59,778 bases of DNA. Source: Escherichia phage vB_EcoS_SA80RD. How positions within the stretch are numbered: the first letter of the stretch is position 1; every line of letters begins with the position of its first letter. Position numbers and translations under genes: made by a program. Positions 1 through 59,778 of this stretch are shown in pieces. The notes beneath the pieces were generated by a model. The model worked only from the letters and a program-made list of their open reading frames with translations. It had not been told where the DNA came from and made no database searches. The DNA lies in the sequence record OL960575.1. One strand, 5' to 3'.

Positions 1-11
1 AGGGGGCTTCC

Positions 12-569
12 ATGAACGGGGCAAGTCAAGAGCAATATGATCGTGACTGGACGAATTACATCCAGTATGCAAATAGCTTGTCCGCTGAAGAGATGGCAAT
101 ACGTGACAAAGTTGTTGCTGAGTACATGTTCGACTACAATTGGACTAACGCTTGCATGAGATGCGGGTTCAATGCTATGTTTGCACAGGAGCTTGGCCAA
201 CGCTTTGCCACGGACTGTTATGTTCGATGGAAGCTCAAGGAGATTGAAAGATCCCGTGTTCAACGTACTTCTGAGCAAGCTAACATTGAAGCAGACCTTG
301 AGCGTCAGCATATCATTGAAGCATTAAAACGTGAAGCTCATTATACAGGACCGGGATCTTCTCAAGCTGCTAGAGTCGCCGCATTGGGCAAGCTTGCACA
401 AATTTATGATTTGGATGCTCCCAAGAAGGCTAAGATTGATGTTACTAACAGAGGTGGCGTAATGATAGTCCCTGCTGTAGCAAATATTGACGAATGGGAA
501 AAAACTGCATCCGAGTCTCAACAACGACTAGTTAAAGAGACTGAAGATGGAGCTAAACCGACAACCTGA
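12..569 (+). CDS. terminase small subunit (putative)
   Basis: 185-aa ORF directly upstream of and overlapping the large terminase; ATG at 12 preceded by GGGGG. Positional call only, no motif recognised. Confidence 0.45.
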   Translation: MNGASQEQYDRDWTNYIQYANSLSAEEMAIRDKVVAEYMFDYNWTNACMRCGFNAMFAQELGQRFATDCYVRWKLKEIERSRVQRTSEQANIEADLERQHIIEALKREAHYTGPGSSQAARVAALGKLAQIYDLDAPKKAKIDVTNRGGVMIVPAVANIDEWEKTASESQQRLVKETEDGAKPTT

Positions 570-2106
570 TAACATGCTGCGAGTCGTCTGGAAACCACAT
601 CCAGGTTCACAGACACTCGCTCTATCCTGCCCCGCTGATATTATCCTATACCACGGAACTCGCGGTCCTGGAAAAACGGACTGCCAGCTTATGCGTTTCC
701 GTAAGAATGTTGGTGTAGGGTACGGTAAATTTTGGAAGGGTATTATATTCGACCGTGAATATAAAAACCTTGATGACCTTGTAACTAAATCCCAGCGTTG
801 GTTTCCTGAATTTAAAGACGGGGCTAAATTCCTTAGCTCTAAGTCTGATTATAAATGGGTTTGGCCTACAGGTGAAGAGCTATTGTTCCGCGTTGCTTGT
901 AAAGAAAAGGATTACTGGTCTTATCACGGTCACGAATACCCATTTATCGGATGGAACGAATTGACAAAATATCCGGACGGGCGTTTGTTTGAAGCTATGA
1001 TGTCCTGTAACCGTTCATCTTTCCTACCAGAAGATAACCCAATTATCAATCCAGATGGTACGGTTACATATTTACCGGATATCCCTCTTGAAGTGTTTGC
1101 TACCAGTAACCCGTTCGGTGCGGGGCATAACTGGGTTAAGAAACGCTTCATTGACGCTGCACCGATGGGCAAAATACTCAGGAAAACTACGCGAGTGTTT
1201 AACCCGCGGACGCAGAAAGAGGAAGATGTGGTTACGACGCAATGCCATATCTTTGGTTCGTACCGTGAAAACAAAAACCTAAGCCCAAAATATATTGCAG
1301 AGCTTATGTCCATCACAGACCCGAACAAACGCGCTGCATGGTTGGGCGGTAGCTGGGATATCACATCCGGTGGCATGTTCGATGACCTGTGGCGTAGCAC
1401 TGTTCACAAAGTACGACCATTCCCAATTCCAGCAAGTTGGAAGATTACACGTTCTTTCGACTGGGGTTCTTCAAAACCTTTCTCCGTCGGTTGGTGGGCT
1501 ATTAGTGATGGTTCGGATGTTGTGCGTGAAGACGGCACTACATTCTCCACGGTCCGCGGTGACCTGTTTAGGATTAACGAATGGTATGGGACCAACGGTA
1601 AAACAAACGAAGGTCTACATTTGCTGGACTCAGAAATTGCAAGCGGTATACTGGAGCGGGAATTGGCCTGGGGTATACACGACCGTGTAGTTCCTGGACC
1701 TGCGGATAACTCTATTTGGGATCTGGAGAACAATAACTCTACCGCTGCAACAATGGCGAAGAAAATCCGTCTTAACGGCAAGCTGTATAACGGTATCCAT
1801 TGGAAGAGAAGTGATAAATCTGCTGGGTCGCGTAAACGCGGATGGCAGAAAATGCGTGAGTTTCTTAAAGCTGCATTGCGGGAAGATGCAAACGGTAAAC
1901 CTTTGTCGGGACCGCGTGAAAACCCAGCAATGTATGTTTTCGATAACTGTAATTATTTCTTTGAACTGGTTCCAAGTCTTCCGCGCGATGAAGTAGATCA
2001 GGACGACGTTGATACGGAATGTGAAGACCATATGGGTGATGAAGTTCGTTATATGGTTCTGGATCAAGCTGTTTATACAGGTGTTGGTAAAACTATCGGT
2101 ATTTAA
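547..2106 (+). CDS. terminase large subunit
   Basis: 519 aa; N-terminal Walker A-like GTRGPGKT; size and position before portal; ATG at 547 with upstream AAAGAGA. Confidence 0.85.
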   Translation: MELNRQPDNMLRVVWKPHPGSQTLALSCPADIILYHGTRGPGKTDCQLMRFRKNVGVGYGKFWKGIIFDREYKNLDDLVTKSQRWFPEFKDGAKFLSSKSDYKWVWPTGEELLFRVACKEKDYWSYHGHEYPFIGWNELTKYPDGRLFEAMMSCNRSSFLPEDNPIINPDGTVTYLPDIPLEVFATSNPFGAGHNWVKKRFIDAAPMGKILRKTTRVFNPRTQKEEDVVTTQCHIFGSYRENKNLSPKYIAELMSITDPNKRAAWLGGSWDITSGGMFDDLWRSTVHKVRPFPIPASWKITRSFDWGSSKPFSVGWWAISDGSDVVREDGTTFSTVRGDLFRINEWYGTNGKTNEGLHLLDSEIASGILERELAWGIHDRVVPGPADNSIWDLENNNSTAATMAKKIRLNGKLYNGIHWKRSDKSAGSRKRGWQKMREFLKAALREDANGKPLSGPRENPAMYVFDNCNYFFELVPSLPRDEVDQDDVDTECEDHMGDEVRYMVLDQAVYTGVGKTIGI

Positions 2107-2117
2107 CTGGAGGGTAT

Positions 2118-3614
2118 ATGGGTATTGATGCAACTCACCCGCTATATGACAAGTGGAAGGACGCATGGGTTAAGTGCAACGACTGCTATGAGGGTGAAGA
2201 TAAAATTAAGGAAGAAGGTGTTAAATATCTACCACCTTTAGCTTCCATGATTATTGATGGGATGAATAATCCTAATGATTTGGGCTTTCAACGTTGGCTT
2301 GCTTATCGTCTGCGTGCCAACTTCCCTGACGATTATTCAAGTGCGGTTACAAACAATTTAGGTCTGCTGCACCAGAAGCCTCCCACAATTCAGCTTCCCC
2401 CTGAAATGGAATACATGCGGGAGCTGTGTACTGCGGACGGGGAAGACATTATTGCTCTGCTACGTCGTATCAATGAAATGCAGTTAAAAAATGGACGTTT
2501 GGGTCTGCTGCTGGACTTGCCTAAAGGTGAGGATGTAAATAACAGACCTTATATTAGCGTTTATGATGCTTTATCCATTATTAACTGGGATGATGGTAAA
2601 GATGAATTGGGCAATATCAACTTGAACATGGTTGTTCTGGATGAAAGCGGTCCTGTACGTGTCAATCAGTTTGACTGGAAAGAAGAGAAGCGTTATCGCG
2701 TTCTACAATTAGGTCCAATGGACACAGATGAAGTTGCAGGTGGGGCGGTCTACTCCCAACATCTGTTTATTAACAATACCAATTATGATGAAGGGCAAAT
2801 GATTGCTCCTTATTATAAAGGTAATACGCTGGATGAAATACCTTTCCAGTTTGTCAATACAACAGATATTACCCCAGCACCGGAAGCGCCGCCATTGTTG
2901 GGTCTTGCTAACATTTGTCTAAGCATGTACCGAAGTGACGCGGATTACCGCCAAAGCTTGCATATGCAGGGTCAGGACACCTTAGTCGTTGTTGGTGGTA
3001 CTGGGGAGAATGGGGATAAAGCCCCTCAACGCATTGGCCCTGGCGCTGTCATTAACGTTGCTATTGGTGGTGACGCTAAATATGTAGGTGTTAGCGGTGA
3101 CGGTTTGTCCGAGCAACGTCTCGCACTAGCTGCGGATAAGCAAGAAGCCCAAATTAAAGCCGGGCAAATGGTAAACAACACCAAGAGCACGCAGGAATCA
3201 GGCAAAGCTATGAAAACGCGTATTGCTGCGCGTACAGCTAGCCTGATTCGAATTGCGTATACTGGTGCGGCAGGTTTGGAAAACTTGCTGAAGGTTTGCG
3301 CTAAGTGGATGGGCGCCGATCCCGAGAAAGTTGTGGTTAAGCCTAATCTTGAATTTACCAAGAGCATGTTTAACGGTCAGGACTTTGTTCAAATTATTAC
3401 TGCACGCAACCTTAAAGCTCCGATTAGCTTGCAGTCTATTCATGGCTGGCTTGTTGATCAGGGCTTAACCACACTAAGCTTTGAAGAAGAAATGGCAATT
3501 CTTGAGGAAGAGCTTAAGAAGTGGCCTCTGCCTGATGATGCTAAGGCTGATTTAAACGCAGAGCAGCAAGTAAACAAAGATCCTAAGGAAGACGACGCTT
3601 CCAATAAAGAATAG
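2118..3614 (+). CDS. portal protein
   Basis: 498 aa directly downstream of large terminase; RBS GGAGGG; acidic C-terminus typical of portals. Confidence 0.75.
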   Translation: MGIDATHPLYDKWKDAWVKCNDCYEGEDKIKEEGVKYLPPLASMIIDGMNNPNDLGFQRWLAYRLRANFPDDYSSAVTNNLGLLHQKPPTIQLPPEMEYMRELCTADGEDIIALLRRINEMQLKNGRLGLLLDLPKGEDVNNRPYISVYDALSIINWDDGKDELGNINLNMVVLDESGPVRVNQFDWKEEKRYRVLQLGPMDTDEVAGGAVYSQHLFINNTNYDEGQMIAPYYKGNTLDEIPFQFVNTTDITPAPEAPPLLGLANICLSMYRSDADYRQSLHMQGQDTLVVVGGTGENGDKAPQRIGPGAVINVAIGGDAKYVGVSGDGLSEQRLALAADKQEAQIKAGQMVNNTKSTQESGKAMKTRIAARTASLIRIAYTGAAGLENLLKVCAKWMGADPEKVVVKPNLEFTKSMFNGQDFVQIITARNLKAPISLQSIHGWLVDQGLTTLSFEEEMAILEEELKKWPLPDDAKADLNAEQQVNKDPKEDDASNKE

Positions 3615-3708
3615 TTGCAACTTCCAAATTGATTGGTTTATATTAACGAACACGGGCTGGGACGGCTCAGCCCCAAAAACGTCACACGGGTGACAACGGA
3701 GATAAGAA

Positions 3709-4581
3709 ATGCAAAAGAGTTCTGTAGCTATTAGTGTTGGTCTTGCTCTAATTAATCCACGCGCTCGCGGTGAAGGTGATGTGGAATTGCAATACGAGTA
3801 TGCATCTGCGGAAGAAATCCCGGCGGAATTTGCAACTCTTTACGCAGAGCAGGGCGGTAAATACGTTCTTGCAAAAGTCAAAGGTGTAGCACCTGCTGAT
3901 AGCGTTCGTCGTCTGGAAAGTGCGTTAGCAAAAGAGCGTAACGATCATCGTCAGGTGAAACAACAAATTAGCGCACTGGGGCGTCCAGTTGAAGAAGTCC
4001 TGGCGGATTTGGATCGTATCCCTGAGCTGGAAGCTGCTGCTAACGGTAAAGGCAATCCGGAAGACATTGAGAAGATGGTCAAAGCCCGTCTTGCTCCGCT
4101 TGAGCGCCAATTGCAAACTGTTATCACTGAGCGTGACACGGTTAAGCAGGAAATTGAAGGTTACCGCACTCGCGAAACTAAAGCGAAGATTAAAGATGCA
4201 GTTATTGCCGCTGCATCCGGTGCTAAGCTGCGTCCGTCTGCTATTGAAGATGCGGTGACTTATGCACAGTTGCAAATGACCGTCGACGAGAACGGCAATG
4301 TGGTTACGAAAGATGGGGCTGGTGTAACTCCTTACCTGACTCCGGCGGATTGGCTGAACGAAATCCTTCCGAAACGTCCGCACTGGGTTGAAGGTTCTGC
4401 TGGTGGCGGTGCATCTGGTCCTGGCGCTGGCGGTCATCACGGTGAAGACCCGTACAGTCACGACGGTTGGAACATCTCTAAGCAGATGAATCTCTGGAAA
4501 ACTAATCAATCTTTAGCTAAACGCTTAGCTGAAAAGAATGGCGTAGACCCGCTGAAGCCTGTACGTCCTGCTAAGAAATAA
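3709..4581 (+). CDS. capsid scaffolding protein (putative)
   Basis: 290 aa, charged and coiled-coil rich (E/K/R/A repeats), located between portal and major capsid; RBS GGAGA. Confidence 0.5.
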   Translation: MQKSSVAISVGLALINPRARGEGDVELQYEYASAEEIPAEFATLYAEQGGKYVLAKVKGVAPADSVRRLESALAKERNDHRQVKQQISALGRPVEEVLADLDRIPELEAAANGKGNPEDIEKMVKARLAPLERQLQTVITERDTVKQEIEGYRTRETKAKIKDAVIAAASGAKLRPSAIEDAVTYAQLQMTVDENGNVVTKDGAGVTPYLTPADWLNEILPKRPHWVEGSAGGGASGPGAGGHHGEDPYSHDGWNISKQMNLWKTNQSLAKRLAEKNGVDPLKPVRPAKK

Positions 4582-4595
4582 GTTGACATCCCGAC

Positions 4596-4628
4596 GTCCC
4601 TGATGTTAAGTTTCAACACATCAGGGAC
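4596..4628 (+). promoter_or_regulatory. stable stem-loop between scaffold and major capsid genes (perfect 11-bp inverted repeat GTCCCTGATGT / ACATCAGGGAC)
   Basis: Inverted repeat read directly; no U-tract follows, so more likely an RNA processing or stability element than a terminator. A weak TTGACA(4583)-17-TTAAGT promoter-like match overlaps it. Confidence 0.5.
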
Positions 4629-4703
4629 ACGGGTTCCTAAACAGCCTTCCACGGGGAAAGGCTACCAACAGTAAACAAATCAATCCTTTTCCTGGAGACA
4701 AGT

Positions 4704-5765
4704 ATGTCTAAATCTAAAATTATTCTACCATTTGGTCGTGGTGAAACTGACCTGACTCGTTTGAAGGATGTCATTGTCCCTGAGATCTTCACTGGTTATG
4801 TGCAGACGCAGACTGCTGAACTTTCTGCTCTGATTCAATCCGGTGCGGTTGTAATGGACGAGCGTTTATCTGCTAACCTTGCTGGTGCAGGTCTGACTTT
4901 TAACGAGCCGTTCTATAACGACCTGAAAGATGAAGACGAAGATATCGCGGTTGATAAAGGCAATCCGTCCAAACCGTCAAACATCACTACCGGATCTGAA
5001 GTTCAGGTTCGTATGAGCCGTTCGAAATCCTGGGGTTCTGCGGATCTGGTATCAGCTTTGATTGGTAACGACCCAATGACCGCTATCGGTAACCGCGTGT
5101 CTGCGTGGTGGGTTCGCCGTCTGCAAGCTGCATACATCGCAACCTGGAAAGGCGTATTTGCTAATGCGAAGAAATCCCATAACGATGATCTGACGTTCGA
5201 TATTTCCGGTTCTTCATTTGTAAACAACCAGACCAACTTTACCGCGTCTAACTTCATCAACGCAACTGCAACGATGGGTGATGCTGCTCGTGGTCTGACC
5301 ATGATTATGGTGCACTCTACCGTTCGTAACCGTATGCGTCAGCTGAACCTGATCGACTTCATTCCGGATGCTCGCGGTGAAACTCAGTTTGAGTATTATC
5401 AGGGCCTGCGTATTATCGAAGACGACTCCATGCCACACGATCCGTCTACTGGTGTGTTTGAAAGCTGGCTGTTCGGCCCGGGCGCAACTGCAATGGGTGC
5501 TGGATCACCGAAAGTTCCGACCGCTGTGGTGCGTGACGAAGCCGCTAACCAAGGCGCTGGTGAAGAAGTTCTTCACAACCGTGTTGAATGGATTCTGCAT
5601 CCGGTTGGCCATGCTTGGGCTGCTGCTCAAACTGCTAAAGGTGGTCCGTCTAACGCTGCTACCACTAACAACCTGGCCCATGAAGATTCCTGGCGTCGTG
5701 CGTTCCCTGAGCGCAAGCAGCTTAAAGTTGCACGCCTGATTACTCGTGAGTATCAGGGTTCCTAA
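4704..5765 (+). CDS. major capsid protein
   Basis: 353 aa downstream of scaffold, followed by a strong intrinsic terminator; RBS GGAGA. Confidence 0.75.
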   Translation: MSKSKIILPFGRGETDLTRLKDVIVPEIFTGYVQTQTAELSALIQSGAVVMDERLSANLAGAGLTFNEPFYNDLKDEDEDIAVDKGNPSKPSNITTGSEVQVRMSRSKSWGSADLVSALIGNDPMTAIGNRVSAWWVRRLQAAYIATWKGVFANAKKSHNDDLTFDISGSSFVNNQTNFTASNFINATATMGDAARGLTMIMVHSTVRNRMRQLNLIDFIPDARGETQFEYYQGLRIIEDDSMPHDPSTGVFESWLFGPGATAMGAGSPKVPTAVVRDEAANQGAGEEVLHNRVEWILHPVGHAWAAAQTAKGGPSNAATTNNLAHEDSWRRAFPERKQLKVARLITREYQGS

Positions 5766-5796
5766 GGCTTCACTCAACGCCGCGCTGTAGTATTTT

Positions 5797-5823
5797 GGGG
5801 ACATCTTATGTCCCCTCTTTTTT
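5797..5823 (+). terminator. rho-independent terminator after major capsid gene
   Basis: GGGGACAT-ctt-ATGTCCCC hairpin followed by TCTTTTTT. Confidence 0.75.
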
Positions 5824-5835
5824 AGGAGAACAACC

Positions 5836-6159
5836 ATGCGTTATCAACGTTATGAGCGACATGACTTGATGGAAAAATCGTTGCAGGTGGAGCCAATTTC
5901 GATTACTCTCGATCCTGCTACGATTGACACCACAACTTCAGAAGTAAAAACGGTTACTGTTAAAATAAACTTTGTCCCAGGCGGAACTACAAACAAAGCG
6001 TATAGCGCGTCAGTTGACGGTTCCTCTGCTACAATTAAAGACAACGGGGACGGTACAATTACTGTGACCACAACCGAAAGCAGTGGTACTTCAAACTTGA
6101 CAGTAACGTCCAAGGCAAAGGATAGTGTTACTGGTACATGTGTTATTAATGTGACCTAA
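5836..6159 (+). CDS. Ig-like (BIG2-type) domain protein, probable capsid decoration protein
   Basis: 107 aa, T/S/G-rich beta-strand pattern (TVTVKINF...TITVTTTESSGTSNLTVTS) typical of bacterial Ig-like domains; RBS AGGAGA. Confidence 0.5.
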   Translation: MRYQRYERHDLMEKSLQVEPISITLDPATIDTTTSEVKTVTVKINFVPGGTTNKAYSASVDGSSATIKDNGDGTITVTTTESSGTSNLTVTSKAKDSVTGTCVINVT

Positions 6160-6175
6160 AAATAAGGATTAAACA

Positions 6176-6829
6176 ATGAAGACATTAATTGAAGCATTGT
6201 TAGAACTTGATCCGGATAACCCGAATCATTGGACTAGCGACGGTCTACCTAAAGTTGACGCTCTGCGTTTCGCTACCGCTAACCCGTCTTTAACTCGCGA
6301 CGATATTACAACTGCTGCTCCGCTGTTTACCCGCGATAACCGCGTGCTGGAAGAGCCCGAGTCAGTGGAACCTGTTAAATCTGCTGACCCAGTTTTACAT
6401 GAAGCAGTTAAACAGGAGAAAGCTCATGAAGAACAAAAGAAAGTCGCGGTTGCAACGATGCAAATCGAAGTTAAGATTAGCGAAGCACTGCGTGCTCTTC
6501 TGGAGCCGGAAAAAATCGGTGACACTTCCAGCCTAAGCGATGAAGAGCTGAAAGCGAAGCGTGAAAAGCTTAGCAATGTGGTTAAAGAGATTGCCCACAC
6601 TAAGCACGCGCTGGAGCTTGCTATTGCCGACGTTCAAGCGGATCTGGATAAGATTATTATTGAGCAGGAAAGTCGTCGTCCTAAGTCCGGGCTTACTGCA
6701 ACTCAGATGTATCTTGAAGCGCAGAAAAAACGTAAACCTGAAGACATGCTTTCTGACCATCTCTTCCAGAACCCTATTGACGATCCGGTCGCCCGTATGG
6801 TTGCGCGTAATATGATGCGTCGAGGTTAA
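6176..6829 (+). CDS. hypothetical head-associated protein
   Basis: 217-aa ORF with RBS AAGGA in the head module; no motif recognised. Confidence 0.45.
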   Translation: MKTLIEALLELDPDNPNHWTSDGLPKVDALRFATANPSLTRDDITTAAPLFTRDNRVLEEPESVEPVKSADPVLHEAVKQEKAHEEQKKVAVATMQIEVKISEALRALLEPEKIGDTSSLSDEELKAKREKLSNVVKEIAHTKHALELAIADVQADLDKIIIEQESRRPKSGLTATQMYLEAQKKRKPEDMLSDHLFQNPIDDPVARMVARNMMRRG

Positions 6830-6967
6830 CCATGGAAATGAGCCATAGACAATATGTGTTGTGGCTCCTCCGACGTAATAGAAAACGGCGTCAAGAAGAC
6901 GCCGTTTCTGTTCCTGAAGAAGAGCTCCCGCCGCTTATCCCTACAACCATCGCAATGAGGAAGAAAG

Positions 6968-7474
6968 ATGGAGATTCCACTGATAGTTGAAGATGGTACT
7001 GGTGTACCGGACGCCAACAGTTATGTTACCATTGAACAAGTCCGCATGTATGCAGCAATGCGAGGTATTGTACTTCCAAGTGAAGACGAAGATCTAAAGA
7101 CAAAGATCTTTGACGCTATGGATTTTGTGGAAGGGTACAGCCAACGCTTTAAAGGTTATAAAATTAATCCACAGCAACCGCTAAATTGGCCACGCTACGG
7201 GGTGTTTGTGGACGGGTTCGAGCTACCCCAAAGCCCCTTACCAAAGGCGCTTATAAACGCTGTTTGCCAGCTTACAGCGGACTCAGCTACTGGCGGTCCT
7301 CTTAATGGGAAAACTACTGCATATGCAGTCAAAAGAACTAAAGTAGAAGGTCTTGAGATTGAATACGCAACTGGTAGCACAGCACAGTCAGGTCCAGCAA
7401 AAACATATGATAAAGCTATGACGTTTTTATCACCTTTGCTGGGTTATCAAATGGGTAATAGACTGATACGGTGA
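6968..7474 (+). CDS. head-tail adaptor / connector (putative)
   Basis: 168 aa; position after capsid genes; RBS GAGGAA. Positional call. Confidence 0.4.
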   Translation: MEIPLIVEDGTGVPDANSYVTIEQVRMYAAMRGIVLPSEDEDLKTKIFDAMDFVEGYSQRFKGYKINPQQPLNWPRYGVFVDGFELPQSPLPKALINAVCQLTADSATGGPLNGKTTAYAVKRTKVEGLEIEYATGSTAQSGPAKTYDKAMTFLSPLLGYQMGNRLIR

Positions 7475-7477
7475 TTT

Positions 7478-7858
7478 ATGAGCTTTCCTTACGAGCAGCT
7501 AGTTGAAGCCGCAAAGCAAATGATCAACGATGCAGGTGTTAACTGTACCCTTGTGGTTATGGAGCAAGGGGAAGGTCAAGATGAATGGGACGATCCAAGC
7601 GTTGAAAAACGATACCCATTCATCGGAGCTTTCCTTTCACCGAAGGAAAAGATGATTGGTGGCAGTCTTGTTTCTGCTGGTGAACTGAAAGTGTTGACTT
7701 ACCCAATGACACCTCCATTGACTCGCGATAAAGCAATGACTGCACGCATTGAGCGTATGTCACCGGATGGGGAACTGGAAGTGTGGACCATAAATGAGTT
7801 TGTTGATACACGACCAGCTAACGTTTCTGTTCTTTACACTTTTAAGCTGACGCGATAA
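7478..7858 (+). CDS. head-tail joining protein (putative)
   Basis: 126-aa ORF tightly packed in the head-tail joining block. Confidence 0.4.
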   Translation: MSFPYEQLVEAAKQMINDAGVNCTLVVMEQGEGQDEWDDPSVEKRYPFIGAFLSPKEKMIGGSLVSAGELKVLTYPMTPPLTRDKAMTARIERMSPDGELEVWTINEFVDTRPANVSVLYTFKLTR

Positions 7859-8265
7859 TGGGATTCGGGGCGGATATTCGACGTGCAAGTCAGAAGGTAC
7901 TTGTTCAGACAAGCGAGCAGGCCAAAAAAGTCGTTGTCAAGTTCACAGAGAACGTGATACAGGATACTCCTGTTAAGACCGGACGCACAAAAGGTGGTTG
8001 GCGGTCATCCATTGGTGCGCCGTATGCAACGGAAACTATCCGCCTCGATCCTACTGGAGAGATGGCTAAAGCTGAAGCCCGAGTTGTTGCACGCCAACTA
8101 CCTAATGATAAAGACTGGACTTTCTATTTTAGCAACCTGACACCATATGCTGGCGAACTGGAGTTCTTAGGTTGGTCACAGCAAGCCCCGAACGGTATGG
8201 TTCGTATTAACGTAGCGAAGCTTCCAATGTTGATACGTCAAGCTATAGCAGAAGGAAAACTATAA
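7858..8265 (+). CDS. neck / tail completion protein (putative)
   Basis: 135 aa; start overlaps previous stop (TAATG). Confidence 0.4.
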   Translation: MGFGADIRRASQKVLVQTSEQAKKVVVKFTENVIQDTPVKTGRTKGGWRSSIGAPYATETIRLDPTGEMAKAEARVVARQLPNDKDWTFYFSNLTPYAGELEFLGWSQQAPNGMVRINVAKLPMLIRQAIAEGKL

Positions 8266-8714
8266 TGCTTGGATACGATTTCATTAATGATGCATTTAAT
8301 AAGATGCTACGCGAAGCAGTTGGACCGGATATTGGTATAGCGTGGAAGAATAAGAAGTTTACACCTAAAGCCAACCAGATGTGGTTAAAGGCAATTAATG
8401 CTCCCGCTTCCACTTACGCTGCAACGCTAGGTGATAACGGTCTGAATGAAATTCCAGGCTTCTACCAAATTACAGTATATAGCCCTTTAAACACTGGAAC
8501 GTCTAAGCAGAATCAAATCTTGGATTCTATTCGGAAAAAGTTTAAACTGGGCTTGCGTATCCCGTGCCCGGATGACCACACGTTACGGATTGTCAGTTTA
8601 GACTTTTCGCAAGGTGGACAAACTTCGCTGAACGATTTTACCAAAGGCGGGGTTGAAGATAACTGGGACGTTAACTTTATCACAATCTATTGGTCGGCTC
8701 GTGAGCCGAGGTAA
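8265..8714 (+). CDS. tail terminator-like protein (putative)
   Basis: 149 aa; start overlaps previous stop; located just before the major tail protein. Confidence 0.4.
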   Translation: MLGYDFINDAFNKMLREAVGPDIGIAWKNKKFTPKANQMWLKAINAPASTYAATLGDNGLNEIPGFYQITVYSPLNTGTSKQNQILDSIRKKFKLGLRIPCPDDHTLRIVSLDFSQGGQTSLNDFTKGGVEDNWDVNFITIYWSAREPR

Positions 8715-8728
8715 GAGAGGATCTAAAT

Positions 8729-9652
8729 ATGGCTACAGGTTCACGTTATTCGTGTTACTACGTCAAAGAAGATGTAAGCAACACTACGCCAGCGAATGCG
8801 AAGTTTACTCCGTTCCGTGTGACCAGCTCCGGTCTGGACATTAATATTGCAACGTTGGAATCTGAAGAACTGCGCGATGACGCCGAAACTGCGGATTTCC
8901 GCCTCGGTGCTCGCAGTGTTGAAGGCACAGTAACGGGCGAAATGTCCTTCGGCACCTTCGATGATCTTATTGCTGCTGCACTTCGTGGGGAGTGGCAAGA
9001 AAACGTCCTTAAAGGCGGTATTGTCCGTCAGTCGTTTACTTTCGTAGACTATAACGCAGATCTGCCGTCAGGTAAATATACAATTTATCGCGGTTGCGAA
9101 GTTAATAGCATGACTTTCTCATTGTCTGCGGAAAACATGACCACAGTGGAATTCGGCATTGTTGGTCGCTCAATGGAAATTGCGGAATCGCTCCCATCCG
9201 GTGCAACTATCAAAGAGCGTACAACTACGTCACCGATGGATGGTTTCTCCGGTCGCTTGCTGGAAAACAACGAAGAAATCAGCGTTATTACGGAAATCGG
9301 TCTTACCGTTGAAAACGATATTGCGCCGCGCTTTGTTGTTGGTTCTAAGTTCTCCATTGAACCGTCCGCTGGTCGTCGTGCGGTAACTGGTACAGCTAAC
9401 GTGTACTTCCTGGATAACAAGCTGCGTATGAAGTATCTGGATGAAGTGGAAACTTCAATCAAGTTTGATCTGATTGACCCAAGCAATCCGGAACAAAAAT
9501 ACACTGTGGAAATCCCTCGCGTGAAATTCACTGAAGCTCCACGTCCTATTGACGGTGAAGGGGATATCATGCTTAATATGGGCTACCGCGGATTGCTGGA
9601 CCCAACAACCGCAAGTTCCATCAAAATTACCCGCGTTCTAGCGGCAGAATAA
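8729..9652 (+). CDS. major tail protein
   Basis: 307 aa; RBS AAGAGAGGA; position immediately upstream of chaperone and tape measure. Confidence 0.55.
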   Translation: MATGSRYSCYYVKEDVSNTTPANAKFTPFRVTSSGLDINIATLESEELRDDAETADFRLGARSVEGTVTGEMSFGTFDDLIAAALRGEWQENVLKGGIVRQSFTFVDYNADLPSGKYTIYRGCEVNSMTFSLSAENMTTVEFGIVGRSMEIAESLPSGATIKERTTTSPMDGFSGRLLENNEEISVITEIGLTVENDIAPRFVVGSKFSIEPSAGRRAVTGTANVYFLDNKLRMKYLDEVETSIKFDLIDPSNPEQKYTVEIPRVKFTEAPRPIDGEGDIMLNMGYRGLLDPTTASSIKITRVLAAE

Positions 9653-9661
9653 GGATAAGAG

Positions 9662-10069
9662 ATGACCGACACCAAAAAAGCCAAAGTTGCAGTAGCTAAA
9701 AGCTTCCGTGATTTTAAAACTGTGAGCCGGGCAAACGACCCAGCAAACACTAAGCCGATGAATGTGGTTATTCCTGGTGTAGGCGACACTGGCGAAAAAC
9801 TCTACATTCGTAGCCGCTACTGCACAGAGTACCGTGATGCTGAACTGAAAGCACAGCGTCAACTGTTGGCGCTTATGCAGGGTAAAGACGGTGAAGTAAC
9901 GGATGCTATGAAGGAAGATATCCTTACCCGTTCACTGTGTAACCTTGTAGCTGGTTGGACTTTTGACGAGCCACCGACTGTTGACAACGTGTTTGAGTTC
10001 TTAACGGAGAACCCAACTGTCCGAGAAGATCTTAACGTATTTGCCGCTAAAGATAGTAATTTTTTCTAA
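9662..10069 (+). CDS. tail assembly chaperone (G-like)
   Basis: 135 aa ending ...KDSNFF at a TTTTTTC slippery heptamer; between major tail protein and tape measure. Confidence 0.6.
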   Translation: MTDTKKAKVAVAKSFRDFKTVSRANDPANTKPMNVVIPGVGDTGEKLYIRSRYCTEYRDAELKAQRQLLALMQGKDGEVTDAMKEDILTRSLCNLVAGWTFDEPPTVDNVFEFLTENPTVREDLNVFAAKDSNFF

Positions 10070-10467
10070 AAGCGCGCAGACAGTTAATTGATAAGAAGAT
10101 CCTCCAATGGGAACTAAATAGCAAAGTCCCCGGCGGGGGATCTTCTTTATTATCGCAACTGCAAAAGGTTGAGGAACAGTCTGGTAAGACGCCGCCTAAG
10201 CTTAAAGAATATCGGGAAAAGGAAATACCGATTTGCTTTGAATACCTGTCTACTTTATTTGATGACATTTACACGGGAGGGGATTTTAGTTATACAGAAT
10301 TGCACAGCTATCAGGCAACAATGGGCTTACATCTTCAACCGTACGAATGCGAAATACTGCGGCAGCTATGGCTTGAAAAGCGCGTGTCTGAAGCTGAACA
10401 AAATGCTAAACTCATGGAAAGTCAAATGCAAAATCAAAATAAAGGTAGAAGAAAAAGGAGAAGATAA
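9662..10467 (+). CDS. tail assembly chaperone -1 frameshift fusion product (GT-like)
   Basis: Slippery heptamer T_TTT_TTC at 10060-10066; the -1 frame is open for 133 codons from 10066 to a TAA at 10465-10467 that overlaps the tape measure ATG. Frame checked codon by codon. Confidence 0.5.
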
Positions 10468-13400
10468 TGGCCGAAACCGCTTCGCTAGTAATCAGAGTTG
10501 ACGCGAGAGGGATTAGTACCGCGGACTCTATGTTGCGGAACTTAGCGCGTACAGGTGACACAGCGGAGCGGTCTGCTCAACGTGTTACCTCCAGCTATAA
10601 AACATTGTCTAACACATCTAACGAACTTGCAACTGTCACAAGTCGTTTGGATGCTGCAATTGTAGGAATGATTAGCGTTGACACTATTAGCCGTGTTATA
10701 TCGCTATCGGACTCCTGGACTATCCTCACCAACAAACTTGAACTGGCTCGTACGGGTAATGAAACTGTTGCGGATGCGCAGCAACGCGTGTTTGATATTG
10801 CCCAGCGGTCACGTACAAGCTTGGAAGCAACTGCAACTCTATATTCCCGTCTCCAGCGTGCAATGAAGAATACTGGTATGACTGGTATGGAGCTTGGACG
10901 TATCACTGAAACAATCAACAAAGCGATGATTGTTTCCGGTGCAACGTCACATGAAGCAAGCGCTGCCCTTATTCAGTTTTCGCAAGCAATGGCGTCCGGT
11001 GTTCTGCGTGGGGACGAATTCCGATCCGTTGCAGAACAAGCGCCCCGCTTAACTCAAATCATGTCCGATGCGTTAGGTGTTACCATTGGACAATTGCGTG
11101 AAATGGCTTACAGCGGCAAGTTAACCGCCGATGTGGTTATCAAATCGTTGTCCGGTGCTGCGGATACAATTGATAAAGAATTTAGCCGCACTATGCCAAC
11201 GTTCAACCAGCAATGGACGATTGCAACAAACAACCTGACTAAATTTATGGGTGAGTCCCAAAAGACTCAAGGTGCGGTTGCTGCATTGGGACAGACGTTT
11301 GTTGCATTATCCGAAAACTTAGGAACGGTTGTAACGGTTGGTTCAGCTTTAGCCACAGTGATTACTGCCCGTATCATTACGGCAATGCTTGCTAAGACTA
11401 AAGCGTCTATAGCTGCTGCAAAAGCATCACAGATGGAAGCTGCACAAACGGCGGCAACTACTGCGGTGATGCAAAGCTCTATTGGCGTTACCGCGCAGAA
11501 AGCGGCTGCGGATCGTGCTGCTTCGCTTGCAGCGTTACAGGTTGCTCGCGGGTCATTAGCGGTTGCTAAGGGTACGGCAGCGGAAGCAGGTGCACGTCTT
11601 GCGCTTATTAACGCTACCCGTGCGCATTCGGCAGCAATTATGGCGGACGTACAAGCGCGGCAAGCGCTCAATGCTGCGCTTAATGCAACTGTACCAGCCG
11701 CAAGCCGGGCAGCTACAGCAATGAGCGTGCTGCGCGGTGCTATGGGGTTAATTGGCGGTCCGGTTGGTGTAGCAATGCTGGCAGCGGGTGCAATTTACTC
11801 CTATAAAGCGTCATTGGAAGCTGGTCGTGCGGAAAACAATCAGTTTGCGGATAGTGTTGATACTGTACGCGATAAACTGATGCAGATGACAGAAGCTCAG
11901 TTGGCAGCTAACGCAGTTAAAGCTCGCGCAATTCTCCCCGAACTTGAAGAGCAAATGAAGCGGGAGCAAACTGCTCTTAAATCTGCAACGGAAACGCAGA
12001 AGTTCTATGAAGCACAATTAAAACGTCGTGCTGCGTCCGGTCGTGATACAGCCAGTGCTGAAAAGAATTTACAAATTGCAACGGATAACGTCAAGCTTGC
12101 TGCGGAGCGTGCTGAAGAAGCTCAACGCCGTTACAACAATGTCTTAGAAATGACAAGCCCTGCTATCGAGAAGATAATTCCGTTAGCTCGTCAGCTTGCT
12201 GCGGATATGAAAGCAGTGCTTAATATCAAATCCGGTCCGCTTATTGACGAGAAAGTGCTTGATCGTTTTAAAGGTCAGTTAGGTGACGTTAACCGCGAAA
12301 TTGATGTTAACACTGTTAAAGGTGCGGGTAATGCTCGCCAGGCCGCAATCCTTAGTGGGCTGTATCAAACTCTGGGCAAAGATGCAGACACCTACGGAAG
12401 TCTAATTCGCAAAGTAGCTATGGGGCAGGATGTTAGCTCTGAAGCAACAAGCGAGTCCGCAAAAGAACTTGTTAAATATGCTCAAGAGCTAGCGGAAGCT
12501 TACGGCAAGAATTATGATCTCGAGGAAGCGGAGCGGAACCGAACTAAAGCGACAAAAGACGGTATTAAAGCAGAACAACAGAACGCCAAAGTTATTGACG
12601 ATTTACGGAACAAGCTTAACGAAGTAACTACAGGAGTTAAAGAAAACGCTAAAGCTAAAGCGCAAGCTGTGGCGCTTAATAAGCTCAATGCGTCTGCAAC
12701 GGCTGCGGAAAAAGCGGAAGTTGTTAGTCTTGCTGCTGCAATCTACGATGCAGAAGAAGCTCAAAAGAAACTGGACGAGCGTAAGAAGAATCGTAAGTTT
12801 GCTCAGGGTCTGTTAGATGAAGGTATGACAGACTATGAAAAAATCGCGTACGAGCAAAATACTAAGATTGCTGAGCTTACTGCTAAACAACGAGCAGATG
12901 ACCTAGCTTACTATCAACTTTATGAGGATGCCAAAACTCAAGTCCTGAAGAAAGCAAGCATGGAAAGGGAAAATCTGGATAAAGTTCTTATGAACCGAAT
13001 GATATCCTTTTCTCAGGAATCCTTGGGTATTATACTGTCAGGGCTGGAAGAAGGTGTTAGTAAACAGAACTTTATTTATAAGGCAATGTTTGCTGCACAG
13101 AAAGCAATGCAAATCCCGTCAATCCTTGCCAACACGGAGACAGCGGCATCAGCGGCGCTTGCGTGGGGTACACAGCAAGGCGGTGCTACAATGGGCGCAG
13201 CTATGGCTGGTATAGTGAAAGCTATGGGTTATGCGTCTGCTGCTACTGTGGGTGGCTTAGCAATCGCTGGTATGGCGCATGACGGTATTGATAATGTTCC
13301 GCGCGAAGGTACATGGTTATTGGATAAAGGTGAACGTGTACTTAATGCCCCGTCTAATGACAAGTTAAACCGCTTCCTGGATAGCCAAGCTTCACAACAA

Positions 13401-13583
13401 GGTGGCGTGAATATGTCTGGTGGTGTTAACATTGTCCAGTATATCACGGTGCAAGGGAATGGCGATGCTGCACTCACGCAAGCCATGCAGCAAGCGGCTC
13501 GTGATGGTGCGGAGCAGGGATATAATAAAGTTCTTACAGACTTTGCATCCCGAGGAACAATTCGTAGAACTGCAATGGGGTAA
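10467..13583 (+). CDS. tail tape measure protein
   Basis: 1038 aa, Ala/Gln-rich coiled-coil character, classic position after the chaperone. Confidence 0.85.
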   Translation: MAETASLVIRVDARGISTADSMLRNLARTGDTAERSAQRVTSSYKTLSNTSNELATVTSRLDAAIVGMISVDTISRVISLSDSWTILTNKLELARTGNETVADAQQRVFDIAQRSRTSLEATATLYSRLQRAMKNTGMTGMELGRITETINKAMIVSGATSHEASAALIQFSQAMASGVLRGDEFRSVAEQAPRLTQIMSDALGVTIGQLREMAYSGKLTADVVIKSLSGAADTIDKEFSRTMPTFNQQWTIATNNLTKFMGESQKTQGAVAALGQTFVALSENLGTVVTVGSALATVITARIITAMLAKTKASIAAAKASQMEAAQTAATTAVMQSSIGVTAQKAAADRAASLAALQVARGSLAVAKGTAAEAGARLALINATRAHSAAIMADVQARQALNAALNATVPAASRAATAMSVLRGAMGLIGGPVGVAMLAAGAIYSYKASLEAGRAENNQFADSVDTVRDKLMQMTEAQLAANAVKARAILPELEEQMKREQTALKSATETQKFYEAQLKRRAASGRDTASAEKNLQIATDNVKLAAERAEEAQRRYNNVLEMTSPAIEKIIPLARQLAADMKAVLNIKSGPLIDEKVLDRFKGQLGDVNREIDVNTVKGAGNARQAAILSGLYQTLGKDADTYGSLIRKVAMGQDVSSEATSESAKELVKYAQELAEAYGKNYDLEEAERNRTKATKDGIKAEQQNAKVIDDLRNKLNEVTTGVKENAKAKAQAVALNKLNASATAAEKAEVVSLAAAIYDAEEAQKKLDERKKNRKFAQGLLDEGMTDYEKIAYEQNTKIAELTAKQRADDLAYYQLYEDAKTQVLKKASMERENLDKVLMNRMISFSQESLGIILSGLEEGVSKQNFIYKAMFAAQKAMQIPSILANTETAASAALAWGTQQGGATMGAAMAGIVKAMGYASAATVGGLAIAGMAHDGIDNVPREGTWLLDKGERVLNAPSNDKLNRFLDSQASQQGGVNMSGGVNIVQYITVQGNGDAALTQAMQQAARDGAEQGYNKVLTDFASRGTIRRTAMG

Positions 13584-13586
13584 TAT

Positions 13587-14171
13587 ATGCTCACTTGGCC
13601 TGAAGAGCTTAGACCATCGGAAATGGAATGGTATCTAGTTTCAAACGCTGTAGAATTTACAAGCCCCTTCAATGGGGCTTCCCAAACTGTGTCATATCCC
13701 GGATCTCGTTGGGAAGCGACACTGACATTTAGCAACTTAAATGACTGGCAATCCAGAAAGCTTGAATCGACGTTAGCTAAACTTGATGGCAAAGCTGGTC
13801 GCATTATGCTTCAGGATTTTGGTCGCTGGGGTAGGCCTCCAATGGGATCACCTGTGGTTAATGGCGCAAATAACACTGGGACAACTTTATCAACTAAGGG
13901 TTGGACTCCTGACCGTAAGGTATTATGGGAAGGGGACTATATCGCAGTAAACAATGAATTAAAATTGATAACAGAAGATGCTTGGAGTGATTCTTCTGGT
14001 AACGTGATTTTAAACATTGCCCCAATGTTAAGAAGCATCCCTCCAAACGGTGCGAAGATTGAAACTCAGAAACCCCAAGGATCTTTCCGTTTAGCCGAAA
14101 ACACAAATGGAGTTAAACGTCAACCTGCATTTAATAACTCCTTTACTTTAAAATTCTCGGAGGCATTCTAA
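13587..14171 (+). CDS. minor tail protein (lambda M-like / distal tail)
   Basis: 194 aa directly after the tape measure. Confidence 0.5.
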   Translation: MLTWPEELRPSEMEWYLVSNAVEFTSPFNGASQTVSYPGSRWEATLTFSNLNDWQSRKLESTLAKLDGKAGRIMLQDFGRWGRPPMGSPVVNGANNTGTTLSTKGWTPDRKVLWEGDYIAVNNELKLITEDAWSDSSGNVILNIAPMLRSIPPNGAKIETQKPQGSFRLAENTNGVKRQPAFNNSFTLKFSEAF

Positions 14172-14755
14172 TGTTATTCAGTCCGTTTAGCGATAGCCTT
14201 CTTAGCGCAATGGAGCAACCAAACGTTGCGCTAGTGTTGGCAGCGGAAATAGACTTCCCTTCCGGTATCACTCGCGTGCATACTGGAACAGGAACTGTTA
14301 TTATCAATGGTCAGACTTTTCTTGGTGTAGGTACTCTAGGGGATGTTGGATCGATTACAGAAGAAAACAGCACAAGCTCAAGCACTATGTCCATGGCACT
14401 TAGCGGTCTGGATATGAGTCTTGTAGGAGAGACGTTAAACGAAGAAGTTATTGGCCGCAATGTTATTTGCTATCTTGCGGTTATGAACGATCAAGGCGTT
14501 GTCACTGGTGCGAACGTATTATTTGAAGGGTTTATTACAGATACAGCTTTGCAAGCAGGACAACAAAATGCTTTGAGCTATGTTATTGCCAATGTCTTTG
14601 AGCGTTGGTCACAAGGTTTACCGGATCGCTATACGGATGAAAGTCAACAACGTTTACATCCAGGCGATCGGTTCTTTAGATATGTCGCACAAATGGCTGA
14701 ACGTTCGATCTTTTGGGGGAGTAAAAAAGATGCGCCAGGATTCACGTATGAGTAA
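14171..14755 (+). CDS. minor tail protein (lambda L-like)
   Basis: 194 aa; N-terminal ALVLAAEIDFPSG resembles lambda gpL as recalled. Confidence 0.5.
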   Translation: MLFSPFSDSLLSAMEQPNVALVLAAEIDFPSGITRVHTGTGTVIINGQTFLGVGTLGDVGSITEENSTSSSTMSMALSGLDMSLVGETLNEEVIGRNVICYLAVMNDQGVVTGANVLFEGFITDTALQAGQQNALSYVIANVFERWSQGLPDRYTDESQQRLHPGDRFFRYVAQMAERSIFWGSKKDAPGFTYE

Positions 14756-15164
14756 AATGCCAGGATGGCAGACACGTTTATTAACCACAGTAAAGGAGTT
14801 GGCATCTACTCCTTTTTCTTGGGGTGAAAACGATTGCTGTACGTTTGCCGCTAAATGTGTTGATGCACAATACAACACAAATATTTATAATGAGATAGCA
14901 GGTAAATATAGCACAGAGCTTGGAAGCAAGCGATTCTCAATTGAAAAAGTCGGAACCGCTTATCTTCCAACTTTGCTGGATGCTTACCTGAGTGAACGCG
15001 TGGATAAGAACTTTGCACAAAGAGGAGATGTGGTTACATTTGAGGGAGCATTGGGCTTAACTGCTGGCATATTATGGACGGGATATGTATGGGCTATGGG
15101 TCCGAACGGTGTGGAAACATTCCCGCTTAATAAGATCAAAATTACGGATATTTGGAGGGTCTAA
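14730..15164 (+). CDS. tail assembly protein (lambda K-like, NlpC/P60-type Cys motif)
   Basis: WGENDCCTFAAK cysteine motif; start uncertain (ATG 14730 with GGGGGAG upstream, or ATG 14748); overlaps end of previous gene. Confidence 0.45.
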   Translation: MRQDSRMSKMPGWQTRLLTTVKELASTPFSWGENDCCTFAAKCVDAQYNTNIYNEIAGKYSTELGSKRFSIEKVGTAYLPTLLDAYLSERVDKNFAQRGDVVTFEGALGLTAGILWTGYVWAMGPNGVETFPLNKIKITDIWRV

Positions 15165-17803
15165 TGCCACCAGCAATAATTGGAGCAGCAATAGCTTTAG
15201 GTGCTTCCGCTGCCGCTGCGGCGGGGTGGATTGCTACGGGCGTAGCTTTAGCTATTGGTATGGCTGCAACTGCGGCGGGTGCTCTTTTAACTAAGACACC
15301 TAATATGAACTTTAATGCTTATAAAGGTCAACAAGAGCGTAAACAGGTTTTACGAGCAGCCGCAGCGTCTCGAACAGTAGTGTATGGCACAACGGTCGCT
15401 TCCGGAGTTATGACGTTTGCCGAGGAGCAGCCTGGAGATCAGGACGAAGACGAACTCCTGCATATGGCTCTTGTTGTAGCTTCACATCCATTGGATGGAA
15501 TTGGTGATATTTGGCTTGGGGATGACCTTGTACAGACTTTCGAACAGTATGTCACTTGGGAATTCCATAACGACCGTCAGACTGTAGATCCATTCATGTT
15601 AAGCAATTGCCCTTCCTGGAAAGAGGATATGATCGGGAAAGGGATTGCATGGCTTCGTATTAGCTTTAAATTTAATGCGGAAAAATTCCCGTCTGGTTTG
15701 CCAAACATTAAGCTTCTTAAAAGAGGTCGCCGTGTATATGATCCTCGTTCTGGTTATACCATATTTAGCGATAATGCAGCGTTAGTAATACTTGATTACT
15801 TCCGCACGTATTTAAAGCGCAAAGATGAAGATATTAACTGGGACCAATTCAAAGAAGCGGCTAACATCTGTGATGAATACGTCAATAACGCTGATGGTTC
15901 TACAGAGCGCCGTTATAAAATCAACGGTGAATTTGAAGTAGATGAAGCCCCATCCAAAATTCTGGATGCTATGTTGCAAGCTTGTGGTGGCGAGCTAACG
16001 TATGTAGCTGGTAAACACGGTCTTCTGGTTGGCGCATATTACGGCCCGGCAACAATGACGTTGGACGAAAGTTGTATTGCTGGGGATATTAAAATTGTTC
16101 CAGAGACTTCTTATAAGGAGCGCACCAACACCATCACAGGGACATTTATTGATCCAAAGCAAAACTATGTTGAAGCGGACTTCCCCCCAGTTGTGGTTAA
16201 GGAATGGGTGGAAAAAGATGGCGGTGAAATAACTCAGGACATGGATTTTCGTTTTGTAACTAGTGAATATCAGGCACAACGTTTGTCTAATATTATTCTA
16301 CGTCGTAAACGTGTTGGACGCACAATTGAAATCCCTTGTAACATGAAGGGTTATAAATTCCGTCCAGGAATGTATGTAAAAGTTACCATCACGCAGATTG
16401 GCATGAAGAATGTTGAAATGCGCGTTACCAAATGGTCTTTTAACCCTAAAGGTGGTGTTAATCTTACCTTACGTCAAGATTTCCTGGAAATGTGGGACGA
16501 TGCAATTGGTAAACCTATGGACCGACCGGATCTTGTAGACTTGCCAAGTGGTGGTGTTGCTCAACCTCAAAATCTTCAATACCAGATATTGCAGATTAGT
16601 GATGTGGTACAGGGGGTATTATCCTGGACCAACATGGGGCAAGTTGCATATAACCGCGTAGCTGTGCGACAGGGAGGCGTTACTATTTGGACCGCACAAG
16701 TCCCTGGCCAAAGCGTTCGTGTCACTGGGTTGCTGCGTGGGGCGTATACTGCGCACGTTCAAGCTGTATCGCACAGTGGCGCAATATCACCGGAAGCTTA
16801 TTTGGAGTTTAATATTCAAGCTCCACCGCCACCTTCATCTGTTGAGATACAGAACGGTTATTTTTCTTTAACTCTTATACCAAAGATTGCAGAGCTCACT
16901 AGTGTTAGCACACAATTTGATTTCTGGACGTCTGGTGAAACAAAACTGCCGTCTACTAATACAGATGTTGTTGAGCGCGATGCGACCCGTGAAGGTATGG
17001 GAACTATATGGCAGAAAAATAACTTACTCAATGACCACACTTATTACTGGTATGTAAGAACTATCAATGCCTTTGGGTCGTCCGCGTTTGTGGAAGTTGA
17101 AGCTCGTGTATGGGCAGAAACTGCACAGATCATAGAAATTATGGATAAAGAGTTTCAAGAAACTGAAACTTTCAAAAACCTCATGGAGACTGTGCAAAAG
17201 GTTGAGGACGGTGTAACGGAATTGTCCAAAGTAGTTGAAGGACAAGCTACAAAAATTGAATCGGTTCAGAGTAGTGTGGGTGATGTTGTTGTTACCGTGC
17301 AAGAGCAATCACAAGCACTAGCAGATCTTAATGGCAAACTTTCCGCTCAATGGGGTCAAAAGGTTCAAATAGACAATAATGGCAACAAATACGTTGCAGG
17401 TATGCAGTTAGGTATTGAAGGTAGCGGAGGACAATTCCAGTCTTACTTTATGGTGAGCGCTGATAACTTTGCTATTTATAATCCTGTAGCGGGAGCAGCA
17501 CAGCTTGCTTTTGCTATTAAAAACGGTCAAAGTTTCTTACAAGAAGCTTTTATTGAAAACGGATCGATTACCAACGCTAAGATTGGTAATGTTATCCAGT
17601 CCAATAACTGGAATGGTAACGATCAAGGTTGGGCAATTACAAAAGACGGTTATTGCGTATTTAATAACGTAACCGTCAGAGGGACAGTTGTTGCTAACGC
17701 TGGTCAATTTGGTTTCAATGGAAATGGAGGTATTACAATTGATAGTAACGGTATTCGTGTTCCGCTATCAGGTGGCGGTGTTGTCATAGTGGGACGCTGG
17801 TAA
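15164..17803 (+). CDS. central tail fibre / host specificity protein (lambda J-like)
   Basis: About 880 aa; C-terminal region (KYVAGMQLGIEGSG...FMVSADNFAIYNP) resembles lambda gpJ as recalled; ATG 15164 after GGAGGG. The ORF-track start at 15152 is TTG. Confidence 0.8.
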   Translation: MPPAIIGAAIALGASAAAAAGWIATGVALAIGMAATAAGALLTKTPNMNFNAYKGQQERKQVLRAAAASRTVVYGTTVASGVMTFAEEQPGDQDEDELLHMALVVASHPLDGIGDIWLGDDLVQTFEQYVTWEFHNDRQTVDPFMLSNCPSWKEDMIGKGIAWLRISFKFNAEKFPSGLPNIKLLKRGRRVYDPRSGYTIFSDNAALVILDYFRTYLKRKDEDINWDQFKEAANICDEYVNNADGSTERRYKINGEFEVDEAPSKILDAMLQACGGELTYVAGKHGLLVGAYYGPATMTLDESCIAGDIKIVPETSYKERTNTITGTFIDPKQNYVEADFPPVVVKEWVEKDGGEITQDMDFRFVTSEYQAQRLSNIILRRKRVGRTIEIPCNMKGYKFRPGMYVKVTITQIGMKNVEMRVTKWSFNPKGGVNLTLRQDFLEMWDDAIGKPMDRPDLVDLPSGGVAQPQNLQYQILQISDVVQGVLSWTNMGQVAYNRVAVRQGGVTIWTAQVPGQSVRVTGLLRGAYTAHVQAVSHSGAISPEAYLEFNIQAPPPPSSVEIQNGYFSLTLIPKIAELTSVSTQFDFWTSGETKLPSTNTDVVERDATREGMGTIWQKNNLLNDHTYYWYVRTINAFGSSAFVEVEARVWAETAQIIEIMDKEFQETETFKNLMETVQKVEDGVTELSKVVEGQATKIESVQSSVGDVVVTVQEQSQALADLNGKLSAQWGQKVQIDNNGNKYVAGMQLGIEGSGGQFQSYFMVSADNFAIYNPVAGAAQLAFAIKNGQSFLQEAFIENGSITNAKIGNVIQSNNWNGNDQGWAITKDGYCVFNNVTVRGTVVANAGQFGFNGNGGITIDSNGIRVPLSGGGVVIVGRW

Positions 17804-17813
17804 TGAAATATTT

Positions 17814-17840
17814 AAACGGGGCTCATGCCCCGTTTATTAA
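17814..17840. terminator. bidirectional terminator between J-like gene and convergent minus-strand gene
   Basis: AAACGGGGC-tcat-GCCCCGTTT hairpin between convergent stop codons. Confidence 0.6.
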
Positions 17841-18802
17841 TACATATTCGGTATAGCTATGAGTGGTGTTGAAATCACCACGTTACGACCGGGCATTTGG
17901 AATTGTTGTCGCGAGTAGTTGCCTACCACGCGGTTTCTTGCAGCACCTACCACATTATCTGCCATGCGAATCCCGTTCATGCGAATATGATTATAACCTC
18001 CGTTGTTCTCAATAAGCGTGCCTGTGTATGCAAGCTGTATTAAGCTGTCTCCAATATTTTGCCAACCCGCGCTAAGATCTACTGTTCCGTTGAATACAAA
18101 TGGCTTCTTAACTGTGGAGAACGTAACCTGCCCCGCGCTGTTCGTCATGGTAATACCATCACCAGGCTGTGGAGGAGTGTTATTAAATATTACTAATTCC
18201 ATCCCAACAGAAGCTGATACGTCATCAATTCCACCATATGCTGCATTGCGAACAATAATATTCGAACCATCAAAACCTACTGACACGTTAGGGTCGTTCC
18301 AGCGAGCAAACGGAACACCACCGACAGGTAACGACATACTGCCGTTAACCCATACGTACTGGGAATACTGACAAGTCATGAGAAAGGCCGCGTTGGATAT
18401 TGCTGTAAAGTCCGTGGAGTTAGCAACAAATAGACCCTCGTTTCGCGTTCCTACAGGTAGCAGTTCCATAATCACCCCTGCCCATTGCGGCAGCCCACTA
18501 TAGGCACCCAGTCCGTCCGCACCTCGCAACGTAACTCCACCGTCCCCGTTTCGGGTTACGGACGTCACATACATTGGATCCGGAATAACTAGCGTCTGAT
18601 CAAATACTTCCAGTACTTCAACTGGGTTAGTCATAATAACGACATGCTGCGATCCTGGCGTCAGAGGTGTATTGATGGTTAGTGTTTTGTCAGATTGACA
18701 TCGCTGATTGAAGTTAGCGCAAAAAGACGGGGCTCTCAATCCTGCTGTTATTTGCATTGCAGGTCTACCGTCATTGTAGTTTATATAAATACCCTCTGGC
18801 AT
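17837..18802 (-). CDS. hypothetical beta-rich protein encoded opposite to the tail genes
   Basis: About 320 aa; ATG at 18802 with GGAG RBS (ORF-track start upstream is less supported); G/N/T/V-rich, no signal peptide. Confidence 0.45.
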   Translation of the reverse strand: MPEGIYINYNDGRPAMQITAGLRAPSFCANFNQRCQSDKTLTINTPLTPGSQHVVIMTNPVEVLEVFDQTLVIPDPMYVTSVTRNGDGGVTLRGADGLGAYSGLPQWAGVIMELLPVGTRNEGLFVANSTDFTAISNAAFLMTCQYSQYVWVNGSMSLPVGGVPFARWNDPNVSVGFDGSNIIVRNAAYGGIDDVSASVGMELVIFNNTPPQPGDGITMTNSAGQVTFSTVKKPFVFNGTVDLSAGWQNIGDSLIQLAYTGTLIENNGGYNHIRMNGIRMADNVVGAARNRVVGNYSRQQFQMPGRNVVISTPLIAIPNMY

Positions 18803-18926
18803 AATTACTCCAACAATGTGGTTAAAGATGATAGACAATATTGTTTTATATTCTAATTTAATTTACCATATTTATATGCCATAGTGCATCCATTATTTGA
18901 TCAACTCTACGAAACAAGAGGTAAAA

Positions 18927-28245: not shown

Positions 28246-29165
28246 CAGAACAACTCCATTACACGATCACGGAATGTGCCGTCATGGGTGGCGTTAATGT
28301 TTGCAGCAATTACACCATACGCCCATAAGTTGAAGGCAGCACGTGATTCATAGATTGTTGATAAACGTTCGTAAGTGAAACCGTTTTGCTCAAGGTATTT
28401 AAGGACAGCGTCTTGTTCGATTTCAGTTAATGTTGAAACATGCTTACCAAAATGATGGCGGTCCGGTGACTTATCTGATACGCGCATTGGTCCCCACGGA
28501 GGGGTAACCACACTTCCAAACGCTGCCGCTTGAATCCAGGAGGATGAGTCACAGCTATACCACGGGTAACGCTCCATAATGGTTGTGGACGTAATACCAA
28601 ACGCATGAAGTTTAATCTTAGCACGTCCGCTACCATCGCAAATATATTTGTCCCACATGCGGTCCAGCCAAGTTTTAAGCGTGTCCGTCGAACGCCCTAC
28701 CATGCCCCCAATGGTGATATACTCGTAGTTCTTCATGTAATATTCGAGATAGCGGAAGTCCTCCCCAAAGTGAAAGCAAGGTAACGGTTTAGCACCGCGT
28801 GCTTCCATTTCAAGCTGATTACGGTAGGTTTGTAACGGATCACCGATACCATCTAGTACCGATGCCATTACAGCACCATCTTCTACCCGCAGGATATCTT
28901 TATTGCGTTTGATGTACTCACAGTATTCAACAATATCAATGTGAGCGCCCAAAGAGTGCGCGGAGAATGCACCGGAATCGAGAAATACTTTAGCCCCGTC
29001 CGCACGCATCTGATCAACATACTTTTGACGTCCAACGTAGTGGTATGATTCCAAAATATGGGGCAGATTGCGCGTGATATTTTTCTCATGCTCTGACAGC
29101 TTTTCATAACGCTGCTGGCCGGGCATATAGCCGTTAGTATACACAGCCGCCATGAATACATTCAT
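28245..29165 (-). CDS. dpdA: DpdA-like 7-deazaguanine DNA transglycosylase (TGT superfamily)
   Basis: 306 aa with VFLDSGAFS active-site-like motif; embedded in the folE/queD/queE/queC cluster. Confidence 0.65.
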   Translation of the reverse strand: MNVFMAAVYTNGYMPGQQRYEKLSEHEKNITRNLPHILESYHYVGRQKYVDQMRADGAKVFLDSGAFSAHSLGAHIDIVEYCEYIKRNKDILRVEDGAVMASVLDGIGDPLQTYRNQLEMEARGAKPLPCFHFGEDFRYLEYYMKNYEYITIGGMVGRSTDTLKTWLDRMWDKYICDGSGRAKIKLHAFGITSTTIMERYPWYSCDSSSWIQAAAFGSVVTPPWGPMRVSDKSPDRHHFGKHVSTLTEIEQDAVLKYLEQNGFTYERLSTIYESRAAFNLWAYGVIAANINATHDGTFRDRVMELF

Positions 29166-29244
29166 ATCTTAAATAAACCTCCAATGACTAAAAAGCCCAT
29201 ACCAGTATTATGACCGATATGGGCTTGATCTGTAAAGCTATCTA

Positions 29245-29880
29245 TTATTTACAAGCTTCAAGGAACTCACGGCGCCAAATTTGTCCCATTTCGGTACATT
29301 GGTCAGTTTCACCGCGGAACGCTTTGGTAATAGTAGAACTGCCGCATACCTGCTTAACACCGCGCGACTCCATGCACATATGCTTGGCGTCAATATAAAC
29401 ACATACAGCTTTCGGGTTTAAATGCTCCTGAATAGCGTCTGCAATCTGGTTAGTAAGACGTTCCTGAACTTGCAGTCGACGACTAAAAGCATCCACAACG
29501 CGAGACAGCTTACTAAGCCCAACGATCTTCCCATTGGGAACATAACCCACAACAGCATGACCGATAATAGGAGCCATGTGATGCTCACAATGACTGTATA
29601 CAGGAATATCACGGACAATGACCATTTCATTGGTGTTTTCCGCCCCATCCTCAAACGTCTTAAACAGACCAGCAATATCTACATCATAACCGCTAAACCA
29701 TGTAGCATAAGCTTTAGCGACACGATCTGGAGTCTCTGCTAATCCTGGACGTAATTCAATGCAATCTTCAATCTGAGTTAGTAAAGTATGCACCGCGCGA
29801 GCAATACGGAATTGAGTACCTTCGTTATCAATAGTAAATTTTGGCATGGTTTGCAGTTTCCTTGTTGTTAATGTGGTCAT
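29245..29880 (-). CDS. folE: GTP cyclohydrolase I
   Basis: CEHHMAPIIG and GLSKLSRVVDAFSRRLQVQERLT motifs match FolE. Confidence 0.85.
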   Translation of the reverse strand: MTTLTTRKLQTMPKFTIDNEGTQFRIARAVHTLLTQIEDCIELRPGLAETPDRVAKAYATWFSGYDVDIAGLFKTFEDGAENTNEMVIVRDIPVYSHCEHHMAPIIGHAVVGYVPNGKIVGLSKLSRVVDAFSRRLQVQERLTNQIADAIQEHLNPKAVCVYIDAKHMCMESRGVKQVCGSSTITKAFRGETDQCTEMGQIWRREFLEACK

Positions 29881-29881
29881 A

Positions 29882-30418
29882 TTAAAGGCTGTAGTTAACG
29901 TGACATTTCGAAGTTTCTTCGATGGTGCATTCTACAAGTTGAACACCATGTTCGTCAAGCAGTTGCGGCCCAATTACGTTAACCATATATGCAGCTAAGT
30001 TTTCCGCAGTTGGGTTGAACGGTAAAGACACCAGCGCCTGGAAAAAGTGATCGCGGTCCTGCTCGCTCATAACTGGGTTAAAATCCCCGTCTTCGTCGCA
30101 GTAGACAAGATGTTTTAATGTGGAGATAAGTTTATCCTGTTCCCAGTGAAGGAACTTATGATCCCAGTTATCTTCCAGCCATTGACAGAGCGTAGTCTTA
30201 ACCACACTAAAGTCGATAACGCGCCCAACTTCGTCCAGTTTACCTTCAACGGAGAAACCTTTCGCGCCCGGGATGTAGTTTTCGCTTTCTACGCGCTTCG
30301 GTGCAACCTTAAAGTGAAACTTATAGTTGTGACCGTGGAGGTGGCGACATTTGCTTTCGTGACCTACAACACGATGTCCGGCGCAAATTTCATGGGAACG
30401 AATTACTGTATAGCTCAT
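29882..30418 (-). CDS. queD: 6-carboxy-5,6,7,8-tetrahydropterin synthase
   Basis: CxxxHGH zinc motif (CRHLHGHNYKF); AGAGGA RBS. Confidence 0.8.
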   Translation of the reverse strand: MSYTVIRSHEICAGHRVVGHESKCRHLHGHNYKFHFKVAPKRVESENYIPGAKGFSVEGKLDEVGRVIDFSVVKTTLCQWLEDNWDHKFLHWEQDKLISTLKHLVYCDEDGDFNPVMSEQDRDHFFQALVSLPFNPTAENLAAYMVNVIGPQLLDEHGVQLVECTIEETSKCHVNYSL

Positions 30419-30419
30419 T

Positions 30420-30689
30420 TTAATCCTCTTCTACTCTATTCATAAATTCCAAATGACGACGCATAGTTTCTTCTTTTGTGGAAGAATTAAAATGCGACCA
30501 ACCGTTATCTAAGAAGTATGCCCAGTAATATTCGCCATATTTCTTCCGCATAGCTGGGATGGGGCATTTCCTTCTTTCAAGCTTAGGATTCTGCGATTTT
30601 ATATAAGCTTGTTTTTCTTTAAGACTTAATGCTTCAAACCAATCAGCTAGCTCGTGAAACTTTAAATGACTTGGATGTACAGGAATCAT
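30420..30689 (-). CDS. hypothetical protein
   Basis: 89-aa ORF. Confidence 0.4.
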   Translation of the reverse strand: MIPVHPSHLKFHELADWFEALSLKEKQAYIKSQNPKLERRKCPIPAMRKKYGEYYWAYFLDNGWSHFNSSTKEETMRRHLEFMNRVEED

Positions 30690-31267
30690 TTTAATACCTC
30701 TTTAGACTTTTCAATTTCTAATGCACGCTGTGCTGACGCAATAATGTCTTTCAAATCTTCTACCAGATTCTTATGACCGCGTTCACCAGGCTGCAACGCC
30801 TTTTTAATCAAATGTTGTAAAGCTGGGTTAGTTGTCTTCCAAGCTTCCAAGACATCATACACGTCCACGATGCATTTTACAACATTCCCGTTTTGATCTT
30901 TACCATAAATAACTTTCTGATATTTATTCATGGGAATTTTAGACGGTTCGTACTTCGTATGAACTGCACCATTAAATGTATTACTTATGCTTATTCCAGA
31001 AGAAGGTTGATGGTACAATCCGGAGCGAGTGTTTTCGCTAGCTTGCTTGGCATAATCCTCCGCAACGATATATCGCCAAGATATAACTGAATCCCTTTCT
31101 AACGGTATTACGTTATCACAGGATTTTTTATACCAGTCCCATCCTTGCTTATGGTTTTTCTTAAGAGAACCGTCAGCTAATTGAACTTCAAACTGCTCGT
31201 TTTGAAGAAAAATGGGCATCCCTTTTCCATCATGTTTGTGCCAGATTTTATTAAGATTATCTTTCAT
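30686..31267 (-). CDS. hypothetical protein
   Basis: About 193 aa, start taken at ATG 31267. Confidence 0.4.
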   Translation of the reverse strand: MKDNLNKIWHKHDGKGMPIFLQNEQFEVQLADGSLKKNHKQGWDWYKKSCDNVIPLERDSVISWRYIVAEDYAKQASENTRSGLYHQPSSGISISNTFNGAVHTKYEPSKIPMNKYQKVIYGKDQNGNVVKCIVDVYDVLEAWKTTNPALQHLIKKALQPGERGHKNLVEDLKDIIASAQRALEIEKSKEVLK

Positions 31268-31269
31268 TT

Positions 31270-31749
31270 TTACGCTCTCGCTGTACGTGAATGAACTTCG
31301 TAAACAACCCAAAGGATGGCAGATGCTGTGAACTTGCTTAAGCTCATTGCTACCATTGATCCCGGATTAACAATACCTATAATACTTAAGAACACAATGG
31401 AGTCAATTGGTACAGCTACCAAAGAGCTGATAAATACTCGTTGATGGAAAGGCTTCTTGGTGACCGTGTATACTACATAATCCGCAAACTCACTAAGCGC
31501 AAAAGACGCAACGGATGCAACTACAACCGCAGGATCTCCGAACACCCAGCTAAGAATGCAACCAACAATCATTGCAGGGATGACGCCTTTGCCAGCGTTA
31601 CGCTGTGCGTAATCACGCAGAACAAAGATAATACCTACAAAGAAAGCCATCATTGGGACTACGCCAAGTGGCGTATTAAGCATCGGAAGGTAGGAAAAGC
31701 CCAGGTTTACGAATGTAATTGCAGCCAGATAAGCAACGATAAATTTCAT
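31270..31749 (-). CDS. YhhQ/VUT-family queuosine-precursor transporter-like membrane protein
   Basis: 159 aa with multiple TM helices; sequence pattern resembles E. coli YhhQ as recalled; GGAGAA RBS. Confidence 0.5.
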   Translation of the reverse strand: MKFIVAYLAAITFVNLGFSYLPMLNTPLGVVPMMAFFVGIIFVLRDYAQRNAGKGVIPAMIVGCILSWVFGDPAVVVASVASFALSEFADYVVYTVTKKPFHQRVFISSLVAVPIDSIVFLSIIGIVNPGSMVAMSLSKFTASAILWVVYEVHSRTARA

Positions 31750-31828
31750 ACTTTTGTTCTCCAGTTTTAACAGCGCTATTCGCTGGTTGTTGGGTTTAAA
31801 AGCTTTAGTAGTATAGTTGGGTTACCGC

Positions 31829-31862
31829 ACCCTAAACAATGCGCTAGCGGTGCGGTTTTCGC
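31829..31862 (-). promoter_or_regulatory. stem-loop between queC and transporter gene
   Basis: ACCGCACC ... GGTGCGGT 8-bp stem with about 17-nt loop in the leader of the transporter gene. Confidence 0.35.
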
Positions 31863-31869
31863 GGTAAGA

Positions 31870-32592
31870 TCAAATGTGTTTGCTGTAAGCCTTATCCATA
31901 AATTCGCTATAGCCTTTAGCGCGAAGTTTACACGCTGGACATTCCCCGCAACCGTATCCCCAGTCATGCAAAGTGCGACGGACGCCGTTATAGCAAGTAT
32001 GCGACTGCTCAATTACTGTGGTTAAGAAACCAACCTTATCCGCCAGCTCAAACGTTTCTGCTTTATTTAAACGCATAAGCGGAGTAACAAAATGGATATC
32101 TGTTTCATATCCAACGTTTAACGTAGCTTCAAGCAGATCTACAAACTGCTGGCGGCAATCCGGATAACCGCTATAGTCCGTTTCACAAACGCCTGTAACC
32201 ACATATCGAGCTCCAACCTTCTGCGCGTAGGCGTGCGCGGTAGTCAGGAAAAGAGCATTACGGTTTGGCACAAAGCTTGCCGGAAGGTTGTTGTGCTGTT
32301 CGTGATGTTCGTTAACATCACCTTCGTTCCCGATTAAAGCACTATTGCCAATCTGTTTCAATGCAGGTAATTCAAAGACAACAAACGGGACATTGTGCTC
32401 TTTACAAATTTGATTAGCACAAGCCAGCTCAATGTTATGACGTTGACCGTATGCAAAACCAATAGCGTAGACTTTATCGTAGTTATTCAGTGCAAGACCT
32501 AGACAAGTCACGCTGTCCTGGCCGCCAGACAGGACGACAACGGCGGAGTTATGATTTTTTACAGGGAATACCAGTTTATCTAATTTATTCAT
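31870..32592 (-). CDS. queC: 7-cyano-7-deazaguanine synthase
   Basis: VVLSGGQDS PP-loop motif and C-terminal Cys cluster (CYNG...CGECPAC); 240 aa with no fused amidotransferase domain. Confidence 0.85.
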   Translation of the reverse strand: MNKLDKLVFPVKNHNSAVVVLSGGQDSVTCLGLALNNYDKVYAIGFAYGQRHNIELACANQICKEHNVPFVVFELPALKQIGNSALIGNEGDVNEHHEQHNNLPASFVPNRNALFLTTAHAYAQKVGARYVVTGVCETDYSGYPDCRQQFVDLLEATLNVGYETDIHFVTPLMRLNKAETFELADKVGFLTTVIEQSHTCYNGVRRTLHDWGYGCGECPACKLRAKGYSEFMDKAYSKHI

Positions 32593-32593
32593 T

Positions 32594-32782
32594 TTAGAAA
32601 CCTTTAAGGCTAATATTAAGGTTAATGACTACTTGTTCAACTACAGCTTCAGAGGTTACCTGACGCTGGTGTATCTCAAGCTCCGAATGTATTTTCTTGG
32701 ATGCAGCACGACAAATAGCGTCATTCAACTCGTCTTGTAAACGTTGAATTTTCTGCATAAGGATTACAGTTTCTTCATTCAT
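32594..32782 (-). CDS. hypothetical protein
   Basis: 62-aa ORF. Confidence 0.35.
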   Translation of the reverse strand: MNEETVILMQKIQRLQDELNDAICRAASKKIHSELEIHQRQVTSEAVVEQVVINLNISLKGF

Positions 32783-32987
32783 TTACTTCACCTTTAATAT
32801 CACAAGGGTTAATTGTTACGTTAGACATCACAATTGGATGATTGCGCGCTCCAATTGTGCTAACGTAATTAATATCTAATTCTACATGCACGCCCTGCAT
32901 AGTAGCGTGAGCAATTGAAGAATTAAGTTTTTCTACCAGCTCAGTAATCATTTCCTGATGCTGTTTCGCTTCTTCCAAAGTGATCAT
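32775..32987 (-). CDS. hypothetical protein
   Basis: About 70 aa from ATG 32987 with GAGG RBS. Confidence 0.35.
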   Translation of the reverse strand: MITLEEAKQHQEMITELVEKLNSSIAHATMQGVHVELDINYVSTIGARNHPIVMSNVTINPCDIKGEVNE

Positions 32988-32995
32988 TTTAGACC

Positions 32996-33157
32996 TCACA
33001 GAGCTGTAATAATAGAATTCGGATGCTTGTTTCGAAAATCTTGCCATTCCGCAGAAAAGAAATAGTAAGCATCGCGCCGGATCTTTCTTTTATCCATATT
33101 CGGGTACAACTTAGTCATAACACGAATATGTGAACTAATGCGTTTTAGTTTTGTCAT
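32996..33157 (-). CDS. small basic hypothetical protein (53 aa)
   Basis: ATG overlaps the queE stop (TGATG) with GGGGTGGAG RBS; below the ORF-track size cutoff. Confidence 0.25.
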   Translation of the reverse strand: MTKLKRISSHIRVMTKLYPNMDKRKIRRDAYYFFSAEWQDFRNKHPNSIITAL

Positions 33158-33864
33158 CACTCCACCCCGATATATTTGTGAACCTGAAGCTGCAACGTGT
33201 AACCGTGTTTCATACAGCTTTGGACAACGGCTTGGATATTACTGTGGTTAAGGTCTTCATCCTGCTCGTCCATTGGCTGTAAATATATCTTACCCTTGAA
33301 ACCCTTCGGAGGTCTAGCGATAAATGGCGTAGCTTGATGATCTAATGCCTGAAGCGGCAAACCATCTTCCACGTTTACACAGCACGCTTTAAGTACATAT
33401 TTAAATGCATTAGCGCGGCGCAGCACAGAAGGATGAATCTTTGAGGTCTTGGGACTACATACAATTACAGGTAACTGGGAAAAGTTCTTAGGTAAAGGCA
33501 TAGACCCATTAGTTTCAATTTGCACCAAATACTCGCGCGATAACAGTTGTTCAATAAACGGGTTAATTTGCTGACGGAACGGTTCACCCCCAGTGATAAC
33601 CACAAGTGAGGTGCTATTGCCGGATTCCAGCTTACGGCTTTCAATTAAACGCATAATATCGACAATGTGATAAAGACTACGACCAACAGTATAATCTGTA
33701 TCGCAGCCAGGGCATTGCAGATTACACCCAGCAAGACGCACAAATACAGCAGGTTGGCCGCAGAATGGACCTTCACCCTGAATGGTAGAGAATACCGAAT
33801 GCACGTCTAAATACATATCGTTTTCTTTAGAACGGGACTCGGGAGCTTGTTGATTAATATTCAT
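33157..33864 (-). CDS. queE: 7-carboxy-7-deazaguanine synthase (radical SAM)
   Basis: IQGEGPFCGQPAVFVRLAGCNLQCPGCDT matches the QueE radical-SAM Cys motif; AGAGGA RBS. Confidence 0.85.
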   Translation of the reverse strand: MNINQQAPESRSKENDMYLDVHSVFSTIQGEGPFCGQPAVFVRLAGCNLQCPGCDTDYTVGRSLYHIVDIMRLIESRKLESGNSTSLVVITGGEPFRQQINPFIEQLLSREYLVQIETNGSMPLPKNFSQLPVIVCSPKTSKIHPSVLRRANAFKYVLKACCVNVEDGLPLQALDHQATPFIARPPKGFKGKIYLQPMDEQDEDLNHSNIQAVVQSCMKHGYTLQLQVHKYIGVE

Positions 33865-33879
33865 CTTAAATCCTCTAGT

Positions 33880-33908
33880 GAAAAAGAAAGCGCCTCATTG
33901 GGCGCTTT
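33880..33908 (-). terminator. rho-independent terminator (minus strand)
   Basis: AAAGCGCC-hairpin-GGCGCTTT followed on the minus strand by CTTTCTTTTTC. Confidence 0.6.
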
Positions 33909-33933
33909 CATTATAACGTGATATGTTTTGATA

Positions 33934-34737
33934 TTACAAGCCGTTCAGGGCTTCCGGTACTGGCATAGGCACACGGCCAGTTACACCATTAAACTTCTTC
34001 CAACGTGCATACTGAGTTTTAACGGTATCTTCGTTCAGACCGTGGCGACCAGCCAGATTCAGAACATAAGAGATCGGAGCAGGCTGACCCAGCGTAGCGC
34101 TAATCTGATCCATCAGAGCCCAGGCACGACCGCAGGAAGTTTCAGGTTGTGGGCGACGAACACCATTCTGTTCAGGCATACGGTTCGCTTCTTTCGCTTT
34201 TTCACGTTCAGCTTTTTCGCGGGCTTTTTCAGCAGCCTTTTCAGCCTGTTTAGCAGCGCGGATCTTGTCTTTGAAGCTTTTGATAGACGAATCCAGTTCG
34301 TCAACCATGCTCTGAGCAGCAGTTACTGCACCGGACAGATCTTCACCTTTGGATTTTTTAACAACTGCTTTCAGCTCTTTCAGAGCATTCTTTAAATGCT
34401 TCAGCTGTTCAGAACCCTTAGATTCTGCTTCCGTAATCTGTTCAACAGTGCTTTCATCGGTAATACCGGATAAAGCAAACTTCACGGTTTCAACTGCCTG
34501 GGAAAGAGCGGTAAATTTATTTTCCGCTTCAGTACGAATTTCAGCTTGTTTCTTTTCAGCGGCAGCTTTTTTCTCTGCTTCTTTTTTCTCTTTTGCTACG
34601 CGTGCAGCTTCAGCAGCAGCGGCTTTTTTAGCTTCTGCGTCGTTAGCAGTAGCTTCTTTCTTTGCAGGCTTAGCAGATTTTGCAGCGGCAGCAGCGGCTG
34701 CGGCAGCAGCGGCTTTCTTATCTTCAATATTACTCAT
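33934..34737 (-). CDS. Ala/Lys/Glu-rich low-complexity protein with structured C-terminal domain
   Basis: ATG at 34737 with GGAGTGA RBS; poly-Ala and KAxE repeats; C-terminus ...GRAWALMDQISATLGQPAPISYVLNLAGRHGLNEDTV. Confidence 0.5.
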   Translation of the reverse strand: MSNIEDKKAAAAAAAAAAAKSAKPAKKEATANDAEAKKAAAAEAARVAKEKKEAEKKAAAEKKQAEIRTEAENKFTALSQAVETVKFALSGITDESTVEQITEAESKGSEQLKHLKNALKELKAVVKKSKGEDLSGAVTAAQSMVDELDSSIKSFKDKIRAAKQAEKAAEKAREKAEREKAKEANRMPEQNGVRRPQPETSCGRAWALMDQISATLGQPAPISYVLNLAGRHGLNEDTVKTQYARWKKFNGVTGRVPMPVPEALNGL

Positions 34738-34864
34738 TTTCTTCACTCCGAATTATTATGGGTTCGTTTGTTACCAACGGGGTTAAATGTACCAAAGGAT
34801 TTTGTGACACGCAACCCCTTACATAAACATTTTTAAAAATATTTTTGATCAGGGTTAGAACTTA

Positions 34865-35359
34865 TTAGCTCTTCGCACCTCTGCCCGGTGTCCATGCTGC
34901 TTGCAATGCGGGTTGCTCACAAATGACCCTGGCACCGGAAATAATACCACCCTCCCGTTCAGCATCGTATTTGACACGGGTAGGTTTCCAAAGTCCTTCA
35001 TCCATTGACGGAACGTATTGCCCAATTTGAGGTGAGCAAAAGCCTTGGATATCGTATTCCACACAGAATTCGGCTTGTGCGCTAATTTGGGCGTGATCCA
35101 GGATTGTTTCTGGAAGTTGCGTAAAGTAATCAGACAAAATGCGCTCAACGATTTCCCGTTCATATGGTGCAGCTCCTAAGTTTTCTGTCAGGTTAATATA
35201 AAGCATTTGAAGATCAACATCTTCAAGATCTTTTAAATCGTTTACCGGTGTTACCAGTGTTGACTCTGGACAACAGATAATTCCAAGTTGGTGTAGTGTC
35301 AGCCAATTGGGATGCTTTGCCAAGAGCTCAAATTTATCTGTATCAATTAGGACGTACAT
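34865..35359 (-). CDS. hypothetical protein
   Basis: 164-aa ORF with AGGGGA RBS. Confidence 0.45.
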   Translation of the reverse strand: MYVLIDTDKFELLAKHPNWLTLHQLGIICCPESTLVTPVNDLKDLEDVDLQMLYINLTENLGAAPYEREIVERILSDYFTQLPETILDHAQISAQAEFCVEYDIQGFCSPQIGQYVPSMDEGLWKPTRVKYDAEREGGIISGARVICEQPALQAAWTPGRGAKS

Positions 35360-35418
35360 TGCAATCCCCTATAAATAAGTAATGCCCCAATAGTAGGGGC
35401 ATTAGATGTTGAAGTCAA

Positions 35419-37395
35419 TTAGAAAGGAACGTAATCCGGATCATCTACTTGCACAGGATTAACCACATTGTTCACTGTTATACCTTGCGTATTCTGCGAA
35501 ACAATATCGTCCCAGCTTACATCATCGTTATAGCTTGGACCTTCCGTTGTTCCATCCTGACCGTATACTTTAACCTGAATTGCTTCGTCGTCCTGTGGAG
35601 CTTCAAACTTACCGAAGCACGTACCATCATAATCATAGTTCAAAATCTCAGGCCATTTCTTATTGGTATGAACTTTGATGTATTTCGGCGTTTTGAGCAT
35701 TGCAGCAACATCAAGAGCTTCTTCAATAGTCTGTGGTAAAGGTAAATGTGTCCTTTTCTTCCACCATGCAACAGCTTTACGACCTGCCCAGTCCCCATGC
35801 AGCAAAGCTACCCATTCACTGAATATTTTACTACCGCAATAATAAGTCACCTTCATTGTTGGAGGTTTAGAGCTGTCATTGCGTTTAGTGTGCTTCGCAT
35901 AAGTAACATGCGTAACTTTGAAGTCTTCAACTACTGGAATATCCTGCTTGATCAGGGCTTCCGTACTTGCAGCTTTCTTGAGTTTGGTCTGGAACTTAAA
36001 CTCATGACCGCAAAAGCCTTCTTTAACGTAATCCGTCCCGCGTAGCCTAAATCCTTTCAGATATAATTGTTGAACTTGTTCCTGTGTGACGCTGTCCATT
36101 GGGATTGGTGCGAAGCCACCGCAATAGCGAGCAGATGCATGATTATACGACCCACATACATCGCATTCTTTAACCGGAGCAGTACCAGCACCTTTTTCGC
36201 CAGGTCGCTTGGGTTTAACAGGGTCGTTAATAGGGCCCAAACGGCGCGTATTACCGCTGAAATCCAGTACAAGGCAGTTCTGCTTGGGGCTTGCTGCAAT
36301 AGCTTGTAAGCGCCCCTCCTGCGTGGAAAGATCAAACCCCTCCGCGTACACCGGACGCGTACCGCGACCCAGCATCTGGACCCATAGCACCGCCGATGCA
36401 GTGGGGCGGAGCATGATAATTAAGTCCAGCATTGGATGATCAAAACCTGTGGTTAAGACGTTATTGTTAGTTAATGCTCGAAATTCACCGCGCTTAAACT
36501 TCTCAATAATCTCGTCACGTTCTTTTGCATCAAGCTTAGAGTGAATACATCCACAGCTAATACCCATATCGTTCAGCATATCACACGCGTCTTTAGCGTG
36601 TTCAATACCAGAACAAAATATAAGCCAGCTTTGACGGTCTTCACCACATTCAATCGCTTCCTCAAGTGCGCGGAGTGTTGCGTCATCGCGGTTTACCGCA
36701 CTTTGCAGCTCACTCTGGATAAACTCACCGCCGCGTTTACCTACCCCGTTGAGGTCCAGCTCCATCTTAGTACGCTTTGGCACAACTGGAAGAAGATAAC
36801 CTTGCTCCAGGAACCAGTTGAAGGCTTCCGGAGTAGTTGCATCAAACGTTACCTTATCAAATAACGCATCATCGTCTTCGTTTTCCTTAACAATTGAACC
36901 ATACCCCAGTCGATAAGGTGTAGCAGTAAGACCGATGATTTTTAAGTAAGGGTTAACTTCACGCAATGCTGCAAAGAACTTCTTATACATTGTTGCATCA
37001 CGCGGACTAATAAGATGCGCTTCGTCCACAAAAATAAGATCAACTTTGCCGAACTTTTTCGGATGCTTAGCAACGGACGCAATCCCTGCAAAGGTAATAA
37101 GATTGTAAACTTCTTTACGCTTCAAACCCGCGCTGTAAATACCTGCTGGCGCTTCGGGCCAGACTTTCATTAATTTATCATAGTTTTGTGCAATTAACTC
37201 TTTGACGTGAGTTAACATCATTACGCGCTGGTTTGGATACCATTTGTAAAGCAGATCGAGGAACCCCGCGATAACGAGCGATTTTCCTGTCCCTGTTGGT
37301 AACAGGATCAAAGGGTTCCCCGCGTTACCCTTTTCAGCATCAAAATAGCGGAATACGCTATAAACTGCTTCCTGTTGATAATCTCTTAATTTCAT
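35419..37395 (-). CDS. SF2 DNA helicase (DEAD/DEAH-box type)
   Basis: Walker A PTGTGKS, DEAH box (VDEAH), helicase C motifs, C-terminal Cys-containing region. Confidence 0.75.
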   Translation of the reverse strand: MKLRDYQQEAVYSVFRYFDAEKGNAGNPLILLPTGTGKSLVIAGFLDLLYKWYPNQRVMMLTHVKELIAQNYDKLMKVWPEAPAGIYSAGLKRKEVYNLITFAGIASVAKHPKKFGKVDLIFVDEAHLISPRDATMYKKFFAALREVNPYLKIIGLTATPYRLGYGSIVKENEDDDALFDKVTFDATTPEAFNWFLEQGYLLPVVPKRTKMELDLNGVGKRGGEFIQSELQSAVNRDDATLRALEEAIECGEDRQSWLIFCSGIEHAKDACDMLNDMGISCGCIHSKLDAKERDEIIEKFKRGEFRALTNNNVLTTGFDHPMLDLIIMLRPTASAVLWVQMLGRGTRPVYAEGFDLSTQEGRLQAIAASPKQNCLVLDFSGNTRRLGPINDPVKPKRPGEKGAGTAPVKECDVCGSYNHASARYCGGFAPIPMDSVTQEQVQQLYLKGFRLRGTDYVKEGFCGHEFKFQTKLKKAASTEALIKQDIPVVEDFKVTHVTYAKHTKRNDSSKPPTMKVTYYCGSKIFSEWVALLHGDWAGRKAVAWWKKRTHLPLPQTIEEALDVAAMLKTPKYIKVHTNKKWPEILNYDYDGTCFGKFEAPQDDEAIQVKVYGQDGTTEGPSYNDDVSWDDIVSQNTQGITVNNVVNPVQVDDPDYVPF

Positions 37396-37898
37396 AAAGG
37401 TCTCACTGTTCCATGATTCTTGTTAAACCCGTATGTAATTTCAGCCTCTTTTCTTGTCTTTATTGCGTCTTGTAGACTTTCAAAATAACCAAGATGCAGC
37501 CGAATACCGTATACATCAATTTGAGCTTTCCATTTCTTATTTACCTTAGCCCATGTCACTCCAGGACAACCGCTCTTATTATTCGATGGTAGTTTTCTAT
37601 TATGGTTGTTATGGTATTTATTACTTTTATTTAGATTAGTTTTCCAATTATGCGTACCGTCACCATCATCATGATCAATTTCTTCAGGTTCTTCATCATA
37701 GAGCATTTTCCAGATTATGCGATGTGCGTAATAATTAAGACCGTTCATAAAAACCATAATATAGGTTTTACCATGATTAAAAGTAACTTCACTCCCTGCA
37801 ATTTGACCGTTATGGTTCCAGAATAAGTTACCGCTATCTTCGCTATAGCTAAAAATCCTATTGAGTTCTTCTTGCGTCGGTAACGGCAACCTTTTCAT
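37392..37898 (-). CDS. HNH-AP2 homing endonuclease-like protein (HNH region degenerate)
   Basis: Shares the AP2-like C-terminus (...LGYFESLQDAIKTRKEAEITYGFNKNHG) with three paralogs, but EIDHDDGDGTHN replaces the canonical EIDHINH...NRxENL; ATG 37898. Confidence 0.55.
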   Translation of the reverse strand: MKRLPLPTQEELNRIFSYSEDSGNLFWNHNGQIAGSEVTFNHGKTYIMVFMNGLNYYAHRIIWKMLYDEEPEEIDHDDGDGTHNWKTNLNKSNKYHNNHNRKLPSNNKSGCPGVTWAKVNKKWKAQIDVYGIRLHLGYFESLQDAIKTRKEAEITYGFNKNHGTVRPL

Positions 37899-37900
37899 AA

Positions 37901-38809
37901 TCAATCTTTCCCGTAATAATTAGCTACTTGATAGTTTTGACAACCAACTTTCTGCCCTTGCGTATCCACTGCGGCGGAATGGAAATTGCAATACCATGTT
38001 CCATCTTCTTTTGGCTCAAGGAATTGACATGTGCGGCAGTTTACTTCCGGCATAGTTTTACGCCAGCATAGTGAGGAGTGATCGCACCATTTACATTCGA
38101 AGAAAGTGGAATCTTTAAATGCGCGGTCCGGAATATCTGTAGCAATAGCAATCTGCACACCACGATCAATATACATGTCCGCGGTAACAGGATCAAACGG
38201 AATAATTTCTGCGTAAACTTCATCGTCATTCTTGTTTACAGCAAGATATAACGCTGCGCCAAGACCTAGTTTTCGCATGTACACGTTCATCTGTACATAG
38301 TGCTCAGGTTTGGCTTCTTTAACACCTTTAGCTTTCAGCTTTTTAAAAGACTTATCGTTATGTGTCTTCATTTCGGTGAGCACAGGCATCCCAGGCTGCA
38401 CGTCCGGACAACCTATAACCACACCATCGCAGGAACCGCCAAAGTGTCCGCCAGCTTCGCTGATACGGAACTGGTGTCCATTTTCGTCCTGCTGGTAGAC
38501 CTGCATACCTGCCGCAAGCAGCATAGCAATGAAACGGGCTTCTTCCAGATGTCCGCGGTTAAACAGTCGAAGCTGGCGTCCGTCAAACTCTTTGCGTGTA
38601 GCCCAGCGATATCCATAGAAAAGCTTGCGTGCGCATTGCTGCCCAATAAGGGAAGCGCCTAAGTGACTGCGGTTACCGCTTTCAGGGCGATAAGCGTCTT
38701 CAATTGTGGGAATGACTACGCCAAGATACTTACGGTAAGTCCCGCCCTGATCTTTTTGCACACCGTCATTGATCGCTTGAAGTGTTTTTTCTGCAATATA
38801 AATAGCCAT
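37901..38809 (-). CDS. PD-(D/E)xK exonuclease (RecB/Cas4-like) with C-terminal Cys cluster
   Basis: D...LTEMK nuclease motif; several Cys near the C-terminus. Confidence 0.55.
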   Translation of the reverse strand: MAIYIAEKTLQAINDGVQKDQGGTYRKYLGVVIPTIEDAYRPESGNRSHLGASLIGQQCARKLFYGYRWATRKEFDGRQLRLFNRGHLEEARFIAMLLAAGMQVYQQDENGHQFRISEAGGHFGGSCDGVVIGCPDVQPGMPVLTEMKTHNDKSFKKLKAKGVKEAKPEHYVQMNVYMRKLGLGAALYLAVNKNDDEVYAEIIPFDPVTADMYIDRGVQIAIATDIPDRAFKDSTFFECKWCDHSSLCWRKTMPEVNCRTCQFLEPKEDGTWYCNFHSAAVDTQGQKVGCQNYQVANYYGKD

Positions 38810-38874
38810 TGGAATACCTTAGAAAAATAAGCCGTCTTTCGACGGCTTATGGACACTACAGAGGGAGGGTTATC

Positions 38875-39759
38875 TTACTGCTGCCATGGCGGGACTGCTG
38901 CTTGTGCTGGATGCGGTTCAGCTTGCTGCTGCGGCTGAGCTTGCTGCTGAGGCGCTGCTGCCTGACCCGGCTGTGCTACCTGTTGCGCCCACGGCTGCTG
39001 AGCTGCTTCCGGTGCTACTGGCTGTTGTACCGGAGCTTGCTGCACTGGCTGCTGTGGTGCTGCGTTTTGAGCAGGATTATCCCACGGCTGCGGTGCGGCA
39101 TTCTGCCACGGTTGTGCTGCTGCGCCCTGCTGTGGTGCTGGTTGCTGCACAGGCTGCTGAACTGGTTGCTGTTGCTGCACCGGAGCTTGCTGCTGTACAG
39201 GCGCTTGCTGTTGCTGTGCAAACGGGTTAGCTGCTGGTTGCTGAGGTGCTGCGCCCGGGAAAGCTGGCTGCTGTGCTGGCGCACCTGCACCGAACGGGTT
39301 AGCTACTGCCGCTTGAGCACCCATTGCTGGAGCACCTGCTTCTTTTTCTGCATACTTAACCGGATCGTTGATGTTAGCATAACCGTTAGGCTCGTTGCTG
39401 TCTTCATAACCTTCCTGAGAACGAACTTTCAGACGCAGGTTCAGCGGAATGTTATGCAGTTGAGCAGGAGTATCCCAGCGAATTACGCCAACCGCATGGG
39501 AAAGCGCGCCCAGTTGTTCGTATGCGATACGCACAGTATCTTCGTTGTCGTTGATAACGTTGTAACGAGCAAAGATTTTACGACCTTTAGCAAAACCATC
39601 AATGATGCTAAACGTTACCTGGATCGCCATACCGCCATTTTTGGTCGGTTTAAATTCAGATGCTTCAATTACTGCTTTATACCAACCTTTCGGCAATGCG
39701 CCGTAAGAAGGTGCTTGATAGCTGCTCGCGTCAAAGTGGAAATTAGTTGGCATAGTCAT
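38875..39759 (-). CDS. DUF669-like putative ssDNA-binding protein with Q/P/A-rich C-terminal tail
   Basis: N-terminal region resembles phage DUF669 proteins found beside Sak4; C-terminal half is PQQ/AQQ low complexity ending PPWQQ. Confidence 0.45.
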   Translation of the reverse strand: MTMPTNFHFDASSYQAPSYGALPKGWYKAVIEASEFKPTKNGGMAIQVTFSIIDGFAKGRKIFARYNVINDNEDTVRIAYEQLGALSHAVGVIRWDTPAQLHNIPLNLRLKVRSQEGYEDSNEPNGYANINDPVKYAEKEAGAPAMGAQAAVANPFGAGAPAQQPAFPGAAPQQPAANPFAQQQQAPVQQQAPVQQQQPVQQPVQQPAPQQGAAAQPWQNAAPQPWDNPAQNAAPQQPVQQAPVQQPVAPEAAQQPWAQQVAQPGQAAAPQQQAQPQQQAEPHPAQAAVPPWQQ

Positions 39760-40487
39760 TAGTTAATACCTTTCATTTTGTTGATAACAGAACCTAAGTG
39801 TGGGACTTCAACCGCATCTAAACGTCCTGAACGATCCTTAGCGATTGTATTAAAGTCCGGTTGAGTTTGCAAGTAACGATACGAGTTACCTTGCTGATCC
39901 TTATTTACATTCAGACGAAATACTTCGTCGAAGAAGTAAGGGAGCATTTGCCCCAATTTGGATCCAGGCATAGATGGAGCATACGCGGTAACACCGGAGA
40001 CTTCATCTTTGTCTTTGCCCATTTTAGCAGACATATAAACATGTTTGCCAGGAATATCACGAAACTTACGGATTAGATCTTGCATCTTTTCAAGCAAAGT
40101 ACCATAAGCTTGACGAGGATCTTTCGTTCCCTTTTTCGCGTTGTTTAAACATTGTTCAGCAATTTCGCTCAAGCTGTCAAGTGCAATAGAATCGAAATAC
40201 TGCTGGTTAGCTGGAGTTACACACCACTGATAAGCCGCTTCAACGTCTTCCAGACATTTCACTTCAATTACCGGAATATCGTAGACGATGGGCAAACCCA
40301 TGTTACCATAAACACGGTTAAGGTTTTCCGCTGCAATAGACAACAGACCGGATTCTGCGCTGATTAAAATTGGTTTAGGTAGTGTGGCTACAAGGCTGGT
40401 TTTACCCATACCTGCTTCACCGTAAACCAGAATTTTAACACCTGTGTCCTGCACAACTTGTGAAGACATTTTAATTTCAATGGCCAT
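39759..40487 (-). CDS. Sak4-like RecA-family ATPase
   Basis: Walker A GEAGMGKTS; about 240 aa; adjacent to DUF669 protein and nuclease. Confidence 0.55.
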   Translation of the reverse strand: MAIEIKMSSQVVQDTGVKILVYGEAGMGKTSLVATLPKPILISAESGLLSIAAENLNRVYGNMGLPIVYDIPVIEVKCLEDVEAAYQWCVTPANQQYFDSIALDSLSEIAEQCLNNAKKGTKDPRQAYGTLLEKMQDLIRKFRDIPGKHVYMSAKMGKDKDEVSGVTAYAPSMPGSKLGQMLPYFFDEVFRLNVNKDQQGNSYRYLQTQPDFNTIAKDRSGRLDAVEVPHLGSVINKMKGIN

Positions 40488-40552
40488 TTAACGCCTCTCT
40501 TTTAAGTTCGCGCTCATTGTAACGTAATATACTTTGAACCCTCAATTACTTT

Positions 40553-41479
40553 TTAATCTAAAGCCTGATCACTTTCATCGCGGAAATGCATAAAGTTTGC
40601 AAAACGCGGTTTATCTTTCACGCCATGAGGGAAGTGTTTATATGAAATAGTCCGACCTTTAATTTTGTCAGGGTTATTCCAATAATAAATCTTATCCTCT
40701 TGCGTTAGTTTACCAGGACTAACGTTGATTGTATTGCCCGTCTTAACGTCTTTACAAACCAACGTCCCGATCATACCGTTAGGAACTTTATTTTCCTGAT
40801 GCGAAGATCGTGTAGTCCGGCCCAGCTCGTTAACAGTAGCTTCATTAAGGTTAGTTTCGCCCTCAATAATATCAAGGACAATAGCGTCTTCCTGAATAAA
40901 GCGTTTAATACGAAGATATCCACCTTCACGAACTGTGCCGCGCCCATGTTTATAAGGCTTGTCAGGATCACGGATAATAATACCTTCATAACCCATATCA
41001 AGCCAGATATTTTCCCAGTAGAGCAGCTCTTGTAAAGACTTGACCACATACATTGGCACAACTTGCAGGTCGAGCAATTCACCTTTCGCGTGCTGTGTGG
41101 TTATAAAATCTTTCATCATGTTGTAGCGGGCTTCATAGCCCAGCTCTGCAACACTCTCAGCGCACAGATCAAAGATGTGCCATTTCAGGAACGGTTCACC
41201 TTCAATTGTGTTTACCGCGCTGGTTGTTTTACGACACAGGTCTGGATCTGTTTCCACCCCTGCCGCAAGCTCACCGTCATAGCCCATGTATTGAGAACCG
41301 CTGAAAATTGCGCTGGTATGGCGGTTTTTAAACAGCTTTAAGCTTCGCCCTACTATCTGCCCGTTCGGATTTAAACCGCGTACACCGTCGATTTTAGGCA
41401 GTATACAGCACGGAAACTTAATCTTTTCTTCAACCGCGTCAGTCGCTAAATGTGGTTTAAATGCCATTGTTAACCTCAT
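40553..41479 (-). CDS. ATP-dependent DNA ligase
   Basis: Adenylation motif KIDG (LPKIDGVRG); start may instead be ATG 41467, which has a GAGG RBS. Confidence 0.75.
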   Translation of the reverse strand: MRLTMAFKPHLATDAVEEKIKFPCCILPKIDGVRGLNPNGQIVGRSLKLFKNRHTSAIFSGSQYMGYDGELAAGVETDPDLCRKTTSAVNTIEGEPFLKWHIFDLCAESVAELGYEARYNMMKDFITTQHAKGELLDLQVVPMYVVKSLQELLYWENIWLDMGYEGIIIRDPDKPYKHGRGTVREGGYLRIKRFIQEDAIVLDIIEGETNLNEATVNELGRTTRSSHQENKVPNGMIGTLVCKDVKTGNTINVSPGKLTQEDKIYYWNNPDKIKGRTISYKHFPHGVKDKPRFANFMHFRDESDQALD

Positions 41480-42099
41480 TCATAATAATCATGTTGATGA
41501 GAACTGCCACGTATACCGCAACGTTCTAAAAGTATTGCAGCTTTTTGAGCTTTCTCTTTCATACGGGTATTACGGCGTAAATGTCCGCTACCCTTTTTAG
41601 GTCTATTTTCCTTTTTCTTTGCTTCGGAAATAAGCTCTTTGCATTCCTGCAAACGGATCTTGCTTCTTTCCAATCGCATAGCAGAACGCGCACGTTCATC
41701 GCAAAATCTTTGGGCTTTACTACGCTGGTCCTGATTAGCTGTATGACCTTTAACGTGGCGGAACTCAATAGTTAGATTATATTTACGCAATTGATCGTTC
41801 AACCATTTGAAAGCTACACCTTCCTGTTCACTTTTCCAGCTTGCTTCTTTATACACTTTAATAGCTGTTGAACAATCTGTTTGCACAATTAAATGATCGC
41901 CCGGATGGATTAATTTAGCCTTCATTCCCTCCCAAATAACATTACAGATTGCCATTGTTTCAGCTGCATTATTATCAGGAGCTCCGCGTAACGGTCCACC
42001 GTTAGCGTTATTTCCACGGTTGCACACTACCCAGCCACCGTATCCCGCGGCTTTTGTATTTGGACAAAAACTTGCATCGGATATAATTGTTACTCGCAT
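41476..42099 (-). CDS. ribonuclease H
   Basis: RNase H1-like DASF...AGYGGWVV...AETMA...QTDC...VKGHT motifs; ATG 42099 with AGGAG RBS (the longer ORF-track start is unsupported). Confidence 0.65.
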   Translation of the reverse strand: MRVTIISDASFCPNTKAAGYGGWVVCNRGNNANGGPLRGAPDNNAAETMAICNVIWEGMKAKLIHPGDHLIVQTDCSTAIKVYKEASWKSEQEGVAFKWLNDQLRKYNLTIEFRHVKGHTANQDQRSKAQRFCDERARSAMRLERSKIRLQECKELISEAKKKENRPKKGSGHLRRNTRMKEKAQKAAILLERCGIRGSSHQHDYYE

Positions 42100-42112
42100 A
42101 ATAACTCCTGTT

Positions 42113-42136
42113 AAAAAGGGGTCTGTTGACCCCTTT
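42113..42136 (-). terminator. rho-independent terminator (minus strand) just upstream of the RNase H gene
   Basis: GGGGTC-aaca-GACCCC followed by UUUUU on the minus strand. Confidence 0.55.
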
Positions 42137-42142
42137 AGTTTA

Positions 42143-42934
42143 TTACAGTTTGTCTTTGAACTCTTCGATATATTGCTCGATCGGATACTGCTTACGCTTG
42201 AAACGATCAAACAAGATTTTAGCTGCGGTTACGTCTTCTTTATTCTCCTTATTTGCGCCAGGAGCCATAAAATCACGCCACGTGAAACCGTTCAAAGTAT
42301 GCATGTTTGCAATGTGTTTATTGTAACGACTTTCCCAGTCCACACGCGGACCTTCCATCTTGCGTAAACCGCGCCCAAGCACCTGTACATACAGATCTTT
42401 TTGACGTTGTACATCTTCGCCATTATAAGGTCCGGTTTTAAACTCAACAACACTACCGTTAAGATCTGCACCATCTGCAAAATTTTGCAACAGAGTGTCA
42501 ATAACGTCATTGAACGTCGGGACCATCACTTTTCCCTGAGCAATACCTGCCAAATAACCGACGTTTTCTTCACCGTACAACTCGATCAGTTCTTTCTTGG
42601 TCGCTTCTGCTTCTTTGTTTGCGGACAAAGCCAACATCAGTTGTTCGAACATGTACTCCTGTTCCAGGAAGTGCATATATCGTTCTTCATCCACTTTGCA
42701 GACAATCCATTTGTATTCAACATCCTTACTGAAGTCCAGATACTGATCTACTTCTACTACTTCCGTAGTAAAGAACTTGCCGTTATATTGAATAACAACT
42801 GTATCGCCCGGCTGCAATTCGTCACTTTTCAGAGCACGGTAGGTATAAAGACGACCACCCGCTTCAAACTTAACTTTGACAGTTACAACGCCTTTTAACA
42901 GAGCATGATAAGCTTTCTGAAATTCTTTACGCAT
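42143..42934 (-). CDS. hypothetical protein
   Basis: 263-aa ORF with AGAGGAAA RBS. Confidence 0.5.
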   Translation of the reverse strand: MRKEFQKAYHALLKGVVTVKVKFEAGGRLYTYRALKSDELQPGDTVVIQYNGKFFTTEVVEVDQYLDFSKDVEYKWIVCKVDEERYMHFLEQEYMFEQLMLALSANKEAEATKKELIELYGEENVGYLAGIAQGKVMVPTFNDVIDTLLQNFADGADLNGSVVEFKTGPYNGEDVQRQKDLYVQVLGRGLRKMEGPRVDWESRYNKHIANMHTLNGFTWRDFMAPGANKENKEDVTAAKILFDRFKRKQYPIEQYIEEFKDKL

Positions 42935-42975
42935 TTTAGTTTCCTCTTGGGCGGATTGACCGCCCGTTAATGTGG

Positions 42976-43386
42976 TTAGGCTTTATTCGGCACAATTTCC
43001 AGAGACGCGGAACCAACTTTCGATTCAACGCACTGGTTAAAGACTGCGGCTTGCTCCGCTGTAAGTTTACGCCAAGCCGCAACTTTCAACACAGGTTTAT
43101 TTTCCACAAGCTGATCAACGTTAACACCAACTTTAATCAGATCGCCCAGGATTCCGTTAAGGCTTGGAAGATCAATCTTGCGATCAATCTTGTGTGTCAT
43201 TTTCATAACCCCGCCAGTAATTTCAACTTTATTAGTCCCTTCTGATGGAGCAGGGAAATAGGACTTAATAATCTTTTCGCGTAGTGCTCGCTCGCGAGCT
43301 TGAAGCTTTTGTAATTCTGCTTTGGTTTTATACCACTCAATGACATCTGCTTCGGTTGCTTGTACTGCTTTATCTGCGTCGAACAT
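42976..43386 (-). CDS. hypothetical protein
   Basis: About 136 aa from ATG 43386 with AGAGGA RBS. Confidence 0.45.
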   Translation of the reverse strand: MFDADKAVQATEADVIEWYKTKAELQKLQARERALREKIIKSYFPAPSEGTNKVEITGGVMKMTHKIDRKIDLPSLNGILGDLIKVGVNVDQLVENKPVLKVAAWRKLTAEQAAVFNQCVESKVGSASLEIVPNKA

Positions 43387-43627
43387 TTTTCTATCCTCTG
43401 TTGTGTTTCGATGTATGTATAATAGCACATCCATGTGACAGGGCAAGACTCAATCTGTATCAATTAATCTTTTTAAACGGATTAGTAATCTAGCAACCTT
43501 CCTCCATTCGGCATCCTCCATTAATGGTGAAGGCTTATACGCTTCAGGTATCGGACAAGGTATATAGGGTTCCATGTCAGATATTACTTGCTTTGATAAC
43601 TTTTTCTTCCGTTTACCCATAAATAGC

Positions 43628-44209
43628 CTATTTCAAATAGCGGGAAGTTATAATTGGATGCAAAGACACTTCTTCCTCAGATGTAACCACATTGGCAGAC
43701 GTACCAGTGGACCCGAAGCCGTTAGCACCGCGCTCAGTGGTTTTAAGCTCGTCTACTTCTACCAGTTGCACGCTGGGCAGCTTAATAAGCATAGCTTGCG
43801 CAATGCGGTCACCATGATTAACTGTAAAACAACCATCGTGATCAATAGTAAGCTTAACTTTAACTTCGCCAGTGTAATCGCTATCAATAACACCCACGCA
43901 GTTTGCTAGACGCACGTCGTTTTTGAATCCGTGTCCGCTACGGGAATAGACCATAAGCGCGTAACCTTCAGGAATATCAAACGCCAATCCTGTGCGGAAT
44001 ATGTGCTCGTAAGAGAAAATAATTTGTTCACATCCATCTTCACTCTTAAGGTCCGCGTGCAGGTCAAAGCAAGCAGCCCCAGCACTAGCAAACACTGGTA
44101 AAATAGCGGTGTCCGTTAAGCGTTTTACCCCAATTAACTTAGCCGGTCTGAGAGAAAGGATCTTATTCTGTAAGTTTATATTTCGTACCTCATTAATAAT
44201 ATCAGTCAT
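43628..44209 (-). CDS. dut: dUTP diphosphatase
   Basis: dUTPase motifs AGAACFDL, RSG, GVIDSDYTGE, GDRIAQ, RGANGFGSTG. Confidence 0.8.
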   Translation of the reverse strand: MTDIINEVRNINLQNKILSLRPAKLIGVKRLTDTAILPVFASAGAACFDLHADLKSEDGCEQIIFSYEHIFRTGLAFDIPEGYALMVYSRSGHGFKNDVRLANCVGVIDSDYTGEVKVKLTIDHDGCFTVNHGDRIAQAMLIKLPSVQLVEVDELKTTERGANGFGSTGTSANVVTSEEEVSLHPIITSRYLK

Positions 44210-44221
44210 AATTTCACCTTA

Positions 44222-44686
44222 TTAAGAATATGTACCTGTTTGGACAATGTGGTTAATAGCATGTGCTCTGAAGATTTCTCTAAAATCTTCAAGCTCTATT
44301 GTAGCGCGAATCGGTTCCTTCTTGATATAATAATTGAACTCATTAATATCAAAGACGGAAGGATTCATACATATAACAACTTTCCAACCAGCTCTAGGAA
44401 TCTTATACATTAAGACCGGAATTTTATTACATTCACGTGCAGACTTAACAGTTTGCTTCCACCATGTATTAACAGCAAGAGTTGCATGGTTTTTAATCTC
44501 TACACAATATTGACAAGTGTTATCAATGTCCGCACCACCTACAGCCGATTGATTCTGTCGTCTTTGTGCGATAGGTTTAGGTGGTAAAGGTCTACCGATA
44601 AGCTCATGTACTTCAGCATAAATATCGTTGAAAAAATCACAAGCTTCCCTTTCAGCTCTAGCCCCTTTGCTACGAATATTAACCAT
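44222..44686 (-). CDS. PD-(D/E)xK nuclease, Holliday-junction resolvase-like (putative)
   Basis: KGARAERE N-terminus and D...VEIK motif; GGAGAA RBS. Confidence 0.45.
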   Translation of the reverse strand: MVNIRSKGARAEREACDFFNDIYAEVHELIGRPLPPKPIAQRRQNQSAVGGADIDNTCQYCVEIKNHATLAVNTWWKQTVKSARECNKIPVLMYKIPRAGWKVVICMNPSVFDINEFNYYIKKEPIRATIELEDFREIFRAHAINHIVQTGTYS

Positions 44687-44697
44687 TTAATTCTCCA

Positions 44698-45180
44698 TCA
44701 CAATCCGTGGTTACTATGAAAACCAAATTTAGTTTCAGCTTCTTTACGAGCACTAACCGCTTCTTCAAACGTATCGAAATAGCCAAGAAAGCGATATTTT
44801 AATTTTGAACGTATCTGCGCCCTCCATTTGCCTACTTTTTGTTCATAACTCACGCCAGTAACACCGGAAGTATTATTTTTCATCATACTTAAATTATGGC
44901 AGTTAATAGACCGATTAGCAAGACGCAGATTCTCTATCCTGTTATCAATCCTGTCATGATTTATATGGTCGATCTCATAACCTTCCGGTATAGGACCGTA
45001 GTGCATCTCATAAATTATACGATGTTCGAGATATTTCTTTCCTTTGTATTTAATTTTCCAATAACCAGAAGTTGAACATATACTGCCAGCCACCTTACCT
45101 GGTCTAGCTCTAGTACCGGATGAAATCTTCCATAATAATCTACCATCATAATATTCAAAGACATCAACCCAATTGATCAT
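44698..45180 (-). CDS. HNH-AP2 homing endonuclease
   Basis: EIDHINHDRIDNRIENLRL HNH motif and AP2-like C-terminus; ATG 45180 with AAGGAGG RBS. Confidence 0.7.
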   Translation of the reverse strand: MINWVDVFEYYDGRLLWKISSGTRARPGKVAGSICSTSGYWKIKYKGKKYLEHRIIYEMHYGPIPEGYEIDHINHDRIDNRIENLRLANRSINCHNLSMMKNNTSGVTGVSYEQKVGKWRAQIRSKLKYRFLGYFDTFEEAVSARKEAETKFGFHSNHGL

Positions 45181-45227
45181 ATTTACCTCCTTTATATGTA
45201 TTTTAATATGAAGTAAAATCAATCTCA

Positions 45228-45260
45228 ATAAAAAAAGCGCAACGTTTTCACGCTGCGCTT
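45228..45260 (-). terminator. rho-independent terminator (minus strand)
   Basis: AGCGCAGCG-loop-CGTTGCGCT (one G-U pair) followed by U7 on the minus strand. Confidence 0.6.
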
Positions 45261-45361
45261 AGTTTAGATAAGGTACTTGACTATTCAGCTTCCCCTATCA
45301 CCGGTAAATTATACAGCCTCGCCAAAGGCTGGTGACGGTTTGGTACATCTGGCGCCGTCGC

Positions 45362-45501
45362 GTTAAACATCGTTCACATCGTTCAGTAAGTTGCGGGTTT
45401 ACCCTGTCCGCTCCAGGAAGCCCAGCGAAAGTAGTTGCTGTAAGGAGGTACAGCTACCGCTTTCAAGGGCTTGAGTTAAGCATCGTTCACTAAGTTAATG
45501 T
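45362..45501. repeat. non-coding region with repeated GTTAARCATCGTTCA motif
   Basis: CATCGTTCA at 45368, 45378 and 45481; no ORF across about 300 bp; internal palindromes. Confidence 0.4.
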
Positions 45502-45565
45502 TGTTAAATTGTTAAACCTCGTTAACTGTGGTTATCTTAAAGGATGCAGTCTTGAATGGCAAGCT

Positions 45566-45880
45566 TCAATTTTGCGCGGTTCCCTTTGCCGCTTTTGGTG
45601 CTAAAGTACCATCATTTAACATCAACTCAAAACCTGTTACTTGATCGGTTGGAACAATAGGGTAATTCATGATAGCCATGTGGATACGACACCCTCCATC
45701 ACATTCATCGATGTATTCATTACCCCAATAGTATAAATGCCCATCTCTTCGAATATCCATTGCTGTCGGGAAGTCTACAAGAATTCTTTTGATTTCTTTT
45801 CGTCCTTCTTTATGCAGATTAGTTTCAATACGGATAAGCTCCGCATAAATTGCTTCACAGATAGTATTTACAATTCCCAT
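45566..45880 (-). CDS. hypothetical protein
   Basis: About 104 aa from ATG 45880 with AAAAGGCGGA RBS. Confidence 0.4.
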   Translation of the reverse strand: MGIVNTICEAIYAELIRIETNLHKEGRKEIKRILVDFPTAMDIRRDGHLYYWGNEYIDECDGGCRIHMAIMNYPIVPTDQVTGFELMLNDGTLAPKAAKGTAQN

Positions 45881-46206
45881 GACCAGTCCGCCTTTTCTGT
45901 TTCGTTGATACATTGTACAAGTTGATCAATACTTACATCAACGTATATTTTGCTATCTTTAAGCTCTTCTACGAATTGTTCCTCGCAACGAATTGGATTA
46001 TGTAAACTTCCAATCTCATATACTTGAACATGAGGGATAAGCGGCAAAAGATAAGTCCTTACCAGTTTAATTAAAACGTCATGTTCATCTCGTTCTTGTA
46101 AATCAATATCATTGTCTTCACAAAAATATTCGAGAATATCACCATCACCGAAGCCAAATTTACTTGCTAAACCATAAGCAAATAATCTTAGAACGTTATC
46201 TTTCAT
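45868..46206 (-). CDS. acidic hypothetical protein
   Basis: 112 aa with AAGGAG RBS. Confidence 0.45.
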   Translation of the reverse strand: MKDNVLRLFAYGLASKFGFGDGDILEYFCEDNDIDLQERDEHDVLIKLVRTYLLPLIPHVQVYEIGSLHNPIRCEEQFVEELKDSKIYVDVSIDQLVQCINETEKADWSWEL

Positions 46207-46403
46207 TAGTTACTCCTTAAGTTTTGAATCATTCTGTCGCAGGCAGCTTTTACAGAAGAGTTTTGCCAGTCTTCCTCGATTTGTAAAGGTTCTTCAGGTG
46301 AATAAGCAGCACTAATTAAGCACTGATTATAACCTTCAATATAAGCCTGCTTTGCGGTATCTATTATTGCTTGTAAAGCAATATTGAATAATTGTTGAGA
46401 CAT
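46206..46403 (-). CDS. hypothetical protein
   Basis: About 65 aa from ATG 46403 with GTGAGGTG RBS. Confidence 0.35.
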   Translation of the reverse strand: MSQQLFNIALQAIIDTAKQAYIEGYNQCLISAAYSPEEPLQIEEDWQNSSVKAACDRMIQNLRSN

Positions 46404-46411
46404 CTTACACC

Positions 46412-46486
46412 TCACAAAATATATGTAAACCAGAAATAACCAGCTACGAAAATAGCACCCGCAAATAATTTTAAAAGCTCGAACAT
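46412..46486 (-). CDS. candidate 24-aa hydrophobic micro-protein
   Basis: ATG preceded by CGGAGGGGAC; encodes MFELLKLFAGAIFVAGYFWFTYIL; below the ORF-track cutoff. Confidence 0.25.
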   Translation of the reverse strand: MFELLKLFAGAIFVAGYFWFTYIL

Positions 46487-46644
46487 TGTCCCCTCCGTTA
46501 ACTTTATGCTGTAAGTATAGCAGGACTTGTAATGTATGCAACAACTTTAGACTTGAAATACATCTATGAAATAGCACGATTTGCCTTTACCTCTGATCCG
46601 TCTAGCTGTACTATTAACCCATAAACAGAGCGGAGGATTACAAA

Positions 46645-46869
46645 ATGGTCATGCTGAATAAAGTATATAGCACAATGGGCGCGGATTATAAAGTTGTACG
46701 TCACCCGCGTACTGGTAAATTTGAAGCATACATCCGTCCAATGGGTGAAGGTTGGATGTATTACGGTACTTATGATGATGCTGAGCAAGCTTATAAAGAA
46801 GCGGAAAGTGCGGCGGAAGCATCCGAAATCATGGCAAGGTACGACGTCGATGATTACTATTTCAACTAA
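46645..46869 (+). CDS. hypothetical protein encoded opposite to the surrounding minus-strand genes
   Basis: 74 aa with GGAGGA RBS; ends at a bidirectional terminator. Confidence 0.45.
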   Translation: MVMLNKVYSTMGADYKVVRHPRTGKFEAYIRPMGEGWMYYGTYDDAEQAYKEAESAAEASEIMARYDVDDYYFN

Positions 46870-46873
46870 CAAT

Positions 46874-46900
46874 AAAGGGCCGAAAGGCCCTTTATTTATT
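46874..46900. terminator. bidirectional terminator
   Basis: AAAGGGCC-gaaa-GGCCCTTT followed by TATTTATTTG. Confidence 0.6.
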
Positions 46901-49232
46901 TGCTTAAGTCCTTGAAAACACTCTCAATTGACTCGTCTATATACCAACCCAATCCCCTGAAATTACGCTTCAACGCATCTTCACGCGTGACTGGAACGAG
47001 CGCACCCATGTCTACAAGTTGCTTGATGGTAAGGTCTGTTGCAGTACCTGCTCCCATCCTGTGATTCTTGAATGCTGCTAGACCGTAGGTTCTGCGTGTG
47101 ATAGTTGCCTTTGGAATAATACCGTCAACGCGCAGCTCCTTACGATCACATGCAATCTTACCGCCAAGATAGTCTTTGCAGACCTGACAGATAGCCTTCA
47201 CACGTGTTTCGTCATCACCGCCAATAGTACCTTTTTCCCATGCGTTGATCATGATGTCCTGTCCGTGCGTAACAAAATCTACCGCCCATTGCATGTCATT
47301 AGGTTGCACCACAGGATTGATCCAGTTTTCCCCCACCGCTAACAGTGACGCAAGACGTAGAGCTTTAAGGTGTGCACGGTTCCAAGGCTGACGGATTGCT
47401 TCGTCTTTGGTTGCGTTAATGTGTTCGTCACATAACAGGTTAAACTCCCGTTCAATCCTTTCAGCTTCAGGACTTAACTGGACTGTGACAGTTTGAAACT
47501 TCGCCATTGTTACTAAGGTGTGGTTAACAAGATGGCACACCATGTCCTTTAACTGCTGGGGCATTATAATCTCAGGGTTTTCGTTTGCAGGAACTCGATC
47601 TCCTTCATATTGCACAATGTGGAAACGGGACAAGAAACCGTCTTCCATCATTTCACGGGTTAATGCTTCAAAGAACGTGTCCGGCGTTGTTTCTCCCAGC
47701 ACGCTGAACGCCACCCCTTCCATCGTTTTGGTATTATTAGCCTTATCAGAATATCCGATACCGCCAACAACATCCATCGCACCAGATTTTTGATACACAT
47801 CTGTGATAGTTTGCTTCAGGGTATAGTTTGCAGTGCCAGGTTGAGCCGTTGCCATACCTTTAATGGTTTTGCCAAACTCGCCGTTAATATTCACAAACGA
47901 ACTATGATCCGCAAAACTTTTACGCAACGCAGGACCAGACGCATAGTTAGTCATGTCTACAAATTCATGAACTTGCGGTAATTGCTCCCCTACTTGTTTA
48001 CAAATATAGCTGGGCCCGGCGTGAAGCATCTCTTTACCCACACCAGATCGAGCAATAAGCACAAAATAACCGTTCAATCCTGTGTTGGTGATAGTATTCC
48101 ATACCTTACCGCACACACCAGACAGAAATGCTAACGATGCGGTGATTGCAATTTCTTTAACCGGACGCTGCGATGCTTTGTAGATATACTTTGCAAGCTC
48201 ACCAGCAAGCCCCGGCGGCCACTCAATAGCGGTTGCATCAATGGACGTACTTTCTGCAACTACTATTTCACCGGACGGGCTGACTGTGGTTACAGGCATT
48301 TCCGTTACTTGCTGCATTGTGCTGTGTGCGGCTTGCATACGGGCAGCGTAATCCCGCGCCAGCGCTGCTACGTTTTCCTGAGCAATACGCTCACGCTCCA
48401 TGCGACCGCGACACATACGCAAGCAACGGTCAATATGAACATTGTTCTTATTAGCCTTCTCACGTTTGCCCAGTGCACTATAACGGAACAGACGACGACA
48501 TTGCTCATTACTTTCCGTGTAGAATGCATACATAGAAATAAGGGCAAGGTCTGCTTCAGACTGGGAAGGGAATCCCATTTCAACCCATTCACCGTTAAAT
48601 AACCGTGCATACTTATCGCCGTTATCTGCTTCAAGCGCACGCTGATGAATAGTTGCATCATCTTCTACCGGATCTTTTTCTACCAGTTCAATTTCATATG
48701 TCTTGCGCTGAAGATCAATTTCATTCACAAGCATAGTAAGGTAATGATCACGTTCTGCAACTGGTTTGTTGTACACAGGATTACCAGTGCAGATAATAAA
48801 ACGCTCCTGACTATAAACCTCGACACCATCACGTCGACGGCCTTTACCGATGTTACCTCTTAACCACAGGTGAACACCCAAGCCTGAGCGACTCACTTCG
48901 GTGTAAGTATCGAACGCAGTCATGATCTGTTCGAAGCGGCGCAACTGCTCCGGCGTCGTGTGCTTCTTGGGGTCCGGTTCATTGGTTGCATTCTTCACAT
49001 CCAGATCAATGCAGGTGAACGGGTCTTGTGCAGTAAGCACGAAGCCAATATAAGGTTTATTGAAATGAGCGGCGCAACCTTTGGCAGCTTCAAACGTCAT
49101 AAGCATATCCGGATCGGTAACGTCCGCCGCCATCAAACGTCCGATATCGTTATCCCATATTAATGGGCGTTTATCTTCACCAGCAATAGCCCACTGATTG
49201 TATTGTTTGATTTCATCAGGAAATAATTTCAT
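46896..49232 (-). CDS. primase-polymerase / helicase (AEP-type primase with SF3-like ATPase)
   Basis: N-terminal GVHLWLRG prim-pol-like motif; central ARSGVGKE Walker A; ATG 49232 (track start 49241 is GTG). Confidence 0.65.
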   Translation of the reverse strand: MKLFPDEIKQYNQWAIAGEDKRPLIWDNDIGRLMAADVTDPDMLMTFEAAKGCAAHFNKPYIGFVLTAQDPFTCIDLDVKNATNEPDPKKHTTPEQLRRFEQIMTAFDTYTEVSRSGLGVHLWLRGNIGKGRRRDGVEVYSQERFIICTGNPVYNKPVAERDHYLTMLVNEIDLQRKTYEIELVEKDPVEDDATIHQRALEADNGDKYARLFNGEWVEMGFPSQSEADLALISMYAFYTESNEQCRRLFRYSALGKREKANKNNVHIDRCLRMCRGRMERERIAQENVAALARDYAARMQAAHSTMQQVTEMPVTTVSPSGEIVVAESTSIDATAIEWPPGLAGELAKYIYKASQRPVKEIAITASLAFLSGVCGKVWNTITNTGLNGYFVLIARSGVGKEMLHAGPSYICKQVGEQLPQVHEFVDMTNYASGPALRKSFADHSSFVNINGEFGKTIKGMATAQPGTANYTLKQTITDVYQKSGAMDVVGGIGYSDKANNTKTMEGVAFSVLGETTPDTFFEALTREMMEDGFLSRFHIVQYEGDRVPANENPEIIMPQQLKDMVCHLVNHTLVTMAKFQTVTVQLSPEAERIEREFNLLCDEHINATKDEAIRQPWNRAHLKALRLASLLAVGENWINPVVQPNDMQWAVDFVTHGQDIMINAWEKGTIGGDDETRVKAICQVCKDYLGGKIACDRKELRVDGIIPKATITRRTYGLAAFKNHRMGAGTATDLTIKQLVDMGALVPVTREDALKRNFRGLGWYIDESIESVFKDLSK

Positions 49233-49233
49233 C

Positions 49234-49758
49234 TTATACACCCAATTTGTTACAACCGTGGTTCTTGTGAAAATTGTGATCAGTTAATGCTTTACTTACA
49301 GCCATCTGTGCATCTTCAAAAGTATCATATACTCCAAGATATTTTGAAGTCCCGTCCACGCCTATACGAGCTTGCCATTTATTAGTACCTTTGTGAAATG
49401 TAACTCCATTTACTCCAGAGGTATTATTGCGTTTCTTACTTTGATTTCGACCATTTTCTTTGTGAGTAACTAAACGCAAGTTTTCAATGCGGTCGTCGTA
49501 ACGAACGTGATTAATATGATCAATTTCCATCCCTTCCGGTATAGGACCGTTGAACATTTCCCATACTATTCGTGAACGACGATATAGTTTACCATTAAGG
49601 GTAATACGAACATATCCTTTATCCGTAAGCGTACCTGCAACGCATCCTTCTTTTGCTCTTGCACCCATATCTTTCTTCCAATACAACACTCCTTCATTAT
49701 ATTGGAATACTACCGCCCATTGTGGGAAAGCTTTAATTTCAGCGGGAAACAGTTCCAT
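49234..49758 (-). CDS. HNH-AP2 homing endonuclease
   Basis: EIDHINHVRYDDRIENLRL plus AP2-like C-terminus ending ...HKNHG. Confidence 0.7.
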   Translation of the reverse strand: MELFPAEIKAFPQWAVVFQYNEGVLYWKKDMGARAKEGCVAGTLTDKGYVRITLNGKLYRRSRIVWEMFNGPIPEGMEIDHINHVRYDDRIENLRLVTHKENGRNQSKKRNNTSGVNGVTFHKGTNKWQARIGVDGTSKYLGVYDTFEDAQMAVSKALTDHNFHKNHGCNKLGV

Positions 49759-49764
49759 ATTTAA

Positions 49765-49968
49765 TTAAGACCTCCGACGCTTATCGCCTTGCATCTTTTC
49801 CAGGACGGGTTCTGCTAATGAACGTTTATAGATGTACACGCTACCGATTTTAATAGCGCCGGGAATGCATTCGCGCATTCTGGAGAGCTTAAATTTTGAA
49901 ATACCGAACTGGTTTTCAATTTCGGTAGTTGTTATATAGTTGTCATTAAATTCTTCGACGTGGGTCAT
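49765..49968 (-). CDS. small helix-turn-helix DNA-binding protein (putative transcriptional regulator)
   Basis: 67 aa; ITTTEIENQFGISKFKLSRM resembles an HTH; strong AAGGAGGAG RBS. Confidence 0.45.
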   Translation of the reverse strand: MTHVEEFNDNYITTTEIENQFGISKFKLSRMRECIPGAIKIGSVYIYKRSLAEPVLEKMQGDKRRRS

Positions 49969-50029
49969 AGCTCCTCCTTTGTCCGCACACTATACACAGA
50001 TAAGAGGAGCCATTGCAATGCGTTTTGCG

Positions 50030-50776
50030 TTACAGGATATGGGGGCAATAATATTTATCCATAACAAACTGAAAAACTTCTTCAGGTGTGCGGTCATTAC
50101 GAAGTTCAATCATATGATTGTCCAGCCATGCTAAACTCTCCTCAGCCTTATCTCTATTATTAAAGTGCAATAGCTTTGAAGGTGTATCGCCAGGAAGGGT
50201 AACTTCAATACAAAATGAACCTGTTTCTAAATGCGTTATGTCGCAAGTCGGCCAAACGCCGCGGTTTTCCCATATAGAAGGCGCATCCTCAAATCTGCAT
50301 GAGCTATACCATTTATTGCGAAGAGATGTGATCTCCTTACTTGTTAACGGGGCGCCCTTAACTCTTTCATGTTCCTCCAGCCAAGCTTTAAATTTTGGGT
50401 TAGGTTTGCGCCCCGGCTTCCCACCTTTCGCCTTTGCGCTTTCTTTAAACGCTTGCTCGTATGGGTCTGATCCTTTGCCCATGTGGTAATTGAATTTGCC
50501 CGTATAGCTGCGAAGCTCTTTGGCGTCCAGTTCATGTCCCAGCTTATCGCTCACCCATGCAAGGAAAGCTTCCCGCTCTGCATCCAGCTTTCCCGCTTTC
50601 GGTCTTACAGATTTTTTAACTGGCTGCTCCACATCCTCGTTGAAGTAATCTTCCACCATAGCAAGCGCCTGTGATTTGGTTGGTGCACCACGCAACCGTG
50701 AGCACGCTTGCACAACCCAAGCCGCGAAGCACATATCCTTAACCACAGTCTTTGAGGTAATAATTTCTTCACTCAT
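50030..50776 (-). CDS. hypothetical protein (first gene downstream of the iteron region)
   Basis: About 249 aa from ATG 50776 with GGTGG RBS. Confidence 0.45.
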   Translation of the reverse strand: MSEEIITSKTVVKDMCFAAWVVQACSRLRGAPTKSQALAMVEDYFNEDVEQPVKKSVRPKAGKLDAEREAFLAWVSDKLGHELDAKELRSYTGKFNYHMGKGSDPYEQAFKESAKAKGGKPGRKPNPKFKAWLEEHERVKGAPLTSKEITSLRNKWYSSCRFEDAPSIWENRGVWPTCDITHLETGSFCIEVTLPGDTPSKLLHFNNRDKAEESLAWLDNHMIELRNDRTPEEVFQFVMDKYYCPHIL

Positions 50777-50863
50777 AATCCACCTATACGCGTAGAAAGA
50801 AAGGTAATCATATAACAAAGTTTTTGTAATCGCAAAACCTTCGCAAAACTTTGTCTTTCCTGC

Positions 50864-50892
50864 ATTATATTAAACCATAGTGCTAGTGGCCA
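50864..50892 (-). promoter_or_regulatory. candidate sigma70-type promoter (minus strand), TGGCCA-17-TATAAT
   Basis: On the minus strand: -35 TGGCCA (50887-50892), 17-bp spacer, -10 TATAAT (50864-50869); spacer overlaps an ATAGTG iteron. Confidence 0.35.
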
Positions 50893-51105
50893 GCATAGTG
50901 GCATCACCGCTTATAGTGCGCCGTTACTGGCTTCGCTATAGTGTGCCACTATACGTGCACTATACACTAATAGCTAATTTTATTTTTGTTAGCGGTAATA
51001 AAGTTTTGGGTTTTTGGGGGGACCCCCTAATATACCCCGGAAAAAACAAAGAAATAGTAGTAGTAGTGAAAACATAGTGAAATGCCACTATCTCACTATC
51101 ACTAC
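50877..51105. repeat. iteron cluster: ATAGTG / GCCACTAT hexamer-octamer repeats in both orientations
   Basis: ATAGTG at 50877, 50895, 50913, 50938, 51074; CACTAT at 50947, 50958, 51086, 51094; lies in a 660-bp ORF-free region with an AT-rich stretch (51180-51270) and a G6-A-C5 tract (51015-51027). Confidence 0.6.
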
Positions 51106-51372
51106 TAATTTAATGTAATTTATGGGGGTGTCTATGTACCAAAAACCTAAAACTTTCAGTCAACAGACTAAAAACGGATAGAAACTAAAAGTTAATAAGT
51201 AATACCATAAATATATATAAAATAAGGATTTATTAATAATGTATATAGTACCTATTGGTATTATTTGAATGTTTTTGGGTCTGCAACAAAAAGTCGCAAA
51301 ACTCACAAAACCTGAACGGATGCAGATCAAAAACGAGAAGTCAAGTGCTTTTGAGGGAAATTTATTGAACTA

Positions 51373-51402
51373 TTGTGATCGGAAGGTATATCAAGCTATA
51401 AT
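51373..51402 (+). promoter_or_regulatory. candidate sigma70-type promoter (plus strand), TTGTGA-18-TATAAT
   Basis: -35 TTGTGA 51373-51378, -10 TATAAT 51397-51402; would read antisense to the minus-strand early genes. Confidence 0.3.
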
Positions 51403-51486
51403 GCGCTTAATCGCGGGATATTGGAGGAGGACTTTATTGCGCGGTTAACCGGACCAGTAGGAGGGCTGGCCCGGAGTAGTTAGAAT

Positions 51487-51663
51487 TTATTTGCGGACGA
51501 ATACAGATCCGACAAATAATGTTGATTGGGTAGCAGCTTGCTCGATTAATTCGCCAACAAGCTGTGATTGAGTAAGAGGTCGTAAACCTTCTTTGGCGCG
51601 TGCTTCATTTACACGACGTTGAAGGTCTTTTAAGTATTGAGTTGCGAAACTATCTAATTGCAT
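51487..51663 (-). CDS. small hypothetical protein (58 aa)
   Basis: ATG with AAGGATAAGAA upstream; translates to MQLDSFATQYLKDLQRRVNEARAKEGLRPL...; below the ORF-track cutoff. Confidence 0.3.
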   Translation of the reverse strand: MQLDSFATQYLKDLQRRVNEARAKEGLRPLTQSQLVGELIEQAATQSTLFVGSVFVRK

Positions 51664-51835
51664 TTCTTATCCTTAGGGCTCCCGCAGAAGCCCGTCAGTG
51701 AACAGTGTGGTTATAGATTATGCCAGTGAGTACCTTGCTTTTAATTTTTGGTTTGCTGCGATAATTTTACATACAGGTATAACAACCAGAAGATCATTAT
51801 ACTCCAGCCAGAATTGAATGAGCGCCTGCATTTAA

Positions 51836-52450
51836 TTAACCCTCCAAGCCGTTATATTTGCGCCAGGCGTAGAACTGAATGGCTACCGTCGTCCCGTTGT
51901 AAGAAGGCATTGCAGCTTTCATTTCTTTCAGCTCCGGCGTGCGGCCCAGTTCCTTCAGAAGCTTGTCGCCCATTGCCCACACTTCGGCAGTTTTTCCTTT
52001 CAGGGGCTTGCGAGCGCCATTTTTGAAATCACAGCGAGCAGCTTTTGCATCCTGTTTTGGCGCGGCAGCTTTTGGCTCTTCAATTTTGATTTCAGAAACC
52101 TGCGTGGCAGCTTTTGCGTGTTTCATATCTTTCTCTTCCTCCTGCTCCAGAGCTTCGAGGCAGCTTTTGACGATTTCCGGATTTACCATCGGGCGCAGTA
52201 CCGAGACGCTGGCAGCTGGCGCGGCGGTCGGTGCTGGGACTTTTTGCTCCGGCTGTTGCGCTTTTTTATGGTCGTGCAGTACCTGAAGCACTTCCTTCTC
52301 GACGATGTAAAAACCGATCTCGTCCTGATGGATTAGCTGTTCGTGCGCATCGCGTGCAACCTGGCCCCAGCGGGTCTTAAGAGCGCGGCGTGCATTCGTT
52401 TTCATGGTGTAGCGCATTTTATCCTGTTCGCGGTGAGTTACTTTAGACAT
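51836..52450 (-). CDS. hypothetical early protein
   Basis: 204 aa with GAGGAA RBS. Confidence 0.45.
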   Translation of the reverse strand: MSKVTHREQDKMRYTMKTNARRALKTRWGQVARDAHEQLIHQDEIGFYIVEKEVLQVLHDHKKAQQPEQKVPAPTAAPAASVSVLRPMVNPEIVKSCLEALEQEEEKDMKHAKAATQVSEIKIEEPKAAAPKQDAKAARCDFKNGARKPLKGKTAEVWAMGDKLLKELGRTPELKEMKAAMPSYNGTTVAIQFYAWRKYNGLEG

Positions 52451-52534
52451 GGTATATTCCTCTGTTAGATTGTTTAGTTGTCTTGCTAAGTTGACTTATT
52501 ATTGCCCAGTCAGATTAACTAGGCAAGATATAAA

Positions 52535-52687
52535 TCACTTAATTTGTACTAAATCGTATTCCTTGTAGATGTCGCTAATGTACATGTCGAACTGTCCCAT
52601 TAAGAAGATTTCAGCCTCCTCCCAGCTTGGAGCAGATACATAACCAGCTATTTTACCGGACGCGAGTTCCACTAATTTGAATTCCAT
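52535..52687 (-). CDS. small hypothetical early protein
   Basis: 50 aa from ATG 52687 with AAGGG RBS. Confidence 0.3.
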   Translation of the reverse strand: MEFKLVELASGKIAGYVSAPSWEEAEIFLMGQFDMYISDIYKEYDLVQIK

Positions 52688-52774
52688 GATGCAACCCTTA
52701 ATGTGGTTAAGCAGTATTGCTTTGTTGAAGTAATAATAGCCTTGCATCGTGATATTGAATAGGCCAAAAGTGCT

Positions 52775-52802
52775 ATTTTAGAATAGTTTTGCATCTAGTG
52801 AA
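52775..52802 (-). promoter_or_regulatory. candidate early promoter (minus strand), TTCACT-16-TAAAAT
   Basis: Read on the minus strand in the divergent intergenic region 52688-53222. Confidence 0.3.
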
Positions 52803-53222
52803 AATTATGTTTGCCCTGCATGTTTAGCACAAATGGCCTAACTAACATCACATCATCTGGAGTATTCGCACGGGCGCACACATACATATAAAGCTGCCAA
52901 AATATTTTTATAAAAAGATGCAAAAGGTGTAGACACATGATCGATCTAGCGCTACTATATATTCAAAGGAAAGGGAAGCAGAAGTGCAAAGTACCAATCC
53001 TGAGTAGTAAGGTTAGGGAAAGCTGAATAGCTAAAGTACTTAACAGCTAATCGGAAGGTGAATCGTCCGGATGAAAAAGGCCGGCAAGTGTTGAGAAAGG
53101 GCACGTTGAGTAAGTCTCGAAAAGAGGCGCTCCAAGACACCTTCTCCGACTTTACGAAGATCGGGACCTTCCGGGATTAGCGTGTAATAACATATAATTG
53201 GTCAACTTAAGAGACAAATACT

Positions 53223-53366
53223 ATGGCACGCAAATACACACTTACACGCGCACAGCACGCTAAATTAGCTGAAGCAATGAAGATTCAATATAAAGCTTAC
53301 GGTTGGCGCTCTGCAATGGACTTCGGTCGTGCAATGTATCAAGCAATGGTTGGAGGTGCAAAATGA
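53223..53366 (+). CDS. small hypothetical protein (47 aa)
   Basis: First plus-strand ORF after the divergent region; stop overlaps next start (ATGA). Confidence 0.25.
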   Translation: MARKYTLTRAQHAKLAEAMKIQYKAYGWRSAMDFGRAMYQAMVGGAK

Positions 53367-53692
53367 AACGTCTATTGATTGCTACTTTGTTTGCTGGTGT
53401 ATTCGCAGTCAATAGTTGTGAAGCTGCGGATGCTGTGGTAGATGCGTATAGCTGTAAAGCCTTAGTGGCGGAGCTTATTAAACAAGATAACTATAAGAAT
53501 AAAACCACGCTTGATAATGAGGTTGCTTATTGTCAGACTGTAAAAAGATTATTTTTAAACGGTCAATATCGAAATGTTGAACAAGTTAATAATATTCTTC
53601 GTGACCGTTTTGGAGCGGACTATGAGGCTCGCAAGCATTATCTGGCGTTAGCCACTGCGGCAATGCTTGCAGCTCACATTAATAAAGAGTGA
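53363..53692 (+). CDS. secreted hypothetical protein
   Basis: ATG 53363 with GGAGG RBS; signal-peptide-like MKRLLIATLFAGVFAVNSCEA; the ORF-track start upstream is unsupported. Confidence 0.45.
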   Translation: MKRLLIATLFAGVFAVNSCEAADAVVDAYSCKALVAELIKQDNYKNKTTLDNEVAYCQTVKRLFLNGQYRNVEQVNNILRDRFGADYEARKHYLALATAAMLAAHINKE

Positions 53693-53723
53693 TAACAATT
53701 TAATATTAAACTGTGAGGTCACT

Positions 53724-53813
53724 ATGAATCACTGGAAGATAATATTATCACTGATATTGTATAGTGTGTTACTATGTGCTATCCATTATGCAATAATTAA
53801 CCACATTGAATAA
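53724..53813 (+). CDS. candidate 29-aa hydrophobic micro-protein
   Basis: ATG with GTGAGGT RBS; MNHWKIILSLILYSVLLCAIHYAIINHIE. Confidence 0.25.
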   Translation: MNHWKIILSLILYSVLLCAIHYAIINHIE

Positions 53814-53883
53814 CGCACACAGCGCCACGCTAGTGAGCTAATGTACATAGGTAATGGTAATGCATTAGCTCGGGCGAAACAGG

Positions 53884-53930
53884 CGCACAGCGTCGCGCAC
53901 AGCTCGCACAGCGCACACAGACCCACGCAG
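53884..53930. repeat. GC-rich imperfect tandem repeat (CGCACAG)n
   Basis: CGCACAG at 53884, 53896, 53905, 53912 in an otherwise AT-rich intergenic region; the overlapping track ORFs on both strands look spurious. Confidence 0.5.
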
Positions 53931-54138
53931 GCCCAGCCGCGCAACCCGACCCCACCTTTTCCGAGTACTTGGATCGGTAGGGCGTGCCCTGTCTATCCTG
54001 ATAGTAACACACGCTTGAAATTCTAACCATCACATACCCCACCTACCATAAAAAGTGACCCTTAGGAGTTTCACGCTTTCTATATACTGGGTTTAGTGCT
54101 AAAATATAGGTGATGTAAACTTGATCAGAGGCATTGAA

Positions 54139-54621
54139 ATGAACTGGAATGAAATATTTGAATACAAAGACGGTGTTTTGTATTGGAAACATAACAGACG
54201 GGGTGGTAGAGGTATAAAGATAGGCGACAGTGCAGGTAGTAGACTTCAAACCGGATACACGCAGATTGTATTTGAAGGCGAACACTACTTGCGGCACCAC
54301 ATAGTGTGGTTAATGCACGGTAGATGTATACCAAAAGGTATGGAAATAGATCATATTGACCATGACCGTCAAAATGACCGAATTGAAAATTTAAGATTGG
54401 TAACAGCATCTGAAAATAGTAGAAATAAAAGTAAGCCTATGACAAATAAATCTGGTGTTGTTGGTATAACTTGGCATAAACGCGATCTTAGATGGCAAGC
54501 GCATATTAAAATTGATGGCAAGAAACTATATCTAGGATATTTTGATAACTTTAATGATGCAGTTAAAGCACGAAAGGAAGCGGAATTGCTGTATAATTTC
54601 CACGAAAACCACGGTAAATGA
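54139..54621 (+). CDS. HNH-AP2 homing endonuclease
   Basis: EIDHIDHDRQNDRIENLRL plus AP2-like C-terminus ...FHENHG; ATG 54139 with AGAGG RBS (track start is TTG). Confidence 0.7.
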   Translation: MNWNEIFEYKDGVLYWKHNRRGGRGIKIGDSAGSRLQTGYTQIVFEGEHYLRHHIVWLMHGRCIPKGMEIDHIDHDRQNDRIENLRLVTASENSRNKSKPMTNKSGVVGITWHKRDLRWQAHIKIDGKKLYLGYFDNFNDAVKARKEAELLYNFHENHGK

Positions 54622-54640
54622 TGGTTAAGCGGAGGAAATT

Positions 54641-54826
54641 GTGAGACTTGGACCTTATCTTGGTTTCTATGGACGTGCTTTTTGGAATGATGAAACAAAT
54701 AGGTTTGAAGGTTGGCTAATCACACCTGATCGTTTTACATTTCACTCCGTAAAAGAGAAAAATATCGTTCTTAATTTTCAAAAATGTGTCACTAAATATG
54801 TAGAGGAGCAAGAAGAATGCGTTTAA
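54641..54826 (+). CDS. hypothetical protein (GTG start)
   Basis: 61 aa; GTG start 4 nt after GGAGGA. Confidence 0.3.
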   Translation: MRLGPYLGFYGRAFWNDETNRFEGWLITPDRFTFHSVKEKNIVLNFQKCVTKYVEEQEECV

Positions 54827-55056
54827 AGCATAAGCAAAAGTTTGTAGAATACTTCGGGATGCAAATTGTTGTTCCGGAATGGGTTAAATGGCTTGCTGTT
54901 GATGGCGATGGGGAACTGTACGGTTATGAATGCGAGCCTGACATTTTAGTTGATGAACCGTGGGACGAATGGTACACCGAAGAAGGTAAATCCCGATGGA
55001 TTGCAGACGTTATCCTTGAAGAACATTGGTCACAAACCTTAGTGGAGCTTTTTTAA
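54817..55056 (+). CDS. small acidic Trp-rich protein (paralog A)
   Basis: 79 aa; shares W..AVDGDGELYGYECEPD pattern with the 55154 gene. Confidence 0.4.
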   Translation: MRLKHKQKFVEYFGMQIVVPEWVKWLAVDGDGELYGYECEPDILVDEPWDEWYTEEGKSRWIADVILEEHWSQTLVELF

Positions 55057-55074
55057 AATTCATATGGCACATTA

Positions 55075-55103
55075 TTGACTCAATTTCCTGGAAGAAGTAT
55101 AAT
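55075..55103 (+). promoter_or_regulatory. candidate sigma70 promoter TTGACT-17-TATAAT
   Basis: -35 TTGACT 55075-55080, -10 TATAAT 55098-55103, followed by a short hairpin and the GGAGG RBS of the next gene. Confidence 0.45.
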
Positions 55104-55153
55104 TATCAATCTATAATGGGCTCTACGGAGCCCTTAATTATCTGGAGGTTGTT

Positions 55154-55450
55154 ATGCTGTATTTAGGAATGGACGAAACTGGACACGCAATTCCTTCTGT
55201 TAACAAGGAGACGCAAGTATTTACTAACTATTACGGGTCTGCTGTCCCTGTTGAGCCGTGGGCTAACTTTATCGCTGTAGACGCAGACGGTAAAGTTCAT
55301 TGTTATGACGCCAAACCTTCTTGCTATGAATCTGGTAAGCAATGGATGCTTGGAGTATACGGTTTGCATGTTCGCTACTGCGGTGAAGTTGATCTTGAAG
55401 GTGTGGACTGGCGCGATACGTTGAAGGAGATTAAAGATGTCCGCGGCTGA
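55154..55450 (+). CDS. small protein (paralog B of 54817 gene)
   Basis: 98 aa; WANFIAVDADGKVHCYDAKP. Confidence 0.45.
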   Translation: MLYLGMDETGHAIPSVNKETQVFTNYYGSAVPVEPWANFIAVDADGKVHCYDAKPSCYESGKQWMLGVYGLHVRYCGEVDLEGVDWRDTLKEIKDVRG

Positions 55451-55523
55451 AGTTACGACATTTATAATAGCTTTTGCTGTTGCTTTATTCTTTATAGCTA
55501 AGTTAGATTTATTTATTGGGTGA
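55437..55523 (+). CDS. candidate 28-aa hydrophobic micro-protein
   Basis: ATG with AAGGAGA RBS, overlapping the end of the previous gene in another frame; MSAAEVTTFIIAFAVALFFIAKLDLFIG. Confidence 0.3.
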   Translation: MSAAEVTTFIIAFAVALFFIAKLDLFIG

Positions 55524-55526
55524 CTT

Positions 55527-59778: not shown

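What the first reader, a model, noticed from the sequence alone, without database searches (positions are those of the whole stretch)
10060..10467. Programmed -1 ribosomal frameshift in the tail assembly chaperone gene
The chaperone ORF ends ...AAT TTT TTC TAA, giving the slippery heptamer T_TTT_TTC at 10060-10066. I translated the -1 frame codon by codon from 10066: it is open for 133 codons and ends at a TAA (10465-10467) that overlaps the tape measure ATG. The ORF track instead reports a different-frame ORF at 10169-10501 that looks non-genuine. This is the conserved G/GT arrangement of long-tailed phages, supporting the tail module calls.
Basis: partly seen in the sequence, partly recalled or inferred. 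Interest (0 to 1): 0.4.

Follow-up and report, generated by a model that had tools for sequence, protein, structure and literature searches.

The report
Tail chaperone G/GT -1 frameshift
This is the ordinary, already annotated programmed -1 ribosomal frameshift that lets a Seurat-like E. coli phage make a short and a long tail-assembly chaperone from one gene, followed by a conserved RNA hairpin whose role is untested.

Summary
ORF G (9662-10069, 135 aa) ends AAT TTT TTC TAA. The heptamer T_TTT_TTC (10060-10066) is in register. The -1 frame opens at 10060, just after a TAA at 10057-10059, and runs 133 codons from 10066 to a TAA (10465-10467) that shares one base with the tape measure ATG.

The window is a Seuratvirus, 97.6% identical to phage CAjan. 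GenBank already annotates the same site in phage Seurat as "tape measure chaperone, ribosomal slippage". The -1 segment matches Pfam Phage_TAC_18 and evolves as coding sequence. In 86 of 86 homologous loci, down to about 25% protein identity, the T segment lies in the -1 frame, and 75 have a canonical slippery heptamer in the overlap. The competing ORF 10169-10501 is spurious, because all 12 close relatives have a stop inside it.

One addition: a stable stem-loop (10089-10152) starts 22 nt after the heptamer. It is stronger than synonymous recodings in 8 of 8 lineages. It lies in a 112-nt stretch almost free of variation among 13 genomes. Its function is inferred, not shown.

Verdict: real, supported, already known, low interest.

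The parts
8729..9652 (+). Tail tube (major tail) protein gene, immediately upstream of G
   Evidence: Pfam PF18906 Phage_tube_2, E 2.9e-41. Relatives annotate it as tail subunit or tail tube protein.
9652..9655 (+). Shine-Dalgarno-like AGGA upstream of the G start codon (ATG 9662-9664)
   Evidence: Sequence read. The corresponding position is annotated as a ribosome binding site in Seurat.
9662..10069 (+). Gene G: tail assembly (tape measure) chaperone, 135 aa, the product of normal decoding
   Evidence: ORF list. PHROG 569 positions 11-126 (E 2.8e-26) and PHROG 313 'tail assembly chaperone' (E 3.2e-11). Pfam Phage_TAC_4 is below its cutoff. Substitutions are biased to third positions.
10057..10059 (+). 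TAA stop in the -1 frame. It is the upstream limit of the region where a shift can be productive.
   Evidence: With the 0-frame stop at 10067, the productive overlap is exactly 10060-10066.
10060..10066 (+). Slippery heptamer T_TTT_TTC (U_UUU_UUC), the two Phe codons at the end of G
   Evidence: It is conserved as TTTTTTC in homologues down to about 25% protein identity. Other family members have AAAAAAG, TTTTTTA/TTTAAAG, AAATTTT, or near-heptamers that keep T_TTT. F134 and F135 are invariant or nearly so. U_UU.U_UU.C is among the efficient -1 motifs in E. coli (PMC4066793).
10067..10069 (+). 0-frame TAA stop of G, directly abutting the heptamer (a possible 'shifty stop' context)
   Evidence: The stop directly follows the heptamer in the window, Seurat, CAjan, Skure, yong3, 9g, HdK1, K9PH25C2, L016 and L017. 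It lies 4-115 nt downstream in other family members.
10066..10467 (+). T segment: 133 codons in the -1 frame plus TAA. It is translated only as the C-terminal half of the GT fusion (268 aa; 9662-10066 joined to 10066-10464).
   Evidence: Pfam PF23812 Phage_TAC_18, E 1.9e-9, 38 bits against a cutoff of 27. PHROG 569 positions 130-256, E 2.4e-46. Against Seurat 12 of 14 substitutions, and against Skure 26 of 37, fall on third positions of this frame. The frame is intact in 12 of 12 close relatives.
10089..10152 (+). Stable interrupted RNA stem-loop inside the T coding sequence, 22 nt 3' of the heptamer. The outer stem has 17 pairs interrupted by one bulged base.
   Evidence: MFE -30 to -34 kcal/mol, z -3.5 to -3.7 against dinucleotide shuffles. 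It is the most structured 70-nt stretch in the scanned tube-G-T-TMP interval. It is more stable than 299 of 300 synonymous recodings. Analogous hairpins occur in 8 lineages whose arm sequences differ between genera. No Rfam family reaches its threshold.
10049..10160 (+). Zone of suppressed sequence variation covering the heptamer, the spacer and the stem-loop
   Evidence: Only 2 variable sites in 13 Seuratvirus genomes, against 16-22% variable sites in flanking coding sequence. At third positions the counts are 2 of 31 against 229 of 545, Fisher p 3.6e-5. Site 10101 C>T turns a C-G pair into U-G, and 10122 lies in the apical loop.
10456..10460 (+). AGGAG Shine-Dalgarno for the tape measure gene, inside the end of T
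   Evidence: Sequence read. The corresponding position is annotated as a ribosome binding site in Seurat.
10467..13583 (+). Tape measure protein gene (1038 aa). Its ATG shares one base with the T stop (TAATG).
   Evidence: ORF list. Pfam PF20155 TMP_3, E 7e-60.

Best explanation
Programmed -1 ribosomal frameshifting produces two tail assembly (tape measure) chaperones from one start codon. Most ribosomes read 9662-10066 and terminate at TAA 10067-10069, giving G (135 aa).

A minority slip back one base on U_UUU_UUC (10060-10066). This could be tandem slippage of the two tRNA-Phe. It could also be slippage of the P-site tRNA-Phe from UUC to UUU while the A site waits on the UAA stop. Both routes give the same protein. 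The next codon read is CUA at 10066. Translation continues for 133 codons to TAA 10465-10467, giving GT (268 aa, junction ...DSNFF-LKARRQ...).

By analogy with lambda gpG and gpGT, the G part would coat the tape measure protein. The T part would recruit the tail tube protein encoded just upstream. Neither protein would end up in the virion.

Shown here: the sequence anatomy, coding selection on the -1 frame, family membership of T, and conservation of the frame relation and slippery site. Inferred: that the shift occurs, its efficiency, the chaperone roles, and any stimulation by the adjacent stop codon or by the conserved stem-loop at 10089-10152.
For: - Anatomy: the 0/-1 overlap is exactly the heptamer. 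No start codon exists in the T frame before 10300.
- The same site in Seurat (96% nt identity) is annotated as a joined CDS, 'ribosomal slippage (10236)'.
- T matches Pfam Phage_TAC_18 above its cutoff. The G and T halves match the N- and C-terminal halves of PHROG 569.
- Substitutions in T fall on third positions of the -1 frame: 12/14 and 26/37.
- In 86 of 86 homologous loci T is -1 relative to G. 75 have a canonical X_XXY_YYZ in the overlap, and the rest keep T_TTT on the same Phe codon.
- Predicted fusions from 10 lineages align without gaps across the junction, with the FF motif conserved.
- Gene order is tube, G, T, tape measure.
- U_UU.U_UU.C is an efficient -1 motif in E. coli (PMC4066793). 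G-T frameshifting is widely conserved in long-tailed phages (PMC5009743).
- A structured, variation-poor RNA segment follows the site.
Against: - There is no direct evidence of the fusion protein or of a shift frequency for this phage or, as far as I found, for any Seuratvirus. The Seurat announcement only names the chaperone.
- The strong hairpin starts 22 nt after the heptamer, outside the 5-9 nt spacing of classical stimulators. Only a weak 4-bp basal helix starts at 9 nt, and it is broken in Skure.
- No SD-like sequence lies 6-17 nt upstream (read).
- RNAalifold finds no common-register structure across genera.
- The hairpin folds equally well on the minus strand.
- G's match to a curated Pfam TAC family is below its cutoff.
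Confidence: 0.93

Rival explanations
1. Transcriptional slippage. RNA polymerase adds one extra U on the T6 run (10060-10065) in a fraction of transcripts. Ordinary translation of those mRNAs then yields the same GT fusion.
For: The site is a homopolymer run: T6 here and T7 in 9g and K9PH25C2. The product would be indistinguishable at protein level.
Against: By my own recollection (not checked here), known bacterial slippage sites use runs of about 9 or more A or T, so six is short. Family members use AAATTTT, CAATTTT or GGTTTTT at the same position. These have runs of only 4-5 but keep the tRNA re-pairing logic. The run is always in X_XXY_YYZ register with the 0 frame, which transcription would not require.
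Confidence: 0.03
2. No fusion is made. The downstream frame is expressed on its own from an internal start (TTG 10300 or ATG 10321), as several GenBank relatives annotate with a 48-aa ORF. The sequence from 10070 to about 10300 would then be non-coding.
For: BASEL phages, Greed, KS_W4 and Skure annotate short separate ORFs in this frame. ORF 10300-10467 appears in the mechanical ORF list.
Against: The Pfam Phage_TAC_18 match covers T residues 35-104 (10168-10377), and the PHROG 569 match starts at T residue 6. Both lie upstream of those starts. The 0-frame ORF 10169-10501 that would otherwise occupy this stretch is interrupted by a stop at codon 50 or 54 in all 12 close relatives, whereas the -1 frame is intact in all 12. 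Homologues align from the heptamer onward. The frame is open exactly from the heptamer.
Confidence: 0.02
3. The hairpin at 10089-10152 has nothing to do with frameshifting. It could be an RNase III or mRNA-stability element, a partial terminator that lowers expression of T and the tape measure gene relative to tube and G, or a DNA palindrome bound by a protein. This rivals only the stimulator sub-claim, not the frameshift itself.
For: The 22-nt spacer is non-canonical. A terminator-like inner hairpin with a T-rich tail lies at 10126-10151. The long near-perfect duplex resembles RNase III substrates (my own knowledge). It folds equally well on both strands. A second family-wide structure trough lies near the tube/G boundary, which suggests transcript-level punctuation in this operon.
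Against: The T-rich tail is absent in 9g, K9PH25C2, Vid5 and EC151. Across 40 non-redundant family members the structure trough tracks the heptamer. In many distant members a helix starts 4-9 nt after it, which is classical stimulator geometry. The variation-poor zone runs continuously from the heptamer through the hairpin.
Confidence: 0.35

Closest known systems
Escherichia phage Seurat CPT_Seurat13/14 (KM236243; AIW03877/AIW03876), 'tape measure chaperone', ribosomal slippage at 10236
   Same: The sequence is identical from the last 30 nt of G through the heptamer, the stop and the next 12 nt. Geometry is the same: G 135 aa, T 133 codons, and a TAATG junction with the tape measure gene. The fusion is 98.9% identical at protein level.
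   Different: It is a different isolate, about 96% nt identity over 9000-11500. Most other relatives, including the closest one (CAjan), do not annotate the join.
Bacteriophage lambda gpG/gpGT -1 frameshift (Levin, Hendrix and Casjens 1993; Xu, Hendrix and Duda 2004, 2013, 2014; reviewed in PMC5009743)
   Same: Two overlapping ORFs lie between the major tail gene and the tape measure gene. A -1 shift occurs at a heptamer near the 3' end of G, and the long product shares its N-terminus with G. The expected role is chaperoning the tape measure protein and recruiting tube subunits.
   Different: The heptamer is U_UUU_UUC (tRNA-Phe) rather than G_GGA_AAG (tRNA-Lys). Here the 0-frame stop directly abuts the heptamer, and the overlap is only 7 nt. 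No sequence similarity to lambda G or T was tested or claimed. The T part belongs to Pfam Phage_TAC_18. A strong conserved hairpin follows at 22 nt, whereas by my recollection the lambda site needs no defined structure.
E. coli dnaX and IS3-family -1 frameshift signals (heptamer plus 3' hairpin or pseudoknot at 5-9 nt, sometimes with an upstream SD)
   Same: There is a slippery heptamer followed by a stable, selectively maintained RNA structure. Distant members of this chaperone family have helices starting 4-9 nt downstream.
   Different: In the window the strong helix starts 22 nt downstream, and no upstream SD-like element is present. Stimulation is untested. No Rfam frameshift element matches.
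'Shifty stop' frameshift sites (Weiss et al. 1987, as cited in PMC5009743)
   Same: A slippery run is immediately followed by a stop codon. A slow-to-decode A site could therefore favour P-site slippage (for the concept).
   Different: Stop adjacency is confined to the Seuratvirus/Nonagvirus-like members. Other family members keep the heptamer with the stop 4-115 nt away. The stop is therefore not essential to the family's mechanism.

Membership tests
Lambda-type G/GT tail assembly chaperone frameshift (Xu, Hendrix and Duda 2004) | Two consecutive ORFs located between the major tail (tube) protein gene and the tape measure protein gene | tested here: met
   Tube gene 8729-9652 (PF18906), G 9662-10069, T 10066-10467, tape measure gene 10467-13583 (PF20155).
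Lambda-type G/GT tail assembly chaperone frameshift (Xu, Hendrix and Duda 2004) | The second ORF overlaps the 3' end of the first in another frame (usually -1) and lacks its own plausible start | tested here: met
   The -1 frame is open from 10060. There is no ATG, GTG or TTG in that frame until 10300. The overlap is 7 nt.
Lambda-type G/GT tail assembly chaperone frameshift (Xu, Hendrix and Duda 2004) | A slippery sequence in the overlap, in register with the 0 frame, that allows tRNA re-pairing | tested here: met
   T_TTT_TTC at 10060-10066 is the only in-frame X_XXY_YYZ in G. The motif class is efficient in E. coli (PMC4066793).
Lambda-type G/GT tail assembly chaperone frameshift (Xu, Hendrix and Duda 2004) | The arrangement is conserved among homologues despite sequence divergence | tested here: met
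   86 of 86 loci have T in the -1 frame. 75 of 86 have a canonical heptamer, and the others have a near-heptamer with T_TTT.
Lambda-type G/GT tail assembly chaperone frameshift (Xu, Hendrix and Duda 2004) | Both segments are under protein-coding selection and belong to tail assembly chaperone protein families | tested here: met
   T matches PF23812 Phage_TAC_18 at 38 bits against a cutoff of 27. G matches PHROG 313 'tail assembly chaperone' at 3.2e-11 and PHROG 569, but Pfam Phage_TAC_4 reaches only 14.3 bits against a cutoff of 21.1. Substitutions are biased to third positions in both segments.
Lambda-type G/GT tail assembly chaperone frameshift (Xu, Hendrix and Duda 2004) | Two proteins, G and GT, are made in a fixed ratio. 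Both are needed for tail assembly and are absent from virions. | not testable with these tools
   This needs proteomics, reporter assays and genetics. I found no experimental data for Seuratvirus.
Classical bacterial -1 PRF cassette (heptamer plus 3' structure at 5-9 nt, with or without an upstream SD), as in dnaX and IS3 | A stable 3' hairpin or pseudoknot beginning 5-9 nt after the heptamer | tested here: not met
   The main stem starts at 10089, giving a 22-nt spacer. Only a weak 4-bp helix (10076-10079 with 10159-10162) starts at 9 nt, and it is disrupted in Skure.
Classical bacterial -1 PRF cassette (heptamer plus 3' structure at 5-9 nt, with or without an upstream SD), as in dnaX and IS3 | An SD-like stimulator 6-17 nt upstream of the heptamer | tested here: not met
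   10043-10059 reads GCCGCTAAAGATAGTAA. It contains no GGAG, AGGA or GAGG.
Any described RNA family (Rfam 15) | A covariance-model match at or above the gathering score | tested here: not met
   The best hit is 26 bits against a gathering score of 85. The hits are generic miRNA-hairpin models.

The most novel reading that the evidence does not exclude
The conserved stem-loop that begins 18-28 nt after the heptamer in Seuratvirus, Nonagvirus and related Queuovirinae-like phages (10089-10152 here) may be a real regulator of the G:GT ratio. It would act at a spacing too long for the classical tension-at-the-entry-channel mechanism, perhaps together with the abutting stop codon. Alternatively it may set the expression of T and the tape measure protein at the mRNA level. 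Either way it would be an undescribed cis-element attached to a textbook frameshift.
Probability: 0.25. Interest if true: 0.4.

Novelty: already known. Interest (0 to 1): 0.15.

Why it matters
The main value is for annotation. The closest relatives (CAjan, the slur phages, the BASEL phages and others) either leave 10070-10467 unannotated, call a 48-aa fragment, or label G a "tape measure protein". This window should carry a joined CDS, 9662..10066 plus 10066..10467, and ORF 10169-10501 should be dropped. The call also anchors the tail module: terminator, tube, G/GT, tape measure.

Biologically it is one more instance of a very widespread mechanism. The only mildly new element is the RNA hairpin and the zone of suppressed synonymous variation downstream of the slip site. 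This gives a simple, testable case of whether tail-chaperone frameshifts in coliphages use 3' structures at non-canonical spacing.

Tried and rejected
- **ORF 10169-10501 as a real gene:** rejected. It has no Pfam or PHROG match. Substitutions would be mostly non-synonymous in that frame. It is interrupted at codon 50 or 54 in all 12 close relatives.
- **A +1 frame product:** rejected. The +1 frame is open for only 5-9 codons in the middle of the interval.
- **A consensus RNA structure across genera (RNAalifold on 14 sequences):** none found. The hairpins are positionally analogous, but their registers differ by 1-5 nt between genera. I therefore did not build a covariance model or run a formal covariation test. 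Compensatory pairs between 9g and K9PH25C2 (C-G to U-A, A-U to G-C) were read by eye.
- **Assigning the hairpin to the plus strand from energies or G-U pairs:** inconclusive.
- **Rfam:** nothing near threshold.
- **PDB sequence search with the fusion:** no meaningful hit. Structure prediction was not run, because the usable alignment contains sequences the tool would refuse and the result would not change the verdict.
- **Literature:** I found no experimental report on frameshifting in Seuratvirus or Nonagvirus.
- **Intrinsic terminator reading of 10126-10151:** flagged by the scan. The T-rich tail is not conserved in other genera.

Full report
**Observation**

- ORF 9662-10069 (135 aa) ends ...GAT AGT AAT TTT TTC TAA.
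- TTTTTTC occupies 10060-10066 in X_XXY_YYZ register. It is the only in-frame heptamer of that form in the ORF.
- From 10066 the -1 frame reads LKARRQLIDKK... for 133 codons and stops at TAA 10465-10467.
- The last A of that TAA is the first base of the tape measure ATG (10467-13583).
- The -1 frame is closed by TAA at 10057-10059. A productive shift can therefore happen only within the seven bases of the heptamer. The sequence itself fixes the shift site.

On chance, the heptamer alone is not enriched: there are 11 copies in the window against about 21 expected. A 135-codon open frame at this stop frequency has a probability of about 9e-4. The comparative data below make chance irrelevant.

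**Identity of the window**

The region is 97.6% identical to Escherichia phage CAjan and 94-97% identical to about 30 other Seuratvirus genomes (Queuovirinae).

In phage Seurat (KM236243) the same site is already annotated. CPT_Seurat13 is "tape measure chaperone, ribosomal slippage (10236)", and CPT_Seurat14 is a two-piece joined CDS ending at the tape measure start. Mapped to the window, that join is at 10063, inside the heptamer.

Most other records do not annotate the join.
- RefSeq CAjan calls G a "tail length tape measure protein" and leaves T blank.
- The BASEL phages, Greed and KS_W4 call a 48-aa ORF corresponding to 10321-10467.
- Skure calls a TTG-initiated fragment.

**Is the -1 segment a real coding sequence joined to G?**

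- The T segment matches Pfam PF23812 Phage_TAC_18 (E 1.9e-9, 38 bits, cutoff 27) over residues 35-104. This corresponds to 10168-10377, well upstream of any start codon in that frame.
- G matches positions 11-126 and T matches positions 130-256 of the 256-position PHROG 569 profile. That profile is therefore built from full-length fusions.
- G also matches PHROG 313 "tail assembly chaperone" (3.2e-11). Its Pfam Phage_TAC_4 match is below the cutoff.
- Against Seurat and GottfriedDienst, 12 of 14 substitutions in T fall on third positions of the -1 frame. Against Skure the count is 26 of 37. Read in either other frame, most of these changes would alter the protein.
- The -1 frame is intact in 12 of 12 close relatives.
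It is an accident of this genome.

**Comparative test**

tblastn of the predicted fusion finds two-piece matches in 118 phage records. I read 15 of them in detail. They span Seuratvirus, Nonagvirus (9g, HdK1), EC151, Vid5, Providencia PSTCR4, Salmonella PMBT28, Klebsiella VLCpiS6a, and Pseudomonas PaMx11 and ZQG1.

All 15 have the T ORF in the -1 frame, ending at or within a few bases of the tape measure start. All have an in-frame TTTTTTC in the overlap, except EC151, which has TTTTTTA/TTTAAAG.

I then added 72 IMG/VR loci and scored stop-to-stop ORFs with separate G and T profile HMMs.
- 86 of 86 loci with both halves have T at -1.
- 75 have a canonical heptamer in the overlap: TTTTTTC in most, otherwise AAAAAAG, TTTTTTA/TTTAAAG or AAATTTT.
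- The remaining 11 have CAATTTT or GGTTTTT at the same Phe codon. These keep the shift-prone T_TTT tetramer.

Predicted fusions from ten lineages align without gaps through the junction, with F134 invariant and F135 nearly so. Variants with no long homopolymer run argue for ribosomal rather than transcriptional slippage.

**Context**

Gene order is tail terminator (PF13554), tail tube (PF18906), G, T, tape measure (PF20155). This is the canonical location for the G/GT pair. AGGA and AGGAG ribosome binding sites precede G and the tape measure gene. Nothing comparable precedes T.

**Mechanism**

The best-supported mechanism is -1 programmed ribosomal frameshifting on U_UUU_UUC. It yields G (135 aa) and, at low frequency, GT (268 aa).

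Two routes give the same product (...NFF-LKA...):
- tandem slippage with UUU in the P site and UUC in the A site;
- P-site slippage of UUC to UUU while the A site holds UAA.

U_UU.U_UU.C belongs to the efficient H_HH.U_UU.Y class in E. coli, and U_UU.C is the second most shift-prone tetramer (PMC4066793).

The functional reading comes from lambda (PMC5009743) and is inference here. In that model G coats the tape measure protein, T recruits the tube protein, the G:GT ratio is about 30:1, and neither protein is in virions.

**Possible stimulators**

1. *The adjacent stop codon.* The 0-frame stop abuts the heptamer in Seuratvirus, Nonagvirus and their near relatives. It lies 4-115 nt away in other family members. 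A "shifty stop" contribution is possible but is not a family requirement.
2. *An upstream SD-like element.* None lies 6-17 nt upstream.

**The downstream stem-loop**

Nucleotides 10089-10152 form an interrupted stem-loop. The outer stem has 17 pairs interrupted by one bulged base. MFE is about -30 kcal/mol and z is -3.5 to -3.7. It is the most structured 70-nt window in the scanned tube-G-T-TMP interval.

Analogous hairpins occur at the same place in yong3, 9g, K9PH25C2, L016, Vid5, EC151 and L021, with arm sequences that differ between genera. In all eight lineages the native sequence is more stable than at least 299 of 300 synonymous recodings of the same peptide.

Across 40 non-redundant family members the mean z-score profile has a trough for windows starting +10 to +40 from the heptamer.

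Among 13 Seuratvirus genomes, 10049-10160 contains only two variable sites. One (10101 C>T) converts a C-G pair to U-G, and the other (10122) is in the apical loop. Elsewhere 16-22% of sites vary. At third positions the counts are 2 of 31 against 229 of 545, p = 3.6e-5.

There are caveats.
- The strong stem begins 22 nt after the heptamer, and 18-28 nt after it in related genera. This is outside the classical 5-9 nt. Many distant family members do have helices starting at 4-9 nt.
- Registers differ between genera, so RNAalifold finds no consensus.
- The element folds equally well on the minus strand.
- An inner hairpin with a T-rich tail looks terminator-like here but not in other genera.
- No Rfam family matches.

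I conclude that an RNA-level (or palindromic DNA-level) constraint is real. Its link to frameshifting is plausible but unproven.

**Comparison with known systems and novelty**

This works like lambda G/GT and meets every membership criterion that sequence can test. It is the same feature already deposited for phage Seurat.

It differs from lambda in three ways: the heptamer, the 7-nt overlap with an abutting stop, and the downstream hairpin. It does not fit the classical dnaX/IS3 cassette geometry.

As a finding it is already known. Its practical value is a correct joined-CDS annotation and removal of ORF 10169-10501. The hairpin is a small, testable add-on.

**Scores**

- Confidence in the frameshift model: 0.93.
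- Interest: 0.15.
- Most novel non-excluded reading: the long-spacer hairpin as a real regulator of G:GT, or of expression of T and the tape measure protein. Probability about 0.25, interest 0.4 if true.

Noticed in passing
window 10126-10151, both strands: A terminator-like motif, GTCCCCGGCGGGGGAT followed by CTTCTTTATT, lies inside the T coding sequence. It is an alternative fold of the 3' half of the long stem-loop. The minus strand also scores. The T-rich tail is not conserved in 9g, K9PH25C2, Vid5 or EC151.
   Followed up: partly
family-wide, 330-360 nt upstream of the heptamer (roughly window 9700-9800, near the tube/G boundary and the 5' part of G): There is a second trough in mean folding z-score (about -1.6) across 39-40 non-redundant family members. 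HdK1 annotates a putative terminator between the tube gene and G. This may be transcript punctuation after the abundant tube gene. The window itself was not among the strongest cases.
   Followed up: no
window 10352-10501 and 11132-11221: Two further stretches show low variability among 13 Seuratvirus genomes, with 3-5 variable sites per 60 nt against a typical 10-16. The first spans the end of T, the tape measure ribosome binding site and its start. The second lies inside the tape measure gene. The cause was not examined.
   Followed up: no
GenBank/RefSeq relatives: L002, L003, L015, L088-L095: Annotation of this locus is inconsistent. G is variously called 'tail length tape measure protein', 'hypothetical protein' or 'tape measure chaperone'. 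T is missing, is a 48-aa fragment, or is a TTG-initiated fragment. KS_W4 also calls the spurious 0-frame ORF, truncated at 10169-10318. Among the records I read, only Seurat has the joined CDS.
   Followed up: yes
IMG/VR loci L066, L068, L070, L072-L075, L081, L084, L086, L087: These family members lack a canonical X_XXY_YYZ. The 19-88-nt overlap carries C_AAT_TTT_A or G_GTT_TTT_A at the conserved Phe codon. The P-site re-pairing would be imperfect, so the shift may rely on the T_TTT tetramer alone. Their AAATTTT-type relatives, and the one of these loci that was folded (L080), have very stable hairpins (-34 to -47 kcal/mol). Three of the four start 6 nt downstream and L080's starts 1 nt downstream.
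   Followed up: partly
window 10085-10091 (TAATTGA; alignment A3 columns 26-32): The motif TAATYGA is nearly invariant across Queuovirinae-like members. It encodes L/V-I-D/E in the T frame. It also places a second 0-frame TAA and a +1-frame TGA just before the stem-loop. This may be only a consequence of the conserved peptide.
   Followed up: no
window 10169-10501: The 110-aa 0-frame ORF is uninterrupted only in this genome. All 12 close relatives have a stop at codon 50 or 54. The long ORF that misled the ORF track is therefore a lineage-specific loss of a stop codon in a non-coding frame.
   Followed up: yes

What the first reader, a model, noticed from the sequence alone, without database searches (positions are those of the whole stretch)
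17837..18802. Minus-strand gene embedded between the J-like tail tip gene and the tail fibre gene
All other genes from 12 to 23458 are on the plus strand, but this roughly 320-aa G/N/T/V-rich protein is encoded on the opposite strand and is bracketed by a bidirectional terminator (17814-17840). It has no signal peptide. Oppositely oriented genes in tail modules are often morons, such as superinfection exclusion or host-range factors.
Basis: seen in the sequence. Interest (0 to 1): 0.4.

Follow-up and report, generated by a model that had tools for sequence, protein, structure and literature searches.

The report
Phage tail-tip receptor-binding protein (LptD)
The backwards-facing gene is this phage's receptor-binding protein, a close relative of one already solved by cryo-EM bound to the bacterial LPS exporter LptD, so it is an ordinary, already understood tail gene and not an add-on.

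Summary
Window 17837-18802 (-) is a real 321-aa gene and the only minus-strand gene in the plus-strand structural block 12-23458. It converges with the J-like tail-tip gene on a shared hairpin at 17813-17836. The "moron" reading does not hold. The protein is a full-length Pfam DUF6453 member (E 9e-132). It is 75% identical over all 321 residues to the Oekolampad (Bas18) RBP, solved by cryo-EM inserted into the LptDE translocon (PDB 9rpt/9rpw/9rqi). It is 94% identical to the ChristophMerian (Bas19) orthologue, and that phage is blocked by lptD loop deletions. An AF2 model (pLDDT 91) matches only 9rpt_C in the PDB. Homologues sit next to gpJ in 347 phage records. They are inverted in lytic small siphoviruses and co-directional with J in Citrobacter prophages. 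Within Queuovirinae, LptD-dependent phages carry this gene. LamB-dependent KurtStettler instead has an extended J plus a small lipoprotein in the same slot. GC content is normal, and there is no signal peptide or membrane segment. One difference from Oekolampad and Rtp: no Rtp45-type superinfection-exclusion lipoprotein is detectable anywhere in the window. Verdict: already known, low interest.

The parts
17837..18802 (-). Receptor-binding protein gene (321 aa, DUF6453), LptD-targeting type. Orthologue of Oekolampad bas18_0025 (RBPOeko), ChristophMerian bas19_0020 and Rtp44.
   Evidence: Pfam PF20051 E 9e-132. PDB 9rpt_C E 2e-162, gapless over residues 2-321. 75.4 % identity to Oekolampad and 93.8 % to Bas19. 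AF2 model pLDDT 91; the only PDB fold match is 9rpt_C, TM 0.89.
18728..18802 (-). Codons 1-25 of the RBP: the most conserved segment of the family. Inferred docking element for the J tip.
   Evidence: Residues 1-20 have the highest conservation of any 20-aa block (0.85), and 17 of the first 25 residues are invariant or nearly so in 38 sequences down to 36 % identity. Identity to FritzHoffmann is 96 % here against 63 % for the rest. pLDDT is lowest here at 72-75. The tail-proximal part is disordered in the cryo-EM map. Black et al. place the N-terminus at the conserved 'base'.
17813..17836 (.). GC-rich hairpin shared by the two convergent genes (J-like and RBP); a probable bidirectional intrinsic terminator.
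   Evidence: dG -17.8 / -18.4 kcal/mol, z -4.8 on both strands. Called a terminator on the minus strand. Terminators are annotated at the same position in SA126VB and Rogue1.
18803..18926 (.). AT-rich (26.6 % GC) divergent intergenic region. It holds the RBP ribosome-binding site (GGAG, 18808-18811, minus strand) and presumably the promoters for the RBP gene and the tail-fibre gene.
   Evidence: Sequence. One 9/12 sigma-70-like site lies on the minus strand at 18933-18904, but the number of such sites is not above the shuffle expectation. SA126VB annotates a plus-strand promoter here. The promoters are not established.
15164..17803 (+). J-like central tail-fibre / tail-tip protein (879 aa from the ATG at 15164). 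Inferred carrier of the RBP.
   Evidence: PF09327 Phage_Tail_Tip E 5.5e-43, Ig_J_second, phrog_31 'central tail fiber J'.
17666..17800 (+). Last ~45 residues of J (motif G.F.F.G...I...G..V.L..GG.V.VG.W). It is co-inherited with DUF6453 RBPs and is the inferred RBP docking site.
   Evidence: The motif is conserved in J of Queuovirinae, Dhillonvirus, Rogunavirus and a Citrobacter prophage, all of which carry DUF6453. J of Dru_SM1 is 97 % identical over 849 aa, diverges exactly here, and has no RBP gene.
18927..21107 (+). Lateral tail-fibre gene (context: primary, reversible adsorption). Not part of the RBP cassette.
   Evidence: PF08400 phage_tail_N and Peptidase_S74. Annotated 'lateral tail fiber protein' in BASEL relatives.

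Best explanation
The gene encodes the phage's terminal receptor-binding protein. Shown by close homology: it is a two-beta-sandwich protein of the DUF6453 family whose orthologue from phage Oekolampad inserts its distal loops deep into the lumen of the LptD barrel. [quoted passage not shown] Inferred: the protein docks non-covalently through its conserved N-terminal/base region onto the last ~30-45 residues of the J-like central fibre. After the lateral fibres (18927-21107) make reversible contact with surface glycans, it binds LptD irreversibly and triggers DNA ejection. J's C-terminal tip and the RBP gene together form an exchangeable specificity cassette. The opposite orientation is a lineage trait of lytic T1-like, Dhillonvirus and Queuovirinae phages. 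In those lineages the cassette (often exclusion lipoprotein + RBP) has its own promoter and converges with J on a shared terminator. The orientation is not a sign of foreign cargo.
For: Sequence: PF20051 full length, E 9e-132. 75.4 % identity over 321/321 aa to Oekolampad bas18_0025, which is PDB 9rpt_C/9rpw/9rqi, E 2e-162. Structure: AF2 pLDDT 91.1, pTM 0.90. Foldseek against the PDB gives a single significant hit, 9rpt_C 'open state of S. flexneri LptDE bound by the RBP of Oekolampad phage', E 7e-33, TMt 0.89. Biochemistry and genetics from the literature: RBPOeko forms a ~1,700 A^2 interface with LptDE, and LptD D352Y, Y671N and EL4/EL11 deletions abolish binding and infection (PMC12685063). 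Bas19, Bas20 and Bas25 (Queuovirinae) are blocked by lptD deletions, with complementation shown for Bas25 (PMC8594841). The window protein is 93.8 % identical to the Bas19 orthologue. Gln299, which H-bonds LptD Ser350 in the complex, and the surrounding loop RQQFQM are identical to Oekolampad. Presence/absence test run here within Queuovirinae: LptD phages Bas19, Bas20 and Bas25 carry the gene between J and the fibre gene. LamB phage KurtStettler has an extended J plus a 77-aa lipoprotein and no DUF6453 gene. Linkage to J: the gene is adjacent to gpJ in Dhillonvirus, Rogunavirus and Queuovirinae in the inverted orientation. In Citrobacter prophages it starts 3 nt after the J stop codon on the same strand. 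Docking inference: conserved RBP N-terminus and conserved J C-terminal motif, with the Dru_SM1 breakpoint exactly there. Not cargo-like: GC 46.6 % against 44.1 % for the window.
Against: Nothing has been measured for this particular phage: no adsorption data, virion proteomics or transcript mapping. Attachment of DUF6453 proteins to J is inferred and has not been visualised; the tail-proximal part is disordered in the cryo-EM map. Twenty-five per cent of residues differ from RBPOeko, and the least conserved blocks (61-120 and 241-320) probably include receptor-contact loops, so fine specificity could differ. In-vitro complex formation by RBPOeko was very slow and required a degraded LptD jellyroll. 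The usual companion, an Rtp45-type exclusion lipoprotein, is absent. The promoter of the minus-strand gene was not identified above chance.
Confidence: 0.92

Rival explanations
1. It is a moron: a non-structural accessory gene, such as a superinfection-exclusion or lysogenic-conversion-type factor, carried in the tail module under its own promoter and terminator (the reader's main reading, and the PHROG category for phrog_1265, 'moron... membrane protein').
For: Opposite orientation with its own flanking terminator and an AT-rich upstream region. PHROG 1265 is filed under 'moron, auxiliary metabolic gene and host takeover / membrane protein'. In other phages the same slot does contain exclusion lipoproteins.
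Against: No signal peptide, lipobox or transmembrane segment. At 321 aa it is far larger than the 6-9 kDa Cor, Llp or Rtp45 proteins. No similarity to PF24052 exclusion lipoproteins. The orthologue binds the extracellular face of LptD as a soluble protein. The gene is conserved next to J in 347 phage records and lies inside the tail operon in prophages. GC content is typical of the genome. The PHROG label is an unverified text annotation.
Confidence: 0.02
2. It is a receptor-binding protein of the DUF6453 fold that recognises a receptor other than LptD, or LptD plus a second protein, in this phage's natural host.
For: The family spans phages of Klebsiella, Salmonella, Citrobacter, Cronobacter, Vibrio and Dickeya at 23-56 % identity. 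Distal blocks are variable. Bas01 needs NupG as well as LptD, through a J domain. The closest relative, SA126VB, was isolated on E. coli O108:H2 and not on K-12.
Against: The protein is 94 % identical to the Bas19 orthologue, and Bas19 is LptD-dependent on K-12. More divergent alleles (Bas20 and Bas25 at 66-67 %, Oekolampad at 75 %, TheodorHerzl at 33 %) all still map to LptD. The 2026 screen found >30 % identity within this family to be fully predictive of LptD use. LptD is itself conserved among Enterobacteriaceae (established knowledge).
Confidence: 0.05
3. It is a tail-tip assembly or accessory protein (chaperone or adaptor) needed to build the J tip, and is not itself the receptor-contacting protein.
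For: Tight co-inheritance with the J C-terminus. No direct virion-localisation data exist for this family in the sources read.
Against: RBPOeko on its own forms a specific, mutation-sensitive complex with LptDE, and phage-resistance mutations map to that interface.
Confidence: 0.01

Closest known systems
RBPOeko: receptor-binding protein of Escherichia phage Oekolampad (Bas18, Dhillonvirus), bas18_0025; PDB 9rpt, 9rpw, 9rqi (Dunbar et al., PNAS 2025, PMC12685063)
   Same: Same length (321 aa), 75.4 % identity with no gaps, same Pfam family and same predicted fold (TM 0.89). Same position immediately after gpJ and same orientation opposite to J. The loop with Gln299 is identical.
   Different: Different phage lineage (Queuovirinae, ~60 kb, 7-deazaguanine-modified genomes, against a 45-kb Dhillonvirus). 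J is 879 aa against 1148 aa, and only the C-terminal tip is clearly similar. Oekolampad has an exclusion lipoprotein gene (bas18_0026) directly upstream of the RBP; the window has none.
bas19_0020 of ChristophMerian (Bas19), bas20_0020 of FritzHoffmann (Bas20), bas25_0021 of VogelGryff (Bas25): Queuovirinae shown genetically to need LptD (Maffei et al., PLoS Biol 2021, PMC8594841)
   Same: Identical gene order J(+) / RBP(-) / lateral fibre(+) with no exclusion gene. Identity is 93.8 %, 67.3 % and 65.7 %.
   Different: These are allelic variants. Bas20 and Bas25 share the N-terminal 45 residues (82-96 %) but diverge in the body. Bas19 differs in the 298-303 loop (RRQVII against RQQFQM).
Rtp44 / Rtp45 of phage Rtp, OzMSK_038, Rogue1_0039/0040 (Drexlerviridae)
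   Same: Same family and fold; 42.6 % identity to Rogue1_0039. Inverted relative to J, with a shared terminator.
   Different: Always paired with the Rtp45-type lipoprotein (PF24052), which binds the periplasmic face of LptD and blocks RBP binding. That partner is missing here.
pb5 (Oad) and Llp of phage T5
   Same: Works alike: a dedicated monomeric RBP at the end of the central fibre binds an outer-membrane barrel (FhuA), and the tail-proximal part is disordered in the complex (citing PMC9586334). The system includes a small exclusion lipoprotein.
   Different: No sequence or fold similarity was detected: no PDB sequence hit other than 9rpt, and no pb5 entry among the top 50 Foldseek rows shown. 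The receptor and the exclusion mechanism also differ (allostery against steric displacement).
Lambda-type J C-terminal receptor domain (LamB), as in KurtStettler (Bas22) and Dru_SM1
   Same: Occupies the same genomic position and fulfils the same role (terminal receptor specificity) in sister Queuovirinae. J is 97 % identical up to residue ~849.
   Different: There the receptor-binding function is fused to J as a ~130-aa extension. The minus-strand slot holds only a 77-aa lipoprotein, and there is no DUF6453 gene.

Membership tests
LptD-targeting RBPs of small siphoviruses (Pfam PF20051 DUF6453; RBPOeko / Rtp44 family) | Full-length match to the DUF6453 profile above Pfam's gathering threshold | tested here: met
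   439 bits against a cutoff of 25, E 9e-132, residues 4-297 on profile positions 1-290 of 291.
LptD-targeting RBPs of small siphoviruses (Pfam PF20051 DUF6453; RBPOeko / Rtp44 family) | More than 30 % identity over about 100 % of the length to an experimentally validated member (criterion used in bioRxiv 10.64898/2026.04.02.716166) | tested here: met
   75.4 % over 321/321 aa to RBPOeko and 93.8 % to Bas19. The criterion is quoted.
LptD-targeting RBPs of small siphoviruses (Pfam PF20051 DUF6453; RBPOeko / Rtp44 family) | All-beta, two-sandwich fold superposable on the solved RBP | tested here: met
   AF2 pLDDT 91, all-beta secondary structure. Foldseek 9rpt_C E 6.8e-33, TMt 0.89, rmsd 2.6 A, and no other hit with E < 0.1.
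LptD-targeting RBPs of small siphoviruses (Pfam PF20051 DUF6453; RBPOeko / Rtp44 family) | Encoded directly downstream of a gpJ homologue that ends in the Phage_Tail_Tip domain | tested here: met
   J 15164-17803 has PF09327 at residues 716-852. The RBP stop codon is 33 nt from the J stop codon. The same arrangement is seen in Bas18, Bas19, Bas20, Bas25, Rogue1 and Citrobacter prophages.
LptD-targeting RBPs of small siphoviruses (Pfam PF20051 DUF6453; RBPOeko / Rtp44 family) | Physical binding to LptD, and infection that depends on LptD surface loops | not testable with these tools
   Known for relatives only: the cryo-EM complex and LptD point mutants for Oekolampad, and lptD deletion mutants for Bas19, Bas20 and Bas25.
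LptD-targeting RBPs of small siphoviruses (Pfam PF20051 DUF6453; RBPOeko / Rtp44 family) | Companion Rtp45-type exclusion lipoprotein (PF24052) next to the RBP (a frequent accessory, not a defining feature) | tested here: not met
   tblastn with SE_Oeko and SE_Rogue1 against the window: best E 0.89, and that hit is the o-spanin signal peptide. A 4-sequence profile against the six-frame translation: best E 0.048, 9.6 bits, not a lipoprotein. Positive controls score 1e-38 to 1e-40. Also absent from the fetched locus stretches (7.8-8.5 kb around the RBP gene) of Bas19, Bas20 and SA126VB; their whole genomes were not searched.
Superinfection-exclusion / moron proteins of tail modules (Cor, Llp, Rtp45; PF24052 Phage_lipoprotein) | Small secreted protein or lipoprotein with a signal peptide and lipobox | tested here: not met
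   321 aa, no hydrophobic N-terminus, maximum hydropathy 1.15, no lipobox.
Superinfection-exclusion / moron proteins of tail modules (Cor, Llp, Rtp45; PF24052 Phage_lipoprotein) | Sequence membership in a known exclusion family | tested here: not met
   The only Pfam hit is DUF6453. The exclusion-protein profile gives no hit on this ORF.
Superinfection-exclusion / moron proteins of tail modules (Cor, Llp, Rtp45; PF24052 Phage_lipoprotein) | Sporadic distribution and atypical base composition, as expected of cargo | tested here: not met
   GC 46.6 % against 44.1 % for the window, with GC3 inside the range of the other structural genes. The gene is always linked to J.
T5 pb5 (Oad) family | Sequence or fold homology to pb5 | tested here: not met
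   phmmer against all PDB chains at E <= 1 returns only 9rpt_C. No pb5/FhuA entry appears among the top 50 Foldseek rows shown. The resemblance is functional only.

The most novel reading that the evidence does not exclude
In Queuovirinae the LptD-binding RBP operates without the Rtp45-type periplasmic exclusion lipoprotein that accompanies it in Dhillonvirus and Drexlerviridae. Either these phages encode a non-homologous, still unrecognised LptD-directed exclusion factor elsewhere, or they do without one and tolerate losing progeny to LptD on infected cells and debris. On this reading the inverted orientation of the lone RBP gene is a relic of an ancestral 'exclusion gene + RBP' cassette.
Probability: 0.3. 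Interest if true: 0.3.

Novelty: already known. Interest (0 to 1): 0.12.

Why it matters
For this window the result mostly corrects an annotation. A gene that databases call 'hypothetical', 'membrane protein' or 'moron' can be named as the terminal receptor-binding protein, and the phage's receptor can be predicted as the essential LPS exporter LptD. That prediction helps with host-range forecasts, phage-cocktail design and receptor engineering. It adds no new biology beyond Maffei 2021, Black 2025 and Dunbar 2025. Two by-products could be worth a follow-up. First, LptD-type Queuovirinae lack the known exclusion partner. Second, phiEco32-like podoviruses carry the same J-tip domain, DUF6453 protein and lipoprotein triad.

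Tried and rejected
1. I searched for a cognate exclusion lipoprotein. tblastn with the Oekolampad and Rogue1 proteins found only the o-spanin signal peptide at 59491-59532. An HMM built from four exclusion homologues, run against the six-frame translation, gave a best E of 0.048 on a non-lipoprotein segment at 50619-50738. A lipobox regex over all ORFs of at least 35 aa returned two implausible antisense ORFs and missed the o-spanin because the pattern was strict. PHROG scans of small secreted or membrane ORFs at 23488-24731 returned only families of unknown function. Conclusion: no detectable homologue. A non-homologous factor cannot be excluded.

2. I looked for promoters for the minus-strand gene. 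The scan found 3 sigma-70-like sites against 4.2 expected by chance, so nothing can be claimed. Reading the AT-rich intergenic region by eye gave no convincing -35/-10 pair.

3. I tested for cargo-like base composition and found none.

4. I considered that the longer TTG-initiated ORF (333 aa, start at 18838) might be the real gene. I rejected it because of the Shine-Dalgarno before the ATG and the lengths and N-termini of homologues.

5. I considered homology to T5 pb5. There is no sequence or fold signal.

6. The literature search for 'DUF6453' returned a single, unrelated mention. The link to the LptD literature came through the BASEL relatives and the PDB sequence hit instead.

7. I did not use the search of protein representatives, the RNA tools, or the metagenome and genome collection scans. 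The identification was already unambiguous.
Full report
**1. What is in the sequence**

The window carries a contiguous plus-strand block of structural genes from 12 to 23458. It runs from the terminase, portal and head genes through the tape-measure gene (10467-13583) to a J-like tail-tip gene (15164-17803), a lateral tail-fibre gene (18927-21107) and several small ORFs.

One non-overlapping ORF interrupts the block on the minus strand, at 17837-18802. It is 321 codons long. Its ATG is preceded by GGAG with a 5-nt spacer.

The product is rich in G, V, N and T. It has no signal peptide, lipobox or transmembrane segment.

The ORF converges with the J-like gene on a 10-bp GC-rich hairpin at 17813-17836. 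The hairpin folds at about -18 kcal/mol on either strand, z = -4.8.

Upstream of the ORF lies a 124-nt intergenic region of 26.6 % GC, shared with the divergent tail-fibre gene.

**2. What phage this is**

The locus is 98.6 % identical to Escherichia phage vB_EcoS_SA126VB. It is 84-94 % identical to other Queuovirinae (Seuratvirus and Nonagvirus), including the BASEL phages ChristophMerian (Bas19) and VogelGryff (Bas25).

**3. What the gene is**

- The protein matches Pfam DUF6453 end to end, E 9e-132.
- PHROGs puts it in phrog_1265, labelled 'membrane protein' in the 'moron' category. The sequence does not support that label.
- A sequence search of all PDB chains gives one hit, 9rpt_C (also 9rpw and 9rqi), E 2e-162, aligned without gaps over residues 2-321.
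- That chain is the receptor-binding protein of phage Oekolampad (Bas18), gene bas18_0025. The window protein is 75.4 % identical to it.
- An AlphaFold2 model built from a 38-sequence alignment is confident, with pLDDT 91.1 and pTM 0.90, and is all-beta.
- Foldseek against the PDB returns 9rpt_C as the only significant match: E 7e-33, TM 0.89 normalised to the target. Its title is 'Cryo-EM structure of the open state of Shigella flexneri LptDE bound by the RBP of Oekolampad phage'.

- Maffei et al. 2021 (PMC8594841) defined 'bona fide RBP loci' directly downstream of gpJ in Drexlerviridae, Dhillonvirus, Nonagvirus and Seuratvirus. They showed that Bas01, 02, 14, 18, 19, 20 and 25 are blocked by small deletions in lptD, with complementation shown for VogelGryff.
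- Black et al. 2025 (PMC13035648) modelled these proteins as two lectin-like beta-sandwiches. In their models a conserved 'base' contains the N-terminus and a variable 'tip' faces LptD.
- Dunbar et al. 2025 (PMC12685063) solved the LptDE-RBPOeko complex. The RBP inserts deeply into the barrel of an open LptD state, with an interface of about 1,700 A^2. Contacts are mainly with extracellular loops 3-5 and 11. LptD D352Y and Y671N abolish both binding and infection. The tail-proximal part of the RBP is disordered.
- The same paper showed that the small lipoprotein Rtp45, encoded next to the RBP in phage Rtp, binds the periplasmic side of LptD. It displaces loop 4 and so prevents RBP binding, which is superinfection exclusion.
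- A 2026 preprint confirms that >30 % identity within this family predicts LptD use.

**5. Tests run here that bear on function**

(a) Presence or absence within Queuovirinae tracks the receptor.
- The LptD-dependent Bas19, Bas20 and Bas25 have the 321-aa minus-strand gene between J and the fibre gene. Their identities to the window protein are 93.8, 67.3 and 65.7 %.
- The LamB-dependent KurtStettler (Bas22) and its look-alike Dru_SM1 have a J extended by about 100 residues. They carry a 77-aa lipoprotein in the same minus-strand slot and no DUF6453 gene.

(b) The exchange boundary can be located.
- J of Dru_SM1 is 97 % identical to the window's J for 849 residues. It diverges exactly where the conserved terminal motif (FGFNGNGG...VPLSGGGVVIVGRW) begins.
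- That motif recurs in J of Oekolampad, Rogue1 and a Citrobacter prophage, all of which carry DUF6453, even though the rest of J is only 31-37 % identical.

(c) The most conserved part of the RBP family is its first 20-25 residues.
- This block scores 0.85 for conservation. M1, G4, I7, N10, D11, I18, T19 and G21 are invariant.
- Bas20 keeps 96 % identity over the first 45 residues while the body falls to 63 %.
- DNA similarity to Bas20 also resumes inside the first 45 codons.

Together, (b) and (c) support the inference that the RBP N-terminus docks on the J C-terminal tip, and that 'J tip + RBP' is exchanged as one unit. They do not prove it.

(d) The distribution is broad. Homologues occur in 347 phage records, covering phages of Escherichia, Shigella, Klebsiella, Salmonella, Cronobacter and others. 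They also occur in enterobacterial chromosomes.

(e) In Citrobacter lambdoid prophages the gene starts 3 nt after the J stop codon, on the same strand, inside the tail operon. Linkage to J is therefore the constant feature. The inverted orientation is a trait of the lytic small siphoviruses.

(f) Base composition is unremarkable. GC is 46.6 % against 44.1 % for the window.

**6. Most likely mechanism**

- Shown by close homology: the protein is a soluble beta-sandwich RBP whose distal loops plug into the LptD barrel.
- Inferred: it is carried on the tip of the J-like central fibre through its N-terminal/base region.
- Inferred: the lateral fibres encoded at 18927-21107 first bind surface glycans reversibly. 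Irreversible binding to LptD then commits the virion to DNA ejection.
- Residue Gln299, which hydrogen-bonds LptD Ser350 in the solved complex, and its loop RQQFQM are identical in the window protein.
- The reason for the inverted orientation is not established. A plausible account is that the cassette was originally 'exclusion lipoprotein + RBP' with its own promoter, as in Oekolampad and Rogue1/Rtp. The exclusion protein must be made before lysis.

**7. How it differs from the characterised members**

No Rtp45/SEOeko-type lipoprotein (Pfam PF24052) is present at the locus or anywhere in the 59.8-kb window.
- tblastn gave a best E of 0.89, on the o-spanin signal peptide.
- Profile search gave a best E of 0.048, on a non-lipoprotein segment.
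- Positive controls scored 1e-38 to 1e-40.

The fetched locus stretches of Bas19, Bas20 and SA126VB also lack it; their whole genomes were not searched. None of the 60 sampled records with an exclusion-protein homologue, out of 328, has a Queuovirinae-sized genome.

In Klebsiella phages the two genes lie about 10 kb apart, so adjacency is not obligatory. Here, however, no homologue exists at all. This is the only feature that is not already described, and I could not find it discussed in the papers read.

**8. Rivals**

- Moron or exclusion protein: contradicted by every feature tested (see the membership table).
- Same fold, different receptor: unlikely given 94 % identity to a genetically LptD-dependent phage, and given that much more divergent alleles still use LptD.
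- Assembly factor: contradicted by the direct, mutation-sensitive binding of the orthologue to LptDE.

**9. Verdict**

The gene belongs to an already characterised family with a solved receptor complex. Novelty: already known. Interest: low.

**10. Limits**

Nothing about this specific phage has been measured. Virion incorporation, docking to J, the promoter and the timing of the minus-strand transcript, and the bidirectional action of the hairpin are all inferences.

Noticed in passing
whole window (searched 1-59778); locus 17804-18926: No homologue of the Rtp45 / SEOeko exclusion lipoprotein (PF24052) that accompanies the LptD-RBP in Dhillonvirus and Drexlerviridae. It is also absent from the fetched locus stretches (7.8-8.5 kb) of Bas19, Bas20 and SA126VB; their whole genomes were not searched. 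How LptD-type Queuovirinae avoid superinfection, or loss of progeny on debris, is open.
   Followed up: partly
L010 1689-3690 and L011 1474-1800 (Escherichia phage vB_EcoP_SU7, MZ342906, Gordonclarkvirinae): A phiEco32-like podovirus carries the same triad as LptD-targeting siphoviruses. SU7_17 is a 322-aa 'tail fiber' with the J-tip domain PF09327 (E 8e-26). The next gene, SU7_18, is a DUF6453 protein (E 4.5e-25; 24 % identity to the window protein). SU7_97 is a PF24052 lipoprotein elsewhere in the genome (E 3e-36). Exclusion-protein-like hits occur in many 74-78 kb phages. No paper in the searchable library links Kuravirus or Gordonclarkvirinae with LptD. These podoviruses may use LptD or a similar barrel as terminal receptor.
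   Followed up: partly
L008 / L009 3825-9199 (Citrobacter prophage contigs): In temperate lambdoid prophages the DUF6453 gene starts 3 nt after the J stop codon on the same strand and is followed by a tail-fibre C-terminal-domain gene. The inversion seen in the window is therefore specific to lytic small siphoviruses.
   Followed up: partly
L002 1165-4378 (Dru_SM1) and L012 162-3388 (KurtStettler, Bas22); corresponds to window 17700-18926: Alternative allele of the same locus in sister Seuratviruses. J is 97 % identical up to residue ~849 and then has a different ~130-aa C-terminal extension. A 77-aa lipoprotein (MKRSIAILTLTFLLSACG...) occupies the minus-strand slot in place of the RBP. KurtStettler is LamB-dependent.
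   Followed up: partly
window 17894-17911 (codons 298-303 of the RBP): The loop RQQFQM is identical to Oekolampad (75 % identical overall) but differs from the otherwise 94 %-identical Bas19 protein (RRQVII). It contains Gln299, which contacts LptD Ser350 in the cryo-EM complex. This suggests mosaic exchange of receptor-contact loops within the RBP gene.
   Followed up: no
L007 3772-4102 (Citrobacter phage HCF1, MN545971, flagged UNVERIFIED_ASMBLY): Only the first 34 codons of a DUF6453 gene (82 % identical to the window's) remain, abutting an extended 1238-aa J. An apparently disrupted exclusion-type lipoprotein (HCF1_45) lies upstream. This is either a decayed cassette or an assembly error.
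   Followed up: no
window 17837-18802; database annotations of homologues: PHROG 1265 labels this family 'membrane protein' in the 'moron' category. RefSeq records of many relatives repeat 'membrane protein'. The protein has no membrane segment, so the label is misleading.
   Followed up: yes
window 21150-21986 (+) and 23255-23458 (+): Downstream of the lateral fibre gene lie two odd ORFs. One is a 278-aa protein with a long Gly-rich N-terminal half and a C-terminus PTPPTPPTGCC (phrog_9288, unknown function). The other is a 67-aa Cys- and Pro-rich ORF (phrog_25697, unknown function). Both are conserved in phages, with no assigned role.
   Followed up: no
window 59133-59606 (+) and 59467-59769 (+): An overlapping spanin pair at the right end of the window. 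The second ORF is an o-spanin-like lipoprotein (…LMICAGCSTEIQPPPPQ…) that starts inside the first. It was the only, and spurious, tblastn hit for the exclusion lipoprotein query.
   Followed up: partly
phage records PP738758, NC_048044 (Klebsiella Webervirus-like phages): The DUF6453 homologue and the PF24052-type lipoprotein homologue lie about 10 kb apart in these genomes (for example 19622-20575 and 30181-30405). The RBP-exclusion pair is therefore not always a contiguous cassette.
   Followed up: no

What the first reader, a model, noticed from the sequence alone, without database searches (positions are those of the whole stretch)
33934..34737. Ala/Lys/Glu-rich low-complexity protein in the replication region
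The N-terminal 200 residues are dominated by poly-Ala and KAxE repeats, with a run of 11 Ala near the start, followed by a more ordinary C-terminal domain. The composition resembles histone H1-like or nucleoid-associated proteins. Its antisense strand produces several artefactual ORFs in the track.
Basis: seen in the sequence. Interest (0 to 1): 0.35.

Follow-up and report, generated by a model that had tools for sequence, protein, structure and literature searches.

The report
Helical-rod phage protein with unclassified domain
This is a real, non-virion gene of Seurat/CAjan-type E. coli phages: a long Ala/Lys/Glu-rich helical rod ending in a small, conserved, unclassified three-helix domain that probably binds DNA; it is not a histone-H1-like protein and its function is untested.

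Summary
The ORF is real. It lies on the minus strand at 33934-34737, encodes 267 aa, and equals gp44 of phage Seurat (98.7% DNA identity). Every phage record calls it hypothetical or gives it a composition-driven label.

Residues 1-70 are 77% Ala/Lys/Glu and include an 11-Ala run. Residues 166-185 are also low complexity. Residues 71-165 are conserved, ordinary helices. Residues 186-260 form a small, strongly conserved domain.

That C-terminal domain defines the family:
- about 1,900 protein clusters carry it;
- it has no Pfam or PDB relative by sequence;

All 85 orthologues have an Ala/Lys/Glu segment, but it is nearly neutral (+0.05 charge per residue). It looks like a helical spacer, not an H1-like polycation.

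The gene keeps a fixed place (helicase, g45, this gene, queE...dpdA, clamp, PolA). It has its own sigma70-like promoter and terminator.

Best reading (confidence about 0.4): an accessory, non-virion protein whose basic C-terminal domain binds DNA. Fusions to an HNH nuclease, a Zn-ribbon and a HeH motif, and tandem copies, support this. About 6% of family members carry signal peptides or lipoboxes, which argues against it.

The parts
33934..34737 (-). CDS, 267 aa (Seurat gp44 orthologue; PHROG 11298, unknown function)
   Evidence: ORF list; 98.7% DNA identity to Seurat/CAjan with an annotated CDS; PHROG 11298 at E 9.5e-121; 232 homologues.
34528..34737 (-). aa 1-70: Ala/Lys/Glu low-complexity segment, including the Ala11 run (aa 9-19, nt 34681-34713)
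   Evidence: 77% A+K+E, net charge +5. Predicted helical but with low confidence over aa 1-30 (pLDDT 54-57). The length of the Ala run varies among close relatives.
34243..34527 (-). aa 71-165: conserved helical region. With the flanking helices it is predicted as three long helices (H23-90, H98-128, H132-184); their packing into an antiparallel bundle is inferred from fold matches.
   Evidence: Conserved in enterobacterial relatives. AF2 pLDDT 80-91. Foldseek finds only generic three-helix-bundle or spectrin-repeat matches, none significant.
34183..34242 (-). aa 166-185: second Ala/Lys/Glu/Arg helical linker (EKAAEKAREKAEREKAKEAN)
   Evidence: Composition; part of helix H132-184.
33958..34182 (-). 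aa 186-260: the conserved C-terminal domain. A beta-hairpin (PEQNGVRRP) is followed by three helices (aa 201-216, 222-229, 236-249) and GVTGR.
34746..34749 (-). Shine-Dalgarno GGAG, 8 nt spacer before the ATG
   Evidence: Read from the sequence; annotated as RBS in Seurat.
34786..34814 (-). Putative sigma70-type promoter: TTGCGT, 17 nt, TACATT
   Evidence: Position and form (TTGCNN-N17-TAnnnT) recur in 8 diverged lineages. A TTG..TAnnnT site scoring >=7 lies upstream of the gene in 74% of 72 distinct loci, against 14% of random 120-nt windows. The loose pattern is not enriched in the window as a whole (13 found, 13.4 expected), and the stricter scanner missed the site. Inferred only.
34813..34856 (.). 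AT-rich imperfect palindrome overlapping the -35/UP position
   Evidence: Inverted repeats I1/I3, 74-75% complementary. Function untested.
33886..33909 (-). Intrinsic terminator directly after the stop codon (9-bp stem, 6 GC pairs, T-run)
   Evidence: Terminator scan; annotated as terminator in Seurat.
34865..35359 (-). Upstream partner gene g45 (164 aa, PHROG 7864, unknown function)
   Evidence: In other phages the g45-type N-domain is fused in one ORF to the Ala/Lys/Glu linker and the domain (P0111, P0161, P0173, P0184, P0177, P0208). A terminator precedes it (35380-35404).
51836..52450 (-). Paralogue in the same genome: 204 aa ending in the same domain
   Evidence: HMM of the domain, E 1.7e-7, aa 158-219 of the 219-codon stop-to-stop reading frame (= aa 143-204 of the 204-aa ORF). 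Shares PHROGs 17772, 21588, 18634 and 11298 with the query through that domain.

Best explanation
The gene encodes a cytoplasmic, non-virion accessory protein of the replication/recombination block of Queuovirinae-type siphophages. Host RNA polymerase probably transcribes it as its own short unit (promoter, gene, terminator).

The protein is an elongated all-helical rod. Near-neutral Ala/Lys/Glu helices flank a conserved region of three long helices. The rod acts as a spacer or oligomerisation element. It carries at its end a small basic domain (beta-hairpin plus three helices) of a family that has not been classified. That domain is the working part, and it most likely binds DNA. It would then tether the rod, and through it the partner protein g45, to DNA during infection.

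Shown here: anatomy, conservation, synteny, fold class, charge, domain fusions.
Inferred: DNA binding, timing of expression, tethering role.
For: - Conservation lies in the C-terminal 75 aa, with 10 invariant residues; the rest varies.
- Confident AF2 models show a hairpin plus three helices. The best structural neighbours are winged-helix or tri-helical domains: RecX, RPA32C, Z-alpha of ZBP1, MCM C-terminal WH, TnsD, PadR/MarR-type regulators.
- The domain is basic in 42 diverse members (mean net charge +3.5). Conserved Arg/Lys sit in the hairpin (RRP), helix 3 (YARW[RK]K) and the GR that follows.
- Fusion partners are typical of nucleic-acid proteins: an HNH nuclease of the COG3183 'predicted HNH restriction endonuclease' type, in a defence island beside Wadjet; a Zn-ribbon; a HeH/Rho_N-like motif in NP1 gp43; two or three tandem copies per protein.
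- Fixed synteny in 80+ loci: AAA_24, DUF669, exonuclease, helicase, (paralogue), (g45), this gene, queE...dpdA, clamp, PolA.
- One phage (L079) lacks the que genes at this locus but keeps this gene, so it travels with the replication block.
- It has its own conserved promoter-like site and terminator.
- The virion proteomes of Vid5 and R7M, as described in those papers, list only structural-module proteins plus a few named others, so the homologue is evidently absent; the supplementary protein tables were not opened (PMC6266253; PMC8265664).
Against: - About 6% of family representatives carry textbook Sec signal peptides or lipoboxes ahead of the normal N-terminus. Two are orthologues at the same genomic place (Vibrio CA8, Rhizobium RHEph04). 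The trait is scattered over the domain tree. An exported orthologue fits poorly with intracellular DNA binding.
- There is no sequence-level link to any DNA-binding family: Pfam and PDB give nothing, and a profile comparison with KfrA N-termini gives probability 0.3%.
- Only one HNH fusion was found.
- No repeated DNA motif that could serve as a binding site turned up, apart from one imperfect palindrome.
Confidence: 0.4

Rival explanations
1. The C-terminal domain is a protein-protein adaptor. Like RPA32C or the MCM and cullin winged helices, it docks several different phage proteins (this one, g45-type proteins, the 204-aa paralogue) onto one hub, such as the helicase, the phage clamp, DpdA or a host factor. 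The rod is a spacer.
For: - Each genome has two to four proteins with the same terminal domain but different other parts.
- This reading would tolerate exported variants if the target has a periplasmic face.
Against: - No partner is identified; no co-folding could be run.
- Fusion to HNH and Zn-ribbon modules, and tandem arrays, fit nucleic-acid binding better.
- The domain also occurs in satellite-like islands and in a bacterial nuclease that lack the phage replisome genes.
Confidence: 0.25
2. It is a site-specific transcription regulator, as some GenBank records label it. It would control its own promoter through the AT-rich palindrome, or the downstream queE-queC-... operon.
For: - HTH-like fold.
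- An imperfect palindrome overlaps the gene's -35/UP region.
- The gene lies directly upstream of queE in nearly all loci.
Against: - The 'FtrA' label has no support: no AraC/HTH_18 or other Pfam hit.
- A terminator separates the gene from queE.
- The palindrome is weak (74-75% complementary), and its conservation in diverged relatives was not shown.
- A 180-residue rod and multiple paralogues are unusual for a simple repressor or activator.
- L079 keeps the gene without the que operon.
Confidence: 0.12
3. It is an envelope-directed, TolA- or TonB-like protein. The Ala/Lys/Glu helix would span the periplasm and the C-terminal domain would bind an envelope target, for example for superinfection exclusion. 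The signal-less forms would be derived or would act differently.
For: - 6% of members have signal peptides or lipoboxes, gained or lost about 11 times on the tree.
- Composition resembles TolA domain II, and one source labels a homologue 'membrane protein involved in colicin uptake'.
- The layout is moron-like: promoter, gene, terminator.
Against: - The window protein and 94% of members have no hydrophobic segment at all. An Ala11 run is too weakly hydrophobic to act as a signal peptide (own knowledge).
- No Pfam match of any kind, so no TolA C-terminal (domain III) match.
- Fusions to HNH, Zn-ribbon and HeH modules are cytoplasmic-type.
Confidence: 0.08
4. One reading: a histone-H1-like nucleoid-associated protein that coats DNA through its Lys/Ala-rich low-complexity region.
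For: High Ala and Lys content, predicted extended helices, and a location among DNA-metabolism genes.
Against: - The segment is charge-balanced (K 23%, E+D 22%; +0.05 per residue) and Pro-poor, unlike H1, Hc1 or AlgP tails (established knowledge).
- It is the least conserved part, and it can lie on either side of the domain.
Confidence: 0.05

Closest known systems
KfrA of IncP/IncU/IncC plasmids (KfrA_N, PF11740, plus an Ala-rich coiled-coil tail)
   Same: A small tri-helical, DNA-binding-type domain joined to a long Ala/Glu/Lys/Arg-rich alpha-helical region, encoded beside replication and maintenance genes (KfrA sequences read). There is a loose shared motif of the form hxxxDxLxxxGxxPxxxxh...Wxx; one paralogue gives a sub-threshold KfrA_N hit (E 0.037).
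   Different: The domain order is reversed: here the helical rod is N-terminal. The query has no Pfam hit. A profile-profile comparison with six KfrA N-termini gives probability 0.3%. The beta-hairpin with the invariant QNG..RP motif has no KfrA counterpart. This is an analogue in architecture, not a family member.
Winged-helix / tri-helical HTH domains (RecX repeats, RPA32 C-terminal WH, Z-alpha, MCM C-terminal WH)
   Different: Sequence identity is 3-15%. The hairpin precedes the helices instead of following helix 3 as a classical wing does. No sequence profile connects them.
Phage phi29 p16.7 (membrane-anchored replication organiser: TM, coiled coil, C-terminal three-helix DNA-binding domain); comparison from my own knowledge, not tested here
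   Same: The layout: a helical or coiled-coil spacer followed by a small C-terminal three-helix domain, non-structural, associated with the replication block. Some family members add an N-terminal hydrophobic segment.
   Different: No detectable homology. The window protein has no membrane segment. Most hydrophobic N-termini in the family look like cleavable signal peptides or lipoboxes rather than anchors.
TolA domain II (COG3064)
   Same: Ala/Lys/Glu-rich long-helix composition. This is the source of some automatic labels.
   Different: No TM anchor and no Pfam match of any kind, so no TolA C-terminal (domain III) match, in the window protein.
Variable N-terminal domains of COG3183-type HNH restriction endonucleases (one relative carries a weak EVE-domain match)
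   Same: In one Undibacterium protein this domain occupies the N-terminal slot in front of the HNH module, where other members of that nuclease family carry other N-terminal domains. One relative has a weak EVE match (E 1.3e-4, 22.4 bits, just under Pfam's 23-bit cut-off) and another has DUF7669.
   Different: It is a single instance. No evidence shows that this domain reads a base modification.

Membership tests
Histone H1-like / bacterial H1-like nucleoid proteins (Hc1, AlgP type) | Strongly cationic Lys/Ala/Pro-rich repeat region that carries the DNA-binding activity | tested here: not met
   The Ala/Lys/Glu segments of 85 orthologues carry +0.05 net charge per residue (K 23%, E 18%, D 3%) and Pro is rare. 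In the query, aa 1-70 are net +5 and aa 71-185 about +1.
Histone H1-like / bacterial H1-like nucleoid proteins (Hc1, AlgP type) | The low-complexity region is the conserved, functional part | tested here: not met
   It is the most variable part in length, sequence and position. Conservation lies in the C-terminal 75 aa.
KfrA (PF11740 KfrA_N plus coiled coil) | KfrA_N DNA-binding domain detectable by profile | tested here: not met
   No Pfam hit for the query or for 42 domain sequences at E<=10. hhalign against six KfrA N-termini gives probability 0.3%. One paralogue (NP1 gp43) has a sub-threshold hit, E 0.037.
KfrA (PF11740 KfrA_N plus coiled coil) | Long Ala-rich alpha-helical region attached to the DNA-binding domain | tested here: met
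   AF2 predicts helices H23-90, H98-128 and H132-184. The order relative to the domain is reversed.
Winged-helix / HTH fold class | Three-helix core with a beta-hairpin, superposable on known members | tested here: inconclusive
Winged-helix / HTH fold class | Binds nucleic acid | not testable with these tools
   Only indirect support: basic charge and fusions to HNH, Zn-ribbon and HeH modules.
AraC/FtrA-type transcriptional activator (label in CAjan, EC151, Vid5 and other records) | AraC-type HTH (HTH_18) and/or DJ-1/PfpI-like domain | tested here: not met
   No such Pfam or NCBIfam hit. The label appears on some records only.
TolA (COG3064) | N-terminal membrane anchor and TolA C-terminal domain III | tested here: not met
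   No hydrophobic segment in the query. No Pfam match of any kind at E<=1, so no TolA C-terminal (domain III) match. Only the domain-II-like composition is shared.
Virion protein ('outer capsid protein' label in CSP1C) | Present in purified particles; encoded in the structural module | tested here: not met
   The gene lies in the minus-strand replication block, not the plus-strand structural block. The main texts describing the virion mass spectrometry of Vid5 and R7M do not include the homologue; the supplementary tables were not read.
PHROG 11298 (phage protein family of unknown function) | Full-length profile match | tested here: met
   E 9.5e-121, aa 16-267 against profile positions 1-260 of 273.
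7-deazaguanine DNA-modification system (FolE, QueD, QueE, QueC, DpdA) | Strict co-occurrence with the pathway genes, beyond shared genome backbone | tested here: inconclusive
   The gene is adjacent to queE in about 80 loci. All of these share the same replication backbone. One backbone relative (L079) keeps the gene without que genes in the 20 kb read. Paralogues in bacterial islands have no que genes nearby.

The most novel reading that the evidence does not exclude
The C-terminal domain is a reader of phage-type DNA, specifically 7-deazaguanine-modified DNA. Phages of this backbone would use it to tether several accessory proteins (this rod protein, g45-type proteins, the 204-aa paralogue) to their own modified genome. 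The rare bacterial domain-HNH fusion beside Wadjet would then be a type IV-like restriction enzyme aimed at deazaguanine-modified phage DNA.

My evidence does not exclude this. Nearly every phage with the domain also has the dpdA/que cluster, with the gene directly beside it. In the nuclease, the domain sits in the N-terminal slot that other, different domains fill in related HNH enzymes.
Probability: 0.07. Interest if true: 0.8.

Novelty: new variant of a known kind. Interest (0 to 1): 0.38.

Why it matters
The low-complexity region that drew attention is the least informative part of this protein. The useful result is a compact, unannotated domain family:
- about 1,900 clusters at 50% identity, absent from Pfam and PDB by sequence;
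- one of the most conserved non-enzymatic features of the replication block of Queuovirinae-type phages;
- two to four copies per genome on different carrier proteins;
- also present in satellite-like islands, and once on a defence-island nuclease.

If the domain binds DNA, it defines a new family of phage DNA-tethering modules. That would give a handle on several hypothetical genes in phages used as models for deazaguanine DNA modification (CAjan, 9g, Iggy). If it reads the modification, it would be the first known reader of 7-deazaguanine DNA. If neither holds, the exported variants point to a function that nobody has looked for. As it stands, this is a moderately interesting uncharacterised accessory protein, not a surprise.

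Tried and rejected
- Pfam, NCBIfam and PADLOC scans of the whole protein, and Pfam scans of 42 isolated domains, gave only composition-driven or sub-threshold hits. PHROGs returns only families of unknown function.
- PDB sequence and profile searches found nothing below E 0.2.
- I recalled a resemblance to KfrA_N and tested it by fetching six KfrA genes from plasmids. hhalign gave probability 0.3%, so I rejected family membership.
- Foldseek of the full-length model against the PDB found only generic three-helix bundles or spectrin repeats, E>0.4. This explains the 'plectin' label.
- The BFVD search returned only uncharacterised phage proteins. The AFDB library was not available.
- g45, the partner gene, has no Pfam or PDB relative even with a 15-sequence profile.
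- A repeat or iteron search around the gene found only codon-level repeats and one weak palindrome.
- The loose promoter pattern is not enriched in the window as a whole. Only its positional conservation counts.
- Literature searches for functional or essentiality data on this gene found nothing.
- A search for more que-less relatives of L079 found none; it is a singleton.
- The 240-aa g45 homologues (9g gp10 and others) may end in a divergent copy of the domain. hhalign gave P 0.003 and probability 10%, which is suggestive only.

Full report
**What the window is.** The 1.3 kb around the finding is 98.7% identical to Escherichia phages Seurat and CAjan (Seuratvirus, Queuovirinae). The ORF equals CPT_Seurat44, annotated 'hypothetical protein' with an RBS and a downstream terminator. 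Other records call the same gene 'transcriptional activator FtrA domain-containing protein', 'plectin 1' or 'outer capsid protein'.

**Checking the observation.**
- The ORF is on the minus strand, 33934-34737, 267 aa. GGAG lies 9 nt before the ATG.
- Residues 1-70 are 77% Ala+Lys+Glu and contain an 11-Ala run (aa 9-19).
- Forty other ORFs of the window average 21.6% A+K+E (sd 4.7). None has a 70-aa stretch above 51%.
- An Ala run that long never arose in 20,000 shuffles.
- The description overstates one point. Residues 71-165 have ordinary composition, are conserved, and are predicted helical. A second short Ala/Lys/Glu/Arg stretch covers 166-185.
- The plus-strand ORFs over the gene are Phe/Ser/Ala-rich mirror images. 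They are artefacts.

**Where the conservation is.**
- A search of 5.8 billion proteins gave 232 homologues.
- Only the closest share the whole length. Most share just the last 75 or so residues at 55-65% identity, preceded or followed by Ala/Lys/Glu-rich sequence of variable length.
- A 42-sequence alignment of this domain has ten invariant residues: P188, Q190, N191, G192, P196, W206, Y243, W246, G254, R255. The consensus is MPEQNGVRRPKPDTLCGxAWALxDxxSxxLGQPxPIAxxLxxAxxxGLNExNVKTEYARWRKFNGxTGRV.
- A profile search of 1.84 billion cluster representatives finds 1,937 proteins at E<=1e-3 and 834 at E<=1e-10.
- The domain has no Pfam family. The local Pfam-A finds none, and the precomputed column of the large database is empty for all 120 listed homologues.
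- It has no relative of solved structure by sequence or profile.
- PHROGs places the protein in family 11298. The domain also matches 18634, 21588 and 17772. All are of unknown function.

**Structure.**
- AlphaFold2 on the domain alignment gives a beta-hairpin (QNGVRRP) followed by three helices, pLDDT 79. In the full-length model this part reaches about 90.
- The rest of the protein is predicted as long helices (H4-20, H23-90, H98-128, H132-184). Foldseek finds only generic three-helix bundles or spectrin repeats for it, none significant. That match is probably where the 'plectin' label comes from.

**The low-complexity part is a spacer, not a polycation.**
- All 85 orthologues collected from phage and metagenome loci have an Ala/Lys/Glu-rich stretch (median 82 aa). 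It lies on the N-terminal side in 72 and on both sides of the domain in 13.
- Its composition is A 40%, K 23%, E 18%. Its net charge is +0.05 per residue.
- The domain itself is basic (+3.5 on average).
- H1-, Hc1- and AlgP-type tails are strongly cationic and Pro-rich (established knowledge). The H1 analogy therefore fails on its defining feature.

**Genomic context.**
- I inspected eight annotated phages (Seurat, Iggy, 9g, NP1, Vibrio CA8, Rhizobium RHEph04, a Stenotrophomonas phage and Achromobacter ART) and 80 IMG/VR loci.
- The order is almost invariant: AAA_24 ATPase, DUF669, Cas4-type exonuclease, SF2 helicase, (a paralogue ending in the same domain), (g45), this gene, queE, queC ... 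dpdA, sliding clamp, PolA. A Synechococcus phage (Yong-L2-223) was also inspected; there two adjacent genes carrying the domain follow dpdA, the clamp and PolA instead.
- The neighbourhood with the 7-deazaguanine cluster is striking, but all these phages share one backbone.
- The one informative exception (L079) keeps helicase, paralogue, this gene, clamp and PolA, with no que genes in the 20 kb read. The gene therefore appears to travel with the replication block. This is a single case.

**Expression signals.**
- The gene lies between two intrinsic terminators: 35380-35404, before g45, and 33886-33909, after its own stop.
- A sigma70-like site (TTGCGT, 17 nt, TACATT; 34786-34814) recurs in the same form and place in eight diverged lineages.
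- Across 72 distinct upstream regions, 74% have a TTG..TAnnnT site scoring at least 7, against 14% of random windows.
- The loose pattern alone is not enriched in the window.
- An AT-rich imperfect palindrome overlaps the -35/UP position.
- I infer an independently transcribed, host-RNAP-dependent gene. This is not shown.
- The published descriptions of the virion proteomes of two relatives (Vid5, R7M) do not include the homologue; I did not read their supplementary tables.

**A modular domain.**
- The window holds a second gene ending in the domain (51836-52450, E 1.7e-7).
- Other phages attach the domain to:
  - a HeH/Rho_N-like motif (NP1 gp43);
  - the g45-type N-domain (Stenotrophomonas gp52, ART_00084);
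  - the g45 N-domain plus an Ala/Lys/Glu linker in one ORF (P0111, P0161, P0173, P0184, P0177, P0208). This links g45 functionally to this gene.
- Proteins with two or three tandem copies exist (P0121, P0232, P0122, P0205).
- Outside phages:
  - The domain ends 142-aa proteins at the cargo end of about 8-kb islands with an integrase, DUF3987 and DUF5681 (satellite-like) in Pseudomonas, Comamonas and others.
  - It follows a Zn-ribbon in one viral contig.
  - Once it forms the N-terminus of an HNH nuclease in Undibacterium, immediately upstream of JetA/B/C. That nuclease belongs to the large 'predicted HNH restriction endonuclease' family. Other members carry different N-terminal domains, including a weak EVE match (E 1.3e-4, just under Pfam's cut-off) in one relative and DUF7669 in another. 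Only this one protein has our domain.

**Mechanism I commit to.** The domain is the functional part and most likely binds DNA. The rod is a near-neutral helical spacer or oligomerisation element. The protein acts as an accessory DNA-tethering factor of the replication/recombination block, together with g45. The support is the fold class, the basic charge, conserved Arg/Lys in the hairpin and helix 3, the nucleic-acid-type fusion partners, the tandem arrays and the synteny. I put this at about 0.4.

**The main problem with that model.**
- Sixteen of 260 family representatives (6%) start with a textbook Sec signal peptide (for example MNKIAFLLASAALSVPARAFA|D) or a lipobox (LMAC, LIAC, LAAC, LGAC).
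- These are placed in front of the usual 'KTPEQLAAE' N-terminus.
- In Vibrio phage CA8 and Rhizobium phage RHEph04 the gene with such a start has a good Shine-Dalgarno sequence and sits at the orthologous place.
- The trait is scattered over the domain tree, with about 11 changes.
- Exported orthologues do not fit a purely intracellular DNA-binding role. They keep open a protein-adaptor model and an envelope-directed model.
- The window protein has no hydrophobic segment, only Ala11.

**Comparison with known systems.**
- The nearest architectural analogue is plasmid KfrA: a tri-helical DNA-binding domain plus a long Ala-rich helix, encoded beside replication genes. Membership fails: no Pfam hit, hhalign probability 0.3%, and reversed domain order.
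- Phage phi29 p16.7 and TolA are analogies of layout or composition only.
- The protein is a full member only of PHROG 11298, which has no known function.
- I file it as a new variant of a known kind: a small HTH-like domain on a helical rod, with the domain family itself undescribed.

**Verdict.** The H1-like interpretation is not supported, but a DNA-related role is plausible through a different part of the protein. Interest is moderate (0.38). The most novel reading still open is that the domain reads 7-deazaguanine-modified DNA. It has low probability (about 0.07), but EMSA on CAjan wild-type versus delta-dpdA DNA would test it directly.

Noticed in passing
window 51836-52450 (-): A 204-aa ORF ends in the same C-terminal domain (E 1.7e-7). 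Its N-terminal 'YT.K.NARRA' motif is shared with 142-aa hypothetical proteins at the cargo end of about 8-kb islands (integrase, DUF3987, DUF5681; satellite-like) in Pseudomonas aeruginosa, Comamonas, Stenotrophomonas and others.
   Followed up: partly
window 34865-35359 (-), g45: Seurat-type g45 (164 aa) is a short form. Homologues in 9g, Vid5 and others are about 240 aa, with an extra C-terminal motif (IWxxADxMWxxAGxP...LGxWxK) that may be a divergent copy of the same domain (hhalign P 0.003, not conclusive). In several metagenomic phages the g45 N-domain is fused in one ORF to the Ala/Lys/Glu linker and the domain.
   Followed up: partly
L006 3866-4537 (Vibrio phage CA8); L005 3905-4507 (Rhizobium phage RHEph04); P0143, P0154, P0135, P0116, P0117, P0147, P0141: About 6% of family members, including orthologues at the same genomic place, carry Sec signal peptides or lipoboxes. 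The trait was gained or lost about 11 times on the domain tree. No model explains this.
   Followed up: partly
L079 / L112 (IMGVR_UViG_3300049917_000087), about 8800-12400: A phage with the same replication backbone has no que/dpdA genes in the 20 kb read around this locus. A 154-aa ORF whose sequence looked to me (by eye; not scanned against any library) like a nucleoside 2-deoxyribosyltransferase lies between this gene's orthologue and the clamp gene. It could hint at a different nucleotide or DNA chemistry.
   Followed up: no
L098 7986-8756 (Undibacterium sp. Ji83W): A 256-aa protein has the domain at its N-terminus and an HNH nuclease at its C-terminus. It lies directly upstream of a Wadjet-like JetA/JetB/JetC operon. 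It is the only such fusion among about 120 relatives of the nuclease half.
   Followed up: yes
L116 3460-4401: A viral-contig protein combines the 'TY.T..A' N-terminal motif, a helical region, a four-Cys Zn-ribbon and the domain.
   Followed up: no
window 34813-34856: An AT-rich imperfect palindrome (AACCCCTTACATAAACATTTTTAAAAATATTTTTGATCAGGGTT) overlaps the -35/UP region of the gene's putative promoter. It could be an operator or an UP element.
   Followed up: no
window 50030-50818 (-): By eye, a 262-aa ORF near the paralogue contains two stretches with a loosely similar pattern (RPKAGK..FLAWVSDKLG.. and GRKPNPKFKAWLEEH..G.P). The domain HMM did not detect them, so this is possibly chance.
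   Followed up: no
GenBank records of relatives (CAjan, Greed, CSP1C, EC151, Vid5, Iggy): The labels 'transcriptional activator FtrA domain-containing protein', 'plectin 1' and 'outer capsid protein' for this gene have no support from profile searches. They appear to come from low-complexity or long-helix matches.
   Followed up: yes

What the first reader, a model, noticed from the sequence alone, without database searches (positions are those of the whole stretch)
37392..54621. Four paralogous HNH-AP2 homing endonuclease genes, one with a degenerate HNH motif
ORFs at 44698-45180, 49234-49758 and 54139-54621 share an EIDHI(N/D)H...DNRIENLRL HNH core and an AP2-like C-terminus ending in HxNHG. 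A fourth paralog at 37392-37898 keeps the C-terminal domain but has EIDHDDGDGTHN in place of the HNH core, suggesting loss of nuclease activity with retained DNA binding. Each sits between conserved replication genes, and the 44698 copy lies just downstream of a terminator, as expected for free-standing mobile insertions. Their targets and any link to the over-represented 9-mer are unknown.
Basis: partly seen in the sequence, partly recalled or inferred. Interest (0 to 1): 0.45.

Follow-up and report, generated by a model that had tools for sequence, protein, structure and literature searches.

The report
Four HNH-AP2 homing endonuclease genes
This E. coli phage (genus Seuratvirus) carries four selfish "homing endonuclease" genes of a very common, already annotated family, each wedged against the start of a conserved phage gene; none looks inactivated, so the finding is real but ordinary.

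Summary
The four ORFs exist as described: A 37392-37898(-), B 44698-45180(-), C 49234-49758(-), D 54139-54621(+). They are homologous (33-51% aa) and all fall in PHROG 99. Each has an I-HmuI-like HNH domain followed by an AP2 DNA-binding domain.

The window is a Seuratvirus (93-97% nt to Skure, SLUR25, CAjan, WildeMaa). Relatives differ in content at every one of the four sites, which fits free-standing mobile genes. Seurat and SLUR25 have none of the four. A and C recur in two other phages each. D has a 65% allele in four phages. B is found only on one metagenomic contig.

The "degenerate HNH" reading of A is not supported:
- A keeps the residues equivalent to I-HmuI D74, H75, N87 and N96.
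- Its model folds as HNH plus AP2 (pLDDT 88).
- dN/dS against the VogelGryff copy is 0.19.

The detail not annotated in the relatives' records is how the genes are inserted. C sits in frame inside the primase gene: it uses the primase's own first 16 codons, and a recoded primase 5' end follows its stop codon. That recoded allele is found only in phages that carry C. A takes the helicase ATG in the same way.

Cleavage and homing are inferred, not shown. No link to the 9-mer TGTGGTTAA was found.

The parts
37392..37898 (-). HEG A: 168-aa HNH-AP2 protein between the Cas4-like exonuclease gene (37901-38809) and the SF2 helicase gene (35419-37395)
   Evidence: ORF. PHROG 99 at E = 4e-53. AF2 model pLDDT 88 with HNH beta-beta-alpha plus AP2 fold. 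Foldseek top hit I-HmuI 1u3e, plus AP2 domains. 97-99% aa copies at the same site in VogelGryff and slur01. Absent from six of the seven relatives fetched, present in VogelGryff.
37384..37395 (-). New helicase start codon and recoded codons 2-4 (ATG AAA TTA AGA; native ATG CAG CTC CGC). The ATG overlaps A's stop (ATGA).
   Evidence: Junction comparison with six relatives that lack A. The L and R codons are changed synonymously. A itself uses the ATG position that is the helicase start in relatives lacking A.
44698..45180 (-). HEG B: 160-aa HNH-AP2 protein, first gene after the operon promoter, 11 nt upstream of the PDDEXK_15 ('RusA-like') gene 44222-44686
   Evidence: ORF with AGGAGG ribosome-binding site. 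HNH_3 at E = 1e-19. Best phage-database relative only 58% aa. One 98% homologue on metagenomic contig L008 in the same context. Dru_SM1 and VogelGryff carry a different HNH (42-44% aa) at the same site.
45200..45260 (-). Terminator (45260-45235) and promoter-like site (45228-45200) upstream of B
   Evidence: Consensus scan. Shared at about 97% with the B-site alleles of Dru_SM1 and VogelGryff. Relatives without an HEG here have a different-sequence terminator and promoter at the same place.
49234..49758 (-). HEG C: 174-aa HNH-AP2 protein inserted in frame in the primase ORF
   Evidence: ORF. HNH_3 at E = 4e-21. The PHROG 99 match starts at residue 16. 97% aa copies at the same site in Dru_SM1 and ECP2304.
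49712..49758 (-). Captured native primase 5' end. The first 47 nt (16 codons, MELFPAEIKAFPQWAV) of C are the primase start of relatives that lack C.
   Evidence: 100% identical to SLUR25 primase nt 1-47. The upstream ribosome-binding site and upstream gene are also native.
49143..49232 (-). Replacement primase 5' end: new ATG one base after C's stop, with codons 2-30 recoded
   Evidence: 61 of 90 nt identical to the native allele, against about 97% over the next 270 nt. 9 synonymous and 11 non-synonymous codon changes. GC 0.34 against 0.47. This allele occurs only in the two phages that carry C, out of 33 records matched.
54139..54621 (+). HEG D: 160-aa HNH-AP2 protein in the rightward early region
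   Evidence: ORF. HNH_3 at E = 2e-19. 65-66% aa alleles at the same site in WildeMaa, Dru_SM1, Skure and phiG7. Absent from CAjan, Seurat, VogelGryff and SLUR25.
54062..54640 (+). Approximate extent of the D cassette (leader, gene, spacer to the next gene)
   Evidence: Multiple alignment with four genomes lacking D and three carrying a D-like allele. Genomes lacking D have unrelated sequence here, including the 21-codon N-terminal extension of the downstream gene.
54641..54826 (+). Downstream 61-aa gene (CAjan gp76 homologue). Shortened at its 5' end, and differs mostly synonymously in its first codons, relative to genomes lacking D.
   Evidence: GTG AGA CTT GGA CCT TAT... against native ATG CGA TTA GGC CCA TAT...; about 79% nt over the gene against CAjan, Seurat and SLUR25 (88% against VogelGryff).

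Best explanation
The four ORFs are free-standing homing endonuclease genes of the widespread phage HNH-AP2 family. They were acquired independently, not duplicated in this genome.

Each protein has three parts: an I-HmuI-like N-terminal DNA-contact region, an HNH beta-beta-alpha metal nuclease core, and a C-terminal AP2 DNA-binding domain.

The likely mechanism is intronless homing. In a mixed infection with a relative that lacks the gene, the enzyme nicks or cuts that relative's DNA near the 5' end of the neighbouring conserved gene. Those genes are the helicase, the PDDEXK_15 nuclease, the primase and the gp76-like gene. Recombinational repair from the endonuclease-bearing genome then copies in the gene together with a short flanking tract. 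The carrier genome is spared because the site is split by the insertion and its flank is rewritten.

Expression depends on the host operon. A and C use the native ribosome-binding site and start codon of the gene they invaded. They hand that gene a new start codon by stop-start coupling. C is a literal in-frame fusion to the first 16 primase codons.

Shown here: the domain architecture, the retained catalytic residues, the exact insertion sites, the recoded flanks and their linkage to the endonuclease genes, the patchy distribution, and purifying selection. Inferred: cleavage itself, the position of the target sites, and current mobility.
For: Architecture:
- Pfam HNH_3 for B, C and D and PHROG 99 for all four.
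- The family profile hits I-HmuI 1u3e at E = 3e-8 and the WRI1 AP2 domain at E = 3e-6.
- The AF2 model of A (pLDDT 88.2) matches 1u3e. It also matches the AP2 domains of AtERF1, WRI1 and TEM1 at rmsd 1.5-2.4 A with probability 1.0.
- Catalytic residues are retained in all four.

Mobility signature:
- Seurat and SLUR25 have none of the four. A is only in VogelGryff and slur01. C is only in Dru_SM1 and ECP2304. D-like alleles are in four phages. B is in no phage record.
- The flanks of A are 99.3-99.5% identical to SLUR25, which lacks A. They are 94.9-98.3% identical to VogelGryff, which carries it.
- Cassette GC is 0.36-0.38 against 0.44 for the genome.
- The four copies are not monophyletic in a tree of 154 family members.

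Insertion anatomy:
- Searches give the junctions.
- The recoded primase allele is linked to C in 2 of 2 carrier records. It is not found in the other records matched.

Selection:
- dN/dS is 0.19 for A (7 synonymous and 6 non-synonymous changes, Fisher p = 0.004), 0.05 for B, 0.09 for C and 0.25 for D.

Published context:
- HNH + AP2 is a recognised endonuclease family (Magnani et al. 2004, as cited in PMC10448857).
- Intronless homing and co-conversion are reviewed in PMC2988022.
Against: - No cleavage or homing has been shown for any of these proteins or, to my knowledge, for any close homologue.
- A scores below Pfam's HNH_3 cut-off. It deviates at five conserved non-catalytic positions, including R90N next to the structural Asn.
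- In T4, free-standing endonucleases often cut hundreds to thousands of bp from their gene (PMC2988022). The rewritten flanks could therefore be co-converted donor sequence and not the target.
- At sites B and D the whole neighbouring gene is a divergent allele (66-79% nt), not a short patch. The immunity argument is weaker there.
- Seuratvirus DNA carries 7-deazaguanine (PMC8594841). Whether these enzymes cut modified DNA is unknown.
- The presence/absence census rests on 7 fetched relatives plus database hit tables, not on all 44 records.
Confidence: 0.8

Rival explanations
1. Copy A is a nuclease-dead derivative that survives as a sequence-specific DNA-binding protein. It might, for example, regulate or protect the helicase region.
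For: - A is the most divergent copy. Its Pfam HNH_3 score of 17.6 bits is below the 24.8-bit cut-off.
- Five positions conserved in at least 80% of the family are changed: G68D, I77D, D83H, R85W and R90N.
- Model confidence dips to 72-76 over residues 91-110.
- Purifying selection would also fit a non-catalytic function.
Against: - D75, H76, N84, N88, L89, N97 and N100 are all kept. D75, H76, N88 and N97 are the I-HmuI D74, H75, N87 and N96 equivalents.
- The DHxDG form is that of the active enzyme I-HmuI, and A's nearest homologues share it.
- The beta-beta-alpha fold is predicted intact and matches 1u3e.
- The patchy distribution, on backbones that differ from each other, and the rewritten helicase start look like a mobile gene.
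Confidence: 0.12
2. The genes are real homing endonucleases, but the rewritten 5' ends of the neighbouring genes are not immunity determinants. They are only donor-derived flanks dragged in by co-conversion, or left by an illegitimate join. The cleavage sites lie elsewhere.
For: - T4 Seg enzymes cut far from their genes and drag flanking markers along (PMC2988022).
- The rewritten primase patch has the low GC of the cassette, 0.34. That suggests a foreign origin and not selection in place.
- At sites B and D the whole adjacent gene is a different allele.
Against: - The primase patch is short and sharply bounded: 68% identity over 90 nt, then about 97%.
- It sits directly at the insertion point and is found only in phages that carry C.
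- The native 90 nt are almost invariant among the seven phages lacking C whose primase starts were read. That is what is expected of a conserved target.
- The helicase patch changes 7 of 9 bases while keeping L and R.
Confidence: 0.25
3. The genes are no longer mobile. They are kept because they help the phage in some other way. Examples are cutting competitors' DNA in co-infection without self-transfer, starting recombination-dependent replication, or acting as a terminase-associated HNH factor.
For: - All four are intact and under purifying selection.
- They sit in replication and recombination operons and are translationally coupled to essential genes.
Against: - Close relatives, including Seurat and SLUR25, lack all four, so none is needed for growth.
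- Packaging-type HNH proteins sit next to terminase genes (established knowledge). These do not.
- Competitor cutting is part of ordinary homing endonuclease biology, not an alternative to it.
Confidence: 0.1

Closest known systems
I-HmuI (Bacillus phage SPO1 intron-encoded HNH nicking endonuclease, PDB 1u3e)
   Same: The N-terminal DNA-contact region and the HNH core are alike. D74, H75, N87 and N96 align with the window proteins. A even shares the DHxDG...NL spacing.
   Different: I-HmuI is encoded inside a group I intron. Its C-terminal DNA-binding part is not an AP2 domain. Identity is only about 21-26%. The window genes are free-standing.
HNH-AP2 homing endonucleases of phages, cyanobacteria and protists (Magnani et al. 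2004; 'IPA-HNH' genes of Vibrio phage ICP1, PMC10448857)
   Same: N-terminal HNH plus C-terminal AP2 domain. Free-standing, several per genome, clustered near essential genes.
   Different: The ICP1 proteins are too divergent for the Pfam HNH_3 model, whereas B, C and D match it strongly. No member close to the window proteins has been characterised biochemically, to my knowledge.
Annotated 'HNH / putative homing endonuclease' genes of other Seuratvirus phages (VogelGryff bas25_0047, slur01, Dru_SM1 NGRRMQZB_71 and _90, WildeMaa bas23_0081, Skure)
   Same: A and C are 97-99% identical to these and lie at the same sites. D is a 65% allele at the same site.
   Different: B has no close counterpart in the phage records. 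No single relative has this set of four. Those records do not annotate the primase-codon capture or the recoded 5' ends.
T4 free-standing endonucleases (SegF, SegG, MobE): intronless homing
   Same: Free-standing genes between conserved genes. Patchy distribution. Linked flanking polymorphism consistent with co-conversion and marker exclusion (PMC2988022).
   Different: Seg enzymes are GIY-YIG. Mob enzymes are HNH with other DNA-binding domains. T4 cleavage sites are often distant from the gene. Here the rewritten tract abuts the insertion point.
Unorthodox intragenic HNH insertions (ShiLan element in actinophage methylase genes, PMC11855218)
   Same: An HNH gene sits inside a host ORF without an intron or intein.
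   Different: ShiLan is read through in frame by the host gene, with the HNH in another frame. C here is fused in frame to the host gene's first 16 codons and ends with a stop codon. The host gene then restarts with its own rewritten 5' end.

Membership tests
HNH_3 / I-HmuI-like HNH endonucleases | Significant match to the family model | tested here: met
   B, C and D match PF13392 at 69-75 bits (cut-off 24.8). A scores only 17.6 bits with Pfam. A matches PHROG 99 at E = 4e-53, and the family profile that includes A hits 1u3e at E = 3e-8.
HNH_3 / I-HmuI-like HNH endonucleases | Catalytic His (general base), metal-ligand Asp and Asn, and structural Asn (I-HmuI H75, D74, N96, N87) | tested here: met
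   Present in all four. In A they are D75, H76, N88 and N97. These columns are 99-100% conserved in 154 family members. The functional roles of the I-HmuI residues are taken from my own knowledge of the published structure.
HNH_3 / I-HmuI-like HNH endonucleases | Beta-beta-alpha metal fold | tested here: met
   Tested for A only. The AF2 model has strands 73-76 and 89-92 and helix 94-99. The top Foldseek PDB hit is 1u3e with probability 1.0.
HNH_3 / I-HmuI-like HNH endonucleases | Metal-dependent site-specific DNA nicking or cleavage | not testable with these tools
   Needs purified protein and substrates.
AP2 DNA-binding domain (PF00847) | Match to the Pfam model at its gathering score | tested here: not met
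   B, C and D score 19-21 bits against a 33.3-bit cut-off. A has no hit. Some homologues carry precomputed PF00847 hits.
AP2 DNA-binding domain (PF00847) | Three-stranded sheet packed on one helix, superposable on solved AP2 domains | tested here: met
   A residues 114-155. AtERF1 1gcc at rmsd 1.5 A over 50 columns, WRI1 at 2.1 A over 56, TEM1 at 2.4 A over 55, all with probability 1.0. The family profile matches the WRI1 AP2 domain at E = 3e-6.
Free-standing homing endonuclease genes (intronless homing) | Not inside a self-splicing intron or intein | tested here: met
   No Rfam family reaches its gathering score anywhere in the window. Each gene has its own stop codon. C is fused to 16 host codons but is not spliced.
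Free-standing homing endonuclease genes (intronless homing) | Presence/absence polymorphism at a precise site among close relatives | tested here: met
   The insertion of A is a clean segment of about 503 nt.
Free-standing homing endonuclease genes (intronless homing) | Carrier allele differs from the empty allele at or near the insertion site (self-immunity) | tested here: inconclusive
   Sharp rewritten patches are linked to A and C. Whole-gene allelic divergence is seen at B and D. Whether these bases form the recognition site has not been tested.
Free-standing homing endonuclease genes (intronless homing) | Super-Mendelian inheritance with co-conversion in crosses | not testable with these tools
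   Needs mixed-infection experiments.
Terminase-associated HNH packaging factors (HK97 gp74 type) | Conserved position next to the terminase or portal genes, present in all relatives | tested here: not met
   The genes lie in the replication and early regions and are absent from several relatives.

The most novel reading that the evidence does not exclude
A and C may represent a distinct insertion mode for free-standing homing endonucleases, which could be called 'start capture with a portable replacement'. The endonuclease gene lands at or just inside the start of an essential gene and takes over its ribosome-binding site and start codon. C even keeps 16 host codons as its own N-terminus. The cassette carries, behind its stop codon, a recoded replacement 5' end that restores the host gene by stop-start coupling. 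The same recoding removes the enzyme's own target. If this is general, targets of uncharacterised phage endonucleases could be read directly from genome comparisons. For C the prediction is native primase nt 1-90.
Probability: 0.35. Interest if true: 0.45.

Novelty: new member of a known kind. Interest (0 to 1): 0.27.

Why it matters
The practical value is mainly in annotation.
- These four genes should be labelled HNH-AP2 homing endonucleases.
- The true primase start is the ATG at 49232.
- The first 16 codons of C belong historically to the primase gene.

Beyond that, this phage and its sequenced relatives form a ready-made set of filled and empty sites for testing an uncharacterised but very abundant endonuclease family. 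The family has hits in 2,900-4,400 phage records. The comparisons give concrete predicted targets. They also allow a natural test of whether such enzymes cut 7-deazaguanine-modified DNA. The finding does not change what is known about homing endonucleases.

Tried and rejected
- Single-sequence searches of A and D against PDB sequences gave nothing useful for A and only a marginal I-HmuI hit for D. A family profile was needed.
- In-genome duplication was rejected as the origin of the four copies. Each has closer relatives in other phages, and the four are not monophyletic.
- The terminator as a mark of insertion was rejected. Relatives without an endonuclease gene at site B have an equivalent terminator and promoter there.
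- A link to the over-represented 9-mer was not found. TGTGGTTAA occurs 27 times against 0.67 expected. No copy lies at any junction. One copy lies inside D.
- A group I intron or other structured RNA: no Rfam hit and no tRNA in the window.
- A suspected third primase-start allele in slur01, KurtStettler and SA126VB turned out, for slur01 (the one fetched), to be the ordinary native allele missed by BLAST.
- An exact-sequence look-up of B found nothing. Its 98% homologue P0023 sits in the same context on a 1.8-kb metagenomic contig.
- The literature search found no description of these genes in Seuratvirus beyond their annotation.

Full report
**What is there**

The window carries four ORFs at the stated places: A 37392-37898(-), B 44698-45180(-), C 49234-49758(-) and D 54139-54621(+).
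- They align end to end. Identity to A is 33-42%, and B, C and D are 47-51% identical to each other.
- tblastn finds no fifth copy in the window.
- Pfam places B, C and D in HNH_3 at E = 1e-19 to 4e-21, with AP2 hits below the cut-off.
- A reaches only 17.6 bits for HNH_3, below the 24.8-bit cut-off, and has no AP2 hit.
- PHROG 99 'HNH endonuclease' matches all four at E = 4e-53 to 1e-67. For C the match begins at residue 16.

**Which genome this is**

The 20 kb around the finding is 93-97% identical to Escherichia phages of the genus Seuratvirus (Queuovirinae). These include Skure, SLUR25, VogelGryff, CAjan, Seurat, WildeMaa and Dru_SM1. No record covers 80% of the region.

The flanking genes are as follows:
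- an SF2 helicase (ResIII / Helicase_C);
- a dUTPase;
- a PDDEXK_15 nuclease, annotated 'RusA-like' in relatives;
- a primase-helicase (NrS-1 polymerase HBD + DUF3987).

The gene next to A at 37901-38809 gave no Pfam hit. It is annotated as a Cas4-domain exonuclease in the relatives' records.

**Domain architecture**

A profile of A, its homologues and B-D hits I-HmuI (1u3e) at E = 3e-8 over the N-terminal two thirds. It hits the AP2 domain of WRI1 (7wq5) at E = 3e-6 over the C-terminal third.

An AlphaFold2 model of A has pLDDT 88.2. It shows a beta-rich N-terminus, an HNH beta-beta-alpha unit (strands 73-76 and 89-92, helix 94-99), and a three-strand-plus-helix unit (residues 114-155).

Foldseek against the PDB ranks I-HmuI first. 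It also superposes AtERF1, WRI1 and TEM1 AP2 domains at 1.5-2.4 A with probability 1.0. The HNH-AP2 label therefore holds for all four, including A. This architecture is a recognised homing endonuclease family (Magnani et al. 2004, as cited in PMC10448857).

**Is A's HNH motif degenerate?**

No evidence says so.
- The HMMER alignment of D to 1u3e fixes the I-HmuI numbering: D74, H75, N87 and N96.
- In the alignments these correspond to A's D75, H76, N88 and N97.
- In a 154-member family alignment these columns, and N100, are 99-100% conserved, and A keeps all of them. It also keeps N84 (91%) and L89 (97%).
- A's 'DHDDGDG...N...NL' has the I-HmuI spacing ('DHKDGNK..N...NL'). Its nearest homologues P0002 and P0003 share it.
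- A does differ at five positions conserved in at least 80% of the family: G68D, I77D, D83H, R85W and R90N.
- Model confidence falls to 72-76 over residues 91-110.
- Between the window and VogelGryff copies there are 7 synonymous and 6 non-synonymous changes. This gives dN/dS of 0.19 with Fisher p = 0.004.

A is thus a divergent but apparently constrained member of the family. Loss of activity can be neither excluded nor inferred.

**Distribution among relatives**

| Copy | Where else it occurs |
|---|---|
| A | 97-99% aa in VogelGryff and slur01, same site |
| B | No close relative among 50,697 phage records (best 58%, Salmonella phage LPSTLL). One 98% homologue on a 1.8-kb metagenomic contig next to the same PDDEXK_15 gene |
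| C | 97% aa in Dru_SM1 and ECP2304, same site |
| D | 65-66% alleles at its site in WildeMaa, Dru_SM1, Skure and phiG7 |

- Seurat and SLUR25 have none of the four in this region.
- Relatives also carry endonuclease genes that the window lacks. Examples are CAjan gp67 / WildeMaa bas23_0074 and a dUTPase-adjacent gene in Skure.
- The family is very large, with 2,900-4,400 phage records hit per query.
- In a neighbour-joining tree of 154 members the four window copies are not monophyletic. Each has nearer relatives elsewhere. They are family members acquired separately, not in-genome duplicates.
- Cassette GC is 0.36-0.38 against 0.44 for the genome.

**Insertion anatomy of A**

In six relatives the exonuclease stop is followed by TT (or T) and the helicase ATG: '...GATTGATTATG CAG CTC CGC GAT...'.

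In the window the same ATG opens A. A's stop then overlaps a new helicase ATG (ATGA), followed by AAA TTA AGA GAT. Seven of nine bases differ, and Leu and Arg are kept by synonymous codons.

The surrounding flanks are 99.3-99.5% identical to SLUR25, which lacks A. They are only 94.9-98.3% identical to VogelGryff, which carries A. The gene therefore sits on different backbones.

**Insertion anatomy of C**

- The first 47 nt of C (16 codons, MELFPAEIKAFPQWAV) are identical to the primase start of relatives that lack C. The upstream ribosome-binding site is native too.
- From codon 17 onward the sequence is the endonuclease.
- One base after C's stop a new ATG opens the primase.
- The new primase start reads MKLFPDEIKQYNQWAIAGEDKRPLIWDNDIG. 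The native start reads MELFPAEIKAFPQWAVADADKKPLVWDNDIG.
- Over the first 90 nt only 61 bases match the native allele, with 9 synonymous and 11 non-synonymous codon changes.
- The next 270 nt are about 97% identical.
- The rewritten patch has GC 0.34 against 0.47 for the native sequence.
- Among 33 phage records matched, this allele is found only in the two that carry C.
- The native 90 nt are nearly invariant among the phages lacking C whose primase starts were read.

**Insertion anatomy of B and D**

B is the first gene after a terminator (45260-45235) and a promoter-like site (45228-45200). This terminator-promoter pair marks an operon start that also exists, with a different sequence, in relatives without an endonuclease gene here. 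It is therefore not a sign of insertion.

Dru_SM1 and VogelGryff share the window's leader and the first 9 nt (ATGATCAAT). They then carry a different HNH gene (42-44% aa). The adjacent PDDEXK_15 gene is a divergent allele: 66% nt to the CAjan type and 84-86% to the Dru_SM1 type.

D's cassette runs from about 54062 to 54640. Genomes lacking D have unrelated sequence there, including a 21-codon N-terminal extension of the downstream gene. The first codons of that gene differ mostly synonymously.

**Mechanism**

The best reading is intronless homing, as described for T4 free-standing endonucleases (PMC2988022).
1. The enzyme cuts or nicks the empty allele in a co-infecting relative.
2. Repair copies in the gene plus a flank.
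3. The carrier genome is spared because the site is split and rewritten.

Expression rides on the host operon. The invaded essential genes are restored by stop-start coupling.

Cleavage, target position and present mobility are inferences. The T4 precedent of distant cleavage sites is a real caveat. So is the unknown effect of 7-deazaguanine modification in this genus (PMC8594841).

**Comparison with what is known, and verdict**

The genes are annotated as HNH or homing endonucleases in several relatives. The architecture, the clustering near essential genes and the flank conversion are all established. B is a new family member.

The capture of primase codons and the portable rewritten 5' ends are not annotated in the relatives' records. 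I did not find them described for these phages. The ShiLan element (PMC11855218) shows that unorthodox intragenic HNH insertions are already known.

Verdict: real and correctly recognised as HNH-AP2 homing endonuclease genes. The 'dead nuclease' idea is unsupported. Novelty is low, with one neat structural detail.

Noticed in passing
window, 27 sites (e.g. 3332, 6577, 44248, 54305, 56453): TGTGGTTAA occurs 27 times against 0.67 expected. Its reverse complement TTAACCACA is one base from the DnaA-box consensus TTATCCACA as I recall it. One copy lies inside D (54305-54313) and is conserved in D-like alleles. Genomes lacking D carry ATGTGGTTA in the segment that D replaces. Its function is unknown.
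   Followed up: partly
window 37666-37724 and L006 (Skure) 8862-8920: A 59-nt stretch of A, coding HRIIWKMLYDEEPEEIDHD, is about 97% identical in DNA to an otherwise only 43%-aa-identical HNH gene at a different site in Skure. This looks like a gene-conversion patch between endonuclease genes.
   Followed up: partly
window 54040-54830 vs L001 (WildeMaa) 18057-18838: D and the D-like allele are mosaic. The leader, gene ends and downstream flank are 88-100% identical, and the HNH core is 82-92%. The N-terminal DNA-contact part and the AP2 part are only 52-62%. The DNA-binding modules may have been swapped or have diversified.
   Followed up: partly
window 44660-45171; L004 8526-9021; L005 8984-9496: Site B is occupied by two unrelated HNH lineages in different phages. 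They share the same leader and the first 9 nt of the ORF. This points to a hot spot with cassette replacement.
   Followed up: partly
window 44222-44686: The gene annotated 'RusA-like Holliday junction resolvase' in relatives matches Pfam PDDEXK_15 (E = 2e-13), and RusA was not among the Pfam families returned. It occurs as two alleles that are 66% identical in DNA.
   Followed up: no
L004 (Dru_SM1) 15573-15872 (+): A fragment of about 95 aa is 31-36% identical to the HNH proteins. It overlaps a 330-nt annotated 'hypothetical protein'. It is probably a decayed endonuclease gene.
   Followed up: no
window 49232 vs 49241: The longest primase ORF starts at GTG 49241, inside C. Comparison with relatives indicates that the real start is the ATG at 49232, one base after C's stop. 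Dru_SM1's record annotates the longer, overlapping start.
   Followed up: yes

What the first reader, a model, noticed from the sequence alone, without database searches (positions are those of the whole stretch)
37901..40487. Sak4/DUF669/nuclease recombination module in which the SSB-like protein lacks an acidic tip
A RecA-like Sak4 ATPase (39759-40487), a DUF669-like protein (38875-39759) and a PD-(D/E)xK exonuclease with a Cys cluster (37901-38809) are contiguous. The DUF669-like protein has a 150-residue Gln/Pro/Ala-rich tail that ends PPWQQ rather than in the acidic tip that bacterial SSBs use to recruit partners.
Basis: partly seen in the sequence, partly recalled or inferred. Interest (0 to 1): 0.35.

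Follow-up and report, generated by a model that had tools for sequence, protein, structure and literature searches.

The report
Phage SSB with a Pro-Pro-Trp tip
The phage's single-stranded-DNA-binding protein sits in a known Sak4 recombination module and has no acidic C-terminal tip, but it ends in a short Pro-Pro-Trp motif that is conserved in nearly all its sampled relatives and probably does the same partner-recruiting job.

Summary
On the minus strand lie a Sak4 ATPase (39759-40487), a DUF669 protein (38875-39759) and a Cas4-like Fe-S exonuclease (37901-38809). The window is a Seuratvirus-type E. coli phage, 97-99% identical to sequenced phages, and the Sak4 + DUF669-SSB pairing is already documented for phage HK620.

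The DUF669 protein has a confidently predicted OB-fold N-domain. Its closest solved structure is PrgE, followed by bacterial SSBs. The 149-residue tail is 78% Gln/Ala/Pro, nearly uncharged and predicted disordered.

The new point is that the missing acidic tip is not an absence. In two independent samples of homologues, 144 of 150 and 111 of 117 carry PPW or a close variant within about 12 residues of the C-terminus, against about 4 of 150 expected by chance. Hybrid tips (EEDAPW) and lineages that switch between DDVPPFE and TPPWKR tie this motif to the classical acidic PPF tip of HK620 SSB, which is needed to stimulate Sak4.

The best reading is an SSB whose Pro-Pro-aromatic tip recruits Sak4 and perhaps the neighbouring RadD-like helicase or the nuclease. 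The partner could not be identified here. I found no description of this tip in the searchable literature. Verdict: ordinary module, new variant of the SSB tip, moderate interest.

The parts
39759..40487 (-). sak4: single-domain RecA-like ATPase (242 aa), the ssDNA annealing protein
   Evidence: Pfam AAA_24 1.2e-27; PHROG 124 Sak4-like 1.7e-59; Walker A GEAGMGKT; stop codon overlaps the next gene's ATG by 1 nt
39325..39759 (-). DUF669 protein, N-terminal OB-fold domain (aa 1-145): predicted ssDNA-binding core
38893..39324 (-). DUF669 protein, disordered Q/A/P-rich linker (aa 146-289) carrying six internal aromatic residues, five directly after Pro (NPF156, PAF167, NPF180, QPW218, QPW226, QPW257)
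   Evidence: Composition and motif positions; AF2 pLDDT about 50; tail length varies among close relatives while the motifs persist
38884..38892 (-). Conserved C-terminal tip: Pro290-Pro291-Trp292, followed by QQ and the stop codon (38875-38877)
   Evidence: PPW or a PxW/xPW variant in the last 20 aa of 144/150 cluster representatives, against 4.25 expected from shuffled tails; a Trp tip in 111/117 proteins of a second sample; P290 and W292 are at least 90% conserved in a full-length alignment; codons vary synonymously
38827..38850 (-). Terminator-like hairpin (10-bp stem, GAAA loop, T-run) between the SSB stop and the nuclease start
   Evidence: Consensus scan; a terminator is annotated at the same place in phage PaMx42. 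Function not shown.
37901..38809 (-). Cas4-like PD-(D/E)xK exonuclease with a Cas4-type Cys quartet and a second invariant C-terminal Cys quartet
   Evidence: PHROG 1990 3.4e-118; invariant D128, E146, K148, Q173, Y177, C59, C239, C242, C248, C258, C261, C274, C290; AF2 pLDDT 94.4; Foldseek top hit Cas4 SSO0001, then LHK-Exo, lambda Exo, EXO5
37392..37904 (-). HNH homing endonuclease inserted between nuclease and helicase (not part of the conserved module)
   Evidence: PHROG 99 HNH 1e-53; absent from most close relatives, whose alignments start at query position about 502
35419..37395 (-). RadD-like SF2 helicase (658 aa), a conserved member of the module and a candidate SSB-tip partner
   Evidence: phmmer to E. 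coli RadD 6jde E=1e-54 over aa 3-348; NCBIfam RadD_YejH 2.5e-78 but below the equivalog cut-off; present beside DUF669 in all 16 related loci examined that carry the Sak4-DUF669-helicase cassette

Best explanation
The DUF669 gene encodes the phage's own single-stranded-DNA-binding protein. Its N-terminal OB-fold binds ssDNA. A roughly 145-residue uncharged, disordered Gln/Ala/Pro linker projects a short C-terminal Pro-Pro-Trp motif away from the DNA. That motif is the functional counterpart of the acidic ...D-x-P-F tip of classical SSBs: a docking peptide whose Pro-Pro-aromatic core inserts into a pocket on partner proteins.

By analogy with HK620, the most likely partner is the co-translated Sak4 annealase. 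The RadD-like helicase, the Cas4-like exonuclease or the phage replisome are further candidates.

The module would work as follows. The Cas4-like exonuclease resects DNA ends. SSB coats the ssDNA. The tip loads Sak4, which anneals complementary strands using ATP. The helicase remodels the joints.

Shown here: protein identities, the OB fold (predicted), tail composition, conservation of the tip, and conservation of the gene module.

Inferred: ssDNA binding, that the tip is a docking motif, and which protein it binds.
For: Family membership and fold: PF05037 above threshold. The AF2 N-domain has pLDDT about 98 with OB topology. Its closest structures are PrgE and bacterial SSBs. No canonical SSB is detectable elsewhere in the window, nor annotated in the CAjan region examined (positions 20000-59670).

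The tip is under strong selection although the tail is otherwise hypervariable. PPW or a variant occurs in 144/150 representatives against 4.25 expected and in 111/117 of a second sample. P290 and W292 are at least 90% conserved. Codons differ synonymously. Phage yong3 has a diverged tail, but the 13 residues HPAQAAVPPWQQ and the Pro before them are identical to the window's C-terminal end.

Continuity with the proven tip: HK620 SSB ends NDYPPF, and its last 6 residues are required for Sak4 binding to SSB-coated ssDNA and for stimulating annealing (PMC5928155). Hybrid tips such as EEDAPWA and DDADAPWNQ exist. Modules with DDVPPFE and TPPWKR tips are as similar to each other as two PW modules are.

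Sak4 is the only neighbour present with every tip class: all 16 related cassette loci, HK620, N4, and 4 of the 6 other N4-like loci checked, where the upstream gene was named Sak4-like or AAA. The sak4 stop overlaps the SSB start.

Precedent for a non-acidic aromatic tip acting as a protein contact in this superfamily: N4 SSB (PMC4496689), and the SLF tip conserved in 7 Schitoviridae genera.
Against: No experiment or docking links PPW to any partner.

In the AF2 monomer the tip reaches only pLDDT 58-63.

The Trp lies 1-11 residues from the C-terminus. The alpha-carboxylate recognition typical of SSB-tip pockets therefore cannot apply, and the binding mode must differ.

Neither Sak4 nor the RadD-like helicase shows residues that covary with tip class.

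The internal PW/PF repeats are not explained by a single-tip docking model.
Confidence: 0.6

Rival explanations
1. The aromatic motifs, both the terminal PPW and the internal NPF/QPW repeats, act mainly within and between SSB molecules. They would bind the OB-fold or each other as 'stickers' in a Gln/Pro 'spacer'. This would tune cooperativity on ssDNA or drive condensate formation that concentrates replication and recombination proteins, rather than docking one specific partner.
For: The tail holds seven aromatic residues, six directly after Pro, spaced 8-38 residues apart in an otherwise uncharged Q/A/P tail. Similar repeated xPW/GGW motifs occur in the tails of distant relatives such as JG012, Halfdan and RcSpartan. 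In the tails of the 150 representatives, 58% of Trp residues follow Pro. From general knowledge rather than from a test here: the E. coli SSB linker and tip contact its own OB fold and promote phase separation. The closest fold relative, PrgE, oligomerises along DNA through a terminal tail (PMC11137577).
Against: The terminal motif is far more conserved than the internal ones. Short-tail relatives of about 150 aa keep only the terminal TPPWKR and have no repeats, so the repeats are dispensable for the family's core function. AF2 does not dock the tip on the OB domain with confidence.
Confidence: 0.2
2. The PPW tip contacts a host protein rather than a phage one. An example would be RNA polymerase beta-prime, as in N4 SSB, which would couple late transcription to replication. 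Another would be a host replication or repair factor conserved across Proteobacteria.
For: The N4 SSB C-terminus is essential for activating host RNAP at late promoters through beta-prime (PMC4496689). N4-like SSBs carry a conserved non-acidic aromatic tip, SLF followed by basic residues, which resembles the short-form PPW[KR][KR] tips. Seuratviruses have no annotated RNA polymerase in the CAjan region examined (positions 20000-59670). The tip is conserved across phages of many Gram-negative hosts.
Against: There is no evidence of late-promoter control by SSB in this phage group. PPW and SLF tips differ in sequence. The experimentally shown role of a PP-aromatic tip in this family is Sak4 stimulation. 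Residues flanking the tip vary from acidic to basic between close lineages, which is hard to reconcile with one conserved host surface.
Confidence: 0.12
3. The tail is only a passive spacer or solubility tag. The terminal PPW is conserved for a trivial reason, such as protection from C-terminal proteolysis or a constraint at the DNA or RNA level.
For: Low-complexity tails evolve fast and vary in length. A terminator-like hairpin lies just downstream.
Against: The hairpin starts 25 nt after the stop codon and does not overlap the PPW codons. PPW codons vary synonymously among relatives. The motif is retained in proteins with tails from about 10 to about 190 residues and from unrelated hosts. 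Removal of the homologous PPF tip has a strong phenotype in HK620.
Confidence: 0.04

Closest known systems
SSB of phage HK620 (HkaK/Abc1, Pfam DUF669) with its cognate Sak4 (Hutinet et al. 2018, PMC5928155)
   Same: Same Pfam family and same gene order, with sak4 immediately upstream. An OB-type N-domain is followed by a flexible tail that ends in a Pro-Pro-aromatic motif (YPPF against VPPW).
   Different: HK620 SSB has a roughly 45-residue tail with three Asp in its last 13 residues (PMC5928155) and the Phe at the very C-terminus. The window protein has a 149-residue, nearly uncharged Q/A/P tail, Trp instead of Phe, two residues after the aromatic, and six additional internal aromatic motifs. 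BLAST does not detect the two proteins as similar; only the profile does.
N4 SSB (gp45) and N4-like SSBs
   Same: Linked to DUF669 by profile comparison in the literature (PMC4889955). The gene lies next to sak4 in N4, and in 4 of the 6 other N4-like loci checked the upstream gene is named Sak4-like or AAA. They have a non-acidic flexible tail with one conserved aromatic residue near the end, and the C-terminus is a protein-protein contact.
   Different: The tip is SLF followed by 0-4 mostly basic residues, not PPW. The N-domain is larger. The documented partner is host RNAP beta-prime, for late transcription.
E. coli SSB and other bacterial SSBs (Pfam PF00436)
   Same: OB-fold core, a Gly/Gln/Pro-rich disordered linker, and a C-terminal docking peptide with a Pro-aromatic core (IPF).
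   Different: There is no sequence match. The fold is closer to PrgE than to tetrameric SSBs. There is no acidic tip and the aromatic residue is not C-terminal, so the 'basic lip plus alpha-carboxylate' recognition cannot apply.
PrgE of plasmid pCF10 (PDB 8S4S/8S4T)
   Different: The relationship is at fold level only, with 11-16% identity. PrgE has no long tail and oligomerises through its N-terminus. It belongs to a conjugative plasmid, not to a Sak4 module.
Cas4 / lambda-Exo-type PD-(D/E)xK exonucleases (SSO0001, AddB nuclease domain, EXO5)
   Same: The D...ExK...QxxxY catalytic motifs and the C-x(n)-C-x2-C-x5-C quartet that binds a 4Fe-4S cluster in Cas4. The best structural match is SSO0001.
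   Different: It is not CRISPR-associated and carries an extra invariant Cys quartet at the C-terminus (C258, C261, C274, C290).

Membership tests
DUF669 (PF05037) phage SSB family | Match to the Pfam model above the gathering score | tested here: met
   54.1 bits against a cut-off of 21, E=2.4e-14, aa 8-144 matching model positions 2-138 of 138
DUF669 (PF05037) phage SSB family | OB-fold DNA-binding domain | tested here: met
   Prediction only: AF2 pLDDT about 98 with b1-b2-b3-helix-b4-b5 order. Top structural matches are PrgE and bacterial SSBs.
DUF669 (PF05037) phage SSB family | Gene adjacent to a sak4 (AAA_24) gene | tested here: met
   sak4 lies immediately upstream with a 1-nt overlap. 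The same holds in all 16 related cassette loci examined.
DUF669 (PF05037) phage SSB family | Acidic C-terminal tail, stated as typical by Kazlauskas et al. 2016 and functionally required in HK620 | tested here: not met
   There are no acidic residues in the last 13 positions and only 3 D/E in 149 tail residues. This feature turns out not to define the family: 144/150 and 111/117 sampled relatives carry a Trp tip instead.
DUF669 (PF05037) phage SSB family | Binds ssDNA and stimulates Sak4 annealing | not testable with these tools
   Requires purified proteins (gel shift and annealing assays, as in PMC5928155).
Canonical bacterial SSB (PF00436) | Sequence match to the SSB family | tested here: not met
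   No Pfam SSB hit.
Sak4 (AAA_24, PF13479) | Profile match, Walker A motif, and a single RecA-core domain without the RecA C-terminal domain | tested here: met
   AAA_24 at 97.4 bits against a cut-off of 27; PHROG Sak4-like 1.7e-59; GEAGMGKT at aa 23-30; 242 aa in total, covered by the one domain.
Cas4-like Fe-S PD-(D/E)xK exonuclease | D...ExK and QxxxY catalytic motifs | tested here: met
   D128, E146, K148, Q173 and Y177 are invariant in 60 homologues.
Cas4-like Fe-S PD-(D/E)xK exonuclease | Four-Cys cluster ligands C-x(n)-C-x2-C-x5-C | tested here: met
   C59, C239, C242 and C248 are invariant. Metal content is not testable here.
Cas4-like Fe-S PD-(D/E)xK exonuclease | Fold similarity to Cas4 or lambda Exo | tested here: met
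   The AF2 model has pLDDT 94.4. Foldseek top hit is SSO0001 Cas4 at E=6.6e-6, followed by LHK-Exo, lambda Exo, EXO5, MGME1 and RecE.
Cas4-like Fe-S PD-(D/E)xK exonuclease | Association with a CRISPR-Cas locus (Cas4 proper) | tested here: not met
   The gene lies in a phage replication and recombination module. It is therefore 'Cas4-like', not a Cas4.
RadD (YejH) helicase | Full-length equivalog match | tested here: not met
   NCBIfam RadD_YejH scores 263.8 bits against a cut-off of 720, and only the motor domains (aa 1-384) align. phmmer to 6jde gives 1e-54 over aa 3-348. It is RadD-like, not an orthologue.
RadD (YejH) helicase | SSB-tip pocket framed by Arg21, Arg49 and Arg145 (PMC10238739) | tested here: inconclusive
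   R49 aligns to N55 and R145 to K152. The R21 mapping differs between HMMER (D19) and MAFFT (K22). The hydrophobic pocket residues are retained. The helicase next to an acidic-tip SSB also lacks R21 and R49.

The most novel reading that the evidence does not exclude
The uncharged Gln/Pro/Ala tail with regularly spaced Pro-aromatic 'stickers' and a PPW tip may be more than a docking peptide. It could be a scaffold that forms SSB condensates or recruits the host RNA polymerase, as the N4 SSB C-terminus does. Either would organise a phage replication and recombination compartment or couple late transcription to replication, through an interaction code orthogonal to the host's acidic-tip SSB interactome.
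Probability: 0.15. Interest if true: 0.7.

Novelty: new variant of a known kind. Interest (0 to 1): 0.42.

Why it matters
The acidic C-terminal tip is treated as the universal 'handle' by which SSBs organise replication, repair and recombination proteins, and the one published survey says DUF669 SSBs have it too.

This work shows that almost every relative listed in two searches (267 proteins) uses a different, nearly charge-free or even basic handle with a Pro-Pro-Trp core. These come from a family with 5231 hits at E up to 0.001 and include phages of Escherichia, Pseudomonas, Vibrio, Salmonella, Rhizobium and others.

That gives a simple testable hypothesis: tip peptide pull-downs and W-to-A mutants in genetically tractable BASEL or CAjan-type coliphages. 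It also suggests how a phage SSB could recruit its own partners without engaging the host SSB interactome, and it may help in choosing matched Sak4-SSB pairs for recombineering.

It is not a new kind of system. The module and the protein family are known.

Tried and rejected
1. Direct sequence search of the three proteins and of the DUF669 profile against PDB sequences. It found nothing for SSB, nuclease or Sak4, and only low-complexity hits such as the ZipA linker for the profile.

2. The first word-indexed homologue search with the N-domain returned only 4 proteins. It was replaced by the exhaustive HMMER search and a profile search.

3. Docking-style AF2 of a Sak4-(GGGGS)6-tip fusion with paired homologues.

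4. Covariation between tip class and the RadD SSB-pocket arginines in the neighbouring helicase. R49 is lost in both tip classes and the R21 alignment is ambiguous, so the result is inconclusive.

5. Covariation between tip class and charged positions in Sak4. The class-specific columns track the two Sak4 subfamilies, not the tip.

6. The idea that tip class reflects presence or absence of a neighbour. Rejected, because acidic-tip and PW-tip proteins sit in the same nuclease-Sak4-SSB-helicase-primase modules.

7. A DNA-level explanation for PPW conservation. Rejected because of synonymous codon variation and because the downstream hairpin does not overlap the codons.

8. Literature searches for a Trp or PPW SSB tip, for a Seuratvirus SSB, and for defence systems sensing DUF669 SSBs. 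Nothing relevant was found. The library lacks most subscription journals, so a prior description cannot be excluded.
Full report
**What is there**

The window is a Seuratvirus-type (Queuovirinae) E. coli siphophage. The region 37392-40487 is 97-99% identical at the DNA level to phages VogelGryff, SLUR76, Skure and CAjan.

- The 242-aa product of 39759-40487 matches Pfam AAA_24 (E=1.2e-27) and the PHROG 'Sak4-like ssDNA annealing protein' (E=1.7e-59). It has a Walker A motif GEAGMGKT.
- The 294-aa product of 38875-39759 matches Pfam DUF669 above threshold (54.1 bits against 21; aa 8-144) and three PHROGs annotated as SSB.
- The 302-aa product of 37901-38809 has no Pfam hit but matches the PHROG 'Cas4-domain exonuclease' at E=3.4e-118.
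- The sak4 stop codon overlaps the DUF669 start by one base.
- A 65-nt gap with a strong terminator-like hairpin (38850-38827) separates DUF669 from the nuclease.

**Wider module**

Downstream lie an HNH homing endonuclease (37392-37904), present in few close relatives, and a 658-aa SF2 helicase (35419-37395). The helicase motor domains are clearly RadD-like. phmmer to E. coli RadD gives E=1e-54, and NCBIfam RadD_YejH gives 2.5e-78, which is below the equivalog cut-off. Upstream are a DNA ligase and an RNase H.

The order Sak4 - DUF669 - (small ORFs or RusA) - PD-(D/E)xK nuclease - SF2 helicase recurs widely, usually next to a primase or Prim-Pol and often next to a polymerase with a clamp-like factor. 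It occurs in Seuratvirus, Nonagvirus, Nipunavirus, Lokivirus, Septimatrevirus, Titanvirus, Kleczkowskavirus and Rosemountvirus, in unclassified marine phages, and in prophage-like regions of metagenomic assemblies. In some of these the nuclease lies upstream of sak4, or no nuclease is annotated in the stretch examined.

**The SSB-like protein**

AlphaFold2 with a 145-sequence alignment predicts residues about 20-140 at pLDDT about 98. The order of elements is the OB-fold one, b1-b2-b3-helix-b4-b5. The rest of the protein is disordered, with pLDDT about 50.

The literature already identifies DUF669 as an SSB family. Kazlauskas et al. 2016 linked it to N4 SSB (PMC4889955). Hutinet et al. 2018 showed biochemically that the DUF669 protein of HK620 is an SSB that stimulates its neighbouring Sak4 (PMC5928155).

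**The tail and its tip**

Residues 146-294 are 32% Gln, 25.5% Ala and 20% Pro, with three acidic and no basic residues. The only aromatic residues are seven Phe or Trp, six directly after Pro and one two residues after Pro: NPF, PAF, NPF, QPW, QPW, QPW, PPW. The protein ends ...EPHPAQAAVPPWQQ, so there is indeed no acidic tip.

The important addition is that this ending is not idiosyncratic. An exhaustive HMMER search with the N-domain alone found 5231 relatives at E up to 0.001. Its best 150 cluster representatives are at most 50% identical to one another and mostly carry tails of 90-180 residues.
- Of these, 117 have PPW and 27 more have PxW or xPW within the last 20 residues.
- Shuffling each tail gives 4.25 on average, with a maximum of 12.
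- The consensus is [T/V]-P-P-W-[A/M/Q]-[Q/R/K], with Trp 1-11 residues from the end (mode 5).
- Only two of the 150 have a classical acidic ...PF end.
- In a plain full-length alignment, P290 and W292 are as conserved as core residues of the fold.

A second, independently collected sample of 117 proteins gave 111 with a Trp tip. Many of these are short-tail forms of about 150 aa ending TPPWKR.

Named phages from different genera confirm the pattern:

| Phage | C-terminal ending |
|---|---|
| yong3 | HPAQAAVPPWQQPAQ |
| JG012 | IPPWAQPQQ |
| JenK1 | TPPWKRSTEGDDAAQ |
| Vibrio 033B | LPPWMQNQQG |
| Pseudoalteromonas C7 | APAWAQQGN |
| Halfdan | QPAWGQPR |
| RHEph05 | APSWAQQ |
| RcSpartan | GGPWGQR |

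The Pro codons differ synonymously between phages, so selection acts on the protein. Among close relatives the tail changes length: one variant lacks 32 internal residues. It also diverges by indels, while the last 13 residues stay identical between the window and yong3.

**Relation to the classical tip**

HK620 SSB ends NDYPPF. Deleting its last six residues abolishes Sak4 binding to SSB-coated ssDNA and most of the stimulation of annealing and recombineering. The Pro-Pro-aromatic core is therefore shared with the window protein.

Intermediates exist. Rosemountvirus-type proteins end EEDAPWA, DDADAPWNQ or EPAPWEE.

Modules whose SSBs end DDVPPFE or TPPWKR are as similar to each other as two PW-type modules are. 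The first comparison gives Sak4 49-53% and SSB N-domain 58-60% identity; the second gives 54% and 57%. Only the charge of the flank has switched, within one lineage.

N4 SSB and N4-like SSBs from seven Schitoviridae genera end in a third conserved aromatic motif, SLF plus 0-4 residues. The N4 SSB C-terminus is known to contact host RNAP beta-prime (PMC4496689).

The superfamily thus uses a flexible tail ending in one conserved aromatic anchor, with at least three flavours. The 2016 statement that DUF669 proteins have acidic tails does not hold for the relatives sampled here.

**Mechanism**

The best-supported reading is that the protein is the phage SSB and PPW is its partner-docking tip. Sak4 is the most likely partner for three reasons. 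It is the experimentally shown partner of the homologous tip. It is the only neighbour common to all tip classes. The two genes are probably translationally coupled.

The RadD-like helicase is a second candidate, because E. coli RadD binds the SSB tip in a pocket framed by R21, R49 and R145 (PMC10238739). In the phage helicase the hydrophobic pocket residues are retained, R49 is Asn and R145 is Lys. However, the R21 alignment is ambiguous, and the helicase next to an acidic-tip SSB shows the same losses. This test is therefore inconclusive.

Sak4 sequences show no tip-class-specific positions beyond phylogeny. Because the Trp is not C-terminal, the usual alpha-carboxylate recognition cannot apply.

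The rivals are listed with their tests: self-interaction or condensation through the repeated Pro-aromatic motifs, a host partner such as RNAP, and a purely passive tail.

**The nuclease**

Sixty homologues keep D128, E146, K148, Q173, Y177 and the Cas4-type quartet C59/C239/C242/C248 invariant. They also keep a second quartet, C258/C261/C274/C290.

The AF2 model (pLDDT 94.4) is closest to the Cas4 protein SSO0001. Next come LHK-Exo and lambda exonuclease, EXO5, MGME1, RecE and AdnAB nuclease domains.

**Novelty and verdict**

The locus is from a well-sequenced phage genus, and the Sak4/DUF669 SSB/nuclease/helicase module is a known kind. What appears undescribed in the literature I could search is the conserved PPW-type tip and its continuity with the acidic PPF tip. 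The library omits most subscription journals, so this is not proof of novelty.

I rate it a new variant of a known kind, of moderate interest. It is a clean, widely conserved and easily testable short linear motif that qualifies a textbook generalisation about SSBs. It is not a new system, and its partner remains unidentified.

Noticed in passing
window 37392-37904 (-): An HNH homing endonuclease ORF (TTG start overlapping the nuclease stop) is inserted between the Cas4-like nuclease and the RadD-like helicase. Among close relatives only VogelGryff covers it fully. In CAjan the helicase follows the nuclease directly.
   Followed up: partly
window 38827-38850 (-): A strong intrinsic-terminator-like hairpin (10-bp stem, GAAA loop, T-run) lies right after the SSB gene. 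PaMx42 has an annotated terminator at the equivalent place. This may set a higher sak4-ssb expression level than for the downstream genes.
   Followed up: partly
window 37901-38038 (-), nuclease aa 258-302: A second invariant Cys quartet (C258, C261, C274, C290) forms a small three-stranded C-terminal element in the model. It looks like a zinc-ribbon or second metal site and is not part of the canonical Cas4 core.
   Followed up: partly
L009 (Pseudomonas phage PaMx42) about 6580-6730: The annotated SSB tail ends in an Arg-rich sequence unlike its relatives. Another reading frame ends ...GGAAPWGAR*, which suggests a frameshift in the deposited sequence or annotation.
   Followed up: partly
window 38809-39762 (+): A 317-aa antisense ORF runs opposite the SSB gene. 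It is a by-product of the stop-free Gln/Pro/Ala codon composition (Leu/Cys/Arg/Trp-rich translation), not a gene. The same composition raises local G+C to 0.50 against about 0.43 nearby.
   Followed up: partly
P0002, P0001 (close relatives of the window SSB): Tail-length polymorphism occurs among proteins with 99% identical N-domains. One variant lacks a 32-residue internal block but keeps the tip. A 160-aa truncated form on a short contig is probably an assembly or frameshift artefact.
   Followed up: partly
L003, L020-L025 (N4-like phages): SSBs of seven Schitoviridae genera all end in SLF followed by 0-4 residues (GKK, GKR, DKKS, S, DD, N). This conserved tip lies in the region reported as essential for N4 late-transcription activation.
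   Followed up: partly
window 35419-36345 (-), helicase aa 351-658: The C-terminal half of the RadD-like helicase does not align to RadD and contains a CxxC-type motif (CDVCGSYNHASARYC). Its role is unknown.
   Followed up: no
L017, L018: Short-tail PW-tip DUF669 modules occur next to serine recombinase or repressor-type genes on long bacterial contigs (a Phycisphaerae MAG and a 737-kb TARA scaffold). They therefore also occur in prophage-like elements outside Proteobacteria.
   Followed up: no
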